Shown here piece by piece: positions 1 to 64,000 of a stretch of 64,000 nucleotides of DNA. The stretch spans positions 1 to 64,000 of the forward strand of contig NW_015165353.1 in assembly GCF_001447785.1 (NCBI RefSeq). Reading direction: 5' to 3'. The notes beneath the pieces were generated by a model that ran no database searches, was not told the DNA's origin, and saw only the letters and a list, made by a program, of their open reading frames with translations. The position numbers and the translations under genes were made by a program. Origin of the DNA: Gekko japonicus (taxonomy: Eukaryota). Each line of letters starts with the position of its first letter. Positions within the stretch are counted from its first letter, which is position 1.

Positions 1-631
1 ACTAGCTCAGCTTAGAGGGAACACTAGTCCTAATGGTCGCTGGAGTGAGAATCTCAGGGAGGATGGATTAATGGAGCAGAGTGTGGTCAAAGGCTGGAAT
101 GTAAACCCCATTTGAAAGACTGTGTATGTTGGAATGCCACTTGTTTGAAGTTCATGGTGGGGGCAGCAAGCGCCTTTTGTACATTGTTGGTCTCTCAGGA
201 GCATCTGGTTAGCCAGTATAGAATATGGAATGCTGAACTGGGTGGGTGCCAAGGCCATAGTTTATCTAGGGAGCCGAAAAACCTTGGGCCAGCCTTGGTT
301 TGGTCACTATTCCAACCAGGCCCAAAAGGTTGGGATCTGCTGATCTAGGAGACCATGGCACCATATGTGATAGCTGCAGAAAAGACAGCCTTTGAATCTT
401 TTGCTCTGTCTCTGTTTGGACTGATGTTTGTTTCAGTTTACTAGTCTGTGCCTGAAGAGAAGAAATGTAGTTCTCTTGCTGGTTGTTGTGCTGATTGACT
501 TTGAAACTGGGATTAGGGGAGATCTTCACTGGCAGAGAGCAACTAAATTCCCCAAGAATTAAGCAGCATTCCTAGCTTTACACCTACTCTAGAAATAGAG
601 TTGCCAGGTCCTTTGGCCACTGGTGGGGGAA

Positions 632-1226
632 AAAGTGCAGAAAAGGGCATCTCGAATGATAAAAGGGTTGGAACACTTTCCCTATGAGAAAGGTTAAGGC
701 GCTTAGGGCTCTTTATCTTGGAGAAACGACGACTGAGGTGTGACATGATTGAGGTTTATAAGATTATGCATGGGAAAGAGCAGGTAGAGAAAGAGGTACT
801 TTTCTCCCTTTCTCACAACACAAGAACTCGTGGGCACTCCATGAAATTGCTGAGCGGTCGAGTTAGAACGGATAAAAGGAAGTACTTCTTCACCCAAAGA
901 GTGATTAACACTTGGAATTCACTGCCACAGGAAGTGGTGGCGGCTACAAGCATGGACGGCTTCAAAAGGGAATTAGATAAGCATATGGAGCAGAGGTCCA
1001 TCAGTGGCTATTAGCCACAAGGTATAGATAGGGGCTCTGGGGCAAGTGATGCTCTGTCTTGTTGGTGCTCGGGGGGGGGGGTCAACAGTGGGAGGGCTTC
1101 TAATGTCCTGGCCCCACTGGTGGACCTCCTGATGGCACTGGTATTTCTGGCCACTGTGTGACACAGAGTGTTGGACTGGATGGGCCTTTGGCCTGATCCA
1201 ACTTTGGCATTTCTTATGTTCTTATG
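632..1226 (+). mobile_element. CR1 LINE 3' fragment
   Basis: ORF 718-1014 (EKRRLRCDMIEVYKIM...RTRGHSMKL...TWNSLPQEVV) matches the CR1 ORF2 C-terminus. Ends in a TCTTATGTTCTTATG tail. Confidence 0.9.
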
Positions 1227-1238
1227 GGGGATAGGGGG

Positions 1239-1425
1239 TAGGGTTGCCAGATCTAACTTGGGATACTCCTGGAGATTTGGGGGCGGAGCCTGGGGAGGAC
1301 AGGGACCTCAGTGGGGCACAATGCCATTTAGTCCACCCCCCAAAGCTTCAGTTTTCTCCAGGGGAACTGATCTCAGTAGTCTGGGGATGAGGTGGAATTT
1401 TGGGGGATCCCTAGGCCTCACCAGT
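1239..1425 (+). mobile_element. Fragment of a recurrent TAGGGTTGCCA-ended MITE-like repeat; other copies about 7636-7861 (-), 8846-9062, 18806-19020 and 24884-25490
   Basis: Shared TAGGGTTGCCA/TGGCAACCCTA ends and internal GGAGATTTGGGG...CCCTCCAAAGCA...CAGGGGAACTGATCTC sequence. Confidence 0.6.
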
Positions 1426-1506
1426 CCAAAAATTTGTAAATGGCTTTGTGTGACCATGCTGATCTTTGCTTAGTACTCTCAGGTGACTATTTAGAATAAT
1501 AACACT

Positions 1507-1790
1507 TTGGTGTAGTGGTTAAGTGTGCGGACTCTAATCTGGGAGAACTGGATTTGATTCCCCACTCCTCCACTTGCACCTGCTGGATGACCTTGGGCAA
1601 GCCATAGTTCTGTCAGAGATATTCTTGAAAAAGAGCAGTTTCTGTCAGAGCTCTCTCAGCCCCACCTACCTCACAGGGTGTCTGTTGTGGGGAGGGGAAG
1701 GGAAAGGAGTTTGTAAGCCGCTCTGAGACTCCTTTGGGTAGTGAAGGGCGGAGTGTAAATCCAATCTCTTCTTCTCTTCTTCTTCCTCTA
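1507..1790 (+). mobile_element. tRNA-derived SINE (Squam3/CORE-like)
   Basis: A-box-like TGGTGTAGTGG, B-box-like GATTTGATTCC, MIR-core-like CCTACCTCACAGGGTGTCTGTTGTG, and a (TTC)-rich tail. Confidence 0.75.
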
Positions 1791-2971
1791 ACAGTAACTT
1801 CCTTTAGTTTGCAAAATCTGAATATAGAATGAGGTTAACAGGAAACAGCCCTCAGGATTTTCTGCCTGTCTAAAATAGAAACCTGAGATTGGGATTTTGG
1901 CTTGACTGTGCAAATTACGTATTCACATGAATATACATGAAACTGCCTTATATTGAATCAGACAATTGGTTTGTTAAGGTGAGTATTGTCTACTCAGACT
2001 GGCAGTGGCTCTGCAGGGTTTCAGGCGGAGGTCTTCTTCATCTTCTTGTTCTTCTTTAATTAGCATTTTATTGTTTTAAACTGATAAGCATTACACATTA
2101 AAAAGCCAGTAAAATATAATCCAGCAATGAAAGCAAGTAATCAGTAACAATTTCTATGTCTATGTTTTCACAGGATTAGCATAGAATGGTCAGTATTAGG
2201 AGGGAATAACCTTTAACAAGAGTTACAAAAGGTGACTCATATCTGTAGATGTAGAGTTACAGAGACATCGTGAGGTGGAGGCCTTCTTGATTTGCAGCTG
2301 GAGGTTGTCCACCAGAGCAATAAATGCCATCTCAGCACCAAAACCAGTTCTGAAGCCAGGCTGAAATGTATCAAGGGCAGATAACCCTCACTCACGCACC
2401 GCACAGCTTTGCAAAAGCCACAGCGTGGACCATATGAACCTCCTGGGAGGGTCATGGACTCGTGGGAGGTCCATGTTGGTGGGATGGAATGGACTGGGCT
2501 CATGGACCACGAGCTGAGTCCTGGTCCATGGAAAAATTAGGTCCATGGTCCAGTTCACGCCCATCCCTAATTGTGACTAAGGAAGAATAAATCTGGCATA
2601 GAAGCTTCCCATATCTGCAGGGAAGATACCTGTAATGAAGCTGAATGACTGGCAAAAGGAATCTTTTGCTGCCACCGACTGCTTTTTTTGGTTAATAGAC
2701 TTGGATAACTATACTGACCATAATACCGAAATGATTTGCTTCTGCCTCCTTTTGTTATACATGCAATTTTCTAAGTAGATGTATTTTGGAGATTTGATGG
2801 TTTAACAACAAAATATAGTAACGATGGCTATTAATGTTAGCATTTGTAGTAAATATTAATAACCAATAATTTGTAGCGATTGCTTATAGAAAAGTTCAAG
2901 ACAGTTTGAATAAATTAGCAATCTATATGGTTATACTGTTTAAGACAATATGGTTTTGATTATGTAGCCAT

Positions 2972-5066
2972 ATGGGAAAGCTGTATAAAATGTTTCAACG
3001 CAGAACAACATTGGTGAAACTGAGAAATATGGCAGCAGGAACAAGATCAACTAAGAAAGATATCAGCTCAGAAGAGGACATAGACATAATTACTGAGAAG
3101 TTAGAGAAATCGCTTTCTCGACAAATCAAAACTCTTGCAACAGAGTTAAAACCCGAGAACAGAGGTTTATCATTAACTCAATTGCAATAAAACATCAAAG
3201 AAGACATACAAAAGATAAGGACTGAGATTTCATCTGGACTGCAAGAAATAAGCCAAAAAATTCAAGAAAACAAGTGAGACACTCATGAAATTAAGACAAA
3301 GCAGAAAGAATTTGAAGGTGAACAAGACAAAATTGAAGTAATACAACAAAACCAAGCAATCTCCTTGTAAGAAGCAAATCAAAGAATTAACATCTTGGAA
3401 ACAAAACTAAGAAATAACAATCTGTGATTTCACAGTGTCCCAGAATCCCTTCGTGACCCAGACTTAGAGAACAGATACAAGACAACCTGAAGGTACAAGG
3501 TGATTTCCTGGAAATTGAACAAATAGTTAGAATTAATTCAAAACATGCAAGTCAAAATAAATTACCATGAGATATTTCGGTCTTTTTTACCACCACCACC
3601 CAAATCAAAAGATACAATTCTATCACAACATAGGAAAGAACCACTCAAAATCAAAGAACAAGAAATACAAAGATTTCAATACCTTCTGCTGGACACAATC
3701 AAGAAAAGGAAATAATTTGGAAATCTGAAGCAAGTGCTCTAACAGAAAAATGTTGGAACATACCCTTTGCTGGAGAAATATTTTTGACAAAAGGCAAGAA
3801 AATAATAACAACAGTGGAGCAAGCTGAAGAATTCTTACAAGAATTGACAGCGAGTGACAGTGATCAAAGCTCAGGATCAAAAGATGCTTGGCCCTCATCT
3901 AGAGAAAAAAAGGGCCAATAAAGAAAAGAGGCAAGAAAAGAAAGGAAGAGAAGGGGGGAAATGAATGAATTCAAAATAATTTCTGTGAATTTGAAAGGAC
4001 TAAACTTGCTCTCTGAACTATCAAAAACTTTTAACCAATTAAAGAAATTCAAAGCAGACATACTATGCATCCAAGAAACCTACATTAAAAAGGATCAAGA
4101 ACATATATTAAATTGAAGAAGAGTGGATAAAGTGTATATTGCTTCTGCTCAAACTAAGAAAAAGTGTGTCACAATATATGTTAACAACCAAAGTTTGGAA
4201 GTCCTTGAATAATGAAAGGACCAGAATGGAAGATATCTGATTTTGAAGATCATCTTATGAGAAGGACAAATTTGGACAGTGGTGTCAAAATACTCACCAA
4301 TGTTGAAAATGTCAGAGCATAGATGAAACATTTTATCATATGTGGTGGACATGTAAGAAAGATGTGGTGGACATGAAAGAAAGCAAGTCAGTATTGGATC
4401 CATGAAGAAATACAAAATATATTAAAGCTTAAATTTGTGATGGACCCAGAAACACGTTATTAAACATTTTACCAAGTAGTATTACATGAATATACAGTGA
4501 ACTATTTAAATATATGGTAATGATGGCAAGTGTGACATTTGTGACTAAATGGAAGGCAGAAAAATGTCCAGAACTGATGGAATGGAAGAATAAATTAGTT
4601 GAGTATGTGACAATGGCAAAACTGACATCTTATTTCCATAATACACCAATTTCAGAATCCCAAGAAAAATGGAATGTATTTTTTAATTATATAGCTGAAA
4701 CTTAGGGTGTACCCATTGTTAAAGCGGAGAATGATTAAGAGACAGAGTCAGGCAATATACATTTGTAACAATGAAATGTTAAGAAGCAATGAAGAAAAGA
4801 ATAAAATTAAATAAAACTGAAAATTTAGAGCATATATAAATAAGTCATATGCAAGTAAGCAAGCTCTGATTGACAATTGCAATAAATAAACTATTGTAGT
4901 ATTGTAGTGTATGTATGACTTAGATATGGTATATGAAGTAGATGGTCATAGATTATTGTCCGTGTTCATGATTAAGATGATTGTGCATGTTATATGTATA
5001 ATTGTAGTAGTGTATTGTGTAATTTTTTAATTTGTAAAATAAAAAAAATCATTAGGAAAAAAGAAA
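2972..5066 (+). mobile_element. Degraded, internally deleted L1-clade LINE (ORF1, endonuclease start, ORF2 C-terminus, A-rich tail)
   Basis: ORF1-like coiled-coil then RNNNL*FHSVPE at about 3410. Endonuclease start FKIISVNLKGLN...KADILCIQET at 3961-4080. C-terminal KWKAEKCP...EW at 4514-4705. A-rich end at about 5040-5066. Confidence 0.75.
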
Positions 5067-5179
5067 GAGGGAATGCTCTGCAGGAGCTGTTATGAGTGAT
5101 TTGGCATACAGTGCCTCACAACTTTTAAAACCTGTTTCTGTCTTTTTTATCAGAAGAATTATCTTCCAGTAAAGACTTC

Positions 5180-5720
5180 ACCAAATCTGAGGGCAATGCC
5201 CCTAAATATCTGATAGCCTTTGATCCCATCTAGATCTCTGTAAGATTCATGTTTTATTTTTCAGTTCAGTTCATATATTAAGTCTTAAGCACTCCAGTTT
5301 ATCTAAACTGCTGTTCAAAATTCAAGCTAAATTCCTTTATCACTTCCACTACACTTACAAAGAAATCCTACTGGGCCTCTTTTCCTTAAAACTACATCAT
5401 CTGTATAAAGCATCTTTTCCATCTTACCTGAATGCTAATTCCTTGTATATTTGCTCTCTATATTATTTGTATTATTGAAACTTCTGTGCAAATTTTAAAC
5501 ATATTGTGTCTCAATGTAAGAGGATAAGCTTTTCCATAAGAGCCTTACAGTGGGTAATGCTATAAATTAAATCTATCTAATTTCTAAATCACTGACCAAA
5601 TCGAAATCTGAATAAAACCTTGTTTCAGAAACTCTATTCAGTCCTATCAAATGCCTTCTCAATATCTGCAAAATAGAATTTTTGATAAAATACTCAGCAG
5701 ACCAAGCTGTTATTTGAACA
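5180..5720 (-). mobile_element. L1-clade reverse transcriptase fragment
   Basis: The reverse complement of about 5642-5660 encodes EKAFDR in degraded RT context. Confidence 0.55.
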
Positions 5721-6574
5721 AAAATGGAAGTAGGTTATTTCCCCCCCCCCTTAACCCAATTCTGGAATTATGTATATTATTTTGAAGTTGCTTGTTATTC
5801 ATTTATTGTTTATTATTATAGGTTTCTAATAAAATATGAAGAGGAGCTAAGAGAAAATTAGGAACATCCAGGCACTGGGGCAAGTGCTTGTGGATTGTTC
5901 TTGTGGAAAAGTCTGGAAAGAGATAATATACAGGAATAGATGGCACTTGGAAATGGGTAGGGGTGAAGACAGGCATAGTAGGGAGAATTTACTATAAATA
6001 GCAACAAAAAGTGCTGGAATAGGTGTATATTCTGGGCAGGGTTGAAAGATGCATGAAGTGCTTTGTACTGAAGTATGCAGGGTGGGGCTGCTGTTTCTTT
6101 ACCTGAGATTGCTGCAAAGATATGTATAGTGGGAAAAGACATGAGTGATCCTCACAGGCAACGTTTGGGGAAAGGGGTGGTGATCAATTTTTTGCATATG
6201 TTTTCTCTTGGGGTGGGGACAATAGGATATTCAGGGCCTGGGGCATGGATATATAGTTGGGTAGGAATTATTCCACTAGAACACTCTTCTGCCTCTGATT
6301 TTTAACTGCAGTTCAATTGACAGTTGCATTTTATATGAACTGCTTTTTGAGGTTTTTAATATTTTATGTACTTTATTTATGCCTTGCCTTTCTTCTCAAT
6401 GGAAATCTAAAGCGGCTTACATTGTTCTCCTCTTCTTACCCTCACAACCACCCTTCAAGGTGGATTAGGCTGAATATGTTACTGACCTCAGGTCATCAGC
6501 AAGCTTCCATAGTAGGGATGGGCATGAGCCAGCTCATAAACTAAAGTTCATAACAAATTTTGGCCAGTTCATGA

Positions 6575-6780
6575 CAATGCTCCCTCTAAGCTGGGGAGTC
6601 TTGTGAGCAAAAATTCTACTTTCTGAGCTACTGGCTTTAAAGTTGTGAACCAGCGATTTGGCTACTACATAAATTAGTTTGCTCCGGAGCCATTTTTCCT
6701 GAGCTAAGACAAAAATGCGTGAGCCAGAGGCTAAAAAACTGTGAGCTAGCTCACATTAACTTAGCTTAGAGGGAACACTG
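6575..6780. mobile_element. hAT-type MITE (about 206 bp) nested in an older TAGGGATGGGCA-ended element
   Basis: TIRs CAATGCTCCCTCTAAGCT/AGCTTAGAGGGAACACTG and a degenerate 8-bp TSD (GTTCATGA/GTTCGTGG). Same family at 1-25, 31077 and 35109. Confidence 0.8.
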
Positions 6781-8087
6781 GTTCGTGGTTTGCGAAGTCA
6801 AGTTCATGACAGGTCAACCGGCATGAAATTTCCATGAACTTTGAAGCTGTTCATAGATGTTTGTTGCAGTTTGTGAACTGATACATTTCCAGACCGTTTC
6901 CGCTCAATCAAGATGTTTTAAAAAAACTTCAAAGCAAAGTTCAAAGCAAAGGGAAGTCGGACGTTTCCCTGTGAGTTTGGTGTCAGTGGCTTGTTCCTGA
7001 GACATTCCAAGTTCAGTAATCCTAGCATAACCACAAGCCAATGTGCCAAGCCAAACAGAACCAAAATCAAACCAGTGAATCTCTGCAGTGGAAACTGAAG
7101 GGGGGGCATTTTTTCAAGCCCAGTACAACCAGTTCAGTCTACAGAATGCCCAGCAGAATCCAGTACCACCATGAAAATGTAAGCTAAAGGACTGATGGAT
7201 CTCAAAGCACAGTGTCACAAGAAATCCAAGCATGGGGGGATTTTGCAAGCTCTGTGCAAGAAAATGGGAACACAAAGGAACGCTGGCCAAGGGGGAGCCC
7301 TCTTGAAACTGACAAGTGTTGTTCAGAAATAACAAGAGCCATGGAGAAACCCCGAGACAGAGAAAAAGAAAAGAACCTCCTGAACCTGTGGCTGTCTTCT
7401 CCCCAGAAAGCACTTTTCTAGGGACACTTTCTTTGGGAGGTTGAAAGTCCAATCTCATAAATCTAATCCTCACCAACTTGGAGGGCAAGTAGAGGAGAGT
7501 CAACTGGAGATCCACTGATACCCAGTCTGACAGATCTAAGCTGTTGGAGATCCACACACACTCCAAGCGCCATAAAGTTTAAACCCGACCTGCTATTTTT
7601 GTCCCCCAGGGCACCTTGGTTAACTGCAGCAGAGTCTAGGACCTCCAGATGGGACCTGGCGCTTCCCTGGAATTACCGCTCATTTCCAGACTGCAGAGAT
7701 CAGTTCCCCTGGAGAAAATAGATGCCTTGGAGGGTGGACTATGACATCAAAGTCCCTGTCCTCCCCAGGCTCTACCCCCAAATCTCCAGGAGTTTCCCAA
7801 TGTAGATCTGACAACCCTGCCCCCCCACACACCAGTGGCCAGGGGTGACCTGGCAACCCTAGCAGAGTCCCGCAACGAAGCAGCACGAGTGAAAGGTAAA
7901 AGCTCCCTTTCCATGAATGGGCAGAACCTTGCCACAGTTACTTCCACAGAGGGACACTAGCGACCTGAGAGTTGATTTAGATTGCAGTGAATGGAACCAT
8001 GACATTTCTGGCGGTCAGTCTGGGCCCACGACTGGATATGGGCTAGACACCAAAATTAACATTTGCATTCATTTAGGGGATAATTTA

Positions 8088-8477
8088 GCCGAGCGCAGAA
8101 TAATAGATTCTTTTGAACTATGGTGCTGGAGAAGACTCTTGAGAGTCCCTTGGACTGCAAGAAGATCAAATCAGTCAATCCTAAAAGAAATCAACCCTGA
8201 CTGTTCCCTGGGAGGCCAGAGAATGAAACTGAAGCTCAAATACTTTGGCCACCAAATGAGAAGGGAGCACTCCCTGGAGAAGACCCTGATGCTGGGAAAG
8301 ATTGAAGGTCAAAGAAGACAGGGATGGCAAAGGATGAGATGGTTAGACAGTGTCATAGATGCAACGAAAATGAAATTGAGCTAACTTCAGAGGATGGCGG
8401 AAGACAGGAGGGCCTGGTGGGATCTGGTCCATGGGGTCACGAAGAGTCGGACCCAAGTGTGCGACTGAACAACAAAA
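8088..8477 (+). mobile_element. RTE-BovB 3' fragment with intact tail
   Basis: ERRIIDSFELWCWRRLLRVPWTARRSNQSILKEI..., near-identical to 42290-42557. Ends in GACTGAACAACAA. Confidence 0.9.
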
Positions 8478-9331
8478 GGGGATAATTTCAACCTGAGCCT
8501 AATCTTATTTACTTTATCTGGGTCCTTTAAATTATTCTGGTTCTTTAATCATTCTATTTATAACAGGCTTTTGCATCTGTTTGGGTTCTTTATTATATCT
8601 GGTGTTCCTTTCCATTGATTTCAATGGGAAACACAGTTCTAATTTCAAGCTTTACTGTCTCAACTATCCAACGGGCATGAAATTCACCCTCTCCCAGAAT
8701 AGCCTCTGTGCCAAATTTCAGGCAGTGAGAGGGAAGTATTTCTGTTTTCTAGGCCATTTCTCTCTTGCAGAGCAGGCCAGATGAGTGTGTTCCCCTGAAT
8801 CCTGAAGTGTGTATGCATTTGTGTGGGTGGTGGTGGTGTGGGTAGGATTATCAGCTCTAGGTTGGGAAATACCTGGAGGTTTTTTGGGAGTGAAGCCTGG
8901 GGAGGTTAGAGTTGGGAAGGGGAGAGATCTCAAGTAGGATGTAATGCCATCGAATCCATCCTCCAAAGCAGCCATTTTCTCCATGGGAGCTGATCTTGGT
9001 CATCTGGAGATCAATTGTAATAGCTGGCAGTCAACAGGTGCCACCTGGAGACTGGCAGCCCTGGTGGGGGAGGTCTATTTATAAAATACTGGAGTGCACA
9101 GCAGAGTGAGTCTAAACTCTTTCTCCTCTGTGTGTGCTTAATTGCCCCCCCCCCCCAGCCAGGCTCCAATAGCAGGGTGGGAGGAAAATGCTGCAAGAAT
9201 TGAAGTCAGGCATAGGAGGAAGCAGGGCTTAGTTCCTCTCCATCTGTCCACAGTTTTGGTTTAAAAGCAAACAACACTACCACCCGCTTTTTTATACAAG
9301 AACCTCTTTCCAGGTTGCCTATATTCTTTCT

Positions 9332-9685
9332 TAAAGGTAAAAGTAAAGGTTCCCTTGCTCGAAAGCCAGTCGAGTCCGACTCTAGGGTTGCGGTGCTCAT
9401 CTCCGTTTCCAAGCCGAAAAGCCAGCGCTGTCCGAAGACATTTCCATGGTCATGTGGCTGGCATGACTAAACACCAAGGCACACGGAACGCTGTTACCTT
9501 CCCACCGAAGTGGTACCTATTTATCTACTTGCAATTTCTTGCTTTCGAACTGCTAGGTTGGCAGGAGCTGGAACTAGAGATGGGAGCTCACTCCGTCATG
9601 CGGCACACTCGGGTCTGGAACTGCTGAACTACCGACCTTCCACAGCCTGCAGTTCAGCGTCTTAACTACTTGAGCCACCGCAGCT
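9332..9685 (-). mobile_element. Sauria SINE
   Basis: Reverse complement has a tRNA-like head (GCTGCGGTGGCTCAAGTAGTTAAG) and an (ACCTTT)n tail. Matches copies at 14326 and 25531. Confidence 0.85.
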
Positions 9686-10820
9686 TACCAGGGCTAATAA
9701 CAGATGGAGCGAGATTTGTTTCAGAGAAATAGCACAGCTTCTTTTACATTAGACAGATCTCAGTAATCCTTACTTATCTCTCACGTAGAGGGACCTCAGA
9801 CCCTCCCTCATCAGAAATATGTCATGATTCATGCGGTCTGGTCCTGCCATTCATGGGGGGTGGGGATCGGATCAGATTTTTGTCTATTGAAGATATTAAG
9901 GAGTGCAGGAATATAAGCCAAAATTGGATAAATAGATTTATGAATGCGCAACTGTGCCACATAGGTGGATGAGATGGATGCCTAGCGAAATAAATGAATG
10001 GAGAAAGGGAAAAAATGTTCCACGCACATTCCTGTCCTTTGTCTCCATGGATATCCCACACTGCTCCCTCTGCACTTCCGTTTTACAAATAGGACATTTT
10101 CATAGTCTAAATGTTTTACTGAGATTTTTAGGATTCAGACCCTGTCTTTTTGTGTGTGTGTGTCTATATCTATATATTCATACTTTTGTAATGTTATTTA
10201 TACCAAGACTTTCTCTCCCAGTGGGGACCCAAAGCAGCTGACGTTGTTCTGTTCACTTCTGTTTTACCCTCATTAAAAACTGTGAGGCAGGATGAGCTGT
10301 GACTGGCCCAGGGTCACCCAGCGGGCTCCCACAGTAAACACGACTTCCCCAGATCCCAGACCGACAGACACTCTAAGCACACCATGCTGGCACTCACAGT
10401 ATGTTTAGCCTGCAACTCTTCTTTAGAAAACAGTCAAGGTGGCTCATAAGAAATAAGAACAAAGTAGCATAAAAAGTTAAGCCAGTTAACAGAGGCAATC
10501 TCCTATTAAAATACCAAAGAAAATGTAAACAGCATCGAGAACCATGGAGACAGGATGGAAAGCTAAATTAAAAACAGAGCTATTACTAGAAATCAACAGC
10601 AGAAATAACATAATAACTGTGGTCATCTAAAAAAAATCAATACATTTTGATGGGTCATCCAGGTTTTCTATACATAAGATTTTTATTTTTTACCTAAGAC
10701 ATGGATATAAGCCTTACGCAATAAAACCCTTTGCAATCTCTTATTCCAGAGGAATAGTCTGTGCTAATCAATGAAAGTAGAATCATTTGGAAAATGTACA
10801 GCTGCTATATTTTCCTTCAA

Positions 10821-10836
10821 GCACAAGGTGGTGCTG
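10821..10836 (+). promoter_or_regulatory. CSE / CTCF-type site of the A1 promoter
   Basis: GCACAAGGTGGTGCTG, 237 bp upstream of ATG 11058. Fits the CTCF core (CCAC.AG.TGGC) and the position of clustered-Pcdh CSEs. Confidence 0.7.
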
Positions 10837-11057
10837 TTGGCCAACAAAGCAAAAATGGTCACACAGTAACTTCTCCTTGAAAAATCTACAGCCATTAGAC
10901 AAAGCAGTATCAAGGAAACAGGCAGCAGCTCTGCATTGCTAGAGAACAGTAAAAAATGTTAGGAAGTCAAGAAGAAAACCCAAGGAAAGAAAGGGAACCA
11001 GGTGCTGTACAAAGAACTCCTTTGTGTTTCACTTCTGTTTTGGGGGAAGCTGCAAGA

Positions 11058-13900
11058 ATGCTTAACAGGCAAGTCTGGTCTTTTTCTTTGTATTTCTGCC
11101 TTGCTATCGGGGTTTGTGAGTCTTTCCACTATTCAGTGCCTGAAGAAAAGAAAAGTGGATCTCTGGTTGCAAATGTGCTAAAGGATTTGAAAGTGGGTGT
11201 GAAGGAGCTGTCTGCTCGTAGGGCTCGGCTGGTTTCTGAAGGCACCAAGCAATATTTCCAGCTGGATCCTTACTCTGGGAATGTGATATTGCAGGACAGA
11301 ATAGATCGAGAGTCTCTGTGTGGTCAGAAGGATCCTTGTGTCTTATTCTCAGAGATTGTGCTGGAGAATCCATTGCAAGTGCACAGGATTGAAGTTCAGA
11401 TAGAGGACGTGAATGATAATTCCCCCCAATTCTCTAAAAAGGAATTCCTTTTTGAAATACCTGAGCAGACTCCCCTGAATACCCAGTTCCTTTTGGAGAA
11501 GGCTCAAGATCAGGACAACGGGGAAAATGCTGTTCAGAACTATACACTTAGTCCAAATGACCATTTTAGACTGGATGTACACAGTCGCAGTGATGGGATC
11601 AAATATGCAGAGTTAGTACTGGAGAAACAGCTGGACCGTGAAGAGATTGCACGGCTTTTCCTGATTCTGTCTGCTGTTGATGGAGGGACCCCAAAGAGAA
11701 CAGGCACAGCAAACATTATGGTTGAAGTTCTGGACAGCAACGATAATGTCCCTCAGTTTCATCCATCCCTTTATGAAGTGAAACTAACAGAAAACACTCC
11801 AAAAAACACACTTGTGACTAAAGTTCAAGCTACTGACCAGGATCTTGGTTCCTACGGAGACGTCACCTATTCCTTCAGCCAGGTGCCAGAAAATGTGCTC
11901 AAAGCATTCAATTTAAACCAACAGACCGGGGAACTGACTGTTGCTGGAACCGTTGATTATGAAGAGGAGAGAAGTTATGAGATCAACATCAAAGCCACGG
12001 ATGGAGGGGGGCTCTCTTCGTATTGCAAAGTCGTGGTGGAGGTTGAGGACCAGAAGAGATTGCACGGCTTTTCCTGATTCTGTCTGCTGTTGATGGAGGG
12101 ACCCCAAAGAGAACAGGCACAGCAAACATTATGGTTGAAGTTCTGGACAGCAACGATAATGTCCCTCAGTTTCATCCATCCCTTTATGAAGTGAAACTAA
12201 CAGAAAACACTCCAAAAAACACACTTGTGACTAAAGTTCAAGCTACTGACCAGGATCTTGGTTCCTACGGAGACGTCACCTATTCCTTCAGCCAGGTGCC
12301 AGAAAATGTGCTCAAAGCATTCAATTTAAACCAACAGACCGGGGAACTGACTGTTGCTGGAACCGTTGATTATGAAGAGGAGAGAAGTTATGAGATCAAC
12401 ATCAAAGCCACGGATGGAGGGGGGCTCTCTTCGTATTGCAAAGTCGTGGTGGAGGTTGAGGACCAGAATGACAATGCCCCAGAGGTGACCCTCACATCGC
12501 TCACGAGCCCCGTACCAGAAGATTCTCCCCCAGATACAGTGGTGGCCCTCTTTCGTGTCACAGATCGAGATTCGGGAGAAAATGGCAAAACTTCCTGCAC
12601 CACGGAGGCAAGCTTGCCCTTCATGATAAAAGTGTCCGTGAATAGCTATTACCAGCTGCTGACCCAGCAGTCCCTGGACAGAGAAAAAGCCTCAGAGTAC
12701 AACATCACCATCACAGCTACAGACAGGGGCTCACCCAGGCTCACTTCAACAAGAATAATTAACGTTCAGATCTCAGATGTCAATGACAATGCTCCGGTAT
12801 TTGAGAAGTCAACATATGAAATGCAGTTATGGGAAAATAACATTCCGGGACTGCTGATAGGGTTGGTCCAAGCCAGGGACCTGGACACAGAGCGGAATGC
12901 CAAAGTAATGTATTCACTTTTGCCTGGGAAGGTCAGCAATCAACCTGTGTCCTCTTATGTCTCCATCAACTCTGAAACTGGGAATCTGTATGCCATCCGA
13001 TCAGTGGACTATGAGCAGGTGAAAGATTTTCATGTGACTGTGAGAGCTCTGGACAGCGGTTCTCCTCCCCTAAGCTCCCAAGTTATGGTCAAAGTTGTTG
13101 TCATGGATGAAAATGACAATGCCCCATTCATCCTCTACCCTCTTCAGAATGGCACTTCCCCATCCAATGACCTGGTTCCCAGAGAGGCTGAGGCTGGTTA
13201 CCTGATCACCAAGGTGGTGGCAGTGGACAGAGATTCCGGTCAGAACTCGTGGCTTTCCTATGAGCTCCTGAAGGCCACGGAACCGGGTCTGTTCAGTGTT
13301 GGGGCCCAGAATGGAGAAGTGAAAACCATGAGACCAATTAATAAAAGAGACACTTTAAAACAGAAACTAATCATTGGAGTCAGAGACAATGGGCACCCTC
13401 CCCAGTCTACCTCTGCAACGCTAAGTGTTCTGCTAGTGGATGGCTTTTCTGACCCGTATATGAAAATGTTGGATATCCCAAAGGATGCAGTGGTAGAGGA
13501 GGAAGACCGTACCCTGACGATGTATCTGGTCATATGCTTGGCTACCATCTCACTCATATTTCTGATTTCCATGGTGGTGTTCGTTGCAATCAAGGTTCAA
13601 AAAAGGAGGAAGTTCATAGAGAGCTCTGCCCTGAATTTCCCAGTGGGACCGAATTTCCAGGAGAACTTTGGAGATGCTGGTGCTGGATCCCTTTCCCGGG
13701 CTTACAACTATGAGGTGTGCTTAGCTGGTGGGTCCCTGAACAGCGAGTTCAGGTTTCTCAGGCCTCTCTTTCCTGTGTTTTCTGTGGAGCCTGCACCAGA
13801 TCAAAGGGATTCAATGATTTCAGCTGGTTCCCAAGAAGTTCCCAGTCATGGAGCAGAAAGTGAACACATAAGTCAGGTGAGAGTAATTAAGTTAATATAA
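11058..13900 (+). CDS. PCDHB: Protocadherin-beta-type variable exon A1, frameshifted by a 413-bp exact internal duplication (possibly an assembly artefact)
   Basis: Signal peptide, six cadherin repeats (DRE, DxNDN, AxDGG), TM and the beta-type tail YEVCLAGGSLNSEFRFLRP. ORFs 10956-12077 and 12131-13900 overlap in content. Removing one copy gives 2430 nt (809 aa plus stop). Donor CAG|GTGAGA after 13876. Confidence 0.9.
11640..12465 (+). repeat. Exact tandem duplication, 413 bp x2 (11640-12052 / 12053-12465)
   Basis: GAAGAGATTGCACGGC...GAGGACCA repeated with period 413 and a 3-bp GAA junction microhomology. No differences seen by eye. Confidence 0.95.
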
Positions 13901-14075
13901 AATCCCTAATGGTTCAGTTCCTAAGATAATAATGTTAACAACAATCAAGCGTAACTCTTTTATACAGAAACTCCAGGTGAATCATTGAGATTTATTTCCA
14001 GTGTTTCCAAATGTATTTCTCATCATTTCTGCCTGTCTGCTTATGTACATGTTACAGAAATGTACAAAAATTAAA

Positions 14076-14795
14076 GATCCAGGTTGTCAGCCGTGTTGGT
14101 CTGAAGCAGTAGAACAAATTTAGAGTTGGTGAAGGTAGCCATGTTTTTACATTCAGCTATAAAGCTACGACAGGGAAAACTATCAAAATGAGCAACACTT
14201 TGTTACAAATTGTTTTATATAACATTATGCAATACTATGTAGTTTGCAAAATACTTGGATTTATAAGTATGGTTTTATATGTATATTTTCTTATAGAAAT
14301 CCTCTTTTAACGTATTGTTTTATTGAGCTGCGGTGGCTCAAGTGGTTAAGACGCTGAACTGCAGGCTGTGGAAGGTCAGTAGTTCAGCAGTTCAAGACCT
14401 GAGTTGCCGCATGATGGAGTGAGCTCCCGTCTCTAGTTCCAGCTCCTGCCAACCTAGCAGTTTGAAAGCAAGAAATTGCAAGTAGATAAATAGGTACCAC
14501 TTTGGTGGGAAGGTAACAGCGTTCTGTGCACCTTGGTGTTTAGTCATGCCGGCCACATGACCATGGAAACGTCTTTGGACAGCGCTGGCTCTTTGGCTTG
14601 GAAACGGAGATGAGCACCGCAACCCTAGAGTCGGATTCGACTGGCTTTCGAGCAAAGGAAACCTTTACCTTTACCTTTATGCCAATAAAGGCTGACTGAC
14701 TGACTGAAATTTAGAGTCCGGTGGCACCTGTAAGACCCACAAAGTGTCAAACTTTGTTGGTGTTAAAGGTGCCACTGGACTCTAAATTTGTTCTG
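14076..14795. mobile_element. Nested TE cluster: Penelope-like inverted ends, with a LINE 3' tail ending in (GACT)n inserted into them
   Basis: 14707-14745 is the inverse of 14751-14789. AAATTTAGAGT is duplicated at 14116 and 14707 around an insert ending AATAAAGGCTGACTGACTGACTG. Confidence 0.6.
14326..14678 (+). mobile_element. Sauria SINE
   Basis: GAGCTGCGGTGGCTCAAGTGGTTAAG head and ACCTTTACCTTTACCTTT tail. Confidence 0.85.
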
Positions 14796-15413
14796 TTACA
14801 AAAATTATAATCTCTGTTAACAATGGTAACCGTGTTTAAAGTTCATATATACATGCAAAATTAGCATAAATATAAGCATATTATATATCAGGTAAATGTT
14901 TTGAGGCATGACTCAGACATGGGCGGAAACTGTTTTGCAAGTCAAGCATGACTTCAATAGGAGGAAGGAGAAATAAGATGAACTGGAACAGGAGGCTCCA
15001 GGCTGAACTCATCCCAGCAGAGTGAAAAGGAGAAATGAGGAAGGAGCGGCCTCACTTCTCCCCCCCCTCCTGTTTCGAGCGCTTTTAATTTGTTGTCATC
15101 CCTGGCCCTCAGTTGTAAGGAGACAAAATATAGGGCTTTAGTCTTAATTTCCCAGCAAGTGGCAGTGTGATCGGTTCCTTCGTTTGCCTTGCATAGAGTA
15201 CGACAGTAGGAGCCATTTGCTCATTGCTAATTTTAATTAATATTCTTGCATTGTATTTTTGTGTGTGGTGGTGGACATAATGTTGCATGGAGTAACTTTG
15301 CAAGTGGGTTCTGAAAGGCAGACTATATTTAGAGATGGATCCCAGTTCAAAAAGTTTGAAAGTCACTGTTTTAAAGGAAAATTTATGATTTGTATAGTTT
15401 TCTTATGGTCATA

Positions 15414-15429
15414 CCACAAGATGGCAGTA
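15414..15429 (+). promoter_or_regulatory. CSE / CTCF-type site of the B1 promoter
   Basis: CCACAAGATGGCAGTA, 229 bp upstream of ATG 15643. Conserved before all B exons. Confidence 0.75.
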
Positions 15430-15642
15430 TTGGCAAACAGATCAGATGCAGCATACATTTCAAAAAGAATCCTCGATTTTGAAGCAGGGCTAGCAGAAAC
15501 ATATCAGCAGTTAGAATCTGAAACAAGAGGAAGGGTGAGTGCTGGATGGATTTGGAAATAAAAGATTAAAAGAAAGAAAGCAATCAAAAGACCAGAACAA
15601 TTTCCTAAGAAATATAAATAATCACTGGATGATACTCAGAAC

Positions 15643-18069
15643 ATGGATGATAGCTTCAGGATCAGAAAAGGTCTGTACCTTTTGTTCTTATTCTTGGTGT
15701 CTAGAGTGGTGTGTGTCTCTATTCGCTATTCTTTGCCTGAAGAGAAGAAAAGTGGGTCTCTGGTGGCTAATGTGCTGAAGGATTTGAAACTGGGACCAGG
15801 GGAGCTCTCTGCTCGCAGAGCCCAGCTGGTTTCCAAAAGCAATAAGCAGTACTTCCAGCTGGATAGCCGTTCTGGGAATCTCTTTGTAAATGAAAAGATA
15901 GACAGAGAAGCTTTGTGTGGGAAGGTGGAGCCTTGCTTACTGTTGTCTGAAATTGTGCTCCAAAACCCCTTAACAATCTACATTATTGAGATTGAGATCA
16001 AAGATGTGAATGACAATTCACCTGAATTCTCCAAAAAGGAATTTGAATTAGCAATTCCTGAGAATGTTCCTACAAATACACGATTTCCTTTGGAATCTGC
16101 CCAAGACACAGACTTAGGTGAAAACACTATTCAGAACTACACACTCAGTGTCAATGGGAATTTCAGATTGGATGTACAAAGTAATGAGTTTGGGAGCAAA
16201 TATGTGGACCTTGTTCTGGAGAAATCACTAGACAGGGAGAAAGAAGCTCATTTGCGGCTGACTCTCACAGCTGTTGATGGAGGGGTGCCCCAGAGAACAG
16301 GCACAATTCAAATAAATATTAATATTCTGGACATCAATGACAACTTCCCGCAGTTTACACAATCTGAATATAAAGTGAAGCTAAAGGAAAACAGTCCTCG
16401 TGGTACTCTAGTGTCTAAAGTAGAAGCCAGAGATTTGGATTTTGGTTCAAATGCAGAGATCACGTACTCATTCCATCGGGTACCTGAGAATATAGAACAC
16501 TTGTTCTACTTGCAACAGAAAACTGGAGAAATCACAATTTTGGGTCCAATTGACTATGAAAAGGAAGCCAGCTATCACTTAGACATTAAAGCAACAGATG
16601 GAGGGGGCCTTTCAGGCCACTGCAAGGTCCTGGTGGAAATTGAGGATGAGAACGACAATCTACCTGAGATATCGGTCATATCCGTCACCAACCCTTTGGC
16701 AGAAGACTCTCCCCTAGATACTCTGGTCGTCCTCTTCAGTGTCACAGACCGAGACTCCGGAGACAATGGCAGGACCTTCTGCTCTGTGGAGATGAACTTG
16801 CCTTTCCTGTTAAAAAACACTGTGAATAATTATTATCAACTGGTGACCCAAAGGCCACTGGATAGAGAGAAAGTCCCTGAGTATAACATCACCATCACAG
16901 CTACTGATCGGGGCTCTCCCAAGCTGATTTCTGTTAGAATAATTAGCGTTGAGATCTCAGACATCAACGACAACTCTCCAGCGTTTGAGAAGTCCAAGTA
17001 TGAAATGCAAGTGTGGGAAAACAACATTCCTGGCCTGCTGATGGGTTTGGTCCGGGCTGCCGATCTGGACGTGGAGCAGAATGCCAAGGTGACCTATTAC
17101 CTTGTGCCTGGAAATGCCAGTGGTGCTCCTGCGGCCTCTTATGTTTCCATCAACTCTGAGACGGGGAATCTGTATGTCCTGCGATCTCTGGATTATGAGC
17201 AGATCAAGGAGTTCCAAGTGACAGTGAGGGCTTCAGATGGGGGCTCTCCTCCACTGAGCTCAGAGGTTGTTGTTCGAGTTGTGATCCTGGATGAAAACGA
17301 TAATGCGCCCTTCTTCCTCTACCCACTTCAGAACAGCACCTCCCCCTTCAACGAGCTGGTTCCCAAGTCAGCGGAGTCCGGTTACCTGGTTGCCAAGGTG
17401 GTGGCTGTGGATGGGGATTCGGGCCAGAACTCTTGGCTGTCCTATGAACTCCTGAAGGCCACAGACCCCGGCCTTTTCAGCATAGGAGCCCAGAACGGAG
17501 AAGTGAAAACCCGGAGACCACTGACGGAGCGAGATACCAACAAGCAGAGACTGATTATCCTGGTGAGAGACAACGGCCACCCTCCCCAGACCAGCACTGC
17601 AACCCTGAATGTCCTTCCGGTGGATGGCTTTTCAGATCCTTATCTGAATATTGCAAGCGTCAGTCACGAAGCCAGTGAGGAAGACGGCTCCTTGACCATG
17701 TACCTGGTGATCTGCTTGGCTGCGGTGTCCTTTGTGTTCCTGGTTTGCATCATTGTGTTTGTTGCCATCAAAGTGCACAAGAAAGAGTCTAGTTTCATCA
17801 CCGCCCTTCCTCAGTTCCCACCTGCCTTGCCTGAGATCCCAGAAACCGGTGTCGATTCTCAGAGTGGATCACTTTCCCGGACTTACCGCTATGACGTTTG
17901 CCTAACCGGTGGATCACTAAGCAGCGAGTTCAGATTCCTTAGGCCTCTCATTCCTGTTTTTTCTATGGGAGACCCAAACATTTCTGAGAATCACAGGATT
18001 TCTTCTATCTCTCAAGAGGCTCCTGAGCAAGCAGAAGGCCAAAAACAAAGAGAACAGGTATGTAAATAG
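15643..18069 (+). CDS. PCDHB: Protocadherin-beta-type variable exon B1 (intact, 808 aa if unspliced)
   Basis: Signal peptide, EC1-EC6, TM and YDVCLTGGSLSSEFRFLRP tail. Donor CAG|GTATGT after 18057. Confidence 0.95.
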   Translation: MDDSFRIRKGLYLLFLFLVSRVVCVSIRYSLPEEKKSGSLVANVLKDLKLGPGELSARRAQLVSKSNKQYFQLDSRSGNLFVNEKIDREALCGKVEPCLLLSEIVLQNPLTIYIIEIEIKDVNDNSPEFSKKEFELAIPENVPTNTRFPLESAQDTDLGENTIQNYTLSVNGNFRLDVQSNEFGSKYVDLVLEKSLDREKEAHLRLTLTAVDGGVPQRTGTIQININILDINDNFPQFTQSEYKVKLKENSPRGTLVSKVEARDLDFGSNAEITYSFHRVPENIEHLFYLQQKTGEITILGPIDYEKEASYHLDIKATDGGGLSGHCKVLVEIEDENDNLPEISVISVTNPLAEDSPLDTLVVLFSVTDRDSGDNGRTFCSVEMNLPFLLKNTVNNYYQLVTQRPLDREKVPEYNITITATDRGSPKLISVRIISVEISDINDNSPAFEKSKYEMQVWENNIPGLLMGLVRAADLDVEQNAKVTYYLVPGNASGAPAASYVSINSETGNLYVLRSLDYEQIKEFQVTVRASDGGSPPLSSEVVVRVVILDENDNAPFFLYPLQNSTSPFNELVPKSAESGYLVAKVVAVDGDSGQNSWLSYELLKATDPGLFSIGAQNGEVKTRRPLTERDTNKQRLIILVRDNGHPPQTSTATLNVLPVDGFSDPYLNIASVSHEASEEDGSLTMYLVICLAAVSFVFLVCIIVFVAIKVHKKESSFITALPQFPPALPEIPETGVDSQSGSLSRTYRYDVCLTGGSLSSEFRFLRPLIPVFSMGDPNISENHRISSISQEAPEQAEGQKQREQVCK

Positions 18070-19927
18070 CTTGGGTTTTTTTATTAATTGTCCTATGAAC
18101 TATGAATATTTTAGCGAGGTTAAATGACATCAGAAATACTTTTTTGCTACACTATCAGTCATATTTTTTTTTGGATGAATACTTGTTTCTCTCTGTTAAT
18201 TCACTGTTTCTCTCCCTATTGGAGGCGTCCATCATGACTTGATAAGTGCCATTTGAGAACAGTGTATGTATTTGCATTGAGTTCATGATATTCACCTGTA
18301 GTTCTCCATCCCCTTTAGGAGTGTCCCTATATTATCCCTGTTGTTTTAATTATCAAGCTATACTCCGTGTTGTCAGATCCTCCTGTTCCTAGGACTCCAG
18401 AAAGGTTTTTCCCTTGAGCCAAACATTCTTTTGAAGCTGGCCCTTCCTTCTTCTTTGTTGGTCCTCTGCCCCTGTTTCCATTGGACCTCTTCTTCCACAG
18501 ATCCTTTACTCAGGCCTGTTTCTGAATGCTGGGATTCTTTCTTCAACCCTCCTGCCTCCTGGTCATTAGCTTTCTGACTTTCTGGAACTTATTACCCTTA
18601 AGGCTGACTCTTGACTTTGTGAGAAAATTACAGCTTCTCCATGTATGCCAGTATGTCACACAATAAAACTATGAAGTGTTCGTCGTATATTTGCATTTTC
18701 ATACATTCATATCAGTCAGCCAGTCAGTTAGCCTTTATTGGCATAAATATACATTCATATCCATGTGGATGGGAATACAGGTATTTTAAAATGCGGGTCT
18801 ATTATAGGATTGCCAGTCCCCACTGGTCACCCATGGGGAGTGAGGGGGTAGGGTTGCCAGTTCCAGGTTGGGAAACTCCTAGAGGTTTGGGGATGGAACC
18901 TGGGGAAGACAGGGATCGCAGTGGGGTACAATGCCATAGAGTTCACCCTCCAAAGCATCCATTTTCTCCAGGGAAATTGATCTCTAGTCTGGAGATGAGC
19001 TGCAATTCCAAGAGAACCCCATATCTCTGCAACATATTAAGGAACGTTATTTAATTTGACAGTAGGAATGGACATGAATATTTTGTAGTCCCCATTTAGA
19101 AGAGAAATGAGCCTATATGGTTCTCTTTGTTTTATATCTTTCCCAGGTTTAGGAATAAATATTAATCTTTTTCCAGATATAACATTCTAATATTTTAAGG
19201 TAAATCCAGCTGTGCCTGGTACTGTAATTTGTTAAACATTTGATTTCTTATCTTAGTTGGGAATTCTAATTCTGTTGAATCAACTTAATTCATCTTCCTG
19301 TTTTCCACTGATGGTTTGTCTAATGTATAAAATTCCTTATATAATTTATAAACACCCTGAATTATTTTTCTCAGCCCTTCTTCAGTTGTTATCTGTTATT
19401 AAAAGGACCTTCTTTTTCTCTTAGTCTGCTAGGTAAGAATTAATTTTGTAAACTTTCCATCTCAAAATGTAGTTCAGTATAAGTTAAATTGTGTTCATTT
19501 TCCCATCCAACACATTAATTTTCTTGGACAATCTGAACATTTTGATCTTCCTGTGTAACATGTTCCCCTCCAAGGTCCGGTATTTCTAAAAATAGTGGTT
19601 CTCTCTTTCGTTGTTTCTTTTCCCCCTGGTGTTCAAAGCTTTATGGCTGCACATGCCAAAGACGGTTAAAATAGAAATCCCTGTGTTATCATTCCTTTGA
19701 AAAAGATGTGCATTTGTTTTTAGTGTATCACAGATTCACAATAGTGTACTTATTAAATCAGAATACCACCCGCAGAGCACAAAGCAAGAGCATTAACAAA
19801 ATGGCACAGGAACAGAGACTATACAGATTGAGGAGGTCAGGGAAGCACACTCATGCAATCCTTCCAAAAATTCAACTGCAAAGCTCATATAAATAAGACA
19901 AACTTGGTCCACTGCCTAAAAGATAAC

Positions 19928-20243
19928 TGTAATGTATCCAGTCCAGACCGCGTGGCCGGCTTGGGCTCCACATGGTCAGACCCAAACGTCGAGCTTCGCT
20001 CCAAGAGACAATGGACTATGCGGATCCTAGTCCGCTCCAATCAGGGGGCCTAGGTTCCCGGCCGAGAGCCTATGGGACTCTCGGCCATTGTAAATAACCT
20101 ATTAGGTAGTAGGGGTGTGTTTTGAGTGACTGTTTCTCGGGGGATATAAGCCGGCCTGCAAGCCGGCCCAGGTCGTCTTGTTCCTGATCGAATAAAGTAC
20201 GCTTTGCTGAAATCACTCTCCGTCTGCGTACTTTTCAATAACA
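19928..20243 (+). mobile_element. Probable solo LTR (316 bp)
   Basis: TGTAAT...ATAACA termini, TATA-like GATATAAG at about 20143, AATAAA at 20191. CpG-rich relative to flanks. TSD not clean. Confidence 0.65.
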
Positions 20244-21659
20244 GATGCCAAGGATGGTGCCAGTCAAACTTTTCTCAAGAGGAAGTTCTAAAATTGGGTG
20301 CAACCACAGAAAAGGCCTTCTGTCTTCTAGATACCCACCTCACTTCATAAGGCAAGGGCAGCCAGAGAACAGCTTTGATGATGATCTTCGTTGCTAGTCA
20401 GGTTCACTTGGTCCTCAAGGTATCCTGCTCCTAGACACTTACATGTTACTGTGTTTTGCAGTCTGACCTTTTTATTTTTAGAATGTCATGTATTCATTTA
20501 ACTTACATCAACAATAACTATAGAACTGTGGCTTGATAAACTGCGGACACAATTTATGATGGGAAAAAACCCCACTCCTGTGATGATACGAACAGCACCT
20601 TTGTAGTTACCTGTCTCCCAATGCTGCAATATCTAGCAGAAAATGAGATTTTTTCCATTTAATGTACACTATCAGGACTGGATTAATTTCTGAGCATTTG
20701 GTTGTTAACTGTCTCTTGAGGGGGTTATGATCTGGCTTAATGCCCTTAAAAGTATGAATATGTTACTTACTTTCCATCGCCGTATATGTGTTATTAATTC
20801 TTTCCTTCGTCTGTTTTTTTCATGACAATACATATATTTTTGCATTATATTTAATAAATGTTATTGCAAATAACTTAGACCACCAATTTATAACTTTACC
20901 ACTCGTTGTCCAATAACCAGGGTAAAGGATAGGCAAAATCCCACTCTTATCTCTTCTTAAGTAAGTCGACCTAATAATATATTAATATTTTAACACCATA
21001 TAAGGCCAGCCCTTTAAGGCCCACGTTAAAAGGTCCTTGCCCTGTATGTGATGCCCTTTGCAGATCACCGGTGGCACATCTACTGGTCATTCAAAGATAA
21101 TTATGTTAAAACGCAATGTGCAGCTGTGTAAAGGAAAGCAAGCCTGTGAGCAACCACACAGCACTGAGCCATTCAAAGATTCTTATAGAGTGCTTAAGAG
21201 GCAGAAGTAGCAACAAAATGGGTCTGGGTGCTTCCTACGTCTCTAGCATCTTATCTCACAAGGTCTCTTCCCCACATCAAAAAGGGAGACATAAATCTCA
21301 GTGGTACACTCTCACAAGGTAGGTACAGACACCACAATTCATAGCAGCAGAACATGTCTAAATGGCATAGCAGCAGAACATGTCTAAATGTCAACATGCA
21401 CCTGTATAAAGCAATGCATGCCCCCAAATGACCGCTGGATGAAGACCTAATTATACTACCCCAGGCACAAAGGAGGGCAGGGCTGACAGCCAGTCTCTCT
21501 CAACACAGGCTGGAGTTCTCTCTCCCCTCTGGCAGCAACAGCTTCCTCAAAGCAAGTGTTCTTAAAATACTTCAGGCAAAGAATAGGGCAGGGCTGAACA
21601 ACTAGCCACTTTCAGCACTGGCTGAAGTTCTCTCTCTCCTCTGGCAGCCCTACTGGTTT

Positions 21660-24440
21660 ATATAAATCAGGTACACCAGAAGTTTAAAATGTAGAAGCAT
21701 TTTTACGTCAGATTAGATTGAGATCCTTAATTGAACAAGATAGGTTTAGTTTGAATTGAGAGTTTCCTGTTAACACGGCTGAAATAGCAGTTTAAAAGCT
21801 AAAAAAAATCTCCTGGATTGGATGGTATTATGGCATAATATTATAAAGTAATGGAGTAATATTAACTCCTGTGTTGAAACTTTTTAATGAGTCCTTAAGA
21901 AATGGTAACATTCCAGTACATTGAACGAGGCAGGAGTAATTTCCATACACAAGAAAGGTAAAGACTCTACAACTGCAAGCTCATACAGACCAATATCATT
22001 GTTGAATGTAAATTACAAGAAATTTACGTCCATTCTAGCAGCTAGACAGAATAATGTTATTGGTGGGTATATACATCATGACCAAATTGGATTTATGAAG
22101 GGTAGATATTTAGCAAATAATATTTGGAATATTATTTCTATATCGAATTATGTGGAGCTGAAAGAGGTCAAAGTTGGCGTTAATACTACTTGATGAGAAA
22201 AAAGCTTCTGACCACATTGAATGGTGTGTGTTTTTGTCCAAAATCTTTGAGGCATTTAATATTAAAAGTAAATTCTTGCATTTTATTAAAGTTGTATATA
22301 TTGTCAGTCTTATGTCTTCAGGTAAATAGGATATTGCCAGTTCTGATCATGCTTAACTGAGGCACTTTTCAAAGTTGTCCATTGTTGGCTATTTTATTTC
22401 TTACTAATATCAAACCCTTGGCTGAATTAATTAGAAGTAAATCAGAAATTGGCTGGACAAGAACTTACAATAAGCTACTATGCAGACAAAATATTGTAAC
22501 TAATCCTGAGAAATCAATTGAACAAACTTTGATATGCATAGAAGAATATAGCACATTTTCAAGTTTAAAATTAATAAATATACAATGGATTTATCTGCAT
22601 AGAATTTAGATGAAAATATGCAAAAAGAGATTTCAGCTGCATTGGAGTTGAATTGATCCAAAAGTGCTTGGAGATGCCTGAGTGTTTGGCTTAACTCTAA
22701 CACAAAATAATTATTATTATCAGATAGTATGGCATCAAATACTGTGTTAAATTTTATTTTGTTCACTAAGATAGTCCCAAAGGTTCTATTCCTATTTCAA
22801 AAGATTTCTATAGTCTTCTCTAAAAGAACATTACAAAATTGGCAAAGGGAAATTATCGAATATGTTTGGATAAATAAAAAGACTGGAGGAGAATTAGAAA
22901 TTCTACAAAGGAAAAAGGAGATTTGGCGTTTCCTAATTTATGAAGTTATATCAAATGATGATATTGAAACAATAAGTGAGTTCATGTCTCAAGAGATGCT
23001 CATTGGCTTCTTATTGAACAAGCTGGATGTAAAATTCTTTTGACTCAGTTCCCATGGCACACTGTTAAAACAGAAGAAGTTTAAAAAAGGGTCTTAAGTA
23101 TGATTACCTCTTAATAAATAATGCCATAGCTGTCTGGTGTCTTGTACAGAAAAAAATGATGCCACAATGATATATATATAAGCAATTCTTTGAGATTATG
23201 TCTCCATGGACAAGTTCGATTGTCAATAATTGTATAAGATTTATAGATATGATCAAAAGGGTAAATATTTACCCTAGACAGAAATACTGCAGTAAAACAG
23301 TGGGGTTAAATGGTTCCAGGTTTTGAAATCAATAAAAAAGTTAATAAATTCATTGGCAACTGTCACAATTTGAAAAATCAATATACACATAACCTGTTCA
23401 AAAAGACTTAATTTCAGCAATATATCAATTTTTACTGACTGATCCCCCATTGGTGTAATGTGCCATTTTTATAAGATGGCCAAAATCATCTTTTTTCTCT
23501 ACCTGGATTAATATTTTTTTTACTATCGCTATGTCAGCAATTAATGTAGGAGTGAAGGCCAGTCACCATTTGGGGCCAAGCGGGCATTTGGGGGGCCTTC
23601 TCCCTGACTGGCACTTGGAGAGAGCCCTTTTTCACCTGCTTCGTGATGTCCAGGCTGGTGGTAGTAATGATTAAGAATTAAATGAATAATTGAATTTAGG
23701 TTTAAGTAGGCTAGTCTTTGACTGTTTAGGCCATAACAAGTTTAGCAGGGATAGGGTGGGTTGCTCATTTAGGTAGGTATAAGCTATGAGCACCCTGAGC
23801 CATTGGGCATGATTGAGGGCATGTCCTGAACAGGCCATTGCTGGCTAGATGGCGGGATGGGGCTTGGGAAGAAGCACCTGTGGTGCTGAGCAACATCTTC
23901 CTGAACCTGGTAGTGGCTTAATGATGCATCAAGGTGGGGACTGGGGCTAGGTACCTCTTAGCACGCATTGTGCAGGTGAGGATAAACAAGGCCAGGGTGG
24001 ATTTGCCAGGACAAAGACAGCCATAGTTAATTGATTATGTAGATCGGCAGCTCTGAATACATTTAAATAAACGAGTTAAACCCACATTGTTGTCATGAGT
24101 CTTCATTTGGTACTGGGCAAGAGGCAACACATTTAAATATTAAGGCTTAGACAAATTAAGTATGGGAGTTGGCTGCATTATCTAAATTGACTGAGCTAAT
24201 TAAGCTGAGAGATGAGAGGGCTAAGCATGCTTACTTTAATTCTTGGAAGCTTTTTTTTTAGATTTTTGGAATAGAGGACCAGGTATTCAATGTATGGTAT
24301 CATTTTTGTATGATATGTCTGGATTGATTGTGAAGGGGCAGATGACTGGGAAAAAGAAAATAATCATATATAATATATCTTAGATATGCAAGGTATCTTA
24401 AAGTTTGGTAGACAAAATTAGTTTAATTTAGCTGTGATAT
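21660..24440 (+). mobile_element. Degraded L1-clade LINE ORF2 (RT region)
   Basis: SPGLDG, SYRPISLLNVNYK, DQIGFMKGR and TKIVPKVLFLFQ motifs with many stops. Interrupted at 23545-24131. Confidence 0.8.
23545..24131 (+). mobile_element. Possible solo LTR inserted in the L1
   Basis: GC-richer block starting TGTAGG and ending CAACACA, with GTATAAG at about 23777 and AATAAA at about 24065. Flanks ATTAA/TTTAA. Confidence 0.45.
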
Positions 24441-24452
24441 TATAGTTCTCTG

Positions 24453-24808
24453 CAGGGCTATTTTTGGGCAGGAACGCACAGGAACGGAGTTCCGGCTGGC
24501 TCCCGAGTTGGCCATGCCCAGCAGGAACGCATTAGCATAATAGGCCATACCCAACAGCAGAAACTCATTAGGATTGGCTACATTAGGGGTGTGTGGCCTA
24601 ACATGCAAAGAAGTTCCTGCTACAAAAAGCCCTGGGTTTTGACAATAAACAAAGTAAACAGAATAAGAAGCAAAAGGGGTGTGGCCTAATGTGCTAATGA
24701 GCTGTGCTGTCAGGGGTGTGGCCCAATATGCTAATGCGTTCCTGCTGTTGGGTGTGGCCTATTATGCTAATGAGTTCCTGCTGGGCTTTTTCTACAAAAA
24801 AAGTCCTG
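24453..24808. mobile_element. hAT-type MITE; second copy at 26136-26533
   Basis: CAGGGCTATTTTT...AAAAAAAGTCCTG ends with a perfect 8-bp TSD GTTCTCTG (24445-24452 / 24809-24816). Confidence 0.85.
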
Positions 24809-25017
24809 GTTCTCTGGATACAAGAGTTTACGGCCTTCTGCAAATTGCTTGTTTATAGGCTGTTTATCTCATTGAGTCTAGATTGGGGTTGTCAGGTCCT
24901 ACCTGGCTGCCGGTGGGGAGCTCCAGGGTCTGTCCCAGGATCTTCTGGTGCACACGAAGCACACGTACCACAATAACATCACCTGGACGTGACATCATCA
25001 CATCACTGATGTCAGGA

Positions 25018-25473
25018 GGGTGATGCCCTAGTTTTTGGGCAAAACTCGTATGGTTTGAGCCCAATTTTACCATAGAGTCACCCCTGATGTTGGCGACATG
25101 AAGACGTCACTTCCGGTTGATGTCATTACGTCACGTTCGGGGGCATTTGCAGGTGGGGTTTCCTCCCACTGGCCAGCTGGCCAGTGGTGGAAAGGAGTCT
25201 GCAAAAGCAGGGGAACCCCCACCCGGACCAGAGGACAGCCAGACGGGGTGATGCCCTAGTTTTTGGGCAAAACTCGTATGGTTTGAGCCCAATTTTACCA
25301 TAGAGTCACCCCTGATGTTGGCGACATGAAGACGTCACTTCCGGTTGATGTCATTACGTCACGTTCGGGGGCATTTGCAGGTGGGGTTTCCTCCCACTGG
25401 CCAGCTGGCCAGTGGTGGAAAGGAGTCTGCAAAAGCAGGGGAACCCCCACCCGGACCAGAGGACAGCCAGACG
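25018..25473 (+). repeat. Exact tandem duplication, 228 bp x2
   Basis: GGGTGATGCCCTAG...CAGCCAGACG at 25018-25245 and 25246-25473. Confidence 0.9.
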
Positions 25474-25530
25474 TCTTTGGAGCCAGGGGCCACCAGCAGA
25501 TTGTTTTTAGCAGAGTGTAACGCTCTTCAA

Positions 25531-25886
25531 GGAGCTGCGGTGGCTCAAGTGGTTAAGACGCTGAACTGCAGGCTGTGGAAGGTCGGTAGTTCAGCAGTTC
25601 GAGACCCGAGTGTGCCGCATAATGGAGTGAGCTCCCGTCTCTCGTTCCAGCTCCTGCCAACCTAGCAGTTCGAAAGCAAGAAATTGCAAGTAGATAAATA
25701 GGTACCACTTCCGTGGGAAGGGAACTGCGTTCCGTGCGCCTTGGTGTTTAGTCATGCCGGCCACATGACCACGGAAACGTCTTCGGACAGCGCTGGCTCT
25801 TCGGCTTTGAAATGGAGATGAGCACCACAACCCTAGAATTGGACTCAACTGGCTTTCGAGCAAGGGAGACCTTTACCTTTACCTTT
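25531..25886 (+). mobile_element. Sauria SINE
   Basis: Same head and (ACCTTT)n tail as the 14326 copy. Confidence 0.85.
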
Positions 25887-25889
25887 TTA

Positions 25890-26095
25890 ATGCTCTTCAG
25901 GGGACATACCAGAGGAGGCGTTTCCAAAGATAGGTGGGTCCCAGACTGCTCAAGGCCTTAAAGGTCATTATCAAAAGCTTGAACCTGGCTCGGTACTCCA
26001 CTGGGAGCCGGTGTAGCTGGTGGAGCATCAGTAGAATATGTGATGTCCGTGGCGCTTCCATCAGGACTTCCACCGCCACATTCTGGATCAGTTGT
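25890..26095 (-). mobile_element. L2 LINE ORF2 C-terminal fragment
   Basis: LHQLHRLPVEYRARFKLLIMTFKAL resembles the L2 LHWLPV..RI.FK.L...FKAL motif. Confidence 0.7.
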
Positions 26096-26591
26096 AGTGT
26101 TCAATAATGAGTGTTCTTAATTTGATACCAGTATTCAGGGCTATTTTTGGGCAGGAACGCACAGGAACGGAGTTCCGGCTGGATCCCAAGTTGACCACGC
26201 CCAGCAGGAACTCATTAGCATAATAGGCCACACCCAAAAGCAGAAACTCATTAGGATTGGCTACGATTAGGGGTGTGTGGCCTAATATGCAAAGGAGTTC
26301 CTGCTCCAAAAAAAAAGCCCTGGGTTTTGTCAACAAACAAGGTAAAGAGAATAAGAAGCAAAAGGTGGGTGTGGTTGGATGACCACACTTCTGGTAACAG
26401 GGGGTGTGGCCTAATATGTGACTGAGCTGTGCTGTCAGGGGTGTGGCCTAATAGGCTAATACGTTCCTGCTGTTGGGTGTGGCCTATTATGCTAATGAGT
26501 TCCTGCTGGGCTTTTTCTACAAAAAAAGCCCTGATAATACATTATATACATATATATTACATACATGAAGCCTTAACACTGAATCCAAGAT

Positions 26592-26645
26592 CAGATAAAC
26601 CTACCCTGGCAGATAAACCTACCCTGGCAGATAAACCTACCCTGT
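26592..26645 (+). repeat. 18-bp tandem repeat x3
   Basis: CAGATAAACCTACCCTGG, three copies. Confidence 0.9.
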
Positions 26646-27466
26646 TCCAGCCTCATGCTTGCATTCTGCATTCACTGTTAGCCTTCTAGAAAGCTCTGTT
26701 TTTTAGTTGCGAAGCACAGGGGTAAGTGTCATGTGACCCAACACAGCACTCTGGGGCTTGTAGGAAAGGCTCTTAGAGAACTTACCAAGAATGGCAGAAT
26801 TCTCTACACGGATAGCTGATATATAGTATATTCCCAGGAAGATGGGGGGGGGGATATATATAAATTGCAATTGCCTGCAGAACCACATGCATGCTATGTC
26901 TATCATTTATTTTCTACAGTTTGAGAAGTAGACCTTGCAAAAAAAAAACCCCACTATCTGCATAACCTAACGTAGGTGGTGGAAATCTATGGCCTTTCTT
27001 CAGGCCTGCAAGAGAAAGAAGACCTTCTTTCATCATACTTTACACCATCATAATTTCTCCAGTGTCACGGAGATTGTGTGCACTGAAAGAAAATAAAACT
27101 CAGCTACTAAGAGCCATAAGCGTACATTTTAATGGCCCAGTAGTGGGTCACCATATGGAACACAGAAGCAGCTACCAGCAGAATTCTTGGGACCACAAAC
27201 TTCATCATGGCTAGGCACTACCATGAACTTTTGTGTTTATACAGAAGAATCTTTTTGGGTAAGCAGGATGATTGGACCAGATATTTCGCTTGTGGGAAGG
27301 CCATTACCCATTTCTTTTGAAGTGTGCGTCACTGAATTCCAAACCATCTTTAAAATTTTAGTTTATAAGAAGAGGGGTAAGTTATGAAATATTAAAAGTA
27401 GTTCAAGACATATATTTCATGAAATGCTGGTGAATTATAGTTTCTGCTTGTCATAGATTTATTCAA

Positions 27467-27482
27467 ACACAAGGTGGTGCAA
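27467..27482 (+). promoter_or_regulatory. CSE / CTCF-type site of the A2 promoter
   Basis: ACACAAGGTGGTGCAA, homologous to 10821 and 291 bp upstream of ATG 27758. Confidence 0.65.
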
Positions 27483-27757
27483 TTGGACAACACATAGCAA
27501 ACTTTCAGGGCGTATCAGGTTTCCCACATAGCTCTTGCTGTCACAAAGAAGGGATCTCAAAGAGAAATAGAAGGCAATCGTCCTTGCAGGCATAGACAGA
27601 AATTTCAGAAGGAAAAAGCCACTGTATTTATTACTGATAACAGATATAGAAAAAAGAGATTTTCATTGGGTAAAGACAACAAAGCCAGTTCCAGGAACTG
27701 CCTTCTTTACAAAGAACCATCCTGTGTGTCAGACGTACCTTCAAGGAGGGTGAGAAA

Positions 27758-30181
27758 ATGGAAATGCATCGCAACAAAAGGCAAGGTTGGTCTTTTTTTC
27801 TGTATCTCTGCATGTGTGGGGGGATATGCGAATCCTTCCTGTATTTAGTGCCTGAGGAAAAGAAAAGTGGGTCTCTGGTGGCAAACCTGCTAGAGGATTT
27901 GAAAGTGGAGGATGTGAAGGAGCTGTCTGCTCGTGGGGCTCGGCTGGTTTCTAAAAGCAGCAAGCAATTTTTACAGCTGGATCCACACTCTGGGAATTTG
28001 TTATTAAAGGACAGAATAGACCGAGAAGGCTTTTGTGGTCAGAAGGACCCTTGCGTCTTGATTTCAGAGATTGTACTGGAAAATCCACTGCAAGTGCACA
28101 GAATTGAAGTCCAAATAGAGGATGTGAATGACAATTCCCCCCACTTCTCTAAAAAGGAGTTCCTTCTTGAAATACCCGAACAGACTCCCCTGAATACCCG
28201 ATTCCCGTTGGAGAGTGCTAAAGATGCAGATAGAGGAGAAAATGGTGTTCAGAACTATACCCTTAGTCCAAATGACCATTTTAGGTTGGGTGTTCAGAGT
28301 CACAGCGATGGTAGCAAAAGTGCAGAATTAGTACTAGAGAAACAATTAGACCGTGAAGAGAATGCACGGCTTTTCCTGATTCTGTCGGCTATTGACGGAG
28401 GGACCCCAAAGAGAACAGGCACAGCAAAAATTGTAATTGATGTTCTGGACAACAATGATAATGTCCCTCAGTTCCATCAATCTCTGTACAAAGTGAAGGT
28501 ACTGGAAAATGCCCCCCCAAACACACTTGTAGCTAAAGTGGAAGCAACGGACAGGGATCTTGGATCTAATGCAGACATCACCTATTCCTTCGGACAGGTG
28601 CCAGAAAATGTGCTCAGATCGTTCAAGTTAAACAAACATACTGGGGAACTTATTGTTGCAGGAACCATTGATTATGAAGAAGACAAAAGTTATGCCATGA
28701 ACATCAAAGCCACAGATGGAGGGGGCCTGTCTGCTTACTGCAAAGTCGTTGTGGAGGTGCAGGACACCAATGACAATGCCCCAGAGGTGACCGTAACCTC
28801 CATCACCAGCCCCTTTCCAGAAGATTCACCTCCAGATACTGTTGCAGCCCTCTTCAGTGTCACCGATCAGGACTCTGGAGATAATGGCAGAACTTCCTGC
28901 ATCATTGAGACAAACTTGCCCTTCATTTTAAAAACCTCAGAGAATAACTATTACCAGCTGGTGATCCAGCAACCCCTCGACCGAGAAGGAGTCTCAGAGT
29001 ACAACATCACCATCACAGCTACGGACTGGGGGTCTCCCCGGCTCACTTCAACAAAAATAATTAATGTTCAGATCTCAGATGTCAATGACAACTCCCCAGT
29101 ATTTGAGATGTCATATTACGAACTGCCAATAGTAGAAAATAATATTCCAGGTCTTCTAATGGGATTAGTGCATGCCGATGACCTGGACACTGAGCAGAAC
29201 GCCAAAATTACCTATTCACTTTTGCCTGGGAAGGTCAGTGATCAACCTGTGTCCTCTTACGTCTCCATCAACTCTGAAACTGGGAATCTGTATTCCATCC
29301 GATCTCTGGACTATGAACAGGTGAAAGATTTCCAAGTAACTGTGAGGGCTGTGGACAGCGGTTCTCCTCCCCTGAGCTCCCAAGTTATGGTCCGAGTCAT
29401 TGTCATGGATGAAAATGATAATGCTCCGTTCATCCTCTACCCTCTTCAGAATGGCACTTCCCCATCCAATGACCTGGTTCCTAGGGGGGCGGAGGCTGGC
29501 TACCTGGTCACCAAGGTGGTGGCAGTGGACAGAGATTCCGGTCAGAACTCCTGGCTTACCTATGAGCTCCTGAAGGCTACAGAACCGGGTCTGTTCAGTG
29601 TGGGGGCCCAGAATGGAGAAGTGAAAACCATGAGACCAATTCATAAACGAGACACCTTCAAACAGAAACTGATCATTGGAGTCAGAGATAATGGTCACCC
29701 TCCCCAGTCCACCTCTGCAACACTAAGCATTCTGTTAGTGGATGGCTTTTCTGACCCTTATATGAAAATGTTGGATATCCCAAAGGAAGAAATGATGGAG
29801 AAAGAAGACCGTACCCTGACGATGTATCTGGTCATATGTTTGGCTGTCATCTCCTTCATTTTTCTGGTTTCTATGTTGGTGTTTGTGGCCATCAAGATTC
29901 AGAAAAGGAGAAAGTTCGTAGAGAGCTCCACCCTGAATTTCCCAGTGGTACCAAATTTCCCAGAGAACAGTGGAGATGTTGATGCTGGATCCCTTTCCCG
30001 GGCTTACAACTATGAGGTGTGCTTAGCTGGTGGTTCTCTGAACAGCGAGTTCAGGTTTCTCAGGCCTCTCTTTCCTGTGTTTTCTGTGGAGCCTGCTCAA
30101 AACCAGGGAGATTCAAGGATTTCTGGTCACCATGCAGAAGATCAGGTCAGTAGTCAGGTAAGAAGAATTGATTTACCATAA
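27758..30181 (+). CDS. PCDHB: Protocadherin-beta-type variable exon A2 (intact, 807 aa if unspliced)
   Basis: Signal peptide, EC1-EC6, TM and beta-type tail. Donor CAG|GTAAGA after 30157. Confidence 0.95.
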   Translation: MEMHRNKRQGWSFFLYLCMCGGICESFLYLVPEEKKSGSLVANLLEDLKVEDVKELSARGARLVSKSSKQFLQLDPHSGNLLLKDRIDREGFCGQKDPCVLISEIVLENPLQVHRIEVQIEDVNDNSPHFSKKEFLLEIPEQTPLNTRFPLESAKDADRGENGVQNYTLSPNDHFRLGVQSHSDGSKSAELVLEKQLDREENARLFLILSAIDGGTPKRTGTAKIVIDVLDNNDNVPQFHQSLYKVKVLENAPPNTLVAKVEATDRDLGSNADITYSFGQVPENVLRSFKLNKHTGELIVAGTIDYEEDKSYAMNIKATDGGGLSAYCKVVVEVQDTNDNAPEVTVTSITSPFPEDSPPDTVAALFSVTDQDSGDNGRTSCIIETNLPFILKTSENNYYQLVIQQPLDREGVSEYNITITATDWGSPRLTSTKIINVQISDVNDNSPVFEMSYYELPIVENNIPGLLMGLVHADDLDTEQNAKITYSLLPGKVSDQPVSSYVSINSETGNLYSIRSLDYEQVKDFQVTVRAVDSGSPPLSSQVMVRVIVMDENDNAPFILYPLQNGTSPSNDLVPRGAEAGYLVTKVVAVDRDSGQNSWLTYELLKATEPGLFSVGAQNGEVKTMRPIHKRDTFKQKLIIGVRDNGHPPQSTSATLSILLVDGFSDPYMKMLDIPKEEMMEKEDRTLTMYLVICLAVISFIFLVSMLVFVAIKIQKRRKFVESSTLNFPVVPNFPENSGDVDAGSLSRAYNYEVCLAGGSLNSEFRFLRPLFPVFSVEPAQNQGDSRISGHHAEDQVSSQVRRIDLP

Positions 30182-31076
30182 AATTAGTGATAATTGAATT
30201 CCAAAATTATTGATATTAGTGACAGTTCCGTGTAACCCAATCATACTCCAACACCACTGAATCAGAAGAACTGAAACATAAATGTTCGTAGTTGCACTCA
30301 ACTAAGAACACTTATGTCTGCTTTTTTTCCTGCTTTTTGCACATACAGAGGGCTTTAACATTAAAGATGAATATTCACTATGTAAAGTGTTATAATATAA
30401 CTGCCAAATTAGTATAAATGGAAGCCAGTTATACTGACTGCATGGCTCATGGAGAGCCACATTTGTAATTAAACAGTCACCTGAGTGCTGTATGCCCTGT
30501 ATGCCACCTTACTAACCAAACGCATACAATAAGATATATCGATTAATATTAAATATGTAACTATGTCTGTAACCTTTTCAGTTAGCAGAATACCTCCGAG
30601 CCTGAAAGGTTCTCTCTCCCCATCACTGTTGATGGTTAGGCAGTCCTGGAGTATATGGAGGGAAAGGAGGGCTTGCAAGGCAAACTTATGACACATCAGT
30701 ATATGCAAACTTTCAAGTTCTTCAGAACTCTTTATTAGCAAGGTTGTGCGAAAAAACAAAAATGCTTCCATAGGTCAAAAGCAACTTGGGTGCTGTAATA
30801 AGAGTACGAAGACTGCAAAGATTTGTGAGGGGTTGTTAAACCTTTCTATCTCTAACACGAGGCCTGCAGCTCAGGGAGACTCCCATTTTAGCCATCCTCC
30901 AATGACAGCTGTTTCAAGAAAAACCTCAGAGAAACGCCTGCCGGCCACTTGCACCCCTGGGCAATAGCCTTGCCCTCCTTCCTGAAAAATGTGGTGGGTT
31001 CCACATGGGGGAACGGTGTTCAGAAGCACCACAAGTGGCATGTGAAAGAGCCACAGAAGGCTCACAAGCCACTGAG

Positions 31077-31282
31077 CAATGCTCCCTCTAAGCTGTGGAG
31101 TCTTGTGAGCAAAAATTCCACTTTGTGGGCGACTGTCATTAAAGTTGTGAGTGAGCGATTGGGCTACTTCATAAATTAGTTTGCTCTGGAGCCATCCTTC
31201 CTGAGTGAAGACAAAGATGTGTGAGCCAGAGGCTAAAAAAGTGTGAGCTAGCTCACACTAACTCAGCTTAGAGGGAGCACTG
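31077..31282. mobile_element. hAT-type MITE
   Basis: TIRs as at 6575. Perfect 8-bp TSD CCACTGAG. Absent from the paralogous flank at about 51315. Confidence 0.9.
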
Positions 31283-31957
31283 CCACTGAGTATCACTGAT
31301 TTAAGCAGAATGCATACTGGCTTACCGTTTATGCAGTGGTTCTCAAATTGTGGGTTGTCTAACTGGTCAGTTGCAATGCCAGAAGGGAGGCAGAGGGGAA
31401 AGGCAAGGTGGAAGAGGCACCCGTAAAAATGGATGAAATTTCCTTGTCTTCCCATTCAGTGGGGAGTCACTCCGCCCTTTATCTTTTTCATTTTGGGGGC
31501 AGAAGTCTGCTTCGTCAACCACGGCAGTAGGAGCCACTCCACATGCTGCGTTTTTACATATACTAATAATTTGGTGTGTGTAAACGAGAACTTTGAACAC
31601 ATTGATTGGGCGGGTGTGATTGGATGCAGTTGCATTTCAAGTAGGTGTGCATTTTATATGCATAAAGTGCAAACATGGCTGAGAGATCTTTATGCAAACC
31701 ATTGCTCACGATTGCTATGTATTAATAAATCTTCGAAATAAAACGTTTTGTTCAATAGTAACTTAGATGAGAGTCTTCCATTGTGTGTACATAGGGGAGG
31801 CGGAGTAGCAGAGGATGACTTTGCAGGGGGATTCTAAAATCATAGTAAGATAGCAGTCCAGCTGCCCCCCAAAATTTGAGAATTGGTCCATGAATAAGGC
31901 AAAGGTAAAGCAGTTAATAAACAGACATGCAGCTTTCATGGTTTTCTTCTGGTGAAA

Positions 31958-31973
31958 CCACAAGATGGCAGTA
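31958..31973 (+). promoter_or_regulatory. CSE / CTCF-type site of the B2 promoter
   Basis: CCACAAGATGGCAGTA, 259 bp upstream of ATG 32217. Confidence 0.75.
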
Positions 31974-32216
31974 TTGGCAAAGAGATGAGCTGCAAATGGT
32001 ATTTCTAGCATTTTATTTCTAGCAGCTCAAGCAGAAATCTAACAGGCACTCTGAATGCAGAGGGAGGGAAGGAAGGTGCTGGACAGACAGGAAGATTCAA
32101 GAATAAAAAGCAATGGAACATAGAAGATCAAAATTAATTATCTCAAAAAGATAAAATATCTCTGGATAGTACCAGGCTGCTTCCTGAACCACAGATTCCT
32201 GACCATGTCTGGCATC

Positions 32217-34843
32217 ATGGACAATAACTTCAGGAAAGGTCTGTACCTTTTGTTCTTATTCTCTCTGTCTGGAGTGGTGTGTGTCTCAATTCGTTATTCT
32301 TTGCCTGAGGAGAAGAAAAGTGGGTCTCTGGTGGCTAATGTGCTGAAGGATTTGAAGCTGGGACCAGGGGAGCTCTCTGCTCGCAGAGCCCAGCTAGTTT
32401 CCAAAAGCCATAAGCAATATTTCCAGCTGGATACCCATTCTGGGAATCTGTTTGTAAATGAAAAGATAGACAGAGAAGCTTTGTGTGGTGAGATGGACTC
32501 TTGCTTACTGTTGTCTGAAATTGTGCTCCAGAACCCCTTAACAATCTACAGCATTGAGATGCAGGTAGAAGATATAAATGACAACTCTCCAGCATTTTCT
32601 CAAACTGAACTTGACCTGTCTATTCCTGAGAATGCTCCCACAAATAGTCGATTCCCCCTGGAACCAGCCCAAGATAGAGACTTGGGCAAAAACAGTATTC
32701 AGAACTACACCCTCAGTCCTAATGAGAATTTTCAGCTGGAAATTCAAAGTGGCAGGGATGGAAATAAAAATCTGGACCTTATTCTGGAAAAACCACTAGA
32801 CAGGGAGAAAGAGGCTCATTTGTTGCTGACTCTCACAGCAGTTGATGGAGGGGTGCCCCAGAGAATGGGAACAGTTCAAATAAAAATTAAGGTCCTGGAC
32901 AACAATGACAACCTCCCGGAGTTTACACAATCTGAATATATAGTGGGTTTGAAGGAAAATAGCCCTCCAGATACTCTGGTCTTGAAAGTGGAAGCCAGAG
33001 ATTTAGATTTTGGTTCAAATGCAGAGGTCACTTATTCTTTCCATCAGCCGCCTGAGAGAATAAGCAACTTGTTCCACTTGCATCAAACAACAGGGGAGAT
33101 CACTGTTGTGGGTCCAGTGGACTATGAAAAAGAAACCATTATATGAAGATCAAGGCAACAGATGGAGGCGGTCATACAGGCCACTGCAAGGTCCTGGTGG
33201 AAATTGAGGATGAGAATGACAATGTACCTGAGATCTCTGTCATATCCATCGCCAGCCCTTTGGCAGAAGACTCTCCTCTTGATACGTTAGTTGTGCTTTT
33301 CAGTGTCACAGACCAAGACTCTGGAGAAAATGGCAGGACCTCCTGCTCAATGGAGATAAACTTGCCCTTTCTGTTGAAAACCACTGTGAATAATTATTAT
33401 AAACTGGTAACCCAAAGGTTATTGGATAGAGAGAAAGACCCCGAGTATAACTTCACCATCACAGCTACCGATCAGGGCTCTCCCAGGCTCACTTCAAGAA
33501 GAACGCTTAGGGTTTTGGTCTCAGACATCAATGACAACTCTCCAGTGTTTGAGAAGTCCAAGTATGAAATGCAGGTGTGGGAAAACAACATTCCCGGCCT
33601 GCTGATGGGTTCGGTCCATGCTGTCGATCTGGATGTGGAGCAGAATGCCAAGGTGACCTATTCTCTTGTGCCAGGAAATGCCAGTGGTGCTCCTGTGGCC
33701 TCTTACGTTTCCATCAACTCTGAGACGGGGAATCTTTACGTCCTGCGATCTCTGGATTATGAGCAGATCAAGGAGTTCCAAGTGACAGTGAGGGCTTCAG
33801 ATGGGGGCTCTCCTCCACTGAGCTCAGAGGTTGTTGTTCGAGTTGTGATCCTGGATGAAAACGATAATGCCCCCTTCTTCCTCTACCCTCTTCAGAACAG
33901 CACCTCCGCCTTCAATGAGCTGGTTCCCAAGTCAGTGGAGGCCGGTTACCTGGTCGCCAAGGTGGTGGCTGTGGATGGGGATTCGGGCCAGAACTCTTGG
34001 CTGTCCTATGAATTGCTGAAGGCCACAGACCCTGGCCTTTTCAGCATTGGAGCCCAGAATNNNNNNNNNNNNNNNNNNNNNNNNNNNNNNNNNNNNNNNN
34101 NNNNNNNNNNNNNNNNNNNNNNNNNNNNNNNNNNNNNNNNNNNNNNNNNNNNNNNNNNNNNNNNNNNNNNNNNNNNNNNNNNNNNNNNNNNNNNNNNNNN
34201 NNNNNNNNNNNNNNNNNNNNNNNNNNNNNNNNNNNNNNNNNNNNNNNNNNNNNNNNNNNNNNNNNNNNNNNNNNNNNNNNNNNNNNNNNNNNNNNNNNNN
34301 NNNNNNNNNNNNNNNNNNNNNNNNNNNNNNNNNNNNNNNNNNNNNNNNNNNNNNNNNNNNNNNNNNNNNNNNNNNNNNNNNNNNNNNNNNNNNNNNNNNN
34401 NNNNNNNNNNNNNNNNNNNNNNNNNNNNNNNNNNNNNNNNNNNNNNNNNNNNNNNNNNNNNNNNNNNNNNNNNNNNNNNNNNNNNNNNNNNNNNNNNNNN
34501 NNNNNNNNNNNNNCTGATTTGCATCATTGTGTTTGTTGCCATTAAAATGTACAAGAAAGAGTCTAGTTTCATCACCGCCCTTCCTCAGTTCCCACCTGCC
34601 TTACCTGAGATCCCAGAAACTGGTGTCGATTCTCAGAGTGGATCACTTTCCCGGACTTACCAGTATGATGTTTGCCTAACTGGTGGATCCTTAAGCAGCG
34701 ATTTCAGATTCCTTAGGCCTCTCATTCCTGTTTTTTCTATGGGGGATCCAAACTTTTCTGAGAATCACAGGATTTCTTCTGGCTTTCAAGAGACTCCTGA
34801 GCAGGCAGAAGGCCAAGAACAAAGAGAACAGGTGAGTAAATAG
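32217..34843 (+). pseudogene. PCDHB: Protocadherin-beta-type exon B2 with a 4-bp deletion in EC3 (probable pseudogene); spans an assembly gap
   Basis: ACCATTATATG at about 33135 versus ACCAAATATTATATG in B4 gives a stop at 33144-33146. The rest of the frame is open (33143-34843). Donor CAG|GTGAGT after 34831. Confidence 0.85.
34061..34513. other. Assembly gap (453 N)
   Basis: Run of N inside the EC6 region of B2. Confidence 1.
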
Positions 34844-35038
34844 TTGTGATTTCTTTATTGCCCCGTGTTCTAGGGAACGTTCCACTGGCTTATATGACTG
34901 TGGAAATGCTTTTTGCTGAATTGTCCTTCATATTTTTTAAATTTATGAATTTCTCCTCTCTGTTGCTTCACTGTGTTTCTCTTTTTGGAGATGTCTATCA
35001 CTGCTAGATAAGTGTCATTTAGGAACAGTGCGTGTATA

Positions 35039-35623
35039 AAACGAAGTACTTCTTCACCCAAAGAGTGATTCACACTTGGAATTCACTGCAACAGGAAGTG
35101 GTGGCGGCCAGTGTTCCCTCTAAGCTGAGTTAGTGTGAACTAGCTCACAGTTTTTTAGCCTCCAGCTCACACGGTTTTGTCTTAGCTCAGGAAGGGATGG
35201 CTCCAGAGCAACCTAATTTGTGCAGTAGCCAAGTCACTCGCTCACAACCTTAATGCCAGTTGCTCCCTAAGTAGGATTTTTGCTCACAAGACTCCACAGC
35301 TTAGAGGGAACATTGGTGGCGGCTACAAGCATGGACGGCTTCAAAAGGGAATTAGATAAGCATATGGAGCAGAGGTCCATCAGTGGCTATTAGCCACAAG
35401 GTATAGATAGGGGCTCTGGGGCAAGTGATGCTCTGTCTTCTTGGTGCTTGGGGGGGTCAACAGTGGGAGAGCTTCTAATGTCCTGGAGCCACTGGTGGAC
35501 CTCCTGATGGCACCTGGTATTTCTGGCCACTGTGTGATACAGAGTGCTGTTGTGTGTAAACAAGAGCATCCAACACATTGATCAATCCCCTGATCCAACA
35601 TTGGCATCTCTTATGTTCTTATG
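35039..35623 (+). mobile_element. CR1 3' fragment interrupted by a hAT MITE (35109-35315, perfect TSD GTGGCGGC)
   Basis: Matches 880-1226. MITE TIR CAGTGTTCCCTCTAAGCTG. Confidence 0.9.
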
Positions 35624-36599
35624 TATTTGCAATCAGTACATGATATTTAGCTCTTACTTTTCCATATTCTTTGGGTTTTCCCTTTATCATCCCTGTTCTT
35701 TTCCTCAGTAGTCTGCTCTCCTTGCTGTCAGATCCTATACCTAAGACCCACGAAAGGTTTTTCCCTTGAGCCGACCATGCTTTTGAAGCTCTCTCATCCT
35801 TCTTCTTTGTTGGTCCTGTGCCCCTCTTTCCATTGGACCTTCCACAGATCCTTTACTCTAGCCCATTTTCCCAAGCCCGTTACTGAATGGTGGGACTCTT
35901 TCTTCAACCCTCCTGCCTCCTGGTCATTAGGTTTATGACTTTCTGAAGCTTATTACCCTTAAGGCTGATTCCTGACTTTGTGAGAAAATTGCAACTTCTC
36001 CATGTAATCCAGAATGTCACACAATAAAGTTATGAAGTCTTAGTCATATTTTTGCTTTTTCATACACTTATATCCATGTGGCTGGGAATACAGGCTTTTT
36101 AAAATGCGGGCATGTTATCCACACATTTCGTAGGCGCTTTATATTTCCCTAATTTGGTATGGATCTCCCCTAAGATTGCTGTTAACGTATTCTTCTTGTA
36201 CCTTAGTTCAGTTGAGCCCAGTTCCTTGACCACAGTCACAGTGAGCTGCAAACAAACTCCTCTCAGGCTTCTTTCTGCCTTCCCTCTATTTCCTGGGGAG
36301 CCACAGCGATGCCAGCCCTGATCGCTGAGCTCTTCAAGGTGTACAAGCATTGTTAGACTTGGAAAGGGGCAGTCTCTTAGGATGGGGGAACAGAGCAAAA
36401 CAGTTGCCAAGAATTTCTGGTTAGTGTGAAAGTGAGAGAAGGAAAACAGAGGGGGTGAGAGATTCTGAGGGCAGCTTATCAGGAAATGTTTGGAATGAAG
36501 AATAGATCCAGGAGACAAGAACAAAGCAAGCTGCAAGGAAGATGGAGGAAAACCTCACTCAAATGGAAGCAGAATTGGAGCAGCCTTGGAGCCTTGATC

Positions 36600-36902
36600 A
36601 CTGCCACAGGAGGTGGTGGCAGCTTCAAGCATGGACGGCTTCAAGCGGGAATTAGATAAGCATCTGGAGCAGAGGTCCATCAGCGGCTATTAGCCGCAAG
36701 GTATAGATAGGAACCCCGGGGCAAGTGATGCTCTGTATTCTTGGTGCTTGGGGGGTGGGCAACAGTGGGAGGGCTTCTAGTGTCCTGGCCCCACTGCTGG
36801 ACCTCCTGGTGGCACCTGGTATTTTTGGCCACTGTGTGACAGAGGGTTGGACTGGGTGGGCCATTGGCCTGATCCAACATTGGCTTCTCTTATATTCTTA
36901 TG
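36600..36902 (+). mobile_element. CR1 3' fragment
   Basis: Matches 920-1226. Confidence 0.85.
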
Positions 36903-37744
36903 GAGGGAGGGAGTGATGTTCTCATGTCTGAGTGGAGACTGGCACCGAAGGGAGTCCATCCTAGCAGAGGCTGCTCTTTGAAACCAGAAGAACTTCAAGT
37001 TCTGGCGTTCAGGGAGAAGGCATCAAAAGCAACAGTCAAGACACTACTGGCCCTCTTTCTATTTGTGTGCATGTAAAAGAGTGACCGTGATGGTGCGGAG
37101 AGAATGGCAGAGCTGTTGAAGTACTGGAAACAGAGGTGGAACAAGCTGGGGTTTTTTTGGAGGGGGGATTTAATTTGGGTATTTGAGTTGTTGAGTTGGC
37201 AGTATTATTTTTTAACAGAATCTAAAGAAAACTAGTATATGTCGATACACGACTCAGTTACATATTAAAGTTCCATGAGACCATACATCTAGGGTTCAAC
37301 ACCACTTTTAGAGAAAATTCCAGAAATGACGCCAGTGTGTAGCATGCAGCATACCTCAGTTCTTCACTACTGGGCAATCCGTTGTGTCCAGTTATTGAAA
37401 AATAAAAAGAAACTTTAAACAAATTGAGGAAAAATAGTTGGAGCATGAAAGGAACCCGACTAAATTGTACCAGATAGCAAAACCAAATGAAGTTTCTAGT
37501 CCACTCTTGACTTCTAATCTAAAGAGCAGTTACCCTTAAGGTGGCAACCTGTAATGGAGTCAGGATCTCCCCTTCACATTAAAGTGTCTGCTACACTACA
37601 AGAACACGCCTTCAGAGCAAGGTTGGTGCCGTTTCTACTCCAAACTCATGATTCTCCCCCCCCCCCAGAAGATTGTCTAGATGGCTGCTTTTCATTCCTT
37701 TCTGGGGGGAAAAACTGTGTTTGTCGATATATGGTTAGGAACAC

Positions 37745-38051
37745 GTTTTTTGTTGTTGTTGTTCAGTCGCACAGTTGAGTCCGACTCCTTGCGACCCCAT
37801 GGACCAGATCACGCCAGGCCTTCCGGTCTTCCGACGTCCTCTGAAGTTTGCTCAACTTCATGTTCGTTGCATCTATGACACTGTCTAACCATCTCATCCT
37901 TTGCCGTCCCTGTCTTCTTTGACCTTCAATCTTTCCCAGCATCAGGGTCTTCTCCAGTGACACTGTCTAACCATCTCATCCTTTGCCGTCCCTGTCTTCT
38001 TTGACCTCCAATCTTTCCCAGCATCAGGGTCTTCTCCAGTGCGTGCTCCCT
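37745..38051 (-). mobile_element. RTE-BovB 3' fragment with an internal 82-bp tandem duplication (37876-37957 / 37958-38039)
   Basis: ORF 37763-37963 (-) SLEKTLMLGKIEGQRR...HGVARSRTQLCD and a (CAA)n tail. Confidence 0.9.
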
Positions 38052-38132
38052 TAAAATCACCAAAATCACACACACACACACCCCATTAGGAAATCAGAAG
38101 CAGCCCTTGCAGTCCTCCATTTTTCTCCAAAA

Positions 38133-38220
38133 ATCTAGTAACTAACAACATCTAGTAACTAACAACATCTAGTAACTAACAACATCTAGTAACTAACAAC
38201 ATCTAGTAACTAACAACATC
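38133..38220 (+). repeat. 17-bp minisatellite x5
   Basis: ATCTAGTAACTAACAAC x5. Only two units at the paralogous site, about 55760. Confidence 0.9.
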
Positions 38221-39254
38221 AATAGTTGCCCATAAAATTGGGATCTTTCACCTGTGTCCATGGAACTTAGTACTGATGATCCATTGGGTGATGAGGATTT
38301 AATTGGGATGGAAAACAAACAAATTATAGTTTAACTGCATTATCCTATTGAAAACAGCTGGAAATGAAAGCTGAAAAACAAATAAATGAGGATCTTTTTA
38401 AAAAGCAAAACAAAATGGAATTTAAAAAACCTCCAAAACTCTGTTTTATTGAGTCCAGAACCAAAAAAAACCTGTTCCTTTCGGGGTAAGGTTGGCCTAT
38501 GCAGGACAAATGAAATCCCTCTTTGCCTGGCTGGCCCAGCATCAAGATCCCATCTCCTCTGAAGTGACTTTCAATTTGTTGTTGTTGGCTTTAATGGTTT
38601 TAAAATGTTATTTTATCATATATGTTTTAATCTGTTAGCAGCCTTGGTGGACCAGTGAGAGTGGAAAGGTGGGGTACAAATTTTCTAAAATCAATCCATC
38701 AATCGATAAATAGAAGATAGTCGTACAGTGAGGGGGACCCTCCCTCTTCTCCCTGCTGCCGCCCAGTGAAGCAGTGGGAGAAATTGTGGGGCCAAAGCTG
38801 GCATTGCCATGATGCCGGGCAATGCATTACCTCACCCCCCAAAGGTCCCAGGGGTTGAAGCCCCACTGGCTGGCAACCCAACCCACTGTGCTCGGTAGCT
38901 GACATTTGGGGGTGGGGCTGCTGAGTAAATCAGCAGAGACATATGTTGCATTTTTAGATGTACGACTAGTCTGGTGTGTGTAAACAAGAGCATTGAACAC
39001 ATTGATCAAGAGGGTGTGACTGGCTGCAGTTGCATTCAGTAAGTGTGTATGTTGTATGCATAAAGTGTAAAATGGCTGAGAGATATTTATGCAAATCATT
39101 GCTCACTATTGCTATTTATTAATAAACCTTAAAATAAAACATTAAGTTGTCCAAAAGTAACTTAGACGAGAATCTTACATTTGTGTACATAGGGGAGGGG
39201 GAGTAGTGGGGAATGACTTTGCACGTGCATTCTAAAAGGCAGAGTAAGATAGTA

Positions 39255-39373
39255 CCGTGTTTCCCCGAAAATTATTTTTTCTCAAAAAGACACATTAGGG
39301 CTTATACCACAAATGCATAGAAATCCTGCTAGGGCTTATTTTGGGGGTAGGTCTTATTTTCGGGAAAACAGGG
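39255..39373. mobile_element. Tc1/mariner-type (Tigger-like) MITE
   Basis: CCGTGTTTCCCCGAAAAT...ATTTTCGGGAAAACAGGG flanked by TA on both sides. Absent from paralogous promoters. Confidence 0.75.
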
Positions 39374-39420
39374 TAGTCAAGCTTCCCCCCAAAGTTTGAG
39401 TTCTGGTCTTTCTAGTAGGT

Positions 39421-39436
39421 CCACAAGAGAGCAGTA
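39421..39436 (+). promoter_or_regulatory. Mutated CSE of an orphan B-type promoter
   Basis: CCACAAGAGAGCAGTA followed by TTGGCAAACAGAT, then the BovB element instead of a coding exon. Confidence 0.65.
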
Positions 39437-39459
39437 TTGGCAAACAGATCAGTTGCAAC

Positions 39460-42400
39460 TCCCCCTCATGGATCACTGCCTTGTCGTGGCGAGGGGGCTT
39501 GCGCAGTTCAATGAAGCTGTGGGCTATGCCGTGAAGGGCCACCCAAGACGGACAGGCCACAGCAGAGAACTCAGACCAAGCGTGATCCACCTGGAGAAGG
39601 AAATGGCAACCCACTCCAGTATGTTTGCCAAGAAAACCCCATGGACAGTATCAAAAGGCTAAAAGATATGACGCCGGAAGATGAGCCCCTCAGGTCGGAA
39701 GGTGTCCAATATGCTACTGAGGAAGAGCAGAGGACAAGTACAAGTAACCCCAGAAAGAGTGAAGCGGCTGGGCCAAAGCCGAAAGGACGCTCAGTTGTGG
39801 ATGTGTCTGATGGTGAAAGGAAAGTCCGATGCTGCAAAGAACAATACTGCATAGGAACCTGGAATGTAAGATCTATGAATCAAGGTAAGCTTGACGTGGT
39901 CAAAAATGAGATGGCAAGACTGAACATCGATATCCTAGGAATCAGTGAACTAAAGTGGACAGGAATGGGCGAATTTAACTCAGAAGACCATTATATCTAC
40001 TACTGTGGCCAGGAATCTCGTAGAAAAAATGGTGTGGCCTTTATAGTCAACAAGAGAGTGCAAAAGGCAGTACTGGGATACAATCTCAAAAATGACAGAA
40101 TGATTTCTGTCCGATTCCAAGGCAAACCATTCAACATCACAGTAATCCAAGTCTATGCCCCAACCACTGATGCAGAAGAGGCTGAAGTGGACCGGTTCTA
40201 TGAAGACCTACAACACCTCCTAGAACTAACACCAAAAAATGATGTCCTCATCATCATAGGGGACTGGAATGCTAAAGTAGGAAGTCAAAAGGTAACTGGA
40301 ATAACAGACAAGTTTGGCCTTGGAAAGCAAAATGAAGCAGGGCAAAGGTTAACAGAGTTTTGTCAAGAGAACACACTGGTCATAGCGAACACCCTTTTCC
40401 AACAACCTAAGAGGCGACTCTACACATGGACATCACCAGATGGGCAACACCGAAATCAGATTGACTATATAATTTGCAGTCAAAGATGGAGAAGCTCTAT
40501 CCAGTCAGTAAAAACAAGACCTGGAGCTGACTGTGGTTCAGATCATGAGCTACTCATTGCAAAATTCAGACTTAAACTGAAGAAAATTGGGAAAACCACG
40601 AGGCCATTCAGGTTTGACCTAGATCGCATCCCTGATGAATATACAGTAGAGGTGAAGAATAGATTCAAGGGTCTGGATTTGATAGATAGAGTGCCTGAAG
40701 AACTATGGACAGAGGTTCGTGACATCGTACAGGAGGCAGCAATCACCACCATACCAAAGAAAAAGAAATGCAAGAAAGCAAAATGGCTTTCTGATGAGGC
40801 TTTACAAATAGCAGAGGAAAGAAGGAAAGCGAAAGGCAAAGGCGAAAAGGAAAGATTTACCCAACTGAACGCAGATTTCCAGAGAACAGCAAGGAGAGAT
40901 AAGGAGGCCTTCCTGAATGAACAGTGCAAAGTAATAGAAGAAAACAATAGAATGGGAAGGACTAGAGATCTCTTCAAGAAAATTGGAGAAATCAAGGGAG
41001 CGTTCCATGCAAAGCTGGCCATGATAAAGGACAAAAACGGTAGGGACCTAACAGAAGCAGAAGAGATTAGGAAAAGATGGCAAGAATACACAGAAGAACT
41101 ATACAAGAAAGACCTCAATGTCCTTGACAAACACGACGGTATAATCACTGACCTTGAGCCAGACATCCTGGAATGTGAAGTTAAATGGGCCTTAGAAAGC
41201 ATTACTAACAACAAAGCTAGTGGAGGTGATGGTATTCCAGCTGAGCTATTCAAAGTCTTAGAAGATGATGCTGTTAAAGTTCTGCACTCCATTTGCCAGC
41301 AAATTTGGAAAACGCAACAGTGGCCACAGGATTGGAAAAGATCAGTATACATTCCAATCCCAAAGAAGGGCAATGCCAAGGAATGTTCAAACTATCGCAC
41401 AATTGCACTCATATCACACGCTAGCAAGGTCATGCTCAAGATCCTACAAGCTAGGCTTCAACAGTACGTGGATAGAGAACTACCAGAAGTACAAGCTGGG
41501 TTTCGAAGAGGTAGAGGAACGAGAGATCATATTGCCAACATTCGCTGGATTATGGAGAAAGCAAGAGAGTACCAGAAAAATATCTACTTCTGCTTCATTG
41601 ACTATGCTAAAGCCTTTGACTGTGTGGATCACAACAAACTATGGCAGGTCCTTAAAGAGATGGGAGTACCAGACCACCTCACATGTCTCTTGAGAAACCT
41701 GTATAAGGGCCAAGAAGCGACAGTTAGAACCGGATACGGAACAACTGATTGGTTCAGCATAGGAAAAGGAGTACGACAAGGATGTATACTGTCACCTTGC
41801 TTATTTAATATATATGCAGAGTACATCATGCGAAATGCTGGCCTGGATGAATCACAAGCGGGAATTAAGATTGCTGGGGAAAAGATCAACAACCTCAGAT
41901 ATGCAGATGATACCACTCTAATGGCTGAAAGTGAAAAGGATCTAAAGAGCCTCTTGCTCAGAGTAAAAGAGGAGAGCGCAAAAGTGGGCTTGAAGCTCAA
42001 CATCAAAAAAACTAAGATCATGGCATCCGGCCCCATCACTCCTTGGCAAATAGAAGGGGAAGCTGTGGAAGTAGTGACAGACTTCACGTTCCTGGGATCC
42101 CAGATCACCGCAGACTGTGACTGCAGCCATGAAATTAAAAGACGCCTGCTCCTTGGGAGGAAAGCGATGGCGAACCTAAACAGCATGATAAAAAGTAGAG
42201 ACATCACCCTGCCAACAAAAGTCCGCATGGTCAAAGCAATGGTATTCCCAGTAGTCATGTATGGCTGCGAGAGCTGGACTATAAGGAAGGCCGAGCGCCG
42301 AAGAATAGATTCTTTTGAACTATGGTGCTGGAGAAGACTCTTGAGAGTCCCTTGGACTGCAAGAAGAACAAATCAGTCAATCCTCAAAGAAATCAACCCT

Positions 42401-42557
42401 GACTGTTCCCTGGAAGGCCAGATAATGAAACTGAAGCTCAAATACTTTGGCCACCAAATGAGAAGGGAGCACTCACTGGAGAAGACCCTGATGCTGGGAA
42501 AGATTGAAGGTCAAAGAAGACGGGGACGGCAAAGGATGAGATGGTTAGACAGTGTCA
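39460..42557 (+). mobile_element. Near-full-length RTE-BovB LINE, truncated at its 3' end
   Basis: 5' UTR CATGGATCACTGCCTTG..., uninterrupted ORF. Homology to the other BovB copies stops at GACAGTGTCA (42557), before the normal C-terminus and tail. Confidence 0.95.
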
Positions 42558-42592
42558 AGATTCTTACAGTTTGTGTTCATGGGGGGAGGTAG
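39641..42592 (+). CDS. BovB/RTE AP-endonuclease-reverse transcriptase (983 aa; last residues read into flanking DNA)
   Basis: APE motifs IGTWNVRS, LGISE, GDWNA, QIDYI and SDH. RT motifs YRTIAL, FIDYAKAFD, GVRQGCILSP and YADD. Confidence 0.95.
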   Translation: MDSIKRLKDMTPEDEPLRSEGVQYATEEEQRTSTSNPRKSEAAGPKPKGRSVVDVSDGERKVRCCKEQYCIGTWNVRSMNQGKLDVVKNEMARLNIDILGISELKWTGMGEFNSEDHYIYYCGQESRRKNGVAFIVNKRVQKAVLGYNLKNDRMISVRFQGKPFNITVIQVYAPTTDAEEAEVDRFYEDLQHLLELTPKNDVLIIIGDWNAKVGSQKVTGITDKFGLGKQNEAGQRLTEFCQENTLVIANTLFQQPKRRLYTWTSPDGQHRNQIDYIICSQRWRSSIQSVKTRPGADCGSDHELLIAKFRLKLKKIGKTTRPFRFDLDRIPDEYTVEVKNRFKGLDLIDRVPEELWTEVRDIVQEAAITTIPKKKKCKKAKWLSDEALQIAEERRKAKGKGEKERFTQLNADFQRTARRDKEAFLNEQCKVIEENNRMGRTRDLFKKIGEIKGAFHAKLAMIKDKNGRDLTEAEEIRKRWQEYTEELYKKDLNVLDKHDGIITDLEPDILECEVKWALESITNNKASGGDGIPAELFKVLEDDAVKVLHSICQQIWKTQQWPQDWKRSVYIPIPKKGNAKECSNYRTIALISHASKVMLKILQARLQQYVDRELPEVQAGFRRGRGTRDHIANIRWIMEKAREYQKNIYFCFIDYAKAFDCVDHNKLWQVLKEMGVPDHLTCLLRNLYKGQEATVRTGYGTTDWFSIGKGVRQGCILSPCLFNIYAEYIMRNAGLDESQAGIKIAGEKINNLRYADDTTLMAESEKDLKSLLLRVKEESAKVGLKLNIKKTKIMASGPITPWQIEGEAVEVVTDFTFLGSQITADCDCSHEIKRRLLLGRKAMANLNSMIKSRDITLPTKVRMVKAMVFPVVMYGCESWTIRKAERRRIDSFELWCWRRLLRVPWTARRTNQSILKEINPDCSLEGQIMKLKLKYFGHQMRREHSLEKTLMLGKIEGQRRRGRQRMRWLDSVKILTVCVHGGR

Positions 42593-42712
42593 TAGCAGGA
42601 AAAGACTTTGCACGTGGATTCTAAAAGGCAGAGTAAGAAAGCAGTCAATCTGCTCCAAAAAGTTTGAGAACTTAAAGAGACATGCAAGTTTCATGGTTTT
42701 CTTCTAGTAAGA

Positions 42713-42728
42713 CCACAAGATGGCAGTA
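42713..42728 (+). promoter_or_regulatory. CSE / CTCF-type site of the B3 promoter
   Basis: CCACAAGATGGCAGTA, 269 bp upstream of ATG 42982. Confidence 0.75.
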
Positions 42729-42981
42729 TTAGCAAACAGATGGGCTGCAAATGGCATTTCTGGCATTTCATTTGTAGCACTAGCAAAAACCTAACAGGCA
42801 GAGACACTCTGAATGCAGAGGGAAGGGAGCTGCTGGATAGATGGGAAGACTCGAGGACAAAAAGGAATGGACACAGCAGATCAAAATTAATTATTCCAGG
42901 AAAAGAAGATATCTCTGGATAGTACCCAGCTGCTTCATGTTCTGAAAACCATAAATATCTGACCTGGGAGAGTCTGGCACC

Positions 42982-45184
42982 ATGGAGGATCATTTCAGAA
43001 TCAGAAGAGGTCTGTACCTTTTGTTCTTACTCTCTCTGTCTGGAGTGGTGTGTGTCTCTATTCACTATTGTGCTCCAGAACCCCTTAACAATCTACAGCA
43101 TTGAGATGCAGGTAGAAGATATAAATGACAACTCTCCAGCATTCTCCCAAACTGAACTTAACCTATCTATTCCTGAGAATGCTCCCACAAACACTCGATT
43201 CCCCCTGGAATCTGCCCAAGATACTGATTTGGGCAAAAACACCATCCAGAACTACACCCTCAGTCCCAATGAAAATTTTCACTTGGAAATTCAAAGTGGC
43301 AGGAGTGGAAGGAAACATTTGGAACTTGTTCTGGAGAAACCACTAGACAGGGAGAAAGCGGCTCAGTTGGGGCTGACACTCACAGCTGTTGATGGAGGGG
43401 TGCCCCAGAGAACAGGCACAGTTCAAATCAATATTAATGTTCTGGACACCAATGACAACTTCCCTGAGTTTGCACAATCTGAATACATAGTGAGTTTGAA
43501 GGAAAACAGCCCTCGAGATACTCTGGTCTTGAAAGTGGAAGCCAGAGATTTGGATTTGGGTTCAAATGCAGAGATCACATATTCATTCCATCAGGCGCCT
43601 GAGAAAATAAGCCAATTGTTCCAGTTGCATCAAACTACAGGGGAAATCACTGTTTTGGGTCCAATTGACTATGAAAAAGAAACCAGGTATTATATGAACA
43701 TCAAAGCAACAGATGGAGGGGGCTTCTCAGGCCACTGCAAGGTCCTGGTGGAAATTGAGGATGAGAATGACAATGCCCCAGAAATATCAGTCATAACCAT
43801 CACCAGCCCTTTGGCAGAAGATTCTCCCCTAGATACATTGGTTGTGCTTTTCAGTGTCACAGACCGAGACTCTAGAGACAACGGGAGGACCTCATGCTCT
43901 GTAGGGATACAGTCCCCTTTTCTTTTAAAAACAACACTGAACAATTATTATCAACTTGTGACCCAAAGTCCACTAGACAGAGAGAAAGTCTCTGAGTATA
44001 ACGTCACCATCACAGCTACTGATAAGGGCTCTCCCAAGCTCACTACAGAAAGAACCATTACAGTTTTAATTTCAGACATCAATGACAACTCTCCAGTGTT
44101 TGAGAAGTCCAAGTATGAAATGCAAGTGTGGGAAAACAACATTCCCGGCCTGCTGATGGGTTCGGTCCGTGCTGTCGATCTGGACGTGGAGCAGAATGCC
44201 AAGGTGACCTATTCTCTTGTGCCAGAAAATGCCAGTGGTGCTTCTGCAGCCTCTTATGTTTCCATCAACTCTGAGACGGGGAATCTGTACGTCCTGCGAT
44301 CTCTGGATTATGAGCAGATCAAGGAGTTCCAAGTGAGAGTGAGGGCTTCAGATGGGGGTTCTCCTCCACTGAGCTCAGAGGTTGTTGTTCGAGTTGTGAT
44401 CCTGGATGAAAACGACAATGCCCCCTTCTTCCTCTACCCACTTCAGAACAGCACCTCCCCCTTCAACGAGCTGGTTCCCAAGTCAGTGGAGGCCGGTTAC
44501 CTGGTCGCCAAGGTGGTGGCTGTAGATGGGGATTCGGGCCAGAACTCTTGGCTTTCCTATGAACTGCTGAAGGCCACAGACCCCGGCCTTTTCAGCATAG
44601 GAGCCCAGAACGGAGAAGTCAAAACCAGGAGGCCACTGACAGAGCGAGACACAAACAAGCAGAGACTGATTATCCTGGTGAGAGACAATGGCCACCCTCC
44701 CCAGACCAGCACTGCAACCCTGAATATCCTTCCGGTGGATGGCTTTTCAGATCCTTATCTGAATGTTGCAAGCGTCAGTCATGAAGCTGGTGAGGAAGAC
44801 GGCTCCTTGACCATGTACCTGGTGATCTGCTTGGCTGCGGTGTCCTTTGTGTTCCTGATTTGCATCATTGTGTTTGTTGCCATCAAAGTTCACAAGAAAG
44901 AGTCTAGTTTTATCACCGCCCTTCCTCAGTTCCCACCTGCCTTACCTGAGATCCCTGAAACTGGTGTCGATTCTCAGAGTGGATCACTTTCCCGGACCTA
45001 CCATTATGATGTTTGCCTTACTGGTGGATCCTTAAGCAGCGATTTCAGATACCTTAGGCCTCTCATTCCTGTTTTTTCTGTGGGGGACCCAAATGTCTCT
45101 GAGAATCACAGGATTTCGTCTATCTCTCAAGAGACTTCTGAGCAGGTGGAGGGCCAAAAAGAAAGAGAACAGGTATGTAAATAG
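42982..45184 (+). pseudogene. PCDHB: Protocadherin-beta-type exon B3 with a 224-bp frameshifting deletion of most of EC1
   Basis: At 43066-43070 TATT joins GTGCTCCAGAA, so the equivalent of 52310-52533 is missing (ATT microhomology). The signal-peptide frame stops at 43102-43104. EC2 to tail is still open. Donor CAG|GTATGT after 45172. Confidence 0.9.
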
Positions 45185-45263
45185 CTGGGGGGGGGGCTCC
45201 TTAATTGTCTCATGTCATTCAGAAATTTCAGCTGGGTTATGTTTTGTCAGAATTTTTAATGTT

Positions 45264-45809
45264 GGGGAATTTCACATTACCTGTCTTCTCCCGGTTTTAA
45301 GCCGGGAGTCTTCTGTTTCCAGATGAACCGGTACAGGGCTGCCGTTTCACACACGGCTTGCCCCTACCGGAAAGGAGCCAATTCATAAGCGGTTCGGCGT
45401 TTCACACACGCACCGCTTTGTTTCCCCACTTTTTTTTAAAAGTCCGTCTTATAGCGATATATTGATATACCAGTATTCCAATGTATTCCAATGGGATCGC
45501 TATAGCGTTATATCGATATATCGATATAAGCCGAACGTTCAAAAAAAAAAAAAAGCCCGCGCGGCTGAAAAAAGGCGGGAAAGAACCGTATCGGAACCGG
45601 GAGAGGGAACGGGAGACTCCTCGGAAGCGGTTGACAGGTAAATCGCTTCCCTCCTGGTTCCTATACGGAACAGAGACTTTTGAGTGTGAAATGGCAGTCA
45701 GATCCCGGTAGGGAACCGATTCTCAACCGGGTTCTGTCTGAAATGACAGACCAGCACCCGGATGAGAATCGGTTCCCTACCGGGAGAAAGCACCTGTCTG
45801 AAATTCCCC
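45264..45809. mobile_element. Nested palindromic MITEs (outer GGGGAATTTCA TIR; inner 45337-45699 with GGCTGCCGTTTCACAC TIR), Harbinger-like
   Basis: Two pairs of inverted termini plus a 21-bp internal inverted repeat (45705-45725 / 45763-45783). CpG-rich and absent from paralogous flanks. Confidence 0.7.
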
Positions 45810-46672
45810 ACAATTTCTGCCTCTCTCTGTTAATTGCATTTCTTCTTATTAGAGACATCTGTCGTGACTAGATAAGTGCCATTGGAGAACAAGTGTATGT
45901 ATTTGCATTGAGTTCAGGATACTCAGCTGTGCTTCTCCATCTACTTTAGGATTGTCCCTTTGTTATCCCTGTTGTTTTCCTTATTAGGCTTGTAATCCTT
46001 GATGTCATTTCCTCTTGTGCCTAGGGCTCAAGAAAGGTTTTTCCGTTGAGTCGACCATCCTTTTGAAGCTGGCTCATCCTTCTATTTTGTTGTTCCTTTG
46101 CCCCTCTTTCCATTGGATCTTTTCTTCCACAGATCATTTAATCAAGCCCATTTTGCCAAGCCCATTGTGGAATGCTGGGATTCTTTCTTCAACATCCCTG
46201 CCTCCTGGTCATTAGCTTTCTGACTTTCTGAAGCTTTTTTCCCGTAAGCCTGACTTTGTGAGAAAATCAGAGCTTCTCCATGTATGCCAGTATGACGCAC
46301 AAAAAAGCTATGAAATGTTAGTTATATATTTGCATTTTCATACACTGTTATCTATGTGGGTGGGAACACAGCCAGTTTAAAATACGAGTATATTACCCAC
46401 ACAGTTCCTGTGTTTCTTATGTTTGCCTCATATTTGATGGCTGCAAACAGACTCTTCTCAGGCTTGTTTTTGCCTCCCTTCTGTTTCCTGAGGAGCCATA
46501 GCACCATCTGCCCTGATTGGTGTGCCTGTCAAGGTGCACAGACATCATTAGACTAAAAGTCAGTCTTAGAGAACCTTGAAAGGGAAAGGTATTTTAGGAG
46601 GTGGGAACAGAGAATGACACATTGCCAAGAATTCCTGGTTAGTGTGAAAGTGAGAGAAGGAAAGTTGTTTTG

Positions 46673-47029
46673 GGCCCCGGTCACACGGGCCAGATATTAC
46701 CGGGGGGGAGGCATGGCTAATTGCCCCGGTGCAGTTTGATCCGCAATTACACGATCAGATGCACCGGCGGCACACCACGGGTCCTTCCCTTGGCGCCGGT
46801 GGGTAAACGAGGGACTGGAGGGGAATGCCGTGTGCTGGCGCGATCACACCACAGGCATCTGGAGGCAAACATTTACTAGTACCTTGGAGGCACTAATTTT
46901 TAAATGTGCATTGTTGGCCGTAAGCCACGGGTGCGCTCCACTTCCCAGATGTTGGGGTGTGATCGAGCCCGGATAATCCACCCACCTTCTGTGCCTCTCC
47001 CGCGGCAACTTTGTTGTGTGACCGGGGCC
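46673..47029. mobile_element. MITE with 14-bp perfect TIR (Harbinger-like)
   Basis: GGCCCCGGTCACAC / GTGTGACCGGGGCC. Empty site at about 61620. Confidence 0.8.
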
Positions 47030-47122
47030 TCAGTTTGTTTTAATGGTTTTAAAATGTGATTTTATCACATATGTTTTAATTTGTTAGCAGCCCTGGTGGA
47101 CCAGTGAGACCAGTGAGAGTGG

Positions 47123-47828
47123 AAATAAAACATGATCTAATAAAATTTAAACCTGGCTACAATACAATTTCCATAACCTAAATAGCAAGACACAGAATTT
47201 GGCAACATGGTACGTATTCCTAGGGTTCTCATCACATAAAAGATAATCAAGCTTAGCTTTTTCAGTAAAACCAAGAATCTTATCCAATAATAGAGTCTCC
47301 TCAAAAGCTGCTTTATAATGTGGGCAGCTAAAAATGTATGCTCTATGGATTTATGTGGGACAGAAAGAGCTAAAAGTTACTTTAATGCTATGTGATGAAG
47401 AAAAAGCTTTTGACTGCATTGAATGGAGTTTGTTCAAAAATCTCAATTCAGTTCTTCATTGGTACGAATATTTGACCAAACATATAACCAGTTTTACAAC
47501 ATTTATAAAATAAAACATGATCTAATAAAATTTAAACCTGGCTACAATACAATTTCCATAACCTAAATAGCAAGACACAGAATTTGGCAACATGGTACGT
47601 ATTCCTAGGGTTCTCATCACATAAAAGATAATCAAGCTTAGCTTTTTCAGTAAACACAAGAATCTTATCCAATAATAGAGTCTCCTCAAAAGCTGCTTTA
47701 TAATGTGGGCAGCTAAAAATGTATGCTCTATGGATTTATGTGGGACAGAAAGAGCTAAAAGTTACTTTAATGCTATGTGATGAAGAAAAAGCTTTTGACT
47801 GCATTGAATGGAGTTTGTTCAAAAATCT
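47123..47828 (+). repeat. 321-bp direct repeat (47123-47443 / 47508-47828) containing an L1 RT scrap
   Basis: Period 385 bp, near-identical (one 2-base swap seen). Encodes CDEEKAFDCIEW. Confidence 0.9.
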
Positions 47829-48249
47829 TGCCGAAGCGTATGCCCTTCTGAAACTATTTACTTCCAATGAAGTCAGGTAGGCTGCAGATTTGTCAATGTT
47901 TAACAGGTGCAAGACCCAAACAGGAATAACAAGCTTTATTAATATGGTCACCATTTGTTTGGATTTAATTCCAGGGGAGAATATAATGAAGCATATAAAT
48001 ATATCGAAGTTGGAGATTGATTTGTAAATGTACCCTTCTTACCCATGCTGAGGGTAATTAACTGAGACCCTGTTGTTATGTTCCATCCATCTCTCCTCAA
48101 GCATGGAGGAAACTAACAGCATCCTTTTCTTTAAGGTGGGGTGATTAATTGTGCAGTGTTATGTTGCATCTATTAAACATCATTATGTTGTATGCTAATC
48201 TGCTGCTCACTCTCTACCTATATCTATTAACTGGTAACTTCCATTTCAA

Positions 48250-48376
48250 TGTATCTGAAGAAGTGTGTAGGCACACAAAAGCTTATCCATTGAATACAAC
48301 TTTGTAGGTCTTAAAGGTGCTGCTGAACTCGAATTTTGTTCGGTTGCTTCAGACCAACACAGCTAGCCACCTGAAT
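48250..48376 (+). mobile_element. Penelope-like element end
   Basis: CTGAAGAAGTGTGTAGGCACACAAAAGCTTAT...GTCTTAAAGGTGC...TTCAGACCAACAC. Same family as 14076-14795. Confidence 0.65.
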
Positions 48377-48377
48377 G

Positions 48378-49640
<1,263 letters not shown>

Positions 49641-49993
49641 GTGAGAAGAATTGATTTCGCATAGAATTCATAATAACTGAATCCCGCAAATATTGATATT
49701 AATAACAGTTCAGTGTAAACTACTCACTAACACCCCTGTATCAATGGAAATGAAACAGAGGTTTTCATCATTGCACCCAAATATCTCTCCTTTGTTTGCT
49801 CTTGTTTCTGCTTTTGCACATACAGAGGAATTTAACCATCATGTTTAATATGAACATTAACTACATAAAATGTTATAGTATCACTTCCAAATTAGTATAA
49901 ATCTAAGCCAGTTGTACTGACTGCATGGCTCATGGAGAGCCATATTTAGAAATATTGTCAACTAAAAGAGCCTCCTGAGTGCTGTATGATCTG

Positions 49994-50563
49994 TAGGGGT
50001 GTGCATAAAACTAAAATCATCATTTACCGGATTCAGGTGTAATGGATCAGAAAAATATTGATATTACTTACACTACAATATTCAGATACGGAATTTTTCA
50101 GGAATCTCAATTTTTTTCAGCTCCATTATAGCATATGGAGACCATTATGTTTAATAGTCCCCATAGTATATAATAGAAAATAAATTTGGAGATATAGCTG
50201 CTGGCGCCTCTCCTCCAAAGAATACCCAGGTTTCAAAAAGATTGGACCAGGGGGTACAATTCTATGGGCCCCCAAAGAAGGTGACCCCCATCCTCCATTA
50301 TTTCCAATGGAGGGGAAAAGTTTAAAGGGCTTGTGGTCCTTTTAAACACCCTCTCCAAACTACTAGTACACCTTGAAGACATTTAAAGGGGCTGCAGTTG
50401 CCTTAATTGCCTTTTAACTGTGGCTATCCAGCATTCCCATATAATCCCAAATATTTTTTGGGGGGGTTGTGATCGACTATATTTTACAGCCAAATGATCC
50501 TGAAATGTCGATTCGGTTGAATAACATTTTTTTAGCTTGGATATATCCAAATGCACACCTCTA
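49994..50563. mobile_element. hAT-like non-autonomous element
   Basis: TAGGGGTGTGCA / TGCACACCTCTA termini. Absent from the paralogous flank at about 30495. Confidence 0.7.
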
Positions 50564-50681
50564 ATCCTGTGCAGCATCTCACTAAGCAAACACATACAAT
50601 AAGACATATCAATTAATATTAAATACCTAACTGTAACTGCAGTTTTTTCAGTTACCAGTATACCTTTAAGCATGAAACATT

Positions 50682-50937
50682 GGACCTTTCTGCACTTGAA
50701 TTTCATCCCTGATTTTATCAGAGCTCAACTCGTACACAATACCTTGCCTTTATCCCTGGTTATTACAGCACCCGTTTATCCCGAGACAAGTGTGGGACAA
50801 AACTGGGGTGACCTCGATGAGATGTGGAAACAAAAAAATACCCCGAGATAATTAGAGACGTGAACCCGAGTGCAGTATAGAATGTAAGTGTGGGGACAGG
50901 GCTGAACGAGGATTTAAGGTCTAGTGCGGAATCACCC
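50682..50937. mobile_element. Degenerate MITE with 3-bp TSD (ATT)
   Basis: Insert relative to the paralogous flank at about 30610. Imperfect TIR ...TGCACT/AGTGCG.... Confidence 0.55.
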
Positions 50938-51952
50938 ATTCTCTCTCCCCACCTTTGGGCAGTTCTGAAGTATAAGGAGGGAAGGGAATGGCTTGCAAGT
51001 CAGACCTATGACACAGTTGTGTATGCAAGCTTTCAAGTTCTCCAGCTTTATTAACTGGGATGTTTTTAAAAAAACTGAGCTTGTGGAGAAGGCTGAGGGG
51101 TTGTTGGACCATTCTGTCCCTGACAGGCGGCCTGCAGTTCAGGGAGACTCCCTGTCATTCAGTGACAGCTGTTTCAAGATGGGGACCACTTGGCTGCCAA
51201 ATAACACCACTGGGCAGTAGCCTTGCCCGCTTTCCTGAAATATATGGTGGGTGCCACATTGGGAAATGGTATTCAGAAGTTCAAGTGGCATGTCAAAGAG
51301 TGACGCATGGCTCAGTACCACTGATTTAAACAAAATGCAGATTGGCTTACTGTTTATGCAGTGGCTTTTAAACTGTGGGTTGGGGCTATATCGTCTGCCA
51401 GAAGGGAGGCGGAGGGAAAAGGTGAACTAGAAGAGGAGACTGTAAAAGTGGGTGGAATTTCCTGTCTTTCCTCGGCTTCCCACTCAGTGGGGATGCACTC
51501 TGCCCTGTGTTCCTTTGTCTTTCCAGCAGAAGTTTGTTTTGTCAACCAAGGCAGTAGGAGCCACTTCATACGTTGCGTTTTAGATGTACTAATAGTTTGG
51601 TGTGTGTAAATAAGAACATTGAACACATTGATCAAGTGGGTGTGATTGGCTGCAGTTCTGTTCCAGTTAGTGTGTATTTTATATGCATAAAGTGAAAAAT
51701 GGCTGAGAGATCTTTATGCAAAGCATTGCTCACTATTGCTATTTATTAATAAACCTTAAAAATAAAACATTAAGTTGTTCAATAGTAACTTAGATTAGAG
51801 TCTTCCATTTTGTGTGCATACGGGAGGGGGAGTAGCCGGGAACGACTTTGCACGTGGATTCTAAAAGGCAAAGTAAGATAACAGTCAATTTGCTCCCAAA
51901 AAGTTGAGAACTTAAATAGACATACAATTTTCATGGTTTTCTTCTGGTAGGA

Positions 51953-51968
51953 CCACAAGATGGCAGTA
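51953..51968 (+). promoter_or_regulatory. CSE / CTCF-type site of the B4 promoter
   Basis: CCACAAGATGGCAGTA, 269 bp upstream of ATG 52222. Confidence 0.75.
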
Positions 51969-52221
51969 TTAGCAAACAGATGAGTTGCAAATGGCATTTC
52001 AGGCATTTCATTTGTAGAACTAGCAGAAACCTAACAGGCAGAGACATTGTGAATGCAGAGGGAAGGAAGGTGCTGGATACACAGAAAGATTCAAAAGCGA
52101 AAAGCAATGGACACAGCAGATCAAAATTAATCATTCCAGAAGGATAAAATATCTCTGGATAGTACCCAGCTTCTTCATGTTCTGAAAACCATAAATTTCT
52201 GACCTGGGAGAGTCTGGCACC

Positions 52222-54678
52222 ATGGACGATATCTTCAGGATGAGAAAAGGTCTGTACCTTTTGTTCTTACTCTCTCTGTCTGGAGTGGTGTGTGTCTCTA
52301 TTCGCTATTCTTTGCCTGAAGAGAAGAAAAGTGGGTCTCTGGTGGCTAATGTGCTGAAGGATTTGAAGCTGGGACCAGGGGAGCTCTCTGCTCGCAGAGC
52401 CCAGCTAGTTTCCAAAAGCCATAAGCAATATTTCCAGCTGGATACCCATTCTGGGAATCTGTTTGTAAATGAAAAGATAGACAGAGAAGCTTTGTGTGGT
52501 GAGATGGATTCTTGCTTACTTTTGTCTGAAATTGTGCTCCAGAACCCCTTAACAATCTACAGCATTGAGATGCAGATAGAAGATATAAATGACAACTCTC
52601 CAGCATTCTCTCAAACTGAACTTGACCTGTCTATTCCTGAGAATGCTCCCACAAATAGTCGATTCCCACTGGAACCAGCCCAAGATAGAGACTTGGGCAA
52701 AAACAGTATTCAGAACTACACCCTAAGTCCCAATGAGAATTTTCAGCTGGAAATACAAAGTGGCAGGGATGGAAATAAAAATCTGGACCTTGTTCTGGAA
52801 AAACCACTAGACAGGGAGAAGGAGGCTCATTTGTTGCTGACTCTCACAGCAGTTGATGGAGGGTCGCCCCAGAGAACGGGCACAGTTCAAATAAATATTA
52901 AGGTTCTGGACATTAATGACAACTTCCCTCAGTTTGCACAATCTGAATATATAGTGAGTTTAAAGGAAAATAGCCCTCCAGATACTCTGGTCTTGAAAGT
53001 GGAAGCAAGAGATTTAGATTTTGGTTCAAATGCAGAGGTCACTTACTCATTCCATCAGGTGCCTGAGAGAATAAGCAACTTGTTCCAGTTGCATCAAATG
53101 ACTGGGGAAATCACCGTTTTAGGTCCAATTGACTATGAAAAAGAAACCAAATATTATATGAAGATCAAGGCAACGGACGGAGGTGGTCATACAGGCCATT
53201 GTAAGGTCCTGGTGGAAATCGAGGATGAGAATGACAATGTACCTGAGATCTCAGTCATATCTGTCACCAGCCCTTTGGCAGAAGACTCTCCTTTAGATAC
53301 CATGGTCATCCTCTTAAGTGTCACAGACCGAGACTCTGGAGAAAATGGTAAGACTTCCTGCTCCATGGAGATGAACTTGCCCTTTCTATTAAAAAACACT
53401 GTGAATAATTATTATCAACTGGTGACCCAAACGCCGCTGGACAGAGAGAAAGTCCCTGAGTATAACATCACCATCACAGCGACTGATCAAGGTTTTCCCA
53501 GGCTCACTACAAAGAGAACAATTACAGTTTTAATCTCAGATGTCAATGACAACTCTCCAGCATTTGAGAAGTACAAGTATGAAATGCAAGTGTGGGAAAA
53601 CAACATTCCAGGCCTGCTGATGGGTTCAGTCCGTGCTGTCGATCTGGACGTGGAGCAGAATGCCAAGGTGACCTACTCTCTTGTGCCTGGAAATGCCAGT
53701 GGTGCTCCTGCAGCCTCTTTTGTTTCCATCAACTCTGAGACGGGGAATCTCTTTGTCCTGCGGTCTCTGGATTATGAGCAGATCAAGGAATTCCAAGTGA
53801 TGGTGAGGGCTTCAGATGGGGGCTCTCCTCCACTGAGCTCAGAGGTTGTTGTTCGAGTTGTGATCCTGGATGAAAACGATAATGCCCCCTTCTTCCTCTA
53901 CCCACTTCAGAACAGCACCTCCCCCTACAACGAGCTGGTTCCCAAGATGGTGGAGGCCGGTTACCTGGTCGCCAAGGTGGTGGCTGTGGATGGGGATTCA
54001 GGCCAGAACTCTTGGCTTTCCTATGAACTGCTGAAGGCTACAGATCCCGGCCTTTTCAGCATAGGAGTCCAGAATGGAGAAGTCAAAACCAAAAGACCAC
54101 TGACGGAGCGAGATGCAAACAAGCAGAGACTGATTATCCTGGTGAGAGACAACGGCCACCCTCCCCAGTCCAGCACTGCAACCCTGAATGTACTTCCGGT
54201 GGATGGCTTTTCCGATCCTTATCTGAATATTGCAAGTGTCAGTCATGAAGTCGTTGAAGAAGATGGCTCCTTGACCATGTACCTGGTGATCTGCTTGGCT
54301 GCGGTGTCCTTTGTGTTCCTGATTTGCATCATTGTGTTTGTTGCCATTAAAATGTACAAGAAAGACTCTAGTTTTATCACCGCCCTTCCTCAGTTCCCAC
54401 CTGCCTTACCTGAGATCCCAGAAACTGGTGTCGATTCTCAGAGTGGATCACTTTCCCGGACTTACCATTATGATGTTTGCCTAACCGGTGGATCACTAAG
54501 CAGCGATTTCAGATTCCTTAGGCCTCTCATTCCTGTTTTCTCTATGGGGGACCCAAATATCTCTGAGAATCACAGGATTTCTTCTGTCTCTCAAGAGACT
54601 CATCAGCAGGCAGAAGGCCAAGAACAAAGAGAACAGGTGAGTAAGTTGTTGTGTTTTCTTTATTGCCCCATGTTCTAG
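52222..54678 (+). CDS. PCDHB: Protocadherin-beta-type variable exon B4 (intact, 818 aa if unspliced)
   Basis: Complete signal peptide, EC1-EC6, TM and tail. Donor CAG|GTGAGT after 54636. Confidence 0.95.
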   Translation: MDDIFRMRKGLYLLFLLSLSGVVCVSIRYSLPEEKKSGSLVANVLKDLKLGPGELSARRAQLVSKSHKQYFQLDTHSGNLFVNEKIDREALCGEMDSCLLLSEIVLQNPLTIYSIEMQIEDINDNSPAFSQTELDLSIPENAPTNSRFPLEPAQDRDLGKNSIQNYTLSPNENFQLEIQSGRDGNKNLDLVLEKPLDREKEAHLLLTLTAVDGGSPQRTGTVQINIKVLDINDNFPQFAQSEYIVSLKENSPPDTLVLKVEARDLDFGSNAEVTYSFHQVPERISNLFQLHQMTGEITVLGPIDYEKETKYYMKIKATDGGGHTGHCKVLVEIEDENDNVPEISVISVTSPLAEDSPLDTMVILLSVTDRDSGENGKTSCSMEMNLPFLLKNTVNNYYQLVTQTPLDREKVPEYNITITATDQGFPRLTTKRTITVLISDVNDNSPAFEKYKYEMQVWENNIPGLLMGSVRAVDLDVEQNAKVTYSLVPGNASGAPAASFVSINSETGNLFVLRSLDYEQIKEFQVMVRASDGGSPPLSSEVVVRVVILDENDNAPFFLYPLQNSTSPYNELVPKMVEAGYLVAKVVAVDGDSGQNSWLSYELLKATDPGLFSIGVQNGEVKTKRPLTERDANKQRLIILVRDNGHPPQSSTATLNVLPVDGFSDPYLNIASVSHEVVEEDGSLTMYLVICLAAVSFVFLICIIVFVAIKMYKKDSSFITALPQFPPALPEIPETGVDSQSGSLSRTYHYDVCLTGGSLSSDFRFLRPLIPVFSMGDPNISENHRISSVSQETHQQAEGQEQREQVSKLLCFLYCPMF

Positions 54679-55016
54679 GGAATGTTCCACTGGCTTATGT
54701 GACTGTGGAAATGCTTTTTGCTGAAACGTCAGTCATATTTTTTAAATTTATGAATTTATTCTGTGTGTTGTTTCATTGTTTTTCTCCTTATTGGTGATGT
54801 CTATCATGGCTAGATAAATGTCATTTAGGAACAGTGCATGTATTTGCACTCAGTACATGACATGTAGCTCTACTCCATCTTCTTTGGGCTGTGCCTTTAT
54901 GGTTCCTGTTCCTTTCATCTGTAGGCTATTCTCCTTGCTGTCAGATCTTCCTGTGCCTAAGACCCACGAAAGGTTTTTCTATTGAGCCAACCATCCTTTT
55001 GAAGCTGGCTCATCCT

Positions 55017-55387
55017 CATAAGAACATGAGAGAAGCCAATATTGGATCAGGCCAATGACCCATCTAGTACAGCACTCTGTCACACAGCACCCCAAATATA
55101 CCAGGTGTCATCAGGAGGTCCACCAGTGGGGCCAGGAAACTAGAAGCCCTCCCACTGTTGCCCCCCCCCCCTGCACCAAGAACACAGAGCATCCCTTGCC
55201 CCAGACCGAGAGTTCCTATCTATACCTTGTGGCTAATAGCCACTGATGGACCTCTGCTCCATATGCTTATCTAATTCCCTCTTGAAGCTGACCATGCTTG
55301 TAGCTGCCACCACCTCCAGTGGCAGTGAATTCCATGTGTTAATCACTCTTTGGGTTAAGTCCATGTGTTAATCACGCTTTGGGTGAA
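55017..55387 (-). mobile_element. CR1 3' fragment
   Basis: Reverse complement of the 890-1226 family. Confidence 0.85.
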
Positions 55388-55569
55388 ATCCTCCTATTTT
55401 GGGGGTCCTCTGCCCCTCTTTCCATTGGACCTCTTCTTCCACAGATCATTTTCCCAAGCCTGTTGCTGAATGCTGGAATTCTTTCTTCAACCCTCCTGCC
55501 TCCCGGTCATTAGCTTTCTGACTTTCTGAAGCTTATTACCCTCAAGGCTGATTCCTCACTCCATCATGA

Positions 55570-55655
55570 GGCACACTTGGGTCTCGAACTGCTGAACTAC
55601 TGACCTTCCACATCCTGCAGTTCAGCGTCTTAACCACTTGAGCCACCGCAGCTCC
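55570..55655 (-). mobile_element. Sauria SINE 5' head fragment
   Basis: CTTAACCACTTGAGCCACCGCAGCTCC is the reverse complement of the SINE head. Confidence 0.75.
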
Positions 55656-56485
55656 GATATAGGGTTAGGCACGCATAAAACCACCAAAATCATACAGTCA
55701 CACAAACACCACTAGGACATTAGTAGCAGACATTGCAGTCCTCCAGTCCTCTCAAAAAAATCCAGTAACTAACAGCATCTAGTAACTAACAACATCAATA
55801 ATTGCTGAAAAATTTGGGATCTTTCACCTGTGTCCATGGAACTTGGTAGTGATGATTCGTTGGGTGATGAGGGTTTTATTCAGATGGAAAACAAACAAGT
55901 TATAGTGTAACTGTGTTTTCCCATTGAAAACAGCTGGAAATGAAAACTGAAAAACAAACAAATGAGGATCTTTTAAAGAAGCAAAACAAAATGGAAGCAA
56001 AAAAATCTCCAGAAGTCCAGAACCAAAAGAAACCTGTTCCTTTAGGGGTAAGGTTGGCCTCCCTCTTTGCCTGGCTGACCCATCACCAAGACCCCATCTC
56101 CTCTGAAGTGACTTTCAATTTGTTGTTGTTGGTTTTAATGGTTTTAAAATGTTATTTTATCATATATGTTTTCATCTGTTAGCAGCCTTGGTGGACCAGC
56201 GAGAGTGGAAAGGTGGGGTACAAATTTTCTAAAATCAATCCATCAATCGATAAATAGAAGATAGTCGTACAGTGAGGGGGACCCTCCCTCTGCTCCCTGC
56301 TGCCGCCCAGTGAAGCAGTGGGAGAAATTGTGGGGCCAACACTGGCATTGCCATGATGCCAGGCAATGCATTGCCTCACCCCCCAAAGGTCCCTGGCTGG
56401 CAACCCAACCCACTGTGCTCGGTAGCCTACATTTGGGGGTGGGGCTGCTGAGTCAATCAGCTGAGACATATGTTGCATTTTTAAA

Positions 56486-56708
56486 AAGGTAAAGGTTCCC
56501 TTGCTCGAAAGCCAGTCGAATCCGACTCTAGGGTTGCGGTGCTCATCTCCGTTTCAAAGCCGAACAGCCAGCGCTGTCCGAAGACGTTTCCGTGGTCATG
56601 TGGCCAGCATGGCTAAACACCAAGGCGCACGGAACGCTGTGACCTTCCCACCGAAGTGGTACCTATTTATCTACTTGCAATTTCTTGCTTTCAAACTGCT
56701 AGGTTGGC
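56486..56708 (-). mobile_element. 5'-truncated Sauria SINE
   Basis: AAAGGTAAAGGTTCCCTTGCTCG..., flanked by a GCATTTTTA duplication. Confidence 0.85.
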
Positions 56709-57123
56709 ATTTTTAGATGTACTAATAGTCTGGTGTGTGTAAACAAGAGCATTGAACACATTGATCAAGAGGGTGTGATTGGCTGCAGTTGCATTCAAGT
56801 AGGTGTGTATTCTATATGCATAAAGTGCAAAATGGCTGAGAGATCTTTATGCACATCATTTATCACAATTGCTATGCATTTGTTGTTGTTCAGTCGCACA
56901 GTCGAGTCCGACTCTTTGCGACCCCATAAACATTAACTTGTTCAATAATAACTTAGATGAGAATCTTATATTTGTGCGCATAGGGGAGGGGGAGTAGCGG
57001 GGAATGACTTTGCAGACAGATTCTAAAAGGCAGAGTAAGATAGCAGTCAAGCTTCCCCCCAAAAAAGTTTGAGATCTGGTCCTATACTAGACATGCAACT
57101 TCCATGGTTTTCTCCTAATAGGA

Positions 57124-57139
57124 CCACAAGAGGGCAGTA
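57124..57139 (+). promoter_or_regulatory. CSE / CTCF-type site of the B5 promoter
   Basis: CCACAAGAGGGCAGTA, 264 bp upstream of ATG 57388. Confidence 0.75.
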
Positions 57140-57387
57140 TTGGCAAACAGATGAGTTGCAAATGGCATTTCTGGCATTTCATTTGTAGCAGTGCGAACAG
57201 GAACCTAACAGGCAGAGACACTCTGAATGCAGAGGGAAGGAAGCTGATGGGAAGATTCAAGGACAAAAAGCAATGGACACAGCAGATCAAAATTAATTAT
57301 TCCAGGAAAAGAAGATATCTCTGGATAGTACCCAGCTGCTTCATGTTTTGAAAACTATAAATATCTGACCTGCGAGAGTCTGGCACC

Positions 57388-59832
57388 ATGGACCATAGCT
57401 TCAGGATCATGAAAGGTCTGTACCTTTTTTTCTTACTCTCTCTGTCTGGAGTGGTGTGTGTCTCAATTCGCTATTCTTTGCCTGAGGAGAAGAAAAGTGG
57501 GTCTCTGGTGGCTAATGTGCTGAAGGATTTGAAGCTGGGACTGGGGGAGCTCTCTGCTCGCAGAGCCCAGCTGGTTTCCAAAAGCAAGAAGCAGTATTTC
57601 CAGCTGGATGATCATTCTGGGAATCTATTTGTAAATGAAAAGATAGACAGGGAAGCTTTATGTGATGAGATGGAGCCTTGCTTACTATTGTCTGAAATTG
57701 TGCTCCAGAACCCCTTAACAATCTACAGCATTGAGATGCAGGTAGAAGATATAAATGACAACTCTCCAGCATTCTCTCAAACTGAACTTGACCTGTCCAT
57801 TCCTGAGAATGTTCCCACAAACACTCGATTCCCATTGGAATCTGCCCAAGATATAGACATGGGCAAAAACAGTATTCAGAATTACACCCTTAGTCCCAAT
57901 GAAAATTTTCACTTGGAAATTCACAGTGGCAGGAGTGGAAAGAAGCATTTGGAACTTGTTCTGGAGAAACCACTAGACAGGGAGAAAGAGGCTCAGTTGG
58001 GGCTGACCCTCACAGCAGTTGATGGAGGGGTGCCCCAGAGAACGGGAACAGTTCTAATAAAGGTCAGTGTTCTGGACAGTAATGACAACTTCCCTGAGTT
58101 TGCACAATCTGAATATACAGTAGGTTTAAAGGAAAACAGCCCTCGGGATACTCTGGTCTTGAAAGTGGAAGCCAGAGATTTAGATTTTGGTTCAAATGCA
58201 GAAATAACCTACTCCTTCCATCAGGTGCCTGAGAAAATAAGGCATTTATTCCACTTGCATCAAACTACTGGGGAAATCACTGTTTTGGGTCCAATTGACT
58301 ATGAAAAGGTAACCAGCTATTATTTGAACATCAAGGCAACTGATGGAGGGGGTCGTTCAGGCCACTGCAAAGTCCTGGTGGAAATTGAGGATGAGAATGA
58401 CAATGCCCCTGAGATATCGGTCATAACCATCATCAGCCCTTTGGCAGAAGATTCTCCCCTAGATACTCTGGTCGTGCTCTTCAGTGTCGCAGACCAAGAT
58501 TCTGGAGACAATGGGAGGACCTCCTGCTCTGTAGGGATACAGTCACCATTTCTGTTAAAAAAGACACTGAACAATTATTATCAACTTGTGACACAAAGTC
58601 CACTAGACAGAGAGAAAGTTTCTGAGTATAACATCACCATCACAGCGACTGACCAGGGCTCTCCAAGGCTCATTACAAAAAGAACAATTATGGTTTTAAT
58701 CTCAGACGTCAATGACAACTCTCCAGAGTTTGAGAAGTCCAAGTATGAAATGCAAGTTTGGGAAAACAACATTCCAGGCCTGCTGATGGGTTCGGTCCAT
58801 GCTGTCGATCTGGACGTGGAGCAGAATGCCAAGGTGACCTATTCTCTTGTGCCTGGAAATGCCAGTGGTTCTCCCGTGGCCCCCTATGTTTCCATCAACT
58901 CTGAGACGGGGAACCTCTATGTCCTGCGATCTCTGGATTATGAGCAGATCAAGGAGTTCCAAGTGAGAGTGAGGGCTTCAGATGGGGGCTCTCCTCCACT
59001 GAGCTCGGAAGTTGTTGTTCGAGTTGTGATCCTGGATGAAAACGATAATACCCCCTTTTTCCTCTACCCACTTCAGAACAGCACCTCCCCCTTCAACGAG
59101 CTGGTTCCCAAGTCAGCGGAGGCCGGTTACCTGGTCGCCAAGGTGGTGGCTGTGGATGGGGATTCGGGCCAGAACTCTTGGCTGTCCTATGAACTGCTGA
59201 AGGCCACGGACCCCGGCCTTGTCAGCATAGGAGCCCAGAACGGAGAAGTTAAAACCAGGAGACCACTGACAGAGCGAGACACAAACAAGCAGAGACTGAT
59301 TATCCTGGTGAGAGACAACGGCCACCCTCCCCAGACCAGCACTGCAACACTGAATGTCCTTCCTGTGGATGGCTTTTCAGATCCTTATCTGAATATTGCA
59401 AGCGTCAGTCACGAAGCCGGTGAAGAAGATGGCTCCTTGACCATGTACCTGGTGATCTGCTTGGCTGCGGTGTCCTTTGTGTTCCTGATTTGCATCATTG
59501 TGTTTGTTGTCATCAAAATGCACAAGAAAGAGTCTAGTTTTATCTCTGCCCTTCCTCAGTTCCCACGTGCCTTACCTGAGATCCCAGAAACTGGTATTGA
59601 TTCTCAGAATGGATCACTTTCCCGGACTTACCACTATGATGTTTGCCTAACTGGTGGATCACTAAGCAGCGAGTTCAGATTCCTTAGGCCTCTCATTCCT
59701 GTTTTTTCTGTGGGGGACCCAAATATCTCTGAGAATCACAGGATTTCTTCTGTCTCTCAAGAGACTCCTGGGCACGTGGAGGGCCAAAACCCAAAGGAAC
59801 AGGTAAGTAAATACCTGGGGGGGTTTTCTTAA
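57388..59832 (+). CDS. PCDHB: Protocadherin-beta-type variable exon B5 (intact, 814 aa if unspliced)
   Basis: Complete signal peptide, EC1-EC6, TM and tail. Donor CAG|GTAAGT after 59802. Confidence 0.95.
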   Translation: MDHSFRIMKGLYLFFLLSLSGVVCVSIRYSLPEEKKSGSLVANVLKDLKLGLGELSARRAQLVSKSKKQYFQLDDHSGNLFVNEKIDREALCDEMEPCLLLSEIVLQNPLTIYSIEMQVEDINDNSPAFSQTELDLSIPENVPTNTRFPLESAQDIDMGKNSIQNYTLSPNENFHLEIHSGRSGKKHLELVLEKPLDREKEAQLGLTLTAVDGGVPQRTGTVLIKVSVLDSNDNFPEFAQSEYTVGLKENSPRDTLVLKVEARDLDFGSNAEITYSFHQVPEKIRHLFHLHQTTGEITVLGPIDYEKVTSYYLNIKATDGGGRSGHCKVLVEIEDENDNAPEISVITIISPLAEDSPLDTLVVLFSVADQDSGDNGRTSCSVGIQSPFLLKKTLNNYYQLVTQSPLDREKVSEYNITITATDQGSPRLITKRTIMVLISDVNDNSPEFEKSKYEMQVWENNIPGLLMGSVHAVDLDVEQNAKVTYSLVPGNASGSPVAPYVSINSETGNLYVLRSLDYEQIKEFQVRVRASDGGSPPLSSEVVVRVVILDENDNTPFFLYPLQNSTSPFNELVPKSAEAGYLVAKVVAVDGDSGQNSWLSYELLKATDPGLVSIGAQNGEVKTRRPLTERDTNKQRLIILVRDNGHPPQTSTATLNVLPVDGFSDPYLNIASVSHEAGEEDGSLTMYLVICLAAVSFVFLICIIVFVVIKMHKKESSFISALPQFPRALPEIPETGIDSQNGSLSRTYHYDVCLTGGSLSSEFRFLRPLIPVFSVGDPNISENHRISSVSQETPGHVEGQNPKEQVSKYLGGFS

Positions 59833-60207
59833 TTGTCCCATGTCATACAGAAATTTCAGCTAGGTTATGTGACATAATTTTTTTAATTTTTTTTTTTAAA
59901 TTTATCTTTAAATTTATACCCCACCTTCCCCGAAGGCTGAGGGCAGCTCACAAGGGGCACGAATGCCCAAGTTAAAACATTAAAACAGTACAGAACAACA
60001 TACAATACAATAAATACAATTCACTAAAATTTACTTTACGGTGCTCCAAAATTATTTAACTATAAAATTCAACTCTCGGTCACATTTTTATTTATTAATT
60101 TCTGCTTCTCTCTGCTAATTCACTGCATTTCTCCTTATTGGAGACATCTATCATTACTAGATAAGTCTCCTTTGAGAACAGCGTATGTATCTGCATTGAG
60201 TTCAGGA

Positions 60208-60815
60208 TACAATAACAAAAGCAAAATACACCATGGAGAGCACAAATTACCAGTACATGGTATTCTTCAGAGCCAATATATTCTTGTGGAACCACACTGG
60301 TTCCATATTTTGCATGCCTTATCATACTCCCACATGGGAGAACCGCTTTGCCAAAAGGAGTGCAACTGAGCCCATGTGGTAAGACATGCAAAATATGGAG
60401 ACAGGTTGGTTCCATAAGAATATATTGGCTCTGAAGAATAATAATGGAAACTCTCTTAGCCAACAAGAAACGTCAGCCAGTTTTCTCAGCCTCCCTGAAG
60501 ACCTGAAAGTTTGGAACCTAAGAAGCAGTAAAGAAGATAACAGTTGTTTTCAAGGGCTGCATACAGCCCATTCACTGGTCTTGCTCTAGGAAGGTTTCTT
60601 TGTGTATCCCTGCACTTGTGTATTTGTTTCAAAGCCTCAGTGCTTTAACAAGTAACAAGTATATGTGGATCATACGAAAAGATTTACATTCTAATCTCTA
60701 TGCATGATTCTTTCATTCATTCTATTTGAGACATGTGCCTTTAAGTAGCACTTGAATGTTATTGGACCTTGAGTAATTTGTGCTCTCCATGGTGTATTTT
60801 GTTTTTGTTATTGTA
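60208..60815. mobile_element. Fold-back insertion, probably Penelope-like
   Basis: 43-bp inverted ends (60208-60250 / 60773-60815), inner inverted pair (about 60262-60328 / 60374-60440) and a hammerhead-like motif. Absent at the paralogous site, about 45920. Confidence 0.6.
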
Positions 60816-61826
60816 CTCAGTATCTCTGTGGTCCCCTTGTATTTAATTTTGAGTTCAGGATATTCAGCTGTAGTTCTCCATCTCCTTTAGGGTTGTCTGT
60901 TTATGATCCCTGTTGTTTTCCTTATTAGTCTGTACTCCTTGATGTCAGATCCTCCTGTGTCTAGAACCCATGGAATGTTTTTTCATTGAGGCAACTATCC
61001 TTTTGAAGCTGGCTCATCCTCTTATTCTGGTGGTCCTCTGCCCCTTCTTTCCATTGGACCTCTTCTTCCACAGATCATTTAATCAAGCCCATTTTGCCAA
61101 GCCCAATGTTGAATGCTGGGATTCTTTCTTCAACCCTCCTGCCTCCTGGTCATTAGCTTTCTGACTTTCTGGAGCTTTTTACACTTAAGCCTGACACCTG
61201 ACTTTGTGAGAAAATCAGAGCTTCTCCATGTATGCCAGTATGAGACACAATAAAGCTATGAAATGTTAGTTCTATATTTTCATTTTCATACACTGTGGGT
61301 GGGAACACAGCCAGTTTAAAATACGAGTATATTACCCACACATTTCCTATGTTTCTTATGTTTCCTTCATATTTGATGATGCTCCCCTAAGATGGCTGCA
61401 AACAAACTCTTCTCAGGCTTGTTTTTGCCTCTCTTCTATTTCCTGGGGAGCCATAGCACCACCTGCCCTGATCACTGAGCCCGTCAAGGTGCACAGACAT
61501 AATTAGACCAACAGTCAGGCATAGAGAACCTTGAAAGGGAAAGTAGGAGGTAGGAACACAGAGTGACACATTGCCAAGAATTCCTGGTTAGTGTGAAAGT
61601 GAGAGAAGGAAAGTTGTTTTTGTTTGTTTTAATGGTTTTAAAATGTGATTTTTAAATCCCATATGTTTTAATTTGTTAGCAGCCCTGGATGGACCAGTGA
61701 GAGTGGAAAGGTGGGGTACACATTTTGTTAAATAAATAAATACTTAGTCCCACTAATAGGGGGAGCACTCCTACCCTCCGCTCCTTGCTGCTGCCCAGTA
61801 CAGCACTAGGAGAAATTGTGGCACCA

Positions 61827-63475
61827 AAGTTGAAATTGTCACGCTGCCATGCAATGCTTTGCCCTGCCCCCAAAGGTCCCCAGAGCTGAAGCCCCCCTGG
61901 CTGGCAACCCAACTCACTGTACTCAATAGCCTGCATTTGGGGGTGGGGCTGCTGAGACAATGGGGCTGCTGAGTAAATGGTCTTCCACCCCAAAGTATGA
62001 CACTAATGCCCCATAGGGTAGTTAGAGGTGGGCCAAACAAGAGAGGCAAGGGTTTGGAAAGAATGGGAACAGTAACTGATGCAAACTGGGCTTCCAACCC
62101 TCAGACCTGCCTTTCAGTCTTCCTTATCCAGGAAAAGTCTCATTGCCAGGAATAAACCATAATACAATAGATGGAGGGGGTAGCAGTATGACAATAATAA
62201 TTACAATAGAATTACTGCAAAACGTGCAAATATTATGGAATCCAATATAACATGCAGTCAAAATGTAATCAGTCCATTGTTTTAATCTCTTTTCAACAGT
62301 GAAGACGTCAAAGATGAAAAGTGAAGACGTCAACGAAGAAAGAATGGACGAGCTTCCCCGGAGTTACCACTCGTTTCGAATTTTCTTTTTCATACATAAG
62401 ATCTCAGCTCTGCATCCGCATAATCACAAGGTTTCCAAATTGGACTCTTTCTAATTCCTAAATACTTCAAAAGTAGTTCACATCAGGCTCTTAGCCAATA
62501 TATCTAACCCGGGCTGATCAGTGGTAACGAGTGGTAACTCCGGGGAAGTTCGTCCATTTTTTCTTCATTGACGTCTTTACTCTTCATCTTTGACGTCTTC
62601 ACTGTTAAAAAGAGATTAAAACAATAAACTGATTACATTTTGACTGCATGTTATATTGGATTCTATAATATTTGCACATTTTGCAGTAATTCTATTGTAA
62701 TTAGGAATAAACCATAGGCAAAACCCCTCTTTTCTCTTTTTAAGTAAACCAGCCTAATAATATATCAATTTTTAATAGAGTATAAGGTCAGCCATCTTTA
62801 TGCCCCCCGTTTTAAGGCCCATGTTAAAGGGTCCTTGCCCTGCATGTGGTGGCATGGTGCCCTTTGTGGACTGCCAGAGGCACATCCACTGGCCATTCAA
62901 AGATAATTATAAAGTCCTTAAGAGGCAGAAGTTGAAATTGCCATGCTGCCATGCAATGGTTTGCCCTGCCCCCAAAGGTCCCCAGAGTTGAAGCCCACCT
63001 GGCTGGCAACCCAACTCACTGTACTCAATAGCCTGCATTTGGGGGTGGGGCTGCTGAGACAATGGGGCTGCTGAGTAAATGGTCTTCCACCCCAAAGTAT
63101 GACACTAATGCCCCATAGGGTAGTTAGAGGTGGGCCAAACAAGAGAGGCAAGGGTTGGGAAAGAATGAGAACAGGAACTGATGCAAATTGGGCTTCCAAC
63201 CCTCAGACTTGCCTTTCAGTCTTCCTTATCCAGGAAAAGTCTAATTGCTAGGGATAAACCATAGGCAAACCCCCTCTTTTCTCTTTTTAAGTAAACCAAC
63301 CTAATAATATATCAATTTTTAATAGAATATAAGGCCAGCCATCTGTATGGCCCCCGTTTTAAGGCCCATATTAAAGGGTCCTTGCCCTGCATGTGGTGGC
63401 ATGGTGCCCTTTGTGGACTGCCAGAGGCACAACCACTGGCCATTCAAAGATAATTATAAAGTCCTTAAGAGGCAG
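61827..63475 (+). repeat. Diverged 547-bp tandem duplication (61827-62928 including an insertion / 62929-63475)
   Basis: AAGT junction microhomology. First copy = 547 + 541-bp insert + 14-bp TSD = 1102 bp. Confidence 0.85.
62162..62702. mobile_element. Fold-back insertion with about 175-bp inverted arms and a 14-bp TSD
   Basis: About 62199-62375 is the inverse of about 62526-62702. AGGAATAAACCATA at 62148-62161 and 62703-62716. Empty site at about 63250. Confidence 0.8.
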
Positions 63476-64000
63476 AAGTAACAGCAGAATGTATCCAAAC
63501 GCTTCCCATGGCTCTAAGAGCTCACGTTACAGGTTGCAGTTCTTTCTCCCTCACTAGAAGGGGAGACAAATCTCCGTGGTACGCTCACATAAGATTTTTC
63601 ACAGGCATGAAAATAAATAGCAGCAAGACATCTCTGAATGTTAAAATGCAATGTGCAGCTGTGCAAAGGAAAGCAAGCCCTGGTACATTCACAGATTCTC
63701 ATAGAGTCCTTAAGAGAACGAGGTAGCAACAAAATAGGTCTGGGTGCTTCTCACAGCTCTAGTATCTTATCTCACAGGTTCTCTTTCCCACACCAAAGAG
63801 GGAGACACAAATCTCAGTGGTACACTCTCACAAGATAGGCACAAACACCACAGTTCATAGCAGCAGGACATGGCTAAATGTTAACATGCAGCTGTGCAAA
63901 GTGATGCAAGTCCTCAAATGATCACTGGATGAAGGTCTAATTATACTACCTCAAGCACAAAGGAGGGCAGGGATGGGCAGCCAGTCTCTCTCAACACAGG

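Follow-up and report, generated by a model that had tools for sequence, protein, structure and literature searches.

In the mammalian model, protocadherin (Pcdh) promoter choice is tied to the demethylation of one CpG in a CTCF site. The mammalian element (the CSE or pCBS, with a CGCT box) is a forward CTCF-type motif located ~200-290 bp before each variable exon (Wu 2001 and Guo 2012, as cited in passages of PMC7811963 and PMC7087399). Jia 2020 described a CpG in each alternate α, β, and γ promoter site of mammals and CpG-free CTCF sites such as HS5-1b as constitutively occupied, and Hirano 2012 cited CGCT for β. Further layers of Pcdh choice in the mouse are H3K9me3/HUSH, SMCHD1, WIZ, and cohesin, and mammalian β/γ promoter choice itself is described as unknown in the literature. 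The passages of PMC4978886 on Xenopus tropicalis and zebrafish place the Pcdh-α CSEs ~200 bp upstream of the ATG and report the CGCT box to be absent from the Xenopus α CSEs (all 14) and the zebrafish α CSEs; this statement concerns the CGCT box and not other CpGs.

The Pcdh-β genes of anole, coelacanth, and mammals encode six cadherin repeats, a transmembrane segment, and a β-type cytoplasmic segment, and they are described as single-exon genes with no constant region (PMC2764143, PMC3431597, PMC7811963). In the α and γ clusters, many variable exons are joined to one C-terminal constant sequence. With queries taken from the constant exons of mammals, Jiang 2009 reported such exons for δ, α, and γ only. 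In the open-access literature we found neither lizard CSE sequences nor a lizard β constant exon described.

In this study, a 64,000-nucleotide stretch of the Gekko japonicus genome (contig NW_015165353.1, positions 1 to 64,000; the window) that is part of the Pcdh-β cluster was analysed. We will discuss the identity of the exons, the CpG content and predicted CTCF binding of their promoter elements, and a C-terminal tail that lizard β protein models share.

Identity of the Locus

The exon at 27758..30157 matches XP_015266078.1 (Gekko japonicus protocadherin beta-16-like) with 100% identity. The array has the features of clustered Pcdh variable exons, namely single ~2.4-kb exons in tandem that encode six cadherin repeats, a transmembrane segment, and a variable cytoplasmic segment, with the Pfam domains PF08266, PF00028 (five copies), and PF16492. 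In a protein similarity search all labelled lizard Pcdh matches were named β, as were the named mammalian matches. With equal-length EC1-4 constructs β8 (418 bits) and β6 (416 bits) scored above γ (382-400 bits) and α4 (372 bits), and the B exons share 68-71% identity with anole 'protocadherin beta 11' (DAA06588.1). Judged by similarity and by the names of the matches, the variable exons of the window are closer to β than to α or γ.

As in anole, coelacanth, and mammals, the cluster has undergone lineage-specific duplication and contains pseudogenes (Table 1). Three of the seven complete exons are frameshifted as assembled. The exon at 11058..13876 contains an exact tandem duplication with a period of 413 bp (11640-12055 is identical to 12053-12468), the frame is open without one of the copies, and the duplication is likely an assembly artefact. 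The exon at 32217..34831 is either a pseudogene or affected by an assembly error. Searches of metagenomes for vertebrate Pcdh loci with promoters confirmed none of 166 candidates in a first scan; the 16 loci obtained from 420 candidates in a second scan (24-49% identity) were taken to be distant cadherins and set aside.

Table 1. Promoter elements, exons, and repeats of the Pcdh-β array in the window (CTCF scores from an approximate matrix)
Feature	Coordinates	Strand	Remarks
A-type CSE of β exon 1	10818..10848	+	CTCF-like core, T for C of CGCT; 12.5 bits
A-type Pcdh-β variable exon	11058..13876	+	ends at GT donor, frame broken
B-type CSE	15411..15441	+	17.1 bits
B-type Pcdh-β variable exon, intact	15643..18057	+	805 codons to phase-0 donor
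A-type CSE	27464..27494	+	11.9 bits, conservation
A-type Pcdh-β variable exon, intact	27758..30157	+	800 codons to phase-0 donor
B-type CSE	31955..31985	+	16.9 bits
B-type β exon	32217..34831	+	4-bp deletion near 33137 (frameshift), N gap 34061-34513, donor intact
Orphan B-type CSE	39418..39458	+	12.2 bits
LINE, presumably RTE/BovB-type	39459..42560	+	endonuclease and reverse transcriptase ORF
B-type CSE	42710..42740	+	18.7 bits
B-type β exon	42982..45172	+	~224-bp frameshifting deletion in EC1, donor intact
A-type exon relic	48378..49600	+	5'-truncated, decayed; neither CSE nor donor found
B-type CSE	51950..51980	+	18.9 bits
B-type Pcdh-β variable exon, intact	52222..54636	+	phase-0 donor
B-type CSE	57121..57151	+	19.8 bits
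B-type Pcdh-β variable exon, intact	57388..59802	+	phase-0 donor

CpG-Free CSEs Upstream of the Variable Exons

The original prediction was of eight CSE-like motifs in one orientation, and all eight were recovered on the forward strand where they had been placed; the two search patterns had no match on the reverse strand of the window. Each is a CSE/CTCF-type element of a clustered Pcdh promoter. The predicted spacing of 229-291 bp to a Pcdh ATG was found for seven of the eight: 237 bp for the site at 10821 (ATG at 11058), 229 bp for 15414, 291 bp for 27467, 259 bp for 31958, 269 bp for both 42713 and 51953, and 264 bp for 57124. An earlier in-frame ATG is present 135 bp from the site at 10821 and 247 bp from that at 31958. 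The eighth site (39421) has no exon; a LINE begins 38 bp downstream and cuts the promoter. The LINE has a single ORF of 983 codons encoding an apurinic endonuclease and a reverse transcriptase, lacks its 3' end, and abuts the next promoter. In the GG core a G-to-A change is seen at the orphan alone, which is also the only site whose gene is lost.

As had been claimed, the eight sites are free of CpG, here over the surrounding 46 bp of each, and none has a CGCT box with a methylatable CpG. The core reads C-A-G-T in the B-type sites, where the C is followed by A, and T-G-C-T or T-G-C-A in the A-type sites, where T replaces the C, so that motif position 12 carries no CpG. At 0.0084 CpG per bp, ~68% of 46-bp stretches are CpG-free anyway, and therefore only the core position is informative. 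A single C-to-T transition, of the kind expected when a methylated CpG is deaminated, separates the A-type core from the CGCT box. The B promoters are 71-88% alike across their aligned parts. All of the sites descend from two promoter types and therefore represent about two independent events; counting them as eight was rejected. The two A promoters are unalignable except for one strongly aligned block of 40 columns that lies on the CSE (87% over 31 bp), and this island of conservation supports the A-type sites.

The promoters had also been described as CpG-poor, which holds for the count itself (33 CpGs in 3915 bp, observed/expected 0.22, with two ATG positions in this count 3 and 6 bp off) but sets them little below the intergenic DNA (0.29) or the window (0.30). 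Each promoter has 2-8 CpGs, with just 0-3 between the CSE and the ATG, and no CpG-island-like window lies over any of them. The CSEs of this array differ from those of mammals in lacking both the CpG at motif position 12 and the promoter CpG island.

Predicted CTCF binding was examined by scanning both strands with an approximate CTCF count matrix and deriving the expectation from 20 Markov simulations. The proposed match to CTCF was strong for the gene-linked B sites and weak for the A sites and the orphan. Of 28 matches above 8 bits, the five best are the gene-linked B sites (16.9-19.8 bits), and five matches above 15 bits were observed versus 0.8 expected. The scores of the A sites and of the orphan fall within the range of background matches, and 17 matches above 11 bits were observed versus 4.35 expected. 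The B-type sites very likely bind CTCF, and there are reasonable grounds to expect weaker binding at the A-type sites. As in the mammalian β and γ clusters, no equally strong exonic CTCF-type site was found in the array.

Splice Donors and a Shared Tail in Lizard β Protein Models

Each of the seven complete exons ends in a strong phase-0 splice donor that matches 8 or 9 of the 9 consensus positions, a level reached by 30 of the window's 3375 GT sites, the seven among them. This differs from the published single-exon description. In automatic gene models from 18 other lizard species, a conserved 39-aa tail is joined to different β exons; of the 188 proteins collected, 111 terminate with this tail, and within a species one tail is common to up to 14 distinct exon ends. 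Both A- and B-like lizard exons meet the tail at the residue that corresponds to the donors of the window. In five pairs, the tail is identical at 25-27 of 39 positions between gecko and other lizards and the residues just before it at 11-13 of 30. Neither the donors nor the tail were part of the original prediction.

No Gekko japonicus protein is among the 111 tail matches, and a search for tail coding in the window returned only EC6 self-matches. Snake, turtle, crocodile, bird, and mammal proteins are also missing from these matches, which is weak evidence of absence outside lizards because only the best 8000 word-sharing candidates were scored. For a tail-bearing anole protein, Pfam gave no additional match to a cytoplasmic tail (E up to 0.1), and neither Pfam nor protein searches, through whose matches the sequences were compared, returned an α or γ constant region for the tail. 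The tail was considered as a homologue of the α constant region and this was rejected, as it matches EC6. For 157 of the 161 exon bodies, the best match of the tail profile ends at the W-L-x-Y motif of EC6 (median 9 bits; single EC6 matches score 9-19 bits, and library-wide E-values sum over repeated exons). Among 1.84 billion representatives the profile had five non-self matches, of which three are EC6 starts in fish and lungfish protocadherin-like models; the other two (P0185 and P0186) are unrelated repeats and were rejected as homologues.

From these models, lizard β genes probably have a constant exon of their own, contrary to the published description. We have considerable confidence that the exons of the window would be spliced to this tail in Gekko japonicus, and the profile matches make it probable that the tail derives from the EC6 start of a decayed variable exon. 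Like the α and γ constant regions, it would serve many variable exons, but it is only 39 aa long and EC6-like.

Alternative Explanations

The cores described above exclude CpG methylation inside the motif as the gate, since neither the CA of the B-type sites nor the TG of the A-type sites can be methylated as a CpG. Methylation could act indirectly, regionally at exonic and upstream CpGs or as non-CpG methylation at the C of the CAG core, closing the chromatin and excluding CTCF as in mammals, with the motif CpG lost by deamination and dispensable. We regard this as unlikely, although the exons retain 37-51 CpGs each in addition to those of the promoters. Non-CpG methylation is sparse and is not known to be copied by maintenance methylation, and the scarcity of CpGs between CSE and ATG and the lack of CpG-island-like windows also count against it. 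Passages of PMC3333863, which cite a correlation of mammalian α expression with first-exon methylation and mixed CSE methylation in active and inactive states, speak for such a gate, as do those of PMC7736785 on mCH at CAC in nervous tissue and at CAG in stem cells. It is less probable still that lizard β promoters are non-stochastic, with constant CTCF occupancy leading to broad or enhancer-distance expression and diversity supplied by α and γ. CpG-free sites have been described as cell-invariant (Jia 2020), mouse α choice turns distance-driven without cohesin-driven demethylation, and ZFP661, a diversifier of Pcdh use, is missing from birds and reptiles. However, stochastic clusters have a tandem promoter-exon design and a rapid turnover of exons, both of which the array retains, and mouse β genes are differentially expressed between neurons.

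The tail could also be an annotation artefact in which gene predictors join β exons to a decayed exon fragment, lizard β genes being single-exon as in the mouse. The tail does resemble a piece of a variable exon, many models from these species stop without a splice, Jiang 2009 left the corresponding anole exon unspliced in its annotation (99.3% identical over 806 aa), and mouse β transcripts were not seen to be spliced to the α or γ constant exons. This explanation is nevertheless very improbable, as the tail has a common stop and frame-keeping indels across the 18 named lizard species, is about as conserved as the ectodomain and more so than its flank, and follows exons whose donors are intact in all seven complete cases. 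In addition, the tail lies within an open frame of 74 aa, and the residues ahead of it are such as a translated pyrimidine tract and CAG would give, which suggests a splice acceptor.

Promoter Choice in the Gecko β Array

Promoter choice in this array is likely independent of motif methylation, and we somewhat favor a choice that is still stochastic. The CpG-free CSEs would likely serve as methylation-insensitive CTCF anchors, isoform choice would likely result from enhancer competition via cohesin loops together with heterochromatin, the motif having no methyl switch, and the exon selected would likely be spliced onto the shared 39-aa constant exon beyond the window. On balance we lean slightly toward this explanation as a whole, in which forward CpG-free CSEs are insensitive to methylation, choice is made by other layers, and the tail is shared.

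The original prediction of a different logic in this lineage is upheld in part. The motif CpG is absent, and the possibility that mammalian Pcdhb CSEs equally lack it is at odds with what Jia 2020 and Hirano 2012 state; but the CGCT box is already reported to be missing in the α rather than the β cluster of Xenopus and zebrafish, and the eight sites amount to about two events. A more tentative reading, to which we give slightly less than even chances, is that the lizard β barcode differs from that of mammals at both ends, with promoter CTCF sites immune to CpG methylation and a β-specific constant exon. The strong C-A-G and weak T-G-C sites might then imitate the methylated state in hard-wired form, and a dead piece of a variable exon, turned into a constant exon, might give all β isoforms a common cytoplasmic tail that is absent in mammals.

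Implications

An array that naturally lacks the motif CpG is a test of whether that CpG is needed. If β choice in the gecko is random and stable, the methyl switch would be a lock added in some lineages rather than the core mechanism itself. The shared tail would run counter to the general view that β genes lack a constant exon and would bear on how the β cluster arose, an open question in PMC7811963. If true, it would be a case in which the relic of a variable exon became a constant exon.

CSE Motifs and CpG Content

All eight predicted CSEs, the CTCF-type promoter elements of clustered Pcdh genes, were located on the forward strand, and seven of them lie 237, 229, 291, 259, 269, 269, and 264 bp before the ATG of a protocadherin exon, in agreement with the predicted 229-291 bp. 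The original prediction that none contains a CpG also stood, as the CpG count was 0 in the 46 bp around each of the eight. The emphasis on eight out of eight is weakened, however, because the B promoters (one of two promoter and exon classes, A-type and B-type) are mutually 71-88% alike over their alignable parts and the absence of CpG throughout amounts to about two events. At the promoter CpG density a CpG-free 46-bp stretch is expected, by arithmetic, in ~2/3 of cases; the CpG o/e was 0.22 for promoters (two ATG positions being off by 3 and 6 bp in this count) vs 0.29 for intergenic sequence. The informative feature is the core position alone and not the CpG-free surroundings. At this position the B-type sites retain the C, followed by A-G, and the A-type sites have a T, one transition from the CGCT box, the mammalian core with its methylatable CpG.

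Conservation at the CSEs extends beyond the CTCF core. Offsets 16, 17, 19, 22, 23, 25, and 27 (region +14 to +27) are invariant in 8/8 and possibly mark a downstream module or the site of a second factor.

Features located in the window
Feature	Position	Strand	Remarks
CSE motifs (8)	10821, 15414, 27467, 31958, 39421, 42713, 51953, 57124	+	Motif match
Strong donors, first base past each complete exon	13877, 18058, 30158, 34832, 45173, 54637, 59803
Decayed Pcdh exon relics	340-596, 1796-1900, 48378-49600		Relic at 48378 5'-truncated; no CSE found at these relics
Exact or near-exact tandem duplications, 228-416 bp	11640-12468, 25018-25473, 47123-47828		Likely assembly artefacts; the first breaks the reading frame of β exon 1
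Orphan CSE (B-type site without exon) and LINE	39418-42560		LINE begins 38 bp past site 39421
Second LINE copy	8088-8475
Extra CTCF-like motif	15149-15167	+	12.4 bits, CpG-free, ~260 bp upstream of CSE 15414
Related CTCF-like motifs, 9-14 bits	1122, 7639, 9054, 35497, 36799		In or near dispersed-repeat copies
Most CpG-rich stretch of the window	45251-46000		o/e up to 1.23; lies just past an exon end (45172) and outside all promoters

CTCF Motif Strength

Both strands of the window were scored with a CTCF count matrix, keeping hits >8 bits, and compared with 20 Markov simulations. Of the 28 matches, the five gene-linked B sites score highest (16.9-19.8 bits), with 5 matches >15 bits observed vs 0.8 expected. 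With this matrix these B sites are strong candidate CTCF sites, and the A sites (12.5 and 11.9 bits) and the orphan (12.2 bits) fall within the range of the other matches (17 observed vs 4.35 expected >11 bits). The A-type CSEs are supported at the sequence level by conservation rather than matrix score, the sole strong alignment of the A promoter pair being a 40-column block that covers the CSE.

The Exon Array

Judged by similarity and names, the locus consists of Pcdh-β variable exons. Over 99% of its length, the exon at 27758 matches XP_015266078.1 (Gekko japonicus protocadherin beta-16-like) at 100% identity, and equal-length solved EC1-4 constructs (EC, cadherin repeat) ranked β8 (418 bits) and β6 (416) above γ (382-400) and α4 (372). 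Identity to anole β11 (DAA06588.1) is 68-71% for B exons and 62% for the A exon. Four of the seven complete exons are intact, two are frameshifted by deletions (4-bp and ~224-bp), and one (β exon 1) is open once an exact 413-bp-period duplication, likely an assembly artefact, is left out. The LINE, presumably of the RTE/BovB family, cuts the orphan promoter copy and has an uninterrupted 983-codon endonuclease and reverse transcriptase frame, so that a neuronal promoter element lies directly upstream of it. Since this LINE lacks the 3' end present in the second copy and adjoins the next promoter, the orphan's exon was removed by deletion or misassembly.

Methylation and Promoter Choice

In mammals, CpG methylation of the CGCT box is described as blocking CTCF (PMC7811963), and the C of CGCT is CTCF motif position 12 (bioRxiv 2022.03.09.483674). 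A CpG is described in every one of the alternate α, β, and γ promoter sites, and the CpG-free HS5-1b is described as constantly occupied (PMC7087399). As far as these statements go, the contrast with the gecko β CSEs is real. The CGCT box is likewise reported in the text of PMC4978886 to be absent from 14/14 Xenopus α CSEs and from zebrafish α CSEs, and a CSE without this box is therefore not new in kind. The original prediction had proposed that promoter choice may not be gated by methylation of the CTCF site; its observation holds and its interpretation is partly supported, as gating by CpG methylation within the motifs is, going by their sequence, impossible, but the novelty is reduced by frog and zebrafish.

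CTCF would bind the B sites constantly and the A sites weakly, and promoter choice would depend on loops and chromatin. Further layers described in mouse include H3K9me3/HUSH, SMCHD1, WIZ, and cohesin (PMC10857554; bioRxiv 2022.03.09.483674), ZFP661 is described as missing in reptiles (PMC11343191), and the mechanism of β/γ choice is termed unknown even in mammals (bioRxiv 360206). Regional or non-CpG methylation that would still gate choice remains a rival (PMC3333863, PMC7736785); mammalian Pcdh promoters are described as flanked by CpG islands (PMC10463633). Non-stochastic use of the β promoters is a further rival.

A Shared Tail on Lizard β Gene Models

Donors at the exon ends match 8-9 of the 9 positions of the splice consensus at 7/7 complete exons, a quality that 30 of the window's 3375 GT sites reach, these 7 included, and are phase 0 in all 4 intact exons. 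In relatives, many 'isoform X' models join different variable exons to one ~39-aa C-terminal tail. A profile search (best 8000 candidates scored) gave 111 tail-bearing proteins; of the 188 proteins compared, 111 end in the tail. From 18 lizard species, counted by record names, came 110 of these: five geckos, four lacertids, a cordylid, a skink, an anguid, an amphisbaenian, a tegu, and iguanians including both Anolis. The last is a 74-aa frame whose tail is preceded by residues such as a translated pyrimidine tract and CAG would give. None of the 111 was from a snake, turtle, crocodile, bird, or mammal, which is weak evidence given the best 8000 candidates scored, and none was a G. japonicus model; no tail exon was found within the 64-kb window.

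Within a single species, one tail can be common to as many as 14 different exon ends, their variable parts being about 59-100% identical, and the junction residue in A- and B-like exons matches the window's donors. In five gecko/lizard pairs identity is 25-27/39 for the tail, 11-13/30 for the preceding residues, and 472-513/670 for the ectodomain. Many lizard β models terminate unspliced; the anole β11 exon, annotated as unspliced, and a RefSeq isoform with the tail share 99.3% identity over 806 aa.

The tail resembles, in sequence, the start of EC6: in 157/161 exon bodies, the EC6 W-L-x-Y motif is where the best match of the tail profile stops (median 9 bits). Six matches were found among 1.84 billion representatives, namely the tail itself, three EC6 starts in protocadherin-like models of lungfish and fish, and two unrelated repeats that were rejected as homologues. 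No extra cytoplasmic Pfam family was found on the one tail-bearing protein scanned. The β exons would have kept their donors, and lizards would likely have recruited a decayed exon fragment as terminal exon.

Automatic gene models and the window's donors make a lizard β constant exon probable; the automatic nature of these models, the many unspliced ones, and the absence of the tail from G. japonicus models and from the window count against it. If real, it would depart from the statements, in papers on anole (PMC2764143) and mouse (PMC3431597) and in a review (PMC7811963), that β has none; no report of one was found in the open-access literature. The locus, with its CpG-free CSEs and probable β constant exon, is a variant of the known Pcdh system.

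Follow-up and report, generated by a model that had tools for sequence, protein, structure and literature searches.

The window, that is the whole 64-kb stretch of Gekko japonicus DNA analysed here, is part of a fragmented scaffold 124-kb long. It contains eight protocadherin-beta (Pcdh-beta) exons in tandem, all on the + strand:

11058-13876, + strand: V1, Pcdh-beta variable exon, subfamily B; broken by a tandem duplication; donor CAG/GTGAGA after 13876
15643-18057, + strand: V2, Pcdh-beta variable exon, subfamily A; intact, 805 codons; donor CAG/GTATGT after 18057; P0006 is 100% identical
27758-30157, + strand: V3, Pcdh-beta variable exon, subfamily B; intact, 800 codons; donor CAG/GTAAGA after 30157
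32205-34831, + strand: V4, Pcdh-beta variable exon, subfamily A; reading frame shifted near 33135-33146, and interrupted by assembly gap 34061-34513; donor CAG/GTGAGT after 34831
42947-45172, + strand: V5, Pcdh-beta variable exon, subfamily A; ~66 N-terminal codons missing, signal peptide among them; donor CAG/GTATGT after 45172
48378-49640, + strand: V6, Pcdh-beta exon fragment, subfamily B pseudogene; residues ~397-800 in several frames; donor CAG/GTGAGA after 49640
52222-54636, + strand: V7, Pcdh-beta variable exon, subfamily A; intact, 805 codons; donor CAG/GTGAGT after 54636
57388-59802, + strand: V8, Pcdh-beta variable exon, subfamily A; intact, 805 codons; donor CAG/GTAAGT after 59802

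The open reading frames of 800-805 codons each correspond to one large exon of ~2.4 kb, and Pfam assigned Cadherin_2, six Cadherin domains and Cadherin_C_2 to the 88%-identical model P0013. The two subfamilies share ~63% amino-acid identity and are strongly divergent just upstream of the donor. Only V2, V3, V7 and V8 are intact in the G. japonicus assembly; the other four (V1, V4, V5 and V6) are damaged. In V1 an internal tandem duplication has left two copies (11640-11939 and 12053-12352) that are 100% identical at a spacing of 413 nt. In V4 the left flank of the gap aligns with V2 residues 310-618 and the right flank with residues 700-805, order and orientation being kept. The run of N spans 453 nt, whereas the paralogues have ~81 codons (243 nt) at this place. 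Thus the length of the N run is not real, and its divisibility by three is uninformative on the continuity of the frame. Only the 106 local codons determine the phase of the V4 donor, which is found 318 nt beyond the right end of the gap.

Among named proteins, the closest are the curated beta genes of Anolis carolinensis (TPA entries P0059, P0061, P0072, P0073 and others), which are direct relatives of the window exons at 70-73% identity. The best PDB matches for EC1-4 were mouse beta8 (421 and 434 bits) and beta6 (415 and 423 bits); among these constructs of equal length, gammaA1 (395 and 388), gammaB7 (392 and 381), gammaC4 and alpha4 scored lower. Judged by this ranking together with the published anole tree, the window exons are beta-type, the identity they had been given in the sequence-only reading.

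A search for representative homologues yielded mainly giant cadherins and fused, nameless multi-exon models, and a gamma-like constant motif was seen in only one of them. A cluster look-up returned entries from lungfish, coelacanth, shark and turtle, none of which was labelled alpha or gamma.

Seven of the eight exons are preceded by a conserved promoter-type element with a CTCF-like core, for which 0 matches were expected by chance:

15413-15434, + strand: promoter-type conserved element with the CTCF-like core CCACAAGATGGCAG, ~230 nt upstream of the V2 ATG
10822-10833: equivalent copy, V1
27468-27479: equivalent copy, V3
31957-31978: equivalent copy, V4
42712-42733: equivalent copy, V5
51952-51973: equivalent copy, V7
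57123-57144: equivalent copy, V8
39420-39441: degraded copy

At the other end of each exon, the last position listed above is the G of a CAG codon in the window letters, with GT directly next to it (8 of 8). The donor 9-mers of V1 to V8 are, in this order, CAGGTGAGA, CAGGTATGT, CAGGTAAGA, CAGGTGAGT, CAGGTATGT, CAGGTGAGA, CAGGTGAGT and CAGGTAAGT, and each fits the consensus MAG/GTRAGT at eight or nine of nine positions. The motif CAGGTR(A/T)G occurs ten times on the + strand of the window, and eight of these sites are the exon ends. All eight donors are in phase 0, the open reading frames or aligned frames up to the donor consisting of whole codons. The counts are 805 for 15643-18057, 800 for 27758-30157, and 805 each for 52222-54636 and 57388-59802; in the damaged exons they are 582 for 12131-13876, 707 for 43052-45172 and 106 for 34514-34831, and the frame-3 alignment of V6 (48585-49640) has 352 codons to the donor. 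Reading through the donor would add 7, 3, 7, 3, 3, 7, 13 and 9 residues in V1 to V8, respectively. The sequence-only reading is thereby upheld in two points: all beta-type exons of both subfamilies end in a phase-0 CAG/GT donor after Gln, and the read-through tails are short and variable (3-13 residues).

The donor has been kept in both subfamilies despite the diverged coding sequence just upstream of it. The eight sites belong to paralogues and hence do not represent eight independent events; independent support for the donors is found in other species. There, 29 single-exon models from many species end in Q-V-(R/S/K/C/N) followed by a stop, which is the donor consensus translated. In one turtle model the homologous place reads ERE-VS, a hint that a donor may be present there as well. 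The donors look functional.

Orthologous exons were found in Heteronotia, Euleptes and Paroedura, with 85-88% identity for V2, V7 and V8 and 81-87% for V3 and V1. The donor Gln is the last aligned residue, after which the subject sequence runs into a terminal tail of 39 residues that ends in GQNDWLSYQ and a stop codon. The evidence for this tail consists of computed gene models from squamates. It was present in 91 retrieved models, in 19 distinct versions, and these come from at least 13 genera, all of them squamate and none of them Gekko: Heteronotia, Euleptes, Paroedura, Eublepharis, Sphaerodactylus, Anolis, Sceloporus, Pogona, Podarcis, Rhineura, Elgaria, Hemicordylus and Tiliqua. Within a species one tail is joined to many variable exons (X1-X17 in Heteronotia, up to X19 in Paroedura, X1-X10 in Euleptes and X1-X10 in Anolis carolinensis). 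Two UniProt entries that are not named as RefSeq, P0068 (Podarcis) and P0089 (Anolis), have the same tail. Single-exon read-through models were also present in every species among the retrieved models. The tail searches restricted to particular regions were word-limited and missed species known to have the tail, and are uninformative on turtles, birds, crocodilians and tuatara.

The tail contains an acidic SEDAA motif, a Pro/Gly-rich stretch and the C-terminal GQNDWLSYQ. Between Gekkota and other squamates it is 65% identical, compared with 55% for the 39 residues at the end of the variable exon and 72% for the whole exon. Insertions and deletions in the tail are in frame only: Eublepharis has one extra codon and Rhineura lacks three. 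All versions close with YQ and a stop. Pfam gave no match for the 39 residues and no Cadherin_tail on a tail-bearing isoform, and a gamma- or alpha-type constant region was found in none of the 168 retrieved beta-type models. By these sequence comparisons the tail is beta-specific and is not the gamma constant region. The proposal that beta exons splice to a downstream constant domain, either that of gamma or a beta-specific one, is therefore borne out in part by the models of other squamates: a beta-specific tail is joined at the homologous Gln, and the gamma target appears in none of the 91 tail-bearing models. The idea of a shared signalling domain of some size is not supported, as the shared part is one terminal peptide of 39 residues. 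The gamma constant region was also considered as a splice target in its own right and was rejected in view of the 91 tail-bearing models and the Pfam results.

The origin of the tail appears to lie in the variable exons themselves, which contain an internal sequence resembling a 3' splice site within the coding region of EC6:

17320-17331, + strand: internal 3'-splice-site-like sequence in EC6 of V2, a pyrimidine run plus CAG, encoding FFLYPLQ
13147, 29449, 33895, 44446, 53910 and 59076: ends of the same EC6 sequence in other exons

In V6 the internal YPLQ site has decayed to CAA. An ungapped alignment places the squamate tail on the 39 codons after YPLQ in the variable exons. When 16 tails were compared with four exons, the best ungapped window of 39 residues lay exactly after YPLQ for all 16. 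The alignment has a z of 10.2 versus shuffles, and the first 29 residues alone give a p of about 8e-4. An HMM of the tail matched EC6 with an E of about 5e-5 per sequence, and tblastn gave E = 2e-6. On these alignments, the tail is homologous to EC6. The tail aligns with EC6 directly after YPLQ, where the DNA resembles a 3' splice site; this suggests that the constant exon is what remains of a dead variable exon after exonisation.

For G. japonicus itself, tblastn with seven tails against the window yielded only the EC6 segments of variable exons and chance matches. The window does not contain the constant exon, in agreement with the sequence-only reading, which placed the constant exons outside it. 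Among the matches, models of G. japonicus and G. kuhli all lacked the tail. The RefSeq models of G. japonicus either read through the donor or run from it to a small local exon (P0028 to 57189-57293, P0035 to 60635-60652); P0028, P0035 and P0033 pair the donors at 54636, 59802, 34831 and 45172 with local acceptors. The snake and skink models P0010, P0119 and P0081 run from a donor into the interior of a downstream variable exon.

The interpretation that we consider likely is that the window is part of the G. japonicus protocadherin-beta array and that its donors are spliced to one beta-specific terminal constant exon derived from EC6. Each ~2.4-kb variable exon has its own promoter element and encodes six cadherin repeats, a membrane span and a short cytoplasmic stretch, and it would end in a working 5' splice site. 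Transcription would start at one chosen variable exon and continue through the downstream ones; splicing would then connect the donor of the chosen exon with one terminal constant exon, specific to beta, that lies outside the window past the downstream end of the array and would supply 39 residues and the stop codon. By this, all beta isoforms would share a C-terminal peptide and a 3' end. The constant exon itself would be an old relic of a beta variable exon, reaching in EC6 from the position after YPLQ to WLSY(E/Q) and closed by a new stop. We infer that the same constant exon exists and is used in G. japonicus. The squamate models presumably reflect real mRNAs, and the tail presumably has a function.

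Alternatively, the donors could be relics or rarely used. Gecko beta mRNAs would then be single-exon, extend 3-13 codons past the Gln and be polyadenylated locally, and the tail seen elsewhere would be a minor or artefactual isoform. AATAAA or ATTAAA hexamers are present 180-1200 nt downstream of most donors in the window, so that local polyadenylation is possible, and the single-exon read-through models in every species point in the same direction. Mouse Pcdh-beta transcripts are unspliced by 3' RACE, and mammalian beta transcripts are polyadenylated locally. Jiang et al. 2009 (PMC2764143) placed the anole beta subcluster in beta phylogenetically and described it without constant exons; however, the RT-PCR in that study confirmed splicing only for delta, alpha and gamma, not for beta. 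Relic donors would also have to be reconciled with a strong donor at all eight exons, in two diverged subfamilies and in many squamate genera. Moreover, the tail is more conserved than the adjacent variable sequence, with indels in frame only and a fixed stop, and it is common to many isoforms per species. We therefore regard this alternative as unlikely.

The G. japonicus models with local acceptors (P0028, P0035, P0033) and the snake and skink models that enter the interior of a downstream variable exon (P0010, P0119, P0081) suggest another alternative, namely that the Gekko donors mostly join nearby cryptic acceptors. Candidates are mini-exons in the leader of the next exon or the in-frame internal EC6 acceptor of downstream variable exons, and the resulting ends would be heterogeneous and probably non-functional. 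Yet the true constant exon may be absent from the fragmented 124-kb scaffold, in which case predicted local completions are to be expected, and the shared tail is seen in each of five other gecko genera, for which better assemblies exist. This makes cryptic acceptors as the main splice partners quite improbable. Splicing of the beta donors mainly to gamma (or alpha) constant exons, which would give beta ectodomains a gamma cytoplasmic domain, would match the architecture of the neighbouring clusters and is compatible with phase 0, but with all 91 spliced models ending in the short beta-specific tail, no gamma- or alpha-type region among the 168 beta-type models and no Cadherin_tail in Pfam, it is hardly credible.

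The likely arrangement, a beta array with one terminal constant exon of its own, combines properties of known protocadherin clusters. As in mammalian Pcdh-beta, a single ~2.4-kb exon encodes a signal peptide, six cadherin repeats, a membrane span and a Cadherin_C_2 stretch, such exons lie in tandem on the same strand with a promoter element each, and mouse beta8 and beta6 are the best EC1-4 relatives. Mammalian Pcdh-beta is unspliced, whereas each gecko exon has a phase-0 consensus donor and the models of its orthologues in other squamates have a terminal exon in common, to which they are spliced. Hence lizard beta-protocadherins are probably not single-exon genes as described from mammals. 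With Pcdh-alpha and Pcdh-gamma the array has in common that variable first exons carry their own promoter and a 5' splice site of fixed phase, and, going by the models of other squamates, that one constant end would serve many of them. The alpha and gamma clusters have three constant exons encoding a Cadherin_tail cytoplasmic domain of roughly 125-150 residues. The squamate beta tail, in contrast, is a single stretch: its 39 residues correspond in order to one uninterrupted EC6 segment, which codes for extracellular sequence and from which the tail appears to derive.

In exonisation, a new coding exon arises from a decayed pseudogene or repeat copy that already contains a 3' splice site and an open frame. 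What differs here from the general case is that the material would come from a sister variable exon of the same array, and that the new exon would serve as the constant end for the whole array. With somewhat less assurance than for the gecko array itself, we favour the broader view that squamate beta-protocadherins are not single-exon and that the whole array shares a dedicated constant exon of 39 codons. This exon would have been born before the squamate radiation by EC6 exonisation of a dead variable exon via the YPLQ site, and would have been under protein-level constraint since then.

The missing constant region is the defining trait of the beta cluster and the basis for the view that beta isoforms have no common cytoplasmic output. 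In the protocadherin literature searched, no paper was found to describe a beta constant exon in non-mammals. Later anole models differ from the description in PMC2764143: P0074, whose variable part equals P0059, and P0069, which corresponds in this way to P0073, continue from the same Gln into the tail. If lizards and geckos share a C-terminal beta peptide, the single-exon state is not general for amniotes, and the single-exon annotations of squamate beta genes, the published anole set included, would need revision. The tail would then be a minimal natural constant end with which roles of shared ends, such as trafficking, partner binding or a shared 3' UTR, could be tested. Its derivation from a fragment of a variable exon would be a documented case of a constant region arising within an array of variable exons and would offer a concrete model for the origin of the variable/constant gene architecture.

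The window derives from a Gekko japonicus scaffold of 124,475 nt. When it was searched over its whole length by tblastn with two intact ORFs as queries, eight protocadherin variable exons were found, all on the + strand and belonging to two subfamilies with approximately 63% amino-acid identity to each other. The 808-residue ORF at 15643-18069 matched, at 100% identity, a protein listed for the same contig, and the neighbours of this protein are G. japonicus models named 'protocadherin beta-16-like'.

Variable exons (V1-V8) and their upstream promoter-type elements with a CTCF-like core
~11058-13876, + strand: V1, subfamily B, frame broken by a perfect tandem duplication (spacing 413 nt); element at 10822-10833, + strand
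15643-18057, + strand: V2, subfamily A, intact; element at 15413-15434, + strand
27758-30157, + strand: V3, subfamily B, intact; element at 27468-27479, + strand
32205-34831, + strand: V4, subfamily A, frameshift near 33135-33146 and N gap; element at 31957-31978, + strand
42947-45172, + strand: V5, subfamily A, without about 66 N-terminal codons; element at 42712-42733, + strand
48378-49640, + strand: V6, subfamily B, fragment, pseudogene
52222-54636, + strand: V7, subfamily A, intact; element at 51952-51973, + strand
57388-59802, + strand: V8, subfamily A, intact; element at 57123-57144, + strand

The direct repeat in V1 (11640-11939 and 12053-12352) doubles about 137 codons; without it V1 would read as a single ORF. 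The 100% identity of the two copies points to an artefact of the assembly or to duplication in the very recent past. The frameshift in V4 sits in a stretch encoding DYEKET.., where the paralogues stay open. The N run inside V4 (34061-34513) is flanked on the left by sequence resembling V2 residues 310-618 and on the right by sequence resembling residues 700-805, with order and strand preserved. It comprises 453 positions, whereas in the paralogues about 81 codons (243 nt) separate the same points, an excess of about 210 nt. Thus the gap length is an estimate only, and its divisibility by three is no evidence of frame continuity. An intact non-LTR retrotransposon ORF (39641-42592, + strand, 983 residues, with an endonuclease/exonuclease/phosphatase domain and a reverse transcriptase) has a degraded promoter-type element (39420-39441) on one side and the V5 element on the other; related fragments occur near 8.3 kb and 37.9 kb.

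Against solved structures, compared as EC1-4 constructs of like length, V2 scored highest with mouse beta8 and beta6 (421 and 415 bits), as did V3 (434 and 423 bits). The best gamma or alpha constructs reached 371-395 bits, below beta8 and beta6 for both subfamilies. The nearest named non-gecko proteins, with 70-73% identity, were Anolis carolinensis entries of the anole cluster paper (Jiang et al. 2009, PMC2764143), in which phylogeny put them in beta, the 15 genes directly downstream of alpha. The score ranking and the published anole tree support the assignment of the window exons to the beta type. The conserved upstream element, with the core CCACAAGATGGCAG or CACAAGGTGGTG, precedes the ATG by about 230-290 nt; no copy was found ahead of the V6 fragment. 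These elements are consistent with separately promoted variable exons.

The sequence-only reading had described beta-type exons ending in a phase-0 CAG/GT donor, and this was borne out: at all eight positions a CAG codon ends and GT comes directly after it, and the 9-mers agree with the vertebrate consensus MAG/GTRAGT at 8-9 of 9 positions. Over the whole window, the + strand has CAGGTR[AT]G at only 10 sites, 8 of which are variable exon ends. By ORF arithmetic all donors are in phase 0, that of V4 (34831) being judged solely on the 106 codons that follow the gap, which was left unfilled. The read-through peptides comprise 3-13 residues. The donor is kept in both subfamilies despite strongly different coding sequence just upstream, the eight donors belonging to paralogues and not being independent samples. 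At the sequence level conservation of the donor itself extends across squamates, because 29 single-exon models from many species end in Q-V-[R/S/K/C/N] directly before the stop, which is the donor consensus in translation.

Many squamate homologue models, named 'isoform X1...X19', have about 843-846 residues as compared with about 807. In these longer models different variable exons end at the homologous Gln and continue into one common end of 39 residues. This tail is species-specific but conserved (acidic SEDAA, a Pro/Gly-rich stretch, GQNDWLSYQ, stop) and was present in 91 retrieved models, in 19 versions. Region-restricted searches found tail isoforms in Heteronotia (X1-X17), Paroedura (up to X19), Euleptes (X1-X10) and Anolis carolinensis (X1-X10), and the tail in A. 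sagrei, Elgaria, Hemicordylus and Sceloporus; retrieved models of Pogona, Podarcis, Rhineura, Tiliqua, Eublepharis and Sphaerodactylus carry it as well. Window exons of both subfamilies shared 81-88% identity with isoforms from other geckos that carry the tail, and the alignments stop precisely at the donor Gln. The anole variable exons published as single-exon (for example entries P0059 and P0073) are those joined to the tail in later models (P0074 and P0069).

It had been proposed that the donors wire the beta exons to a downstream constant region, either gamma or beta-specific. The tail shared by other squamates' models speaks for the beta-specific form. The gamma form was not supported: Pfam found neither a domain on the tail nor a Cadherin_tail, thus a gamma or alpha constant region was ruled out as its identity.

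In the 64-kb window tblastn with the tails found no constant exon, and no Gekko model among the retrieved matches bears the tail. The G. japonicus RefSeq models join the donors to small local exons instead. Model P0028 joins the V7 donor (54636) to 57189-57293, inside the V8 leader between promoter element and ATG, P0035 joins the V8 donor (59802) to 60635-60652, and P0033 chains V4, V5 and V6. The mini-exon at 57189-57293 has look-alikes upstream of V2, V4, V5 and V7, and both terminal mini-exons are preceded by pyrimidine-rich AG sites. Possibly, these local joins are those of a predictor closing an open model on a 124-kb scaffold. From the computed gene models of other species and from sequence conservation we infer that the donors use the tail, and we consider it quite probable that beta donors are spliced to a beta-specific constant exon.

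The anole (PMC2764143) and Xenopus cluster papers and the mouse beta paper describe beta without constant exons, the absence being confirmed in mouse by 3' RACE; in the anole study splicing was checked by RT-PCR for delta, alpha and gamma only. No description of squamate or reptile beta constant exons was found in the literature searched. Public annotation already displays the arrangement, but it has apparently gone without a description.

The gecko lineage separated from the other squamates roughly 200 million years ago. Between the two, the tail has a mean identity of 65% (range 51-74%), compared with 55% for the 39 residues at the end of the variable exon and 72% for the whole exon. The tail varies in length by whole codons only (+1 in Eublepharis, -3 in Rhineura), and YQ-stop closes every version. 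This pattern is what purifying selection on the peptide would predict, not a relic drifting for so long. In a turtle beta-like model (P0116, Chelonoidis abingdonii) ...ESERE-VS... stands at the spot homologous to the squamate donor, and its EC6 has WLSYQ, as in the squamate tail; its C-terminal part hints at a donor that may be older than the squamates.

When the tails were compared with the window by tblastn, the EC6 part of every variable exon was matched, up to E = 2e-6. Without gap or shift, each of the 39 residues that follow YPLQ pairs with one residue of the tail, and SGQN.WLSY has the same offset in both. When 16 distinct tails were aligned to four exons, the best ungapped window was in all 16 exactly the segment after YPLQ. 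Compared with shuffles, the score was higher by 10.2 standard deviations; with the strong core left out, the first 29 residues gave p of about 8e-4 at fixed offset, and a tail HMM hit EC6 with E of about 5e-5 per sequence. In seven of the eight exons the DNA at YPLQ has the form of a textbook 3' splice site, a pyrimidine run closed by CAG; in the V6 pseudogene the CAG has decayed to CAA. Tails are 51-100% alike among themselves and only 15-36% alike to EC6, which is consistent with a single origin.

The last base of CAG in these acceptor-like sites is at 13147 (V1), 17331 (V2), 29449 (V3), 33895 (V4), 44446 (V5), 53910 (V7) and 59076 (V8). Like the donors, the sites are in phase 0; thus splicing of an upstream donor to one of them would preserve the reading frame and append some 242 codons, a cassette reaching from EC6 to the cytoplasmic part. 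In the models P0010 (Crotalus horridus), P0119 (Erythrolamprus) and P0081 (Tiliqua) a donor is connected with internal sequence of a variable exon farther downstream.

The proposed derivation of the tail from EC6 is put forward here for the first time. The simplest reading of the sequence comparisons is that the tail is an exonised EC6 piece of a dead variable exon. An old beta variable exon would have died and its internal EC6 site been taken up as an acceptor; a stop would then have arisen after WLSYQ, and the 117-nt piece would have become the constant exon of the array before the squamate radiation.
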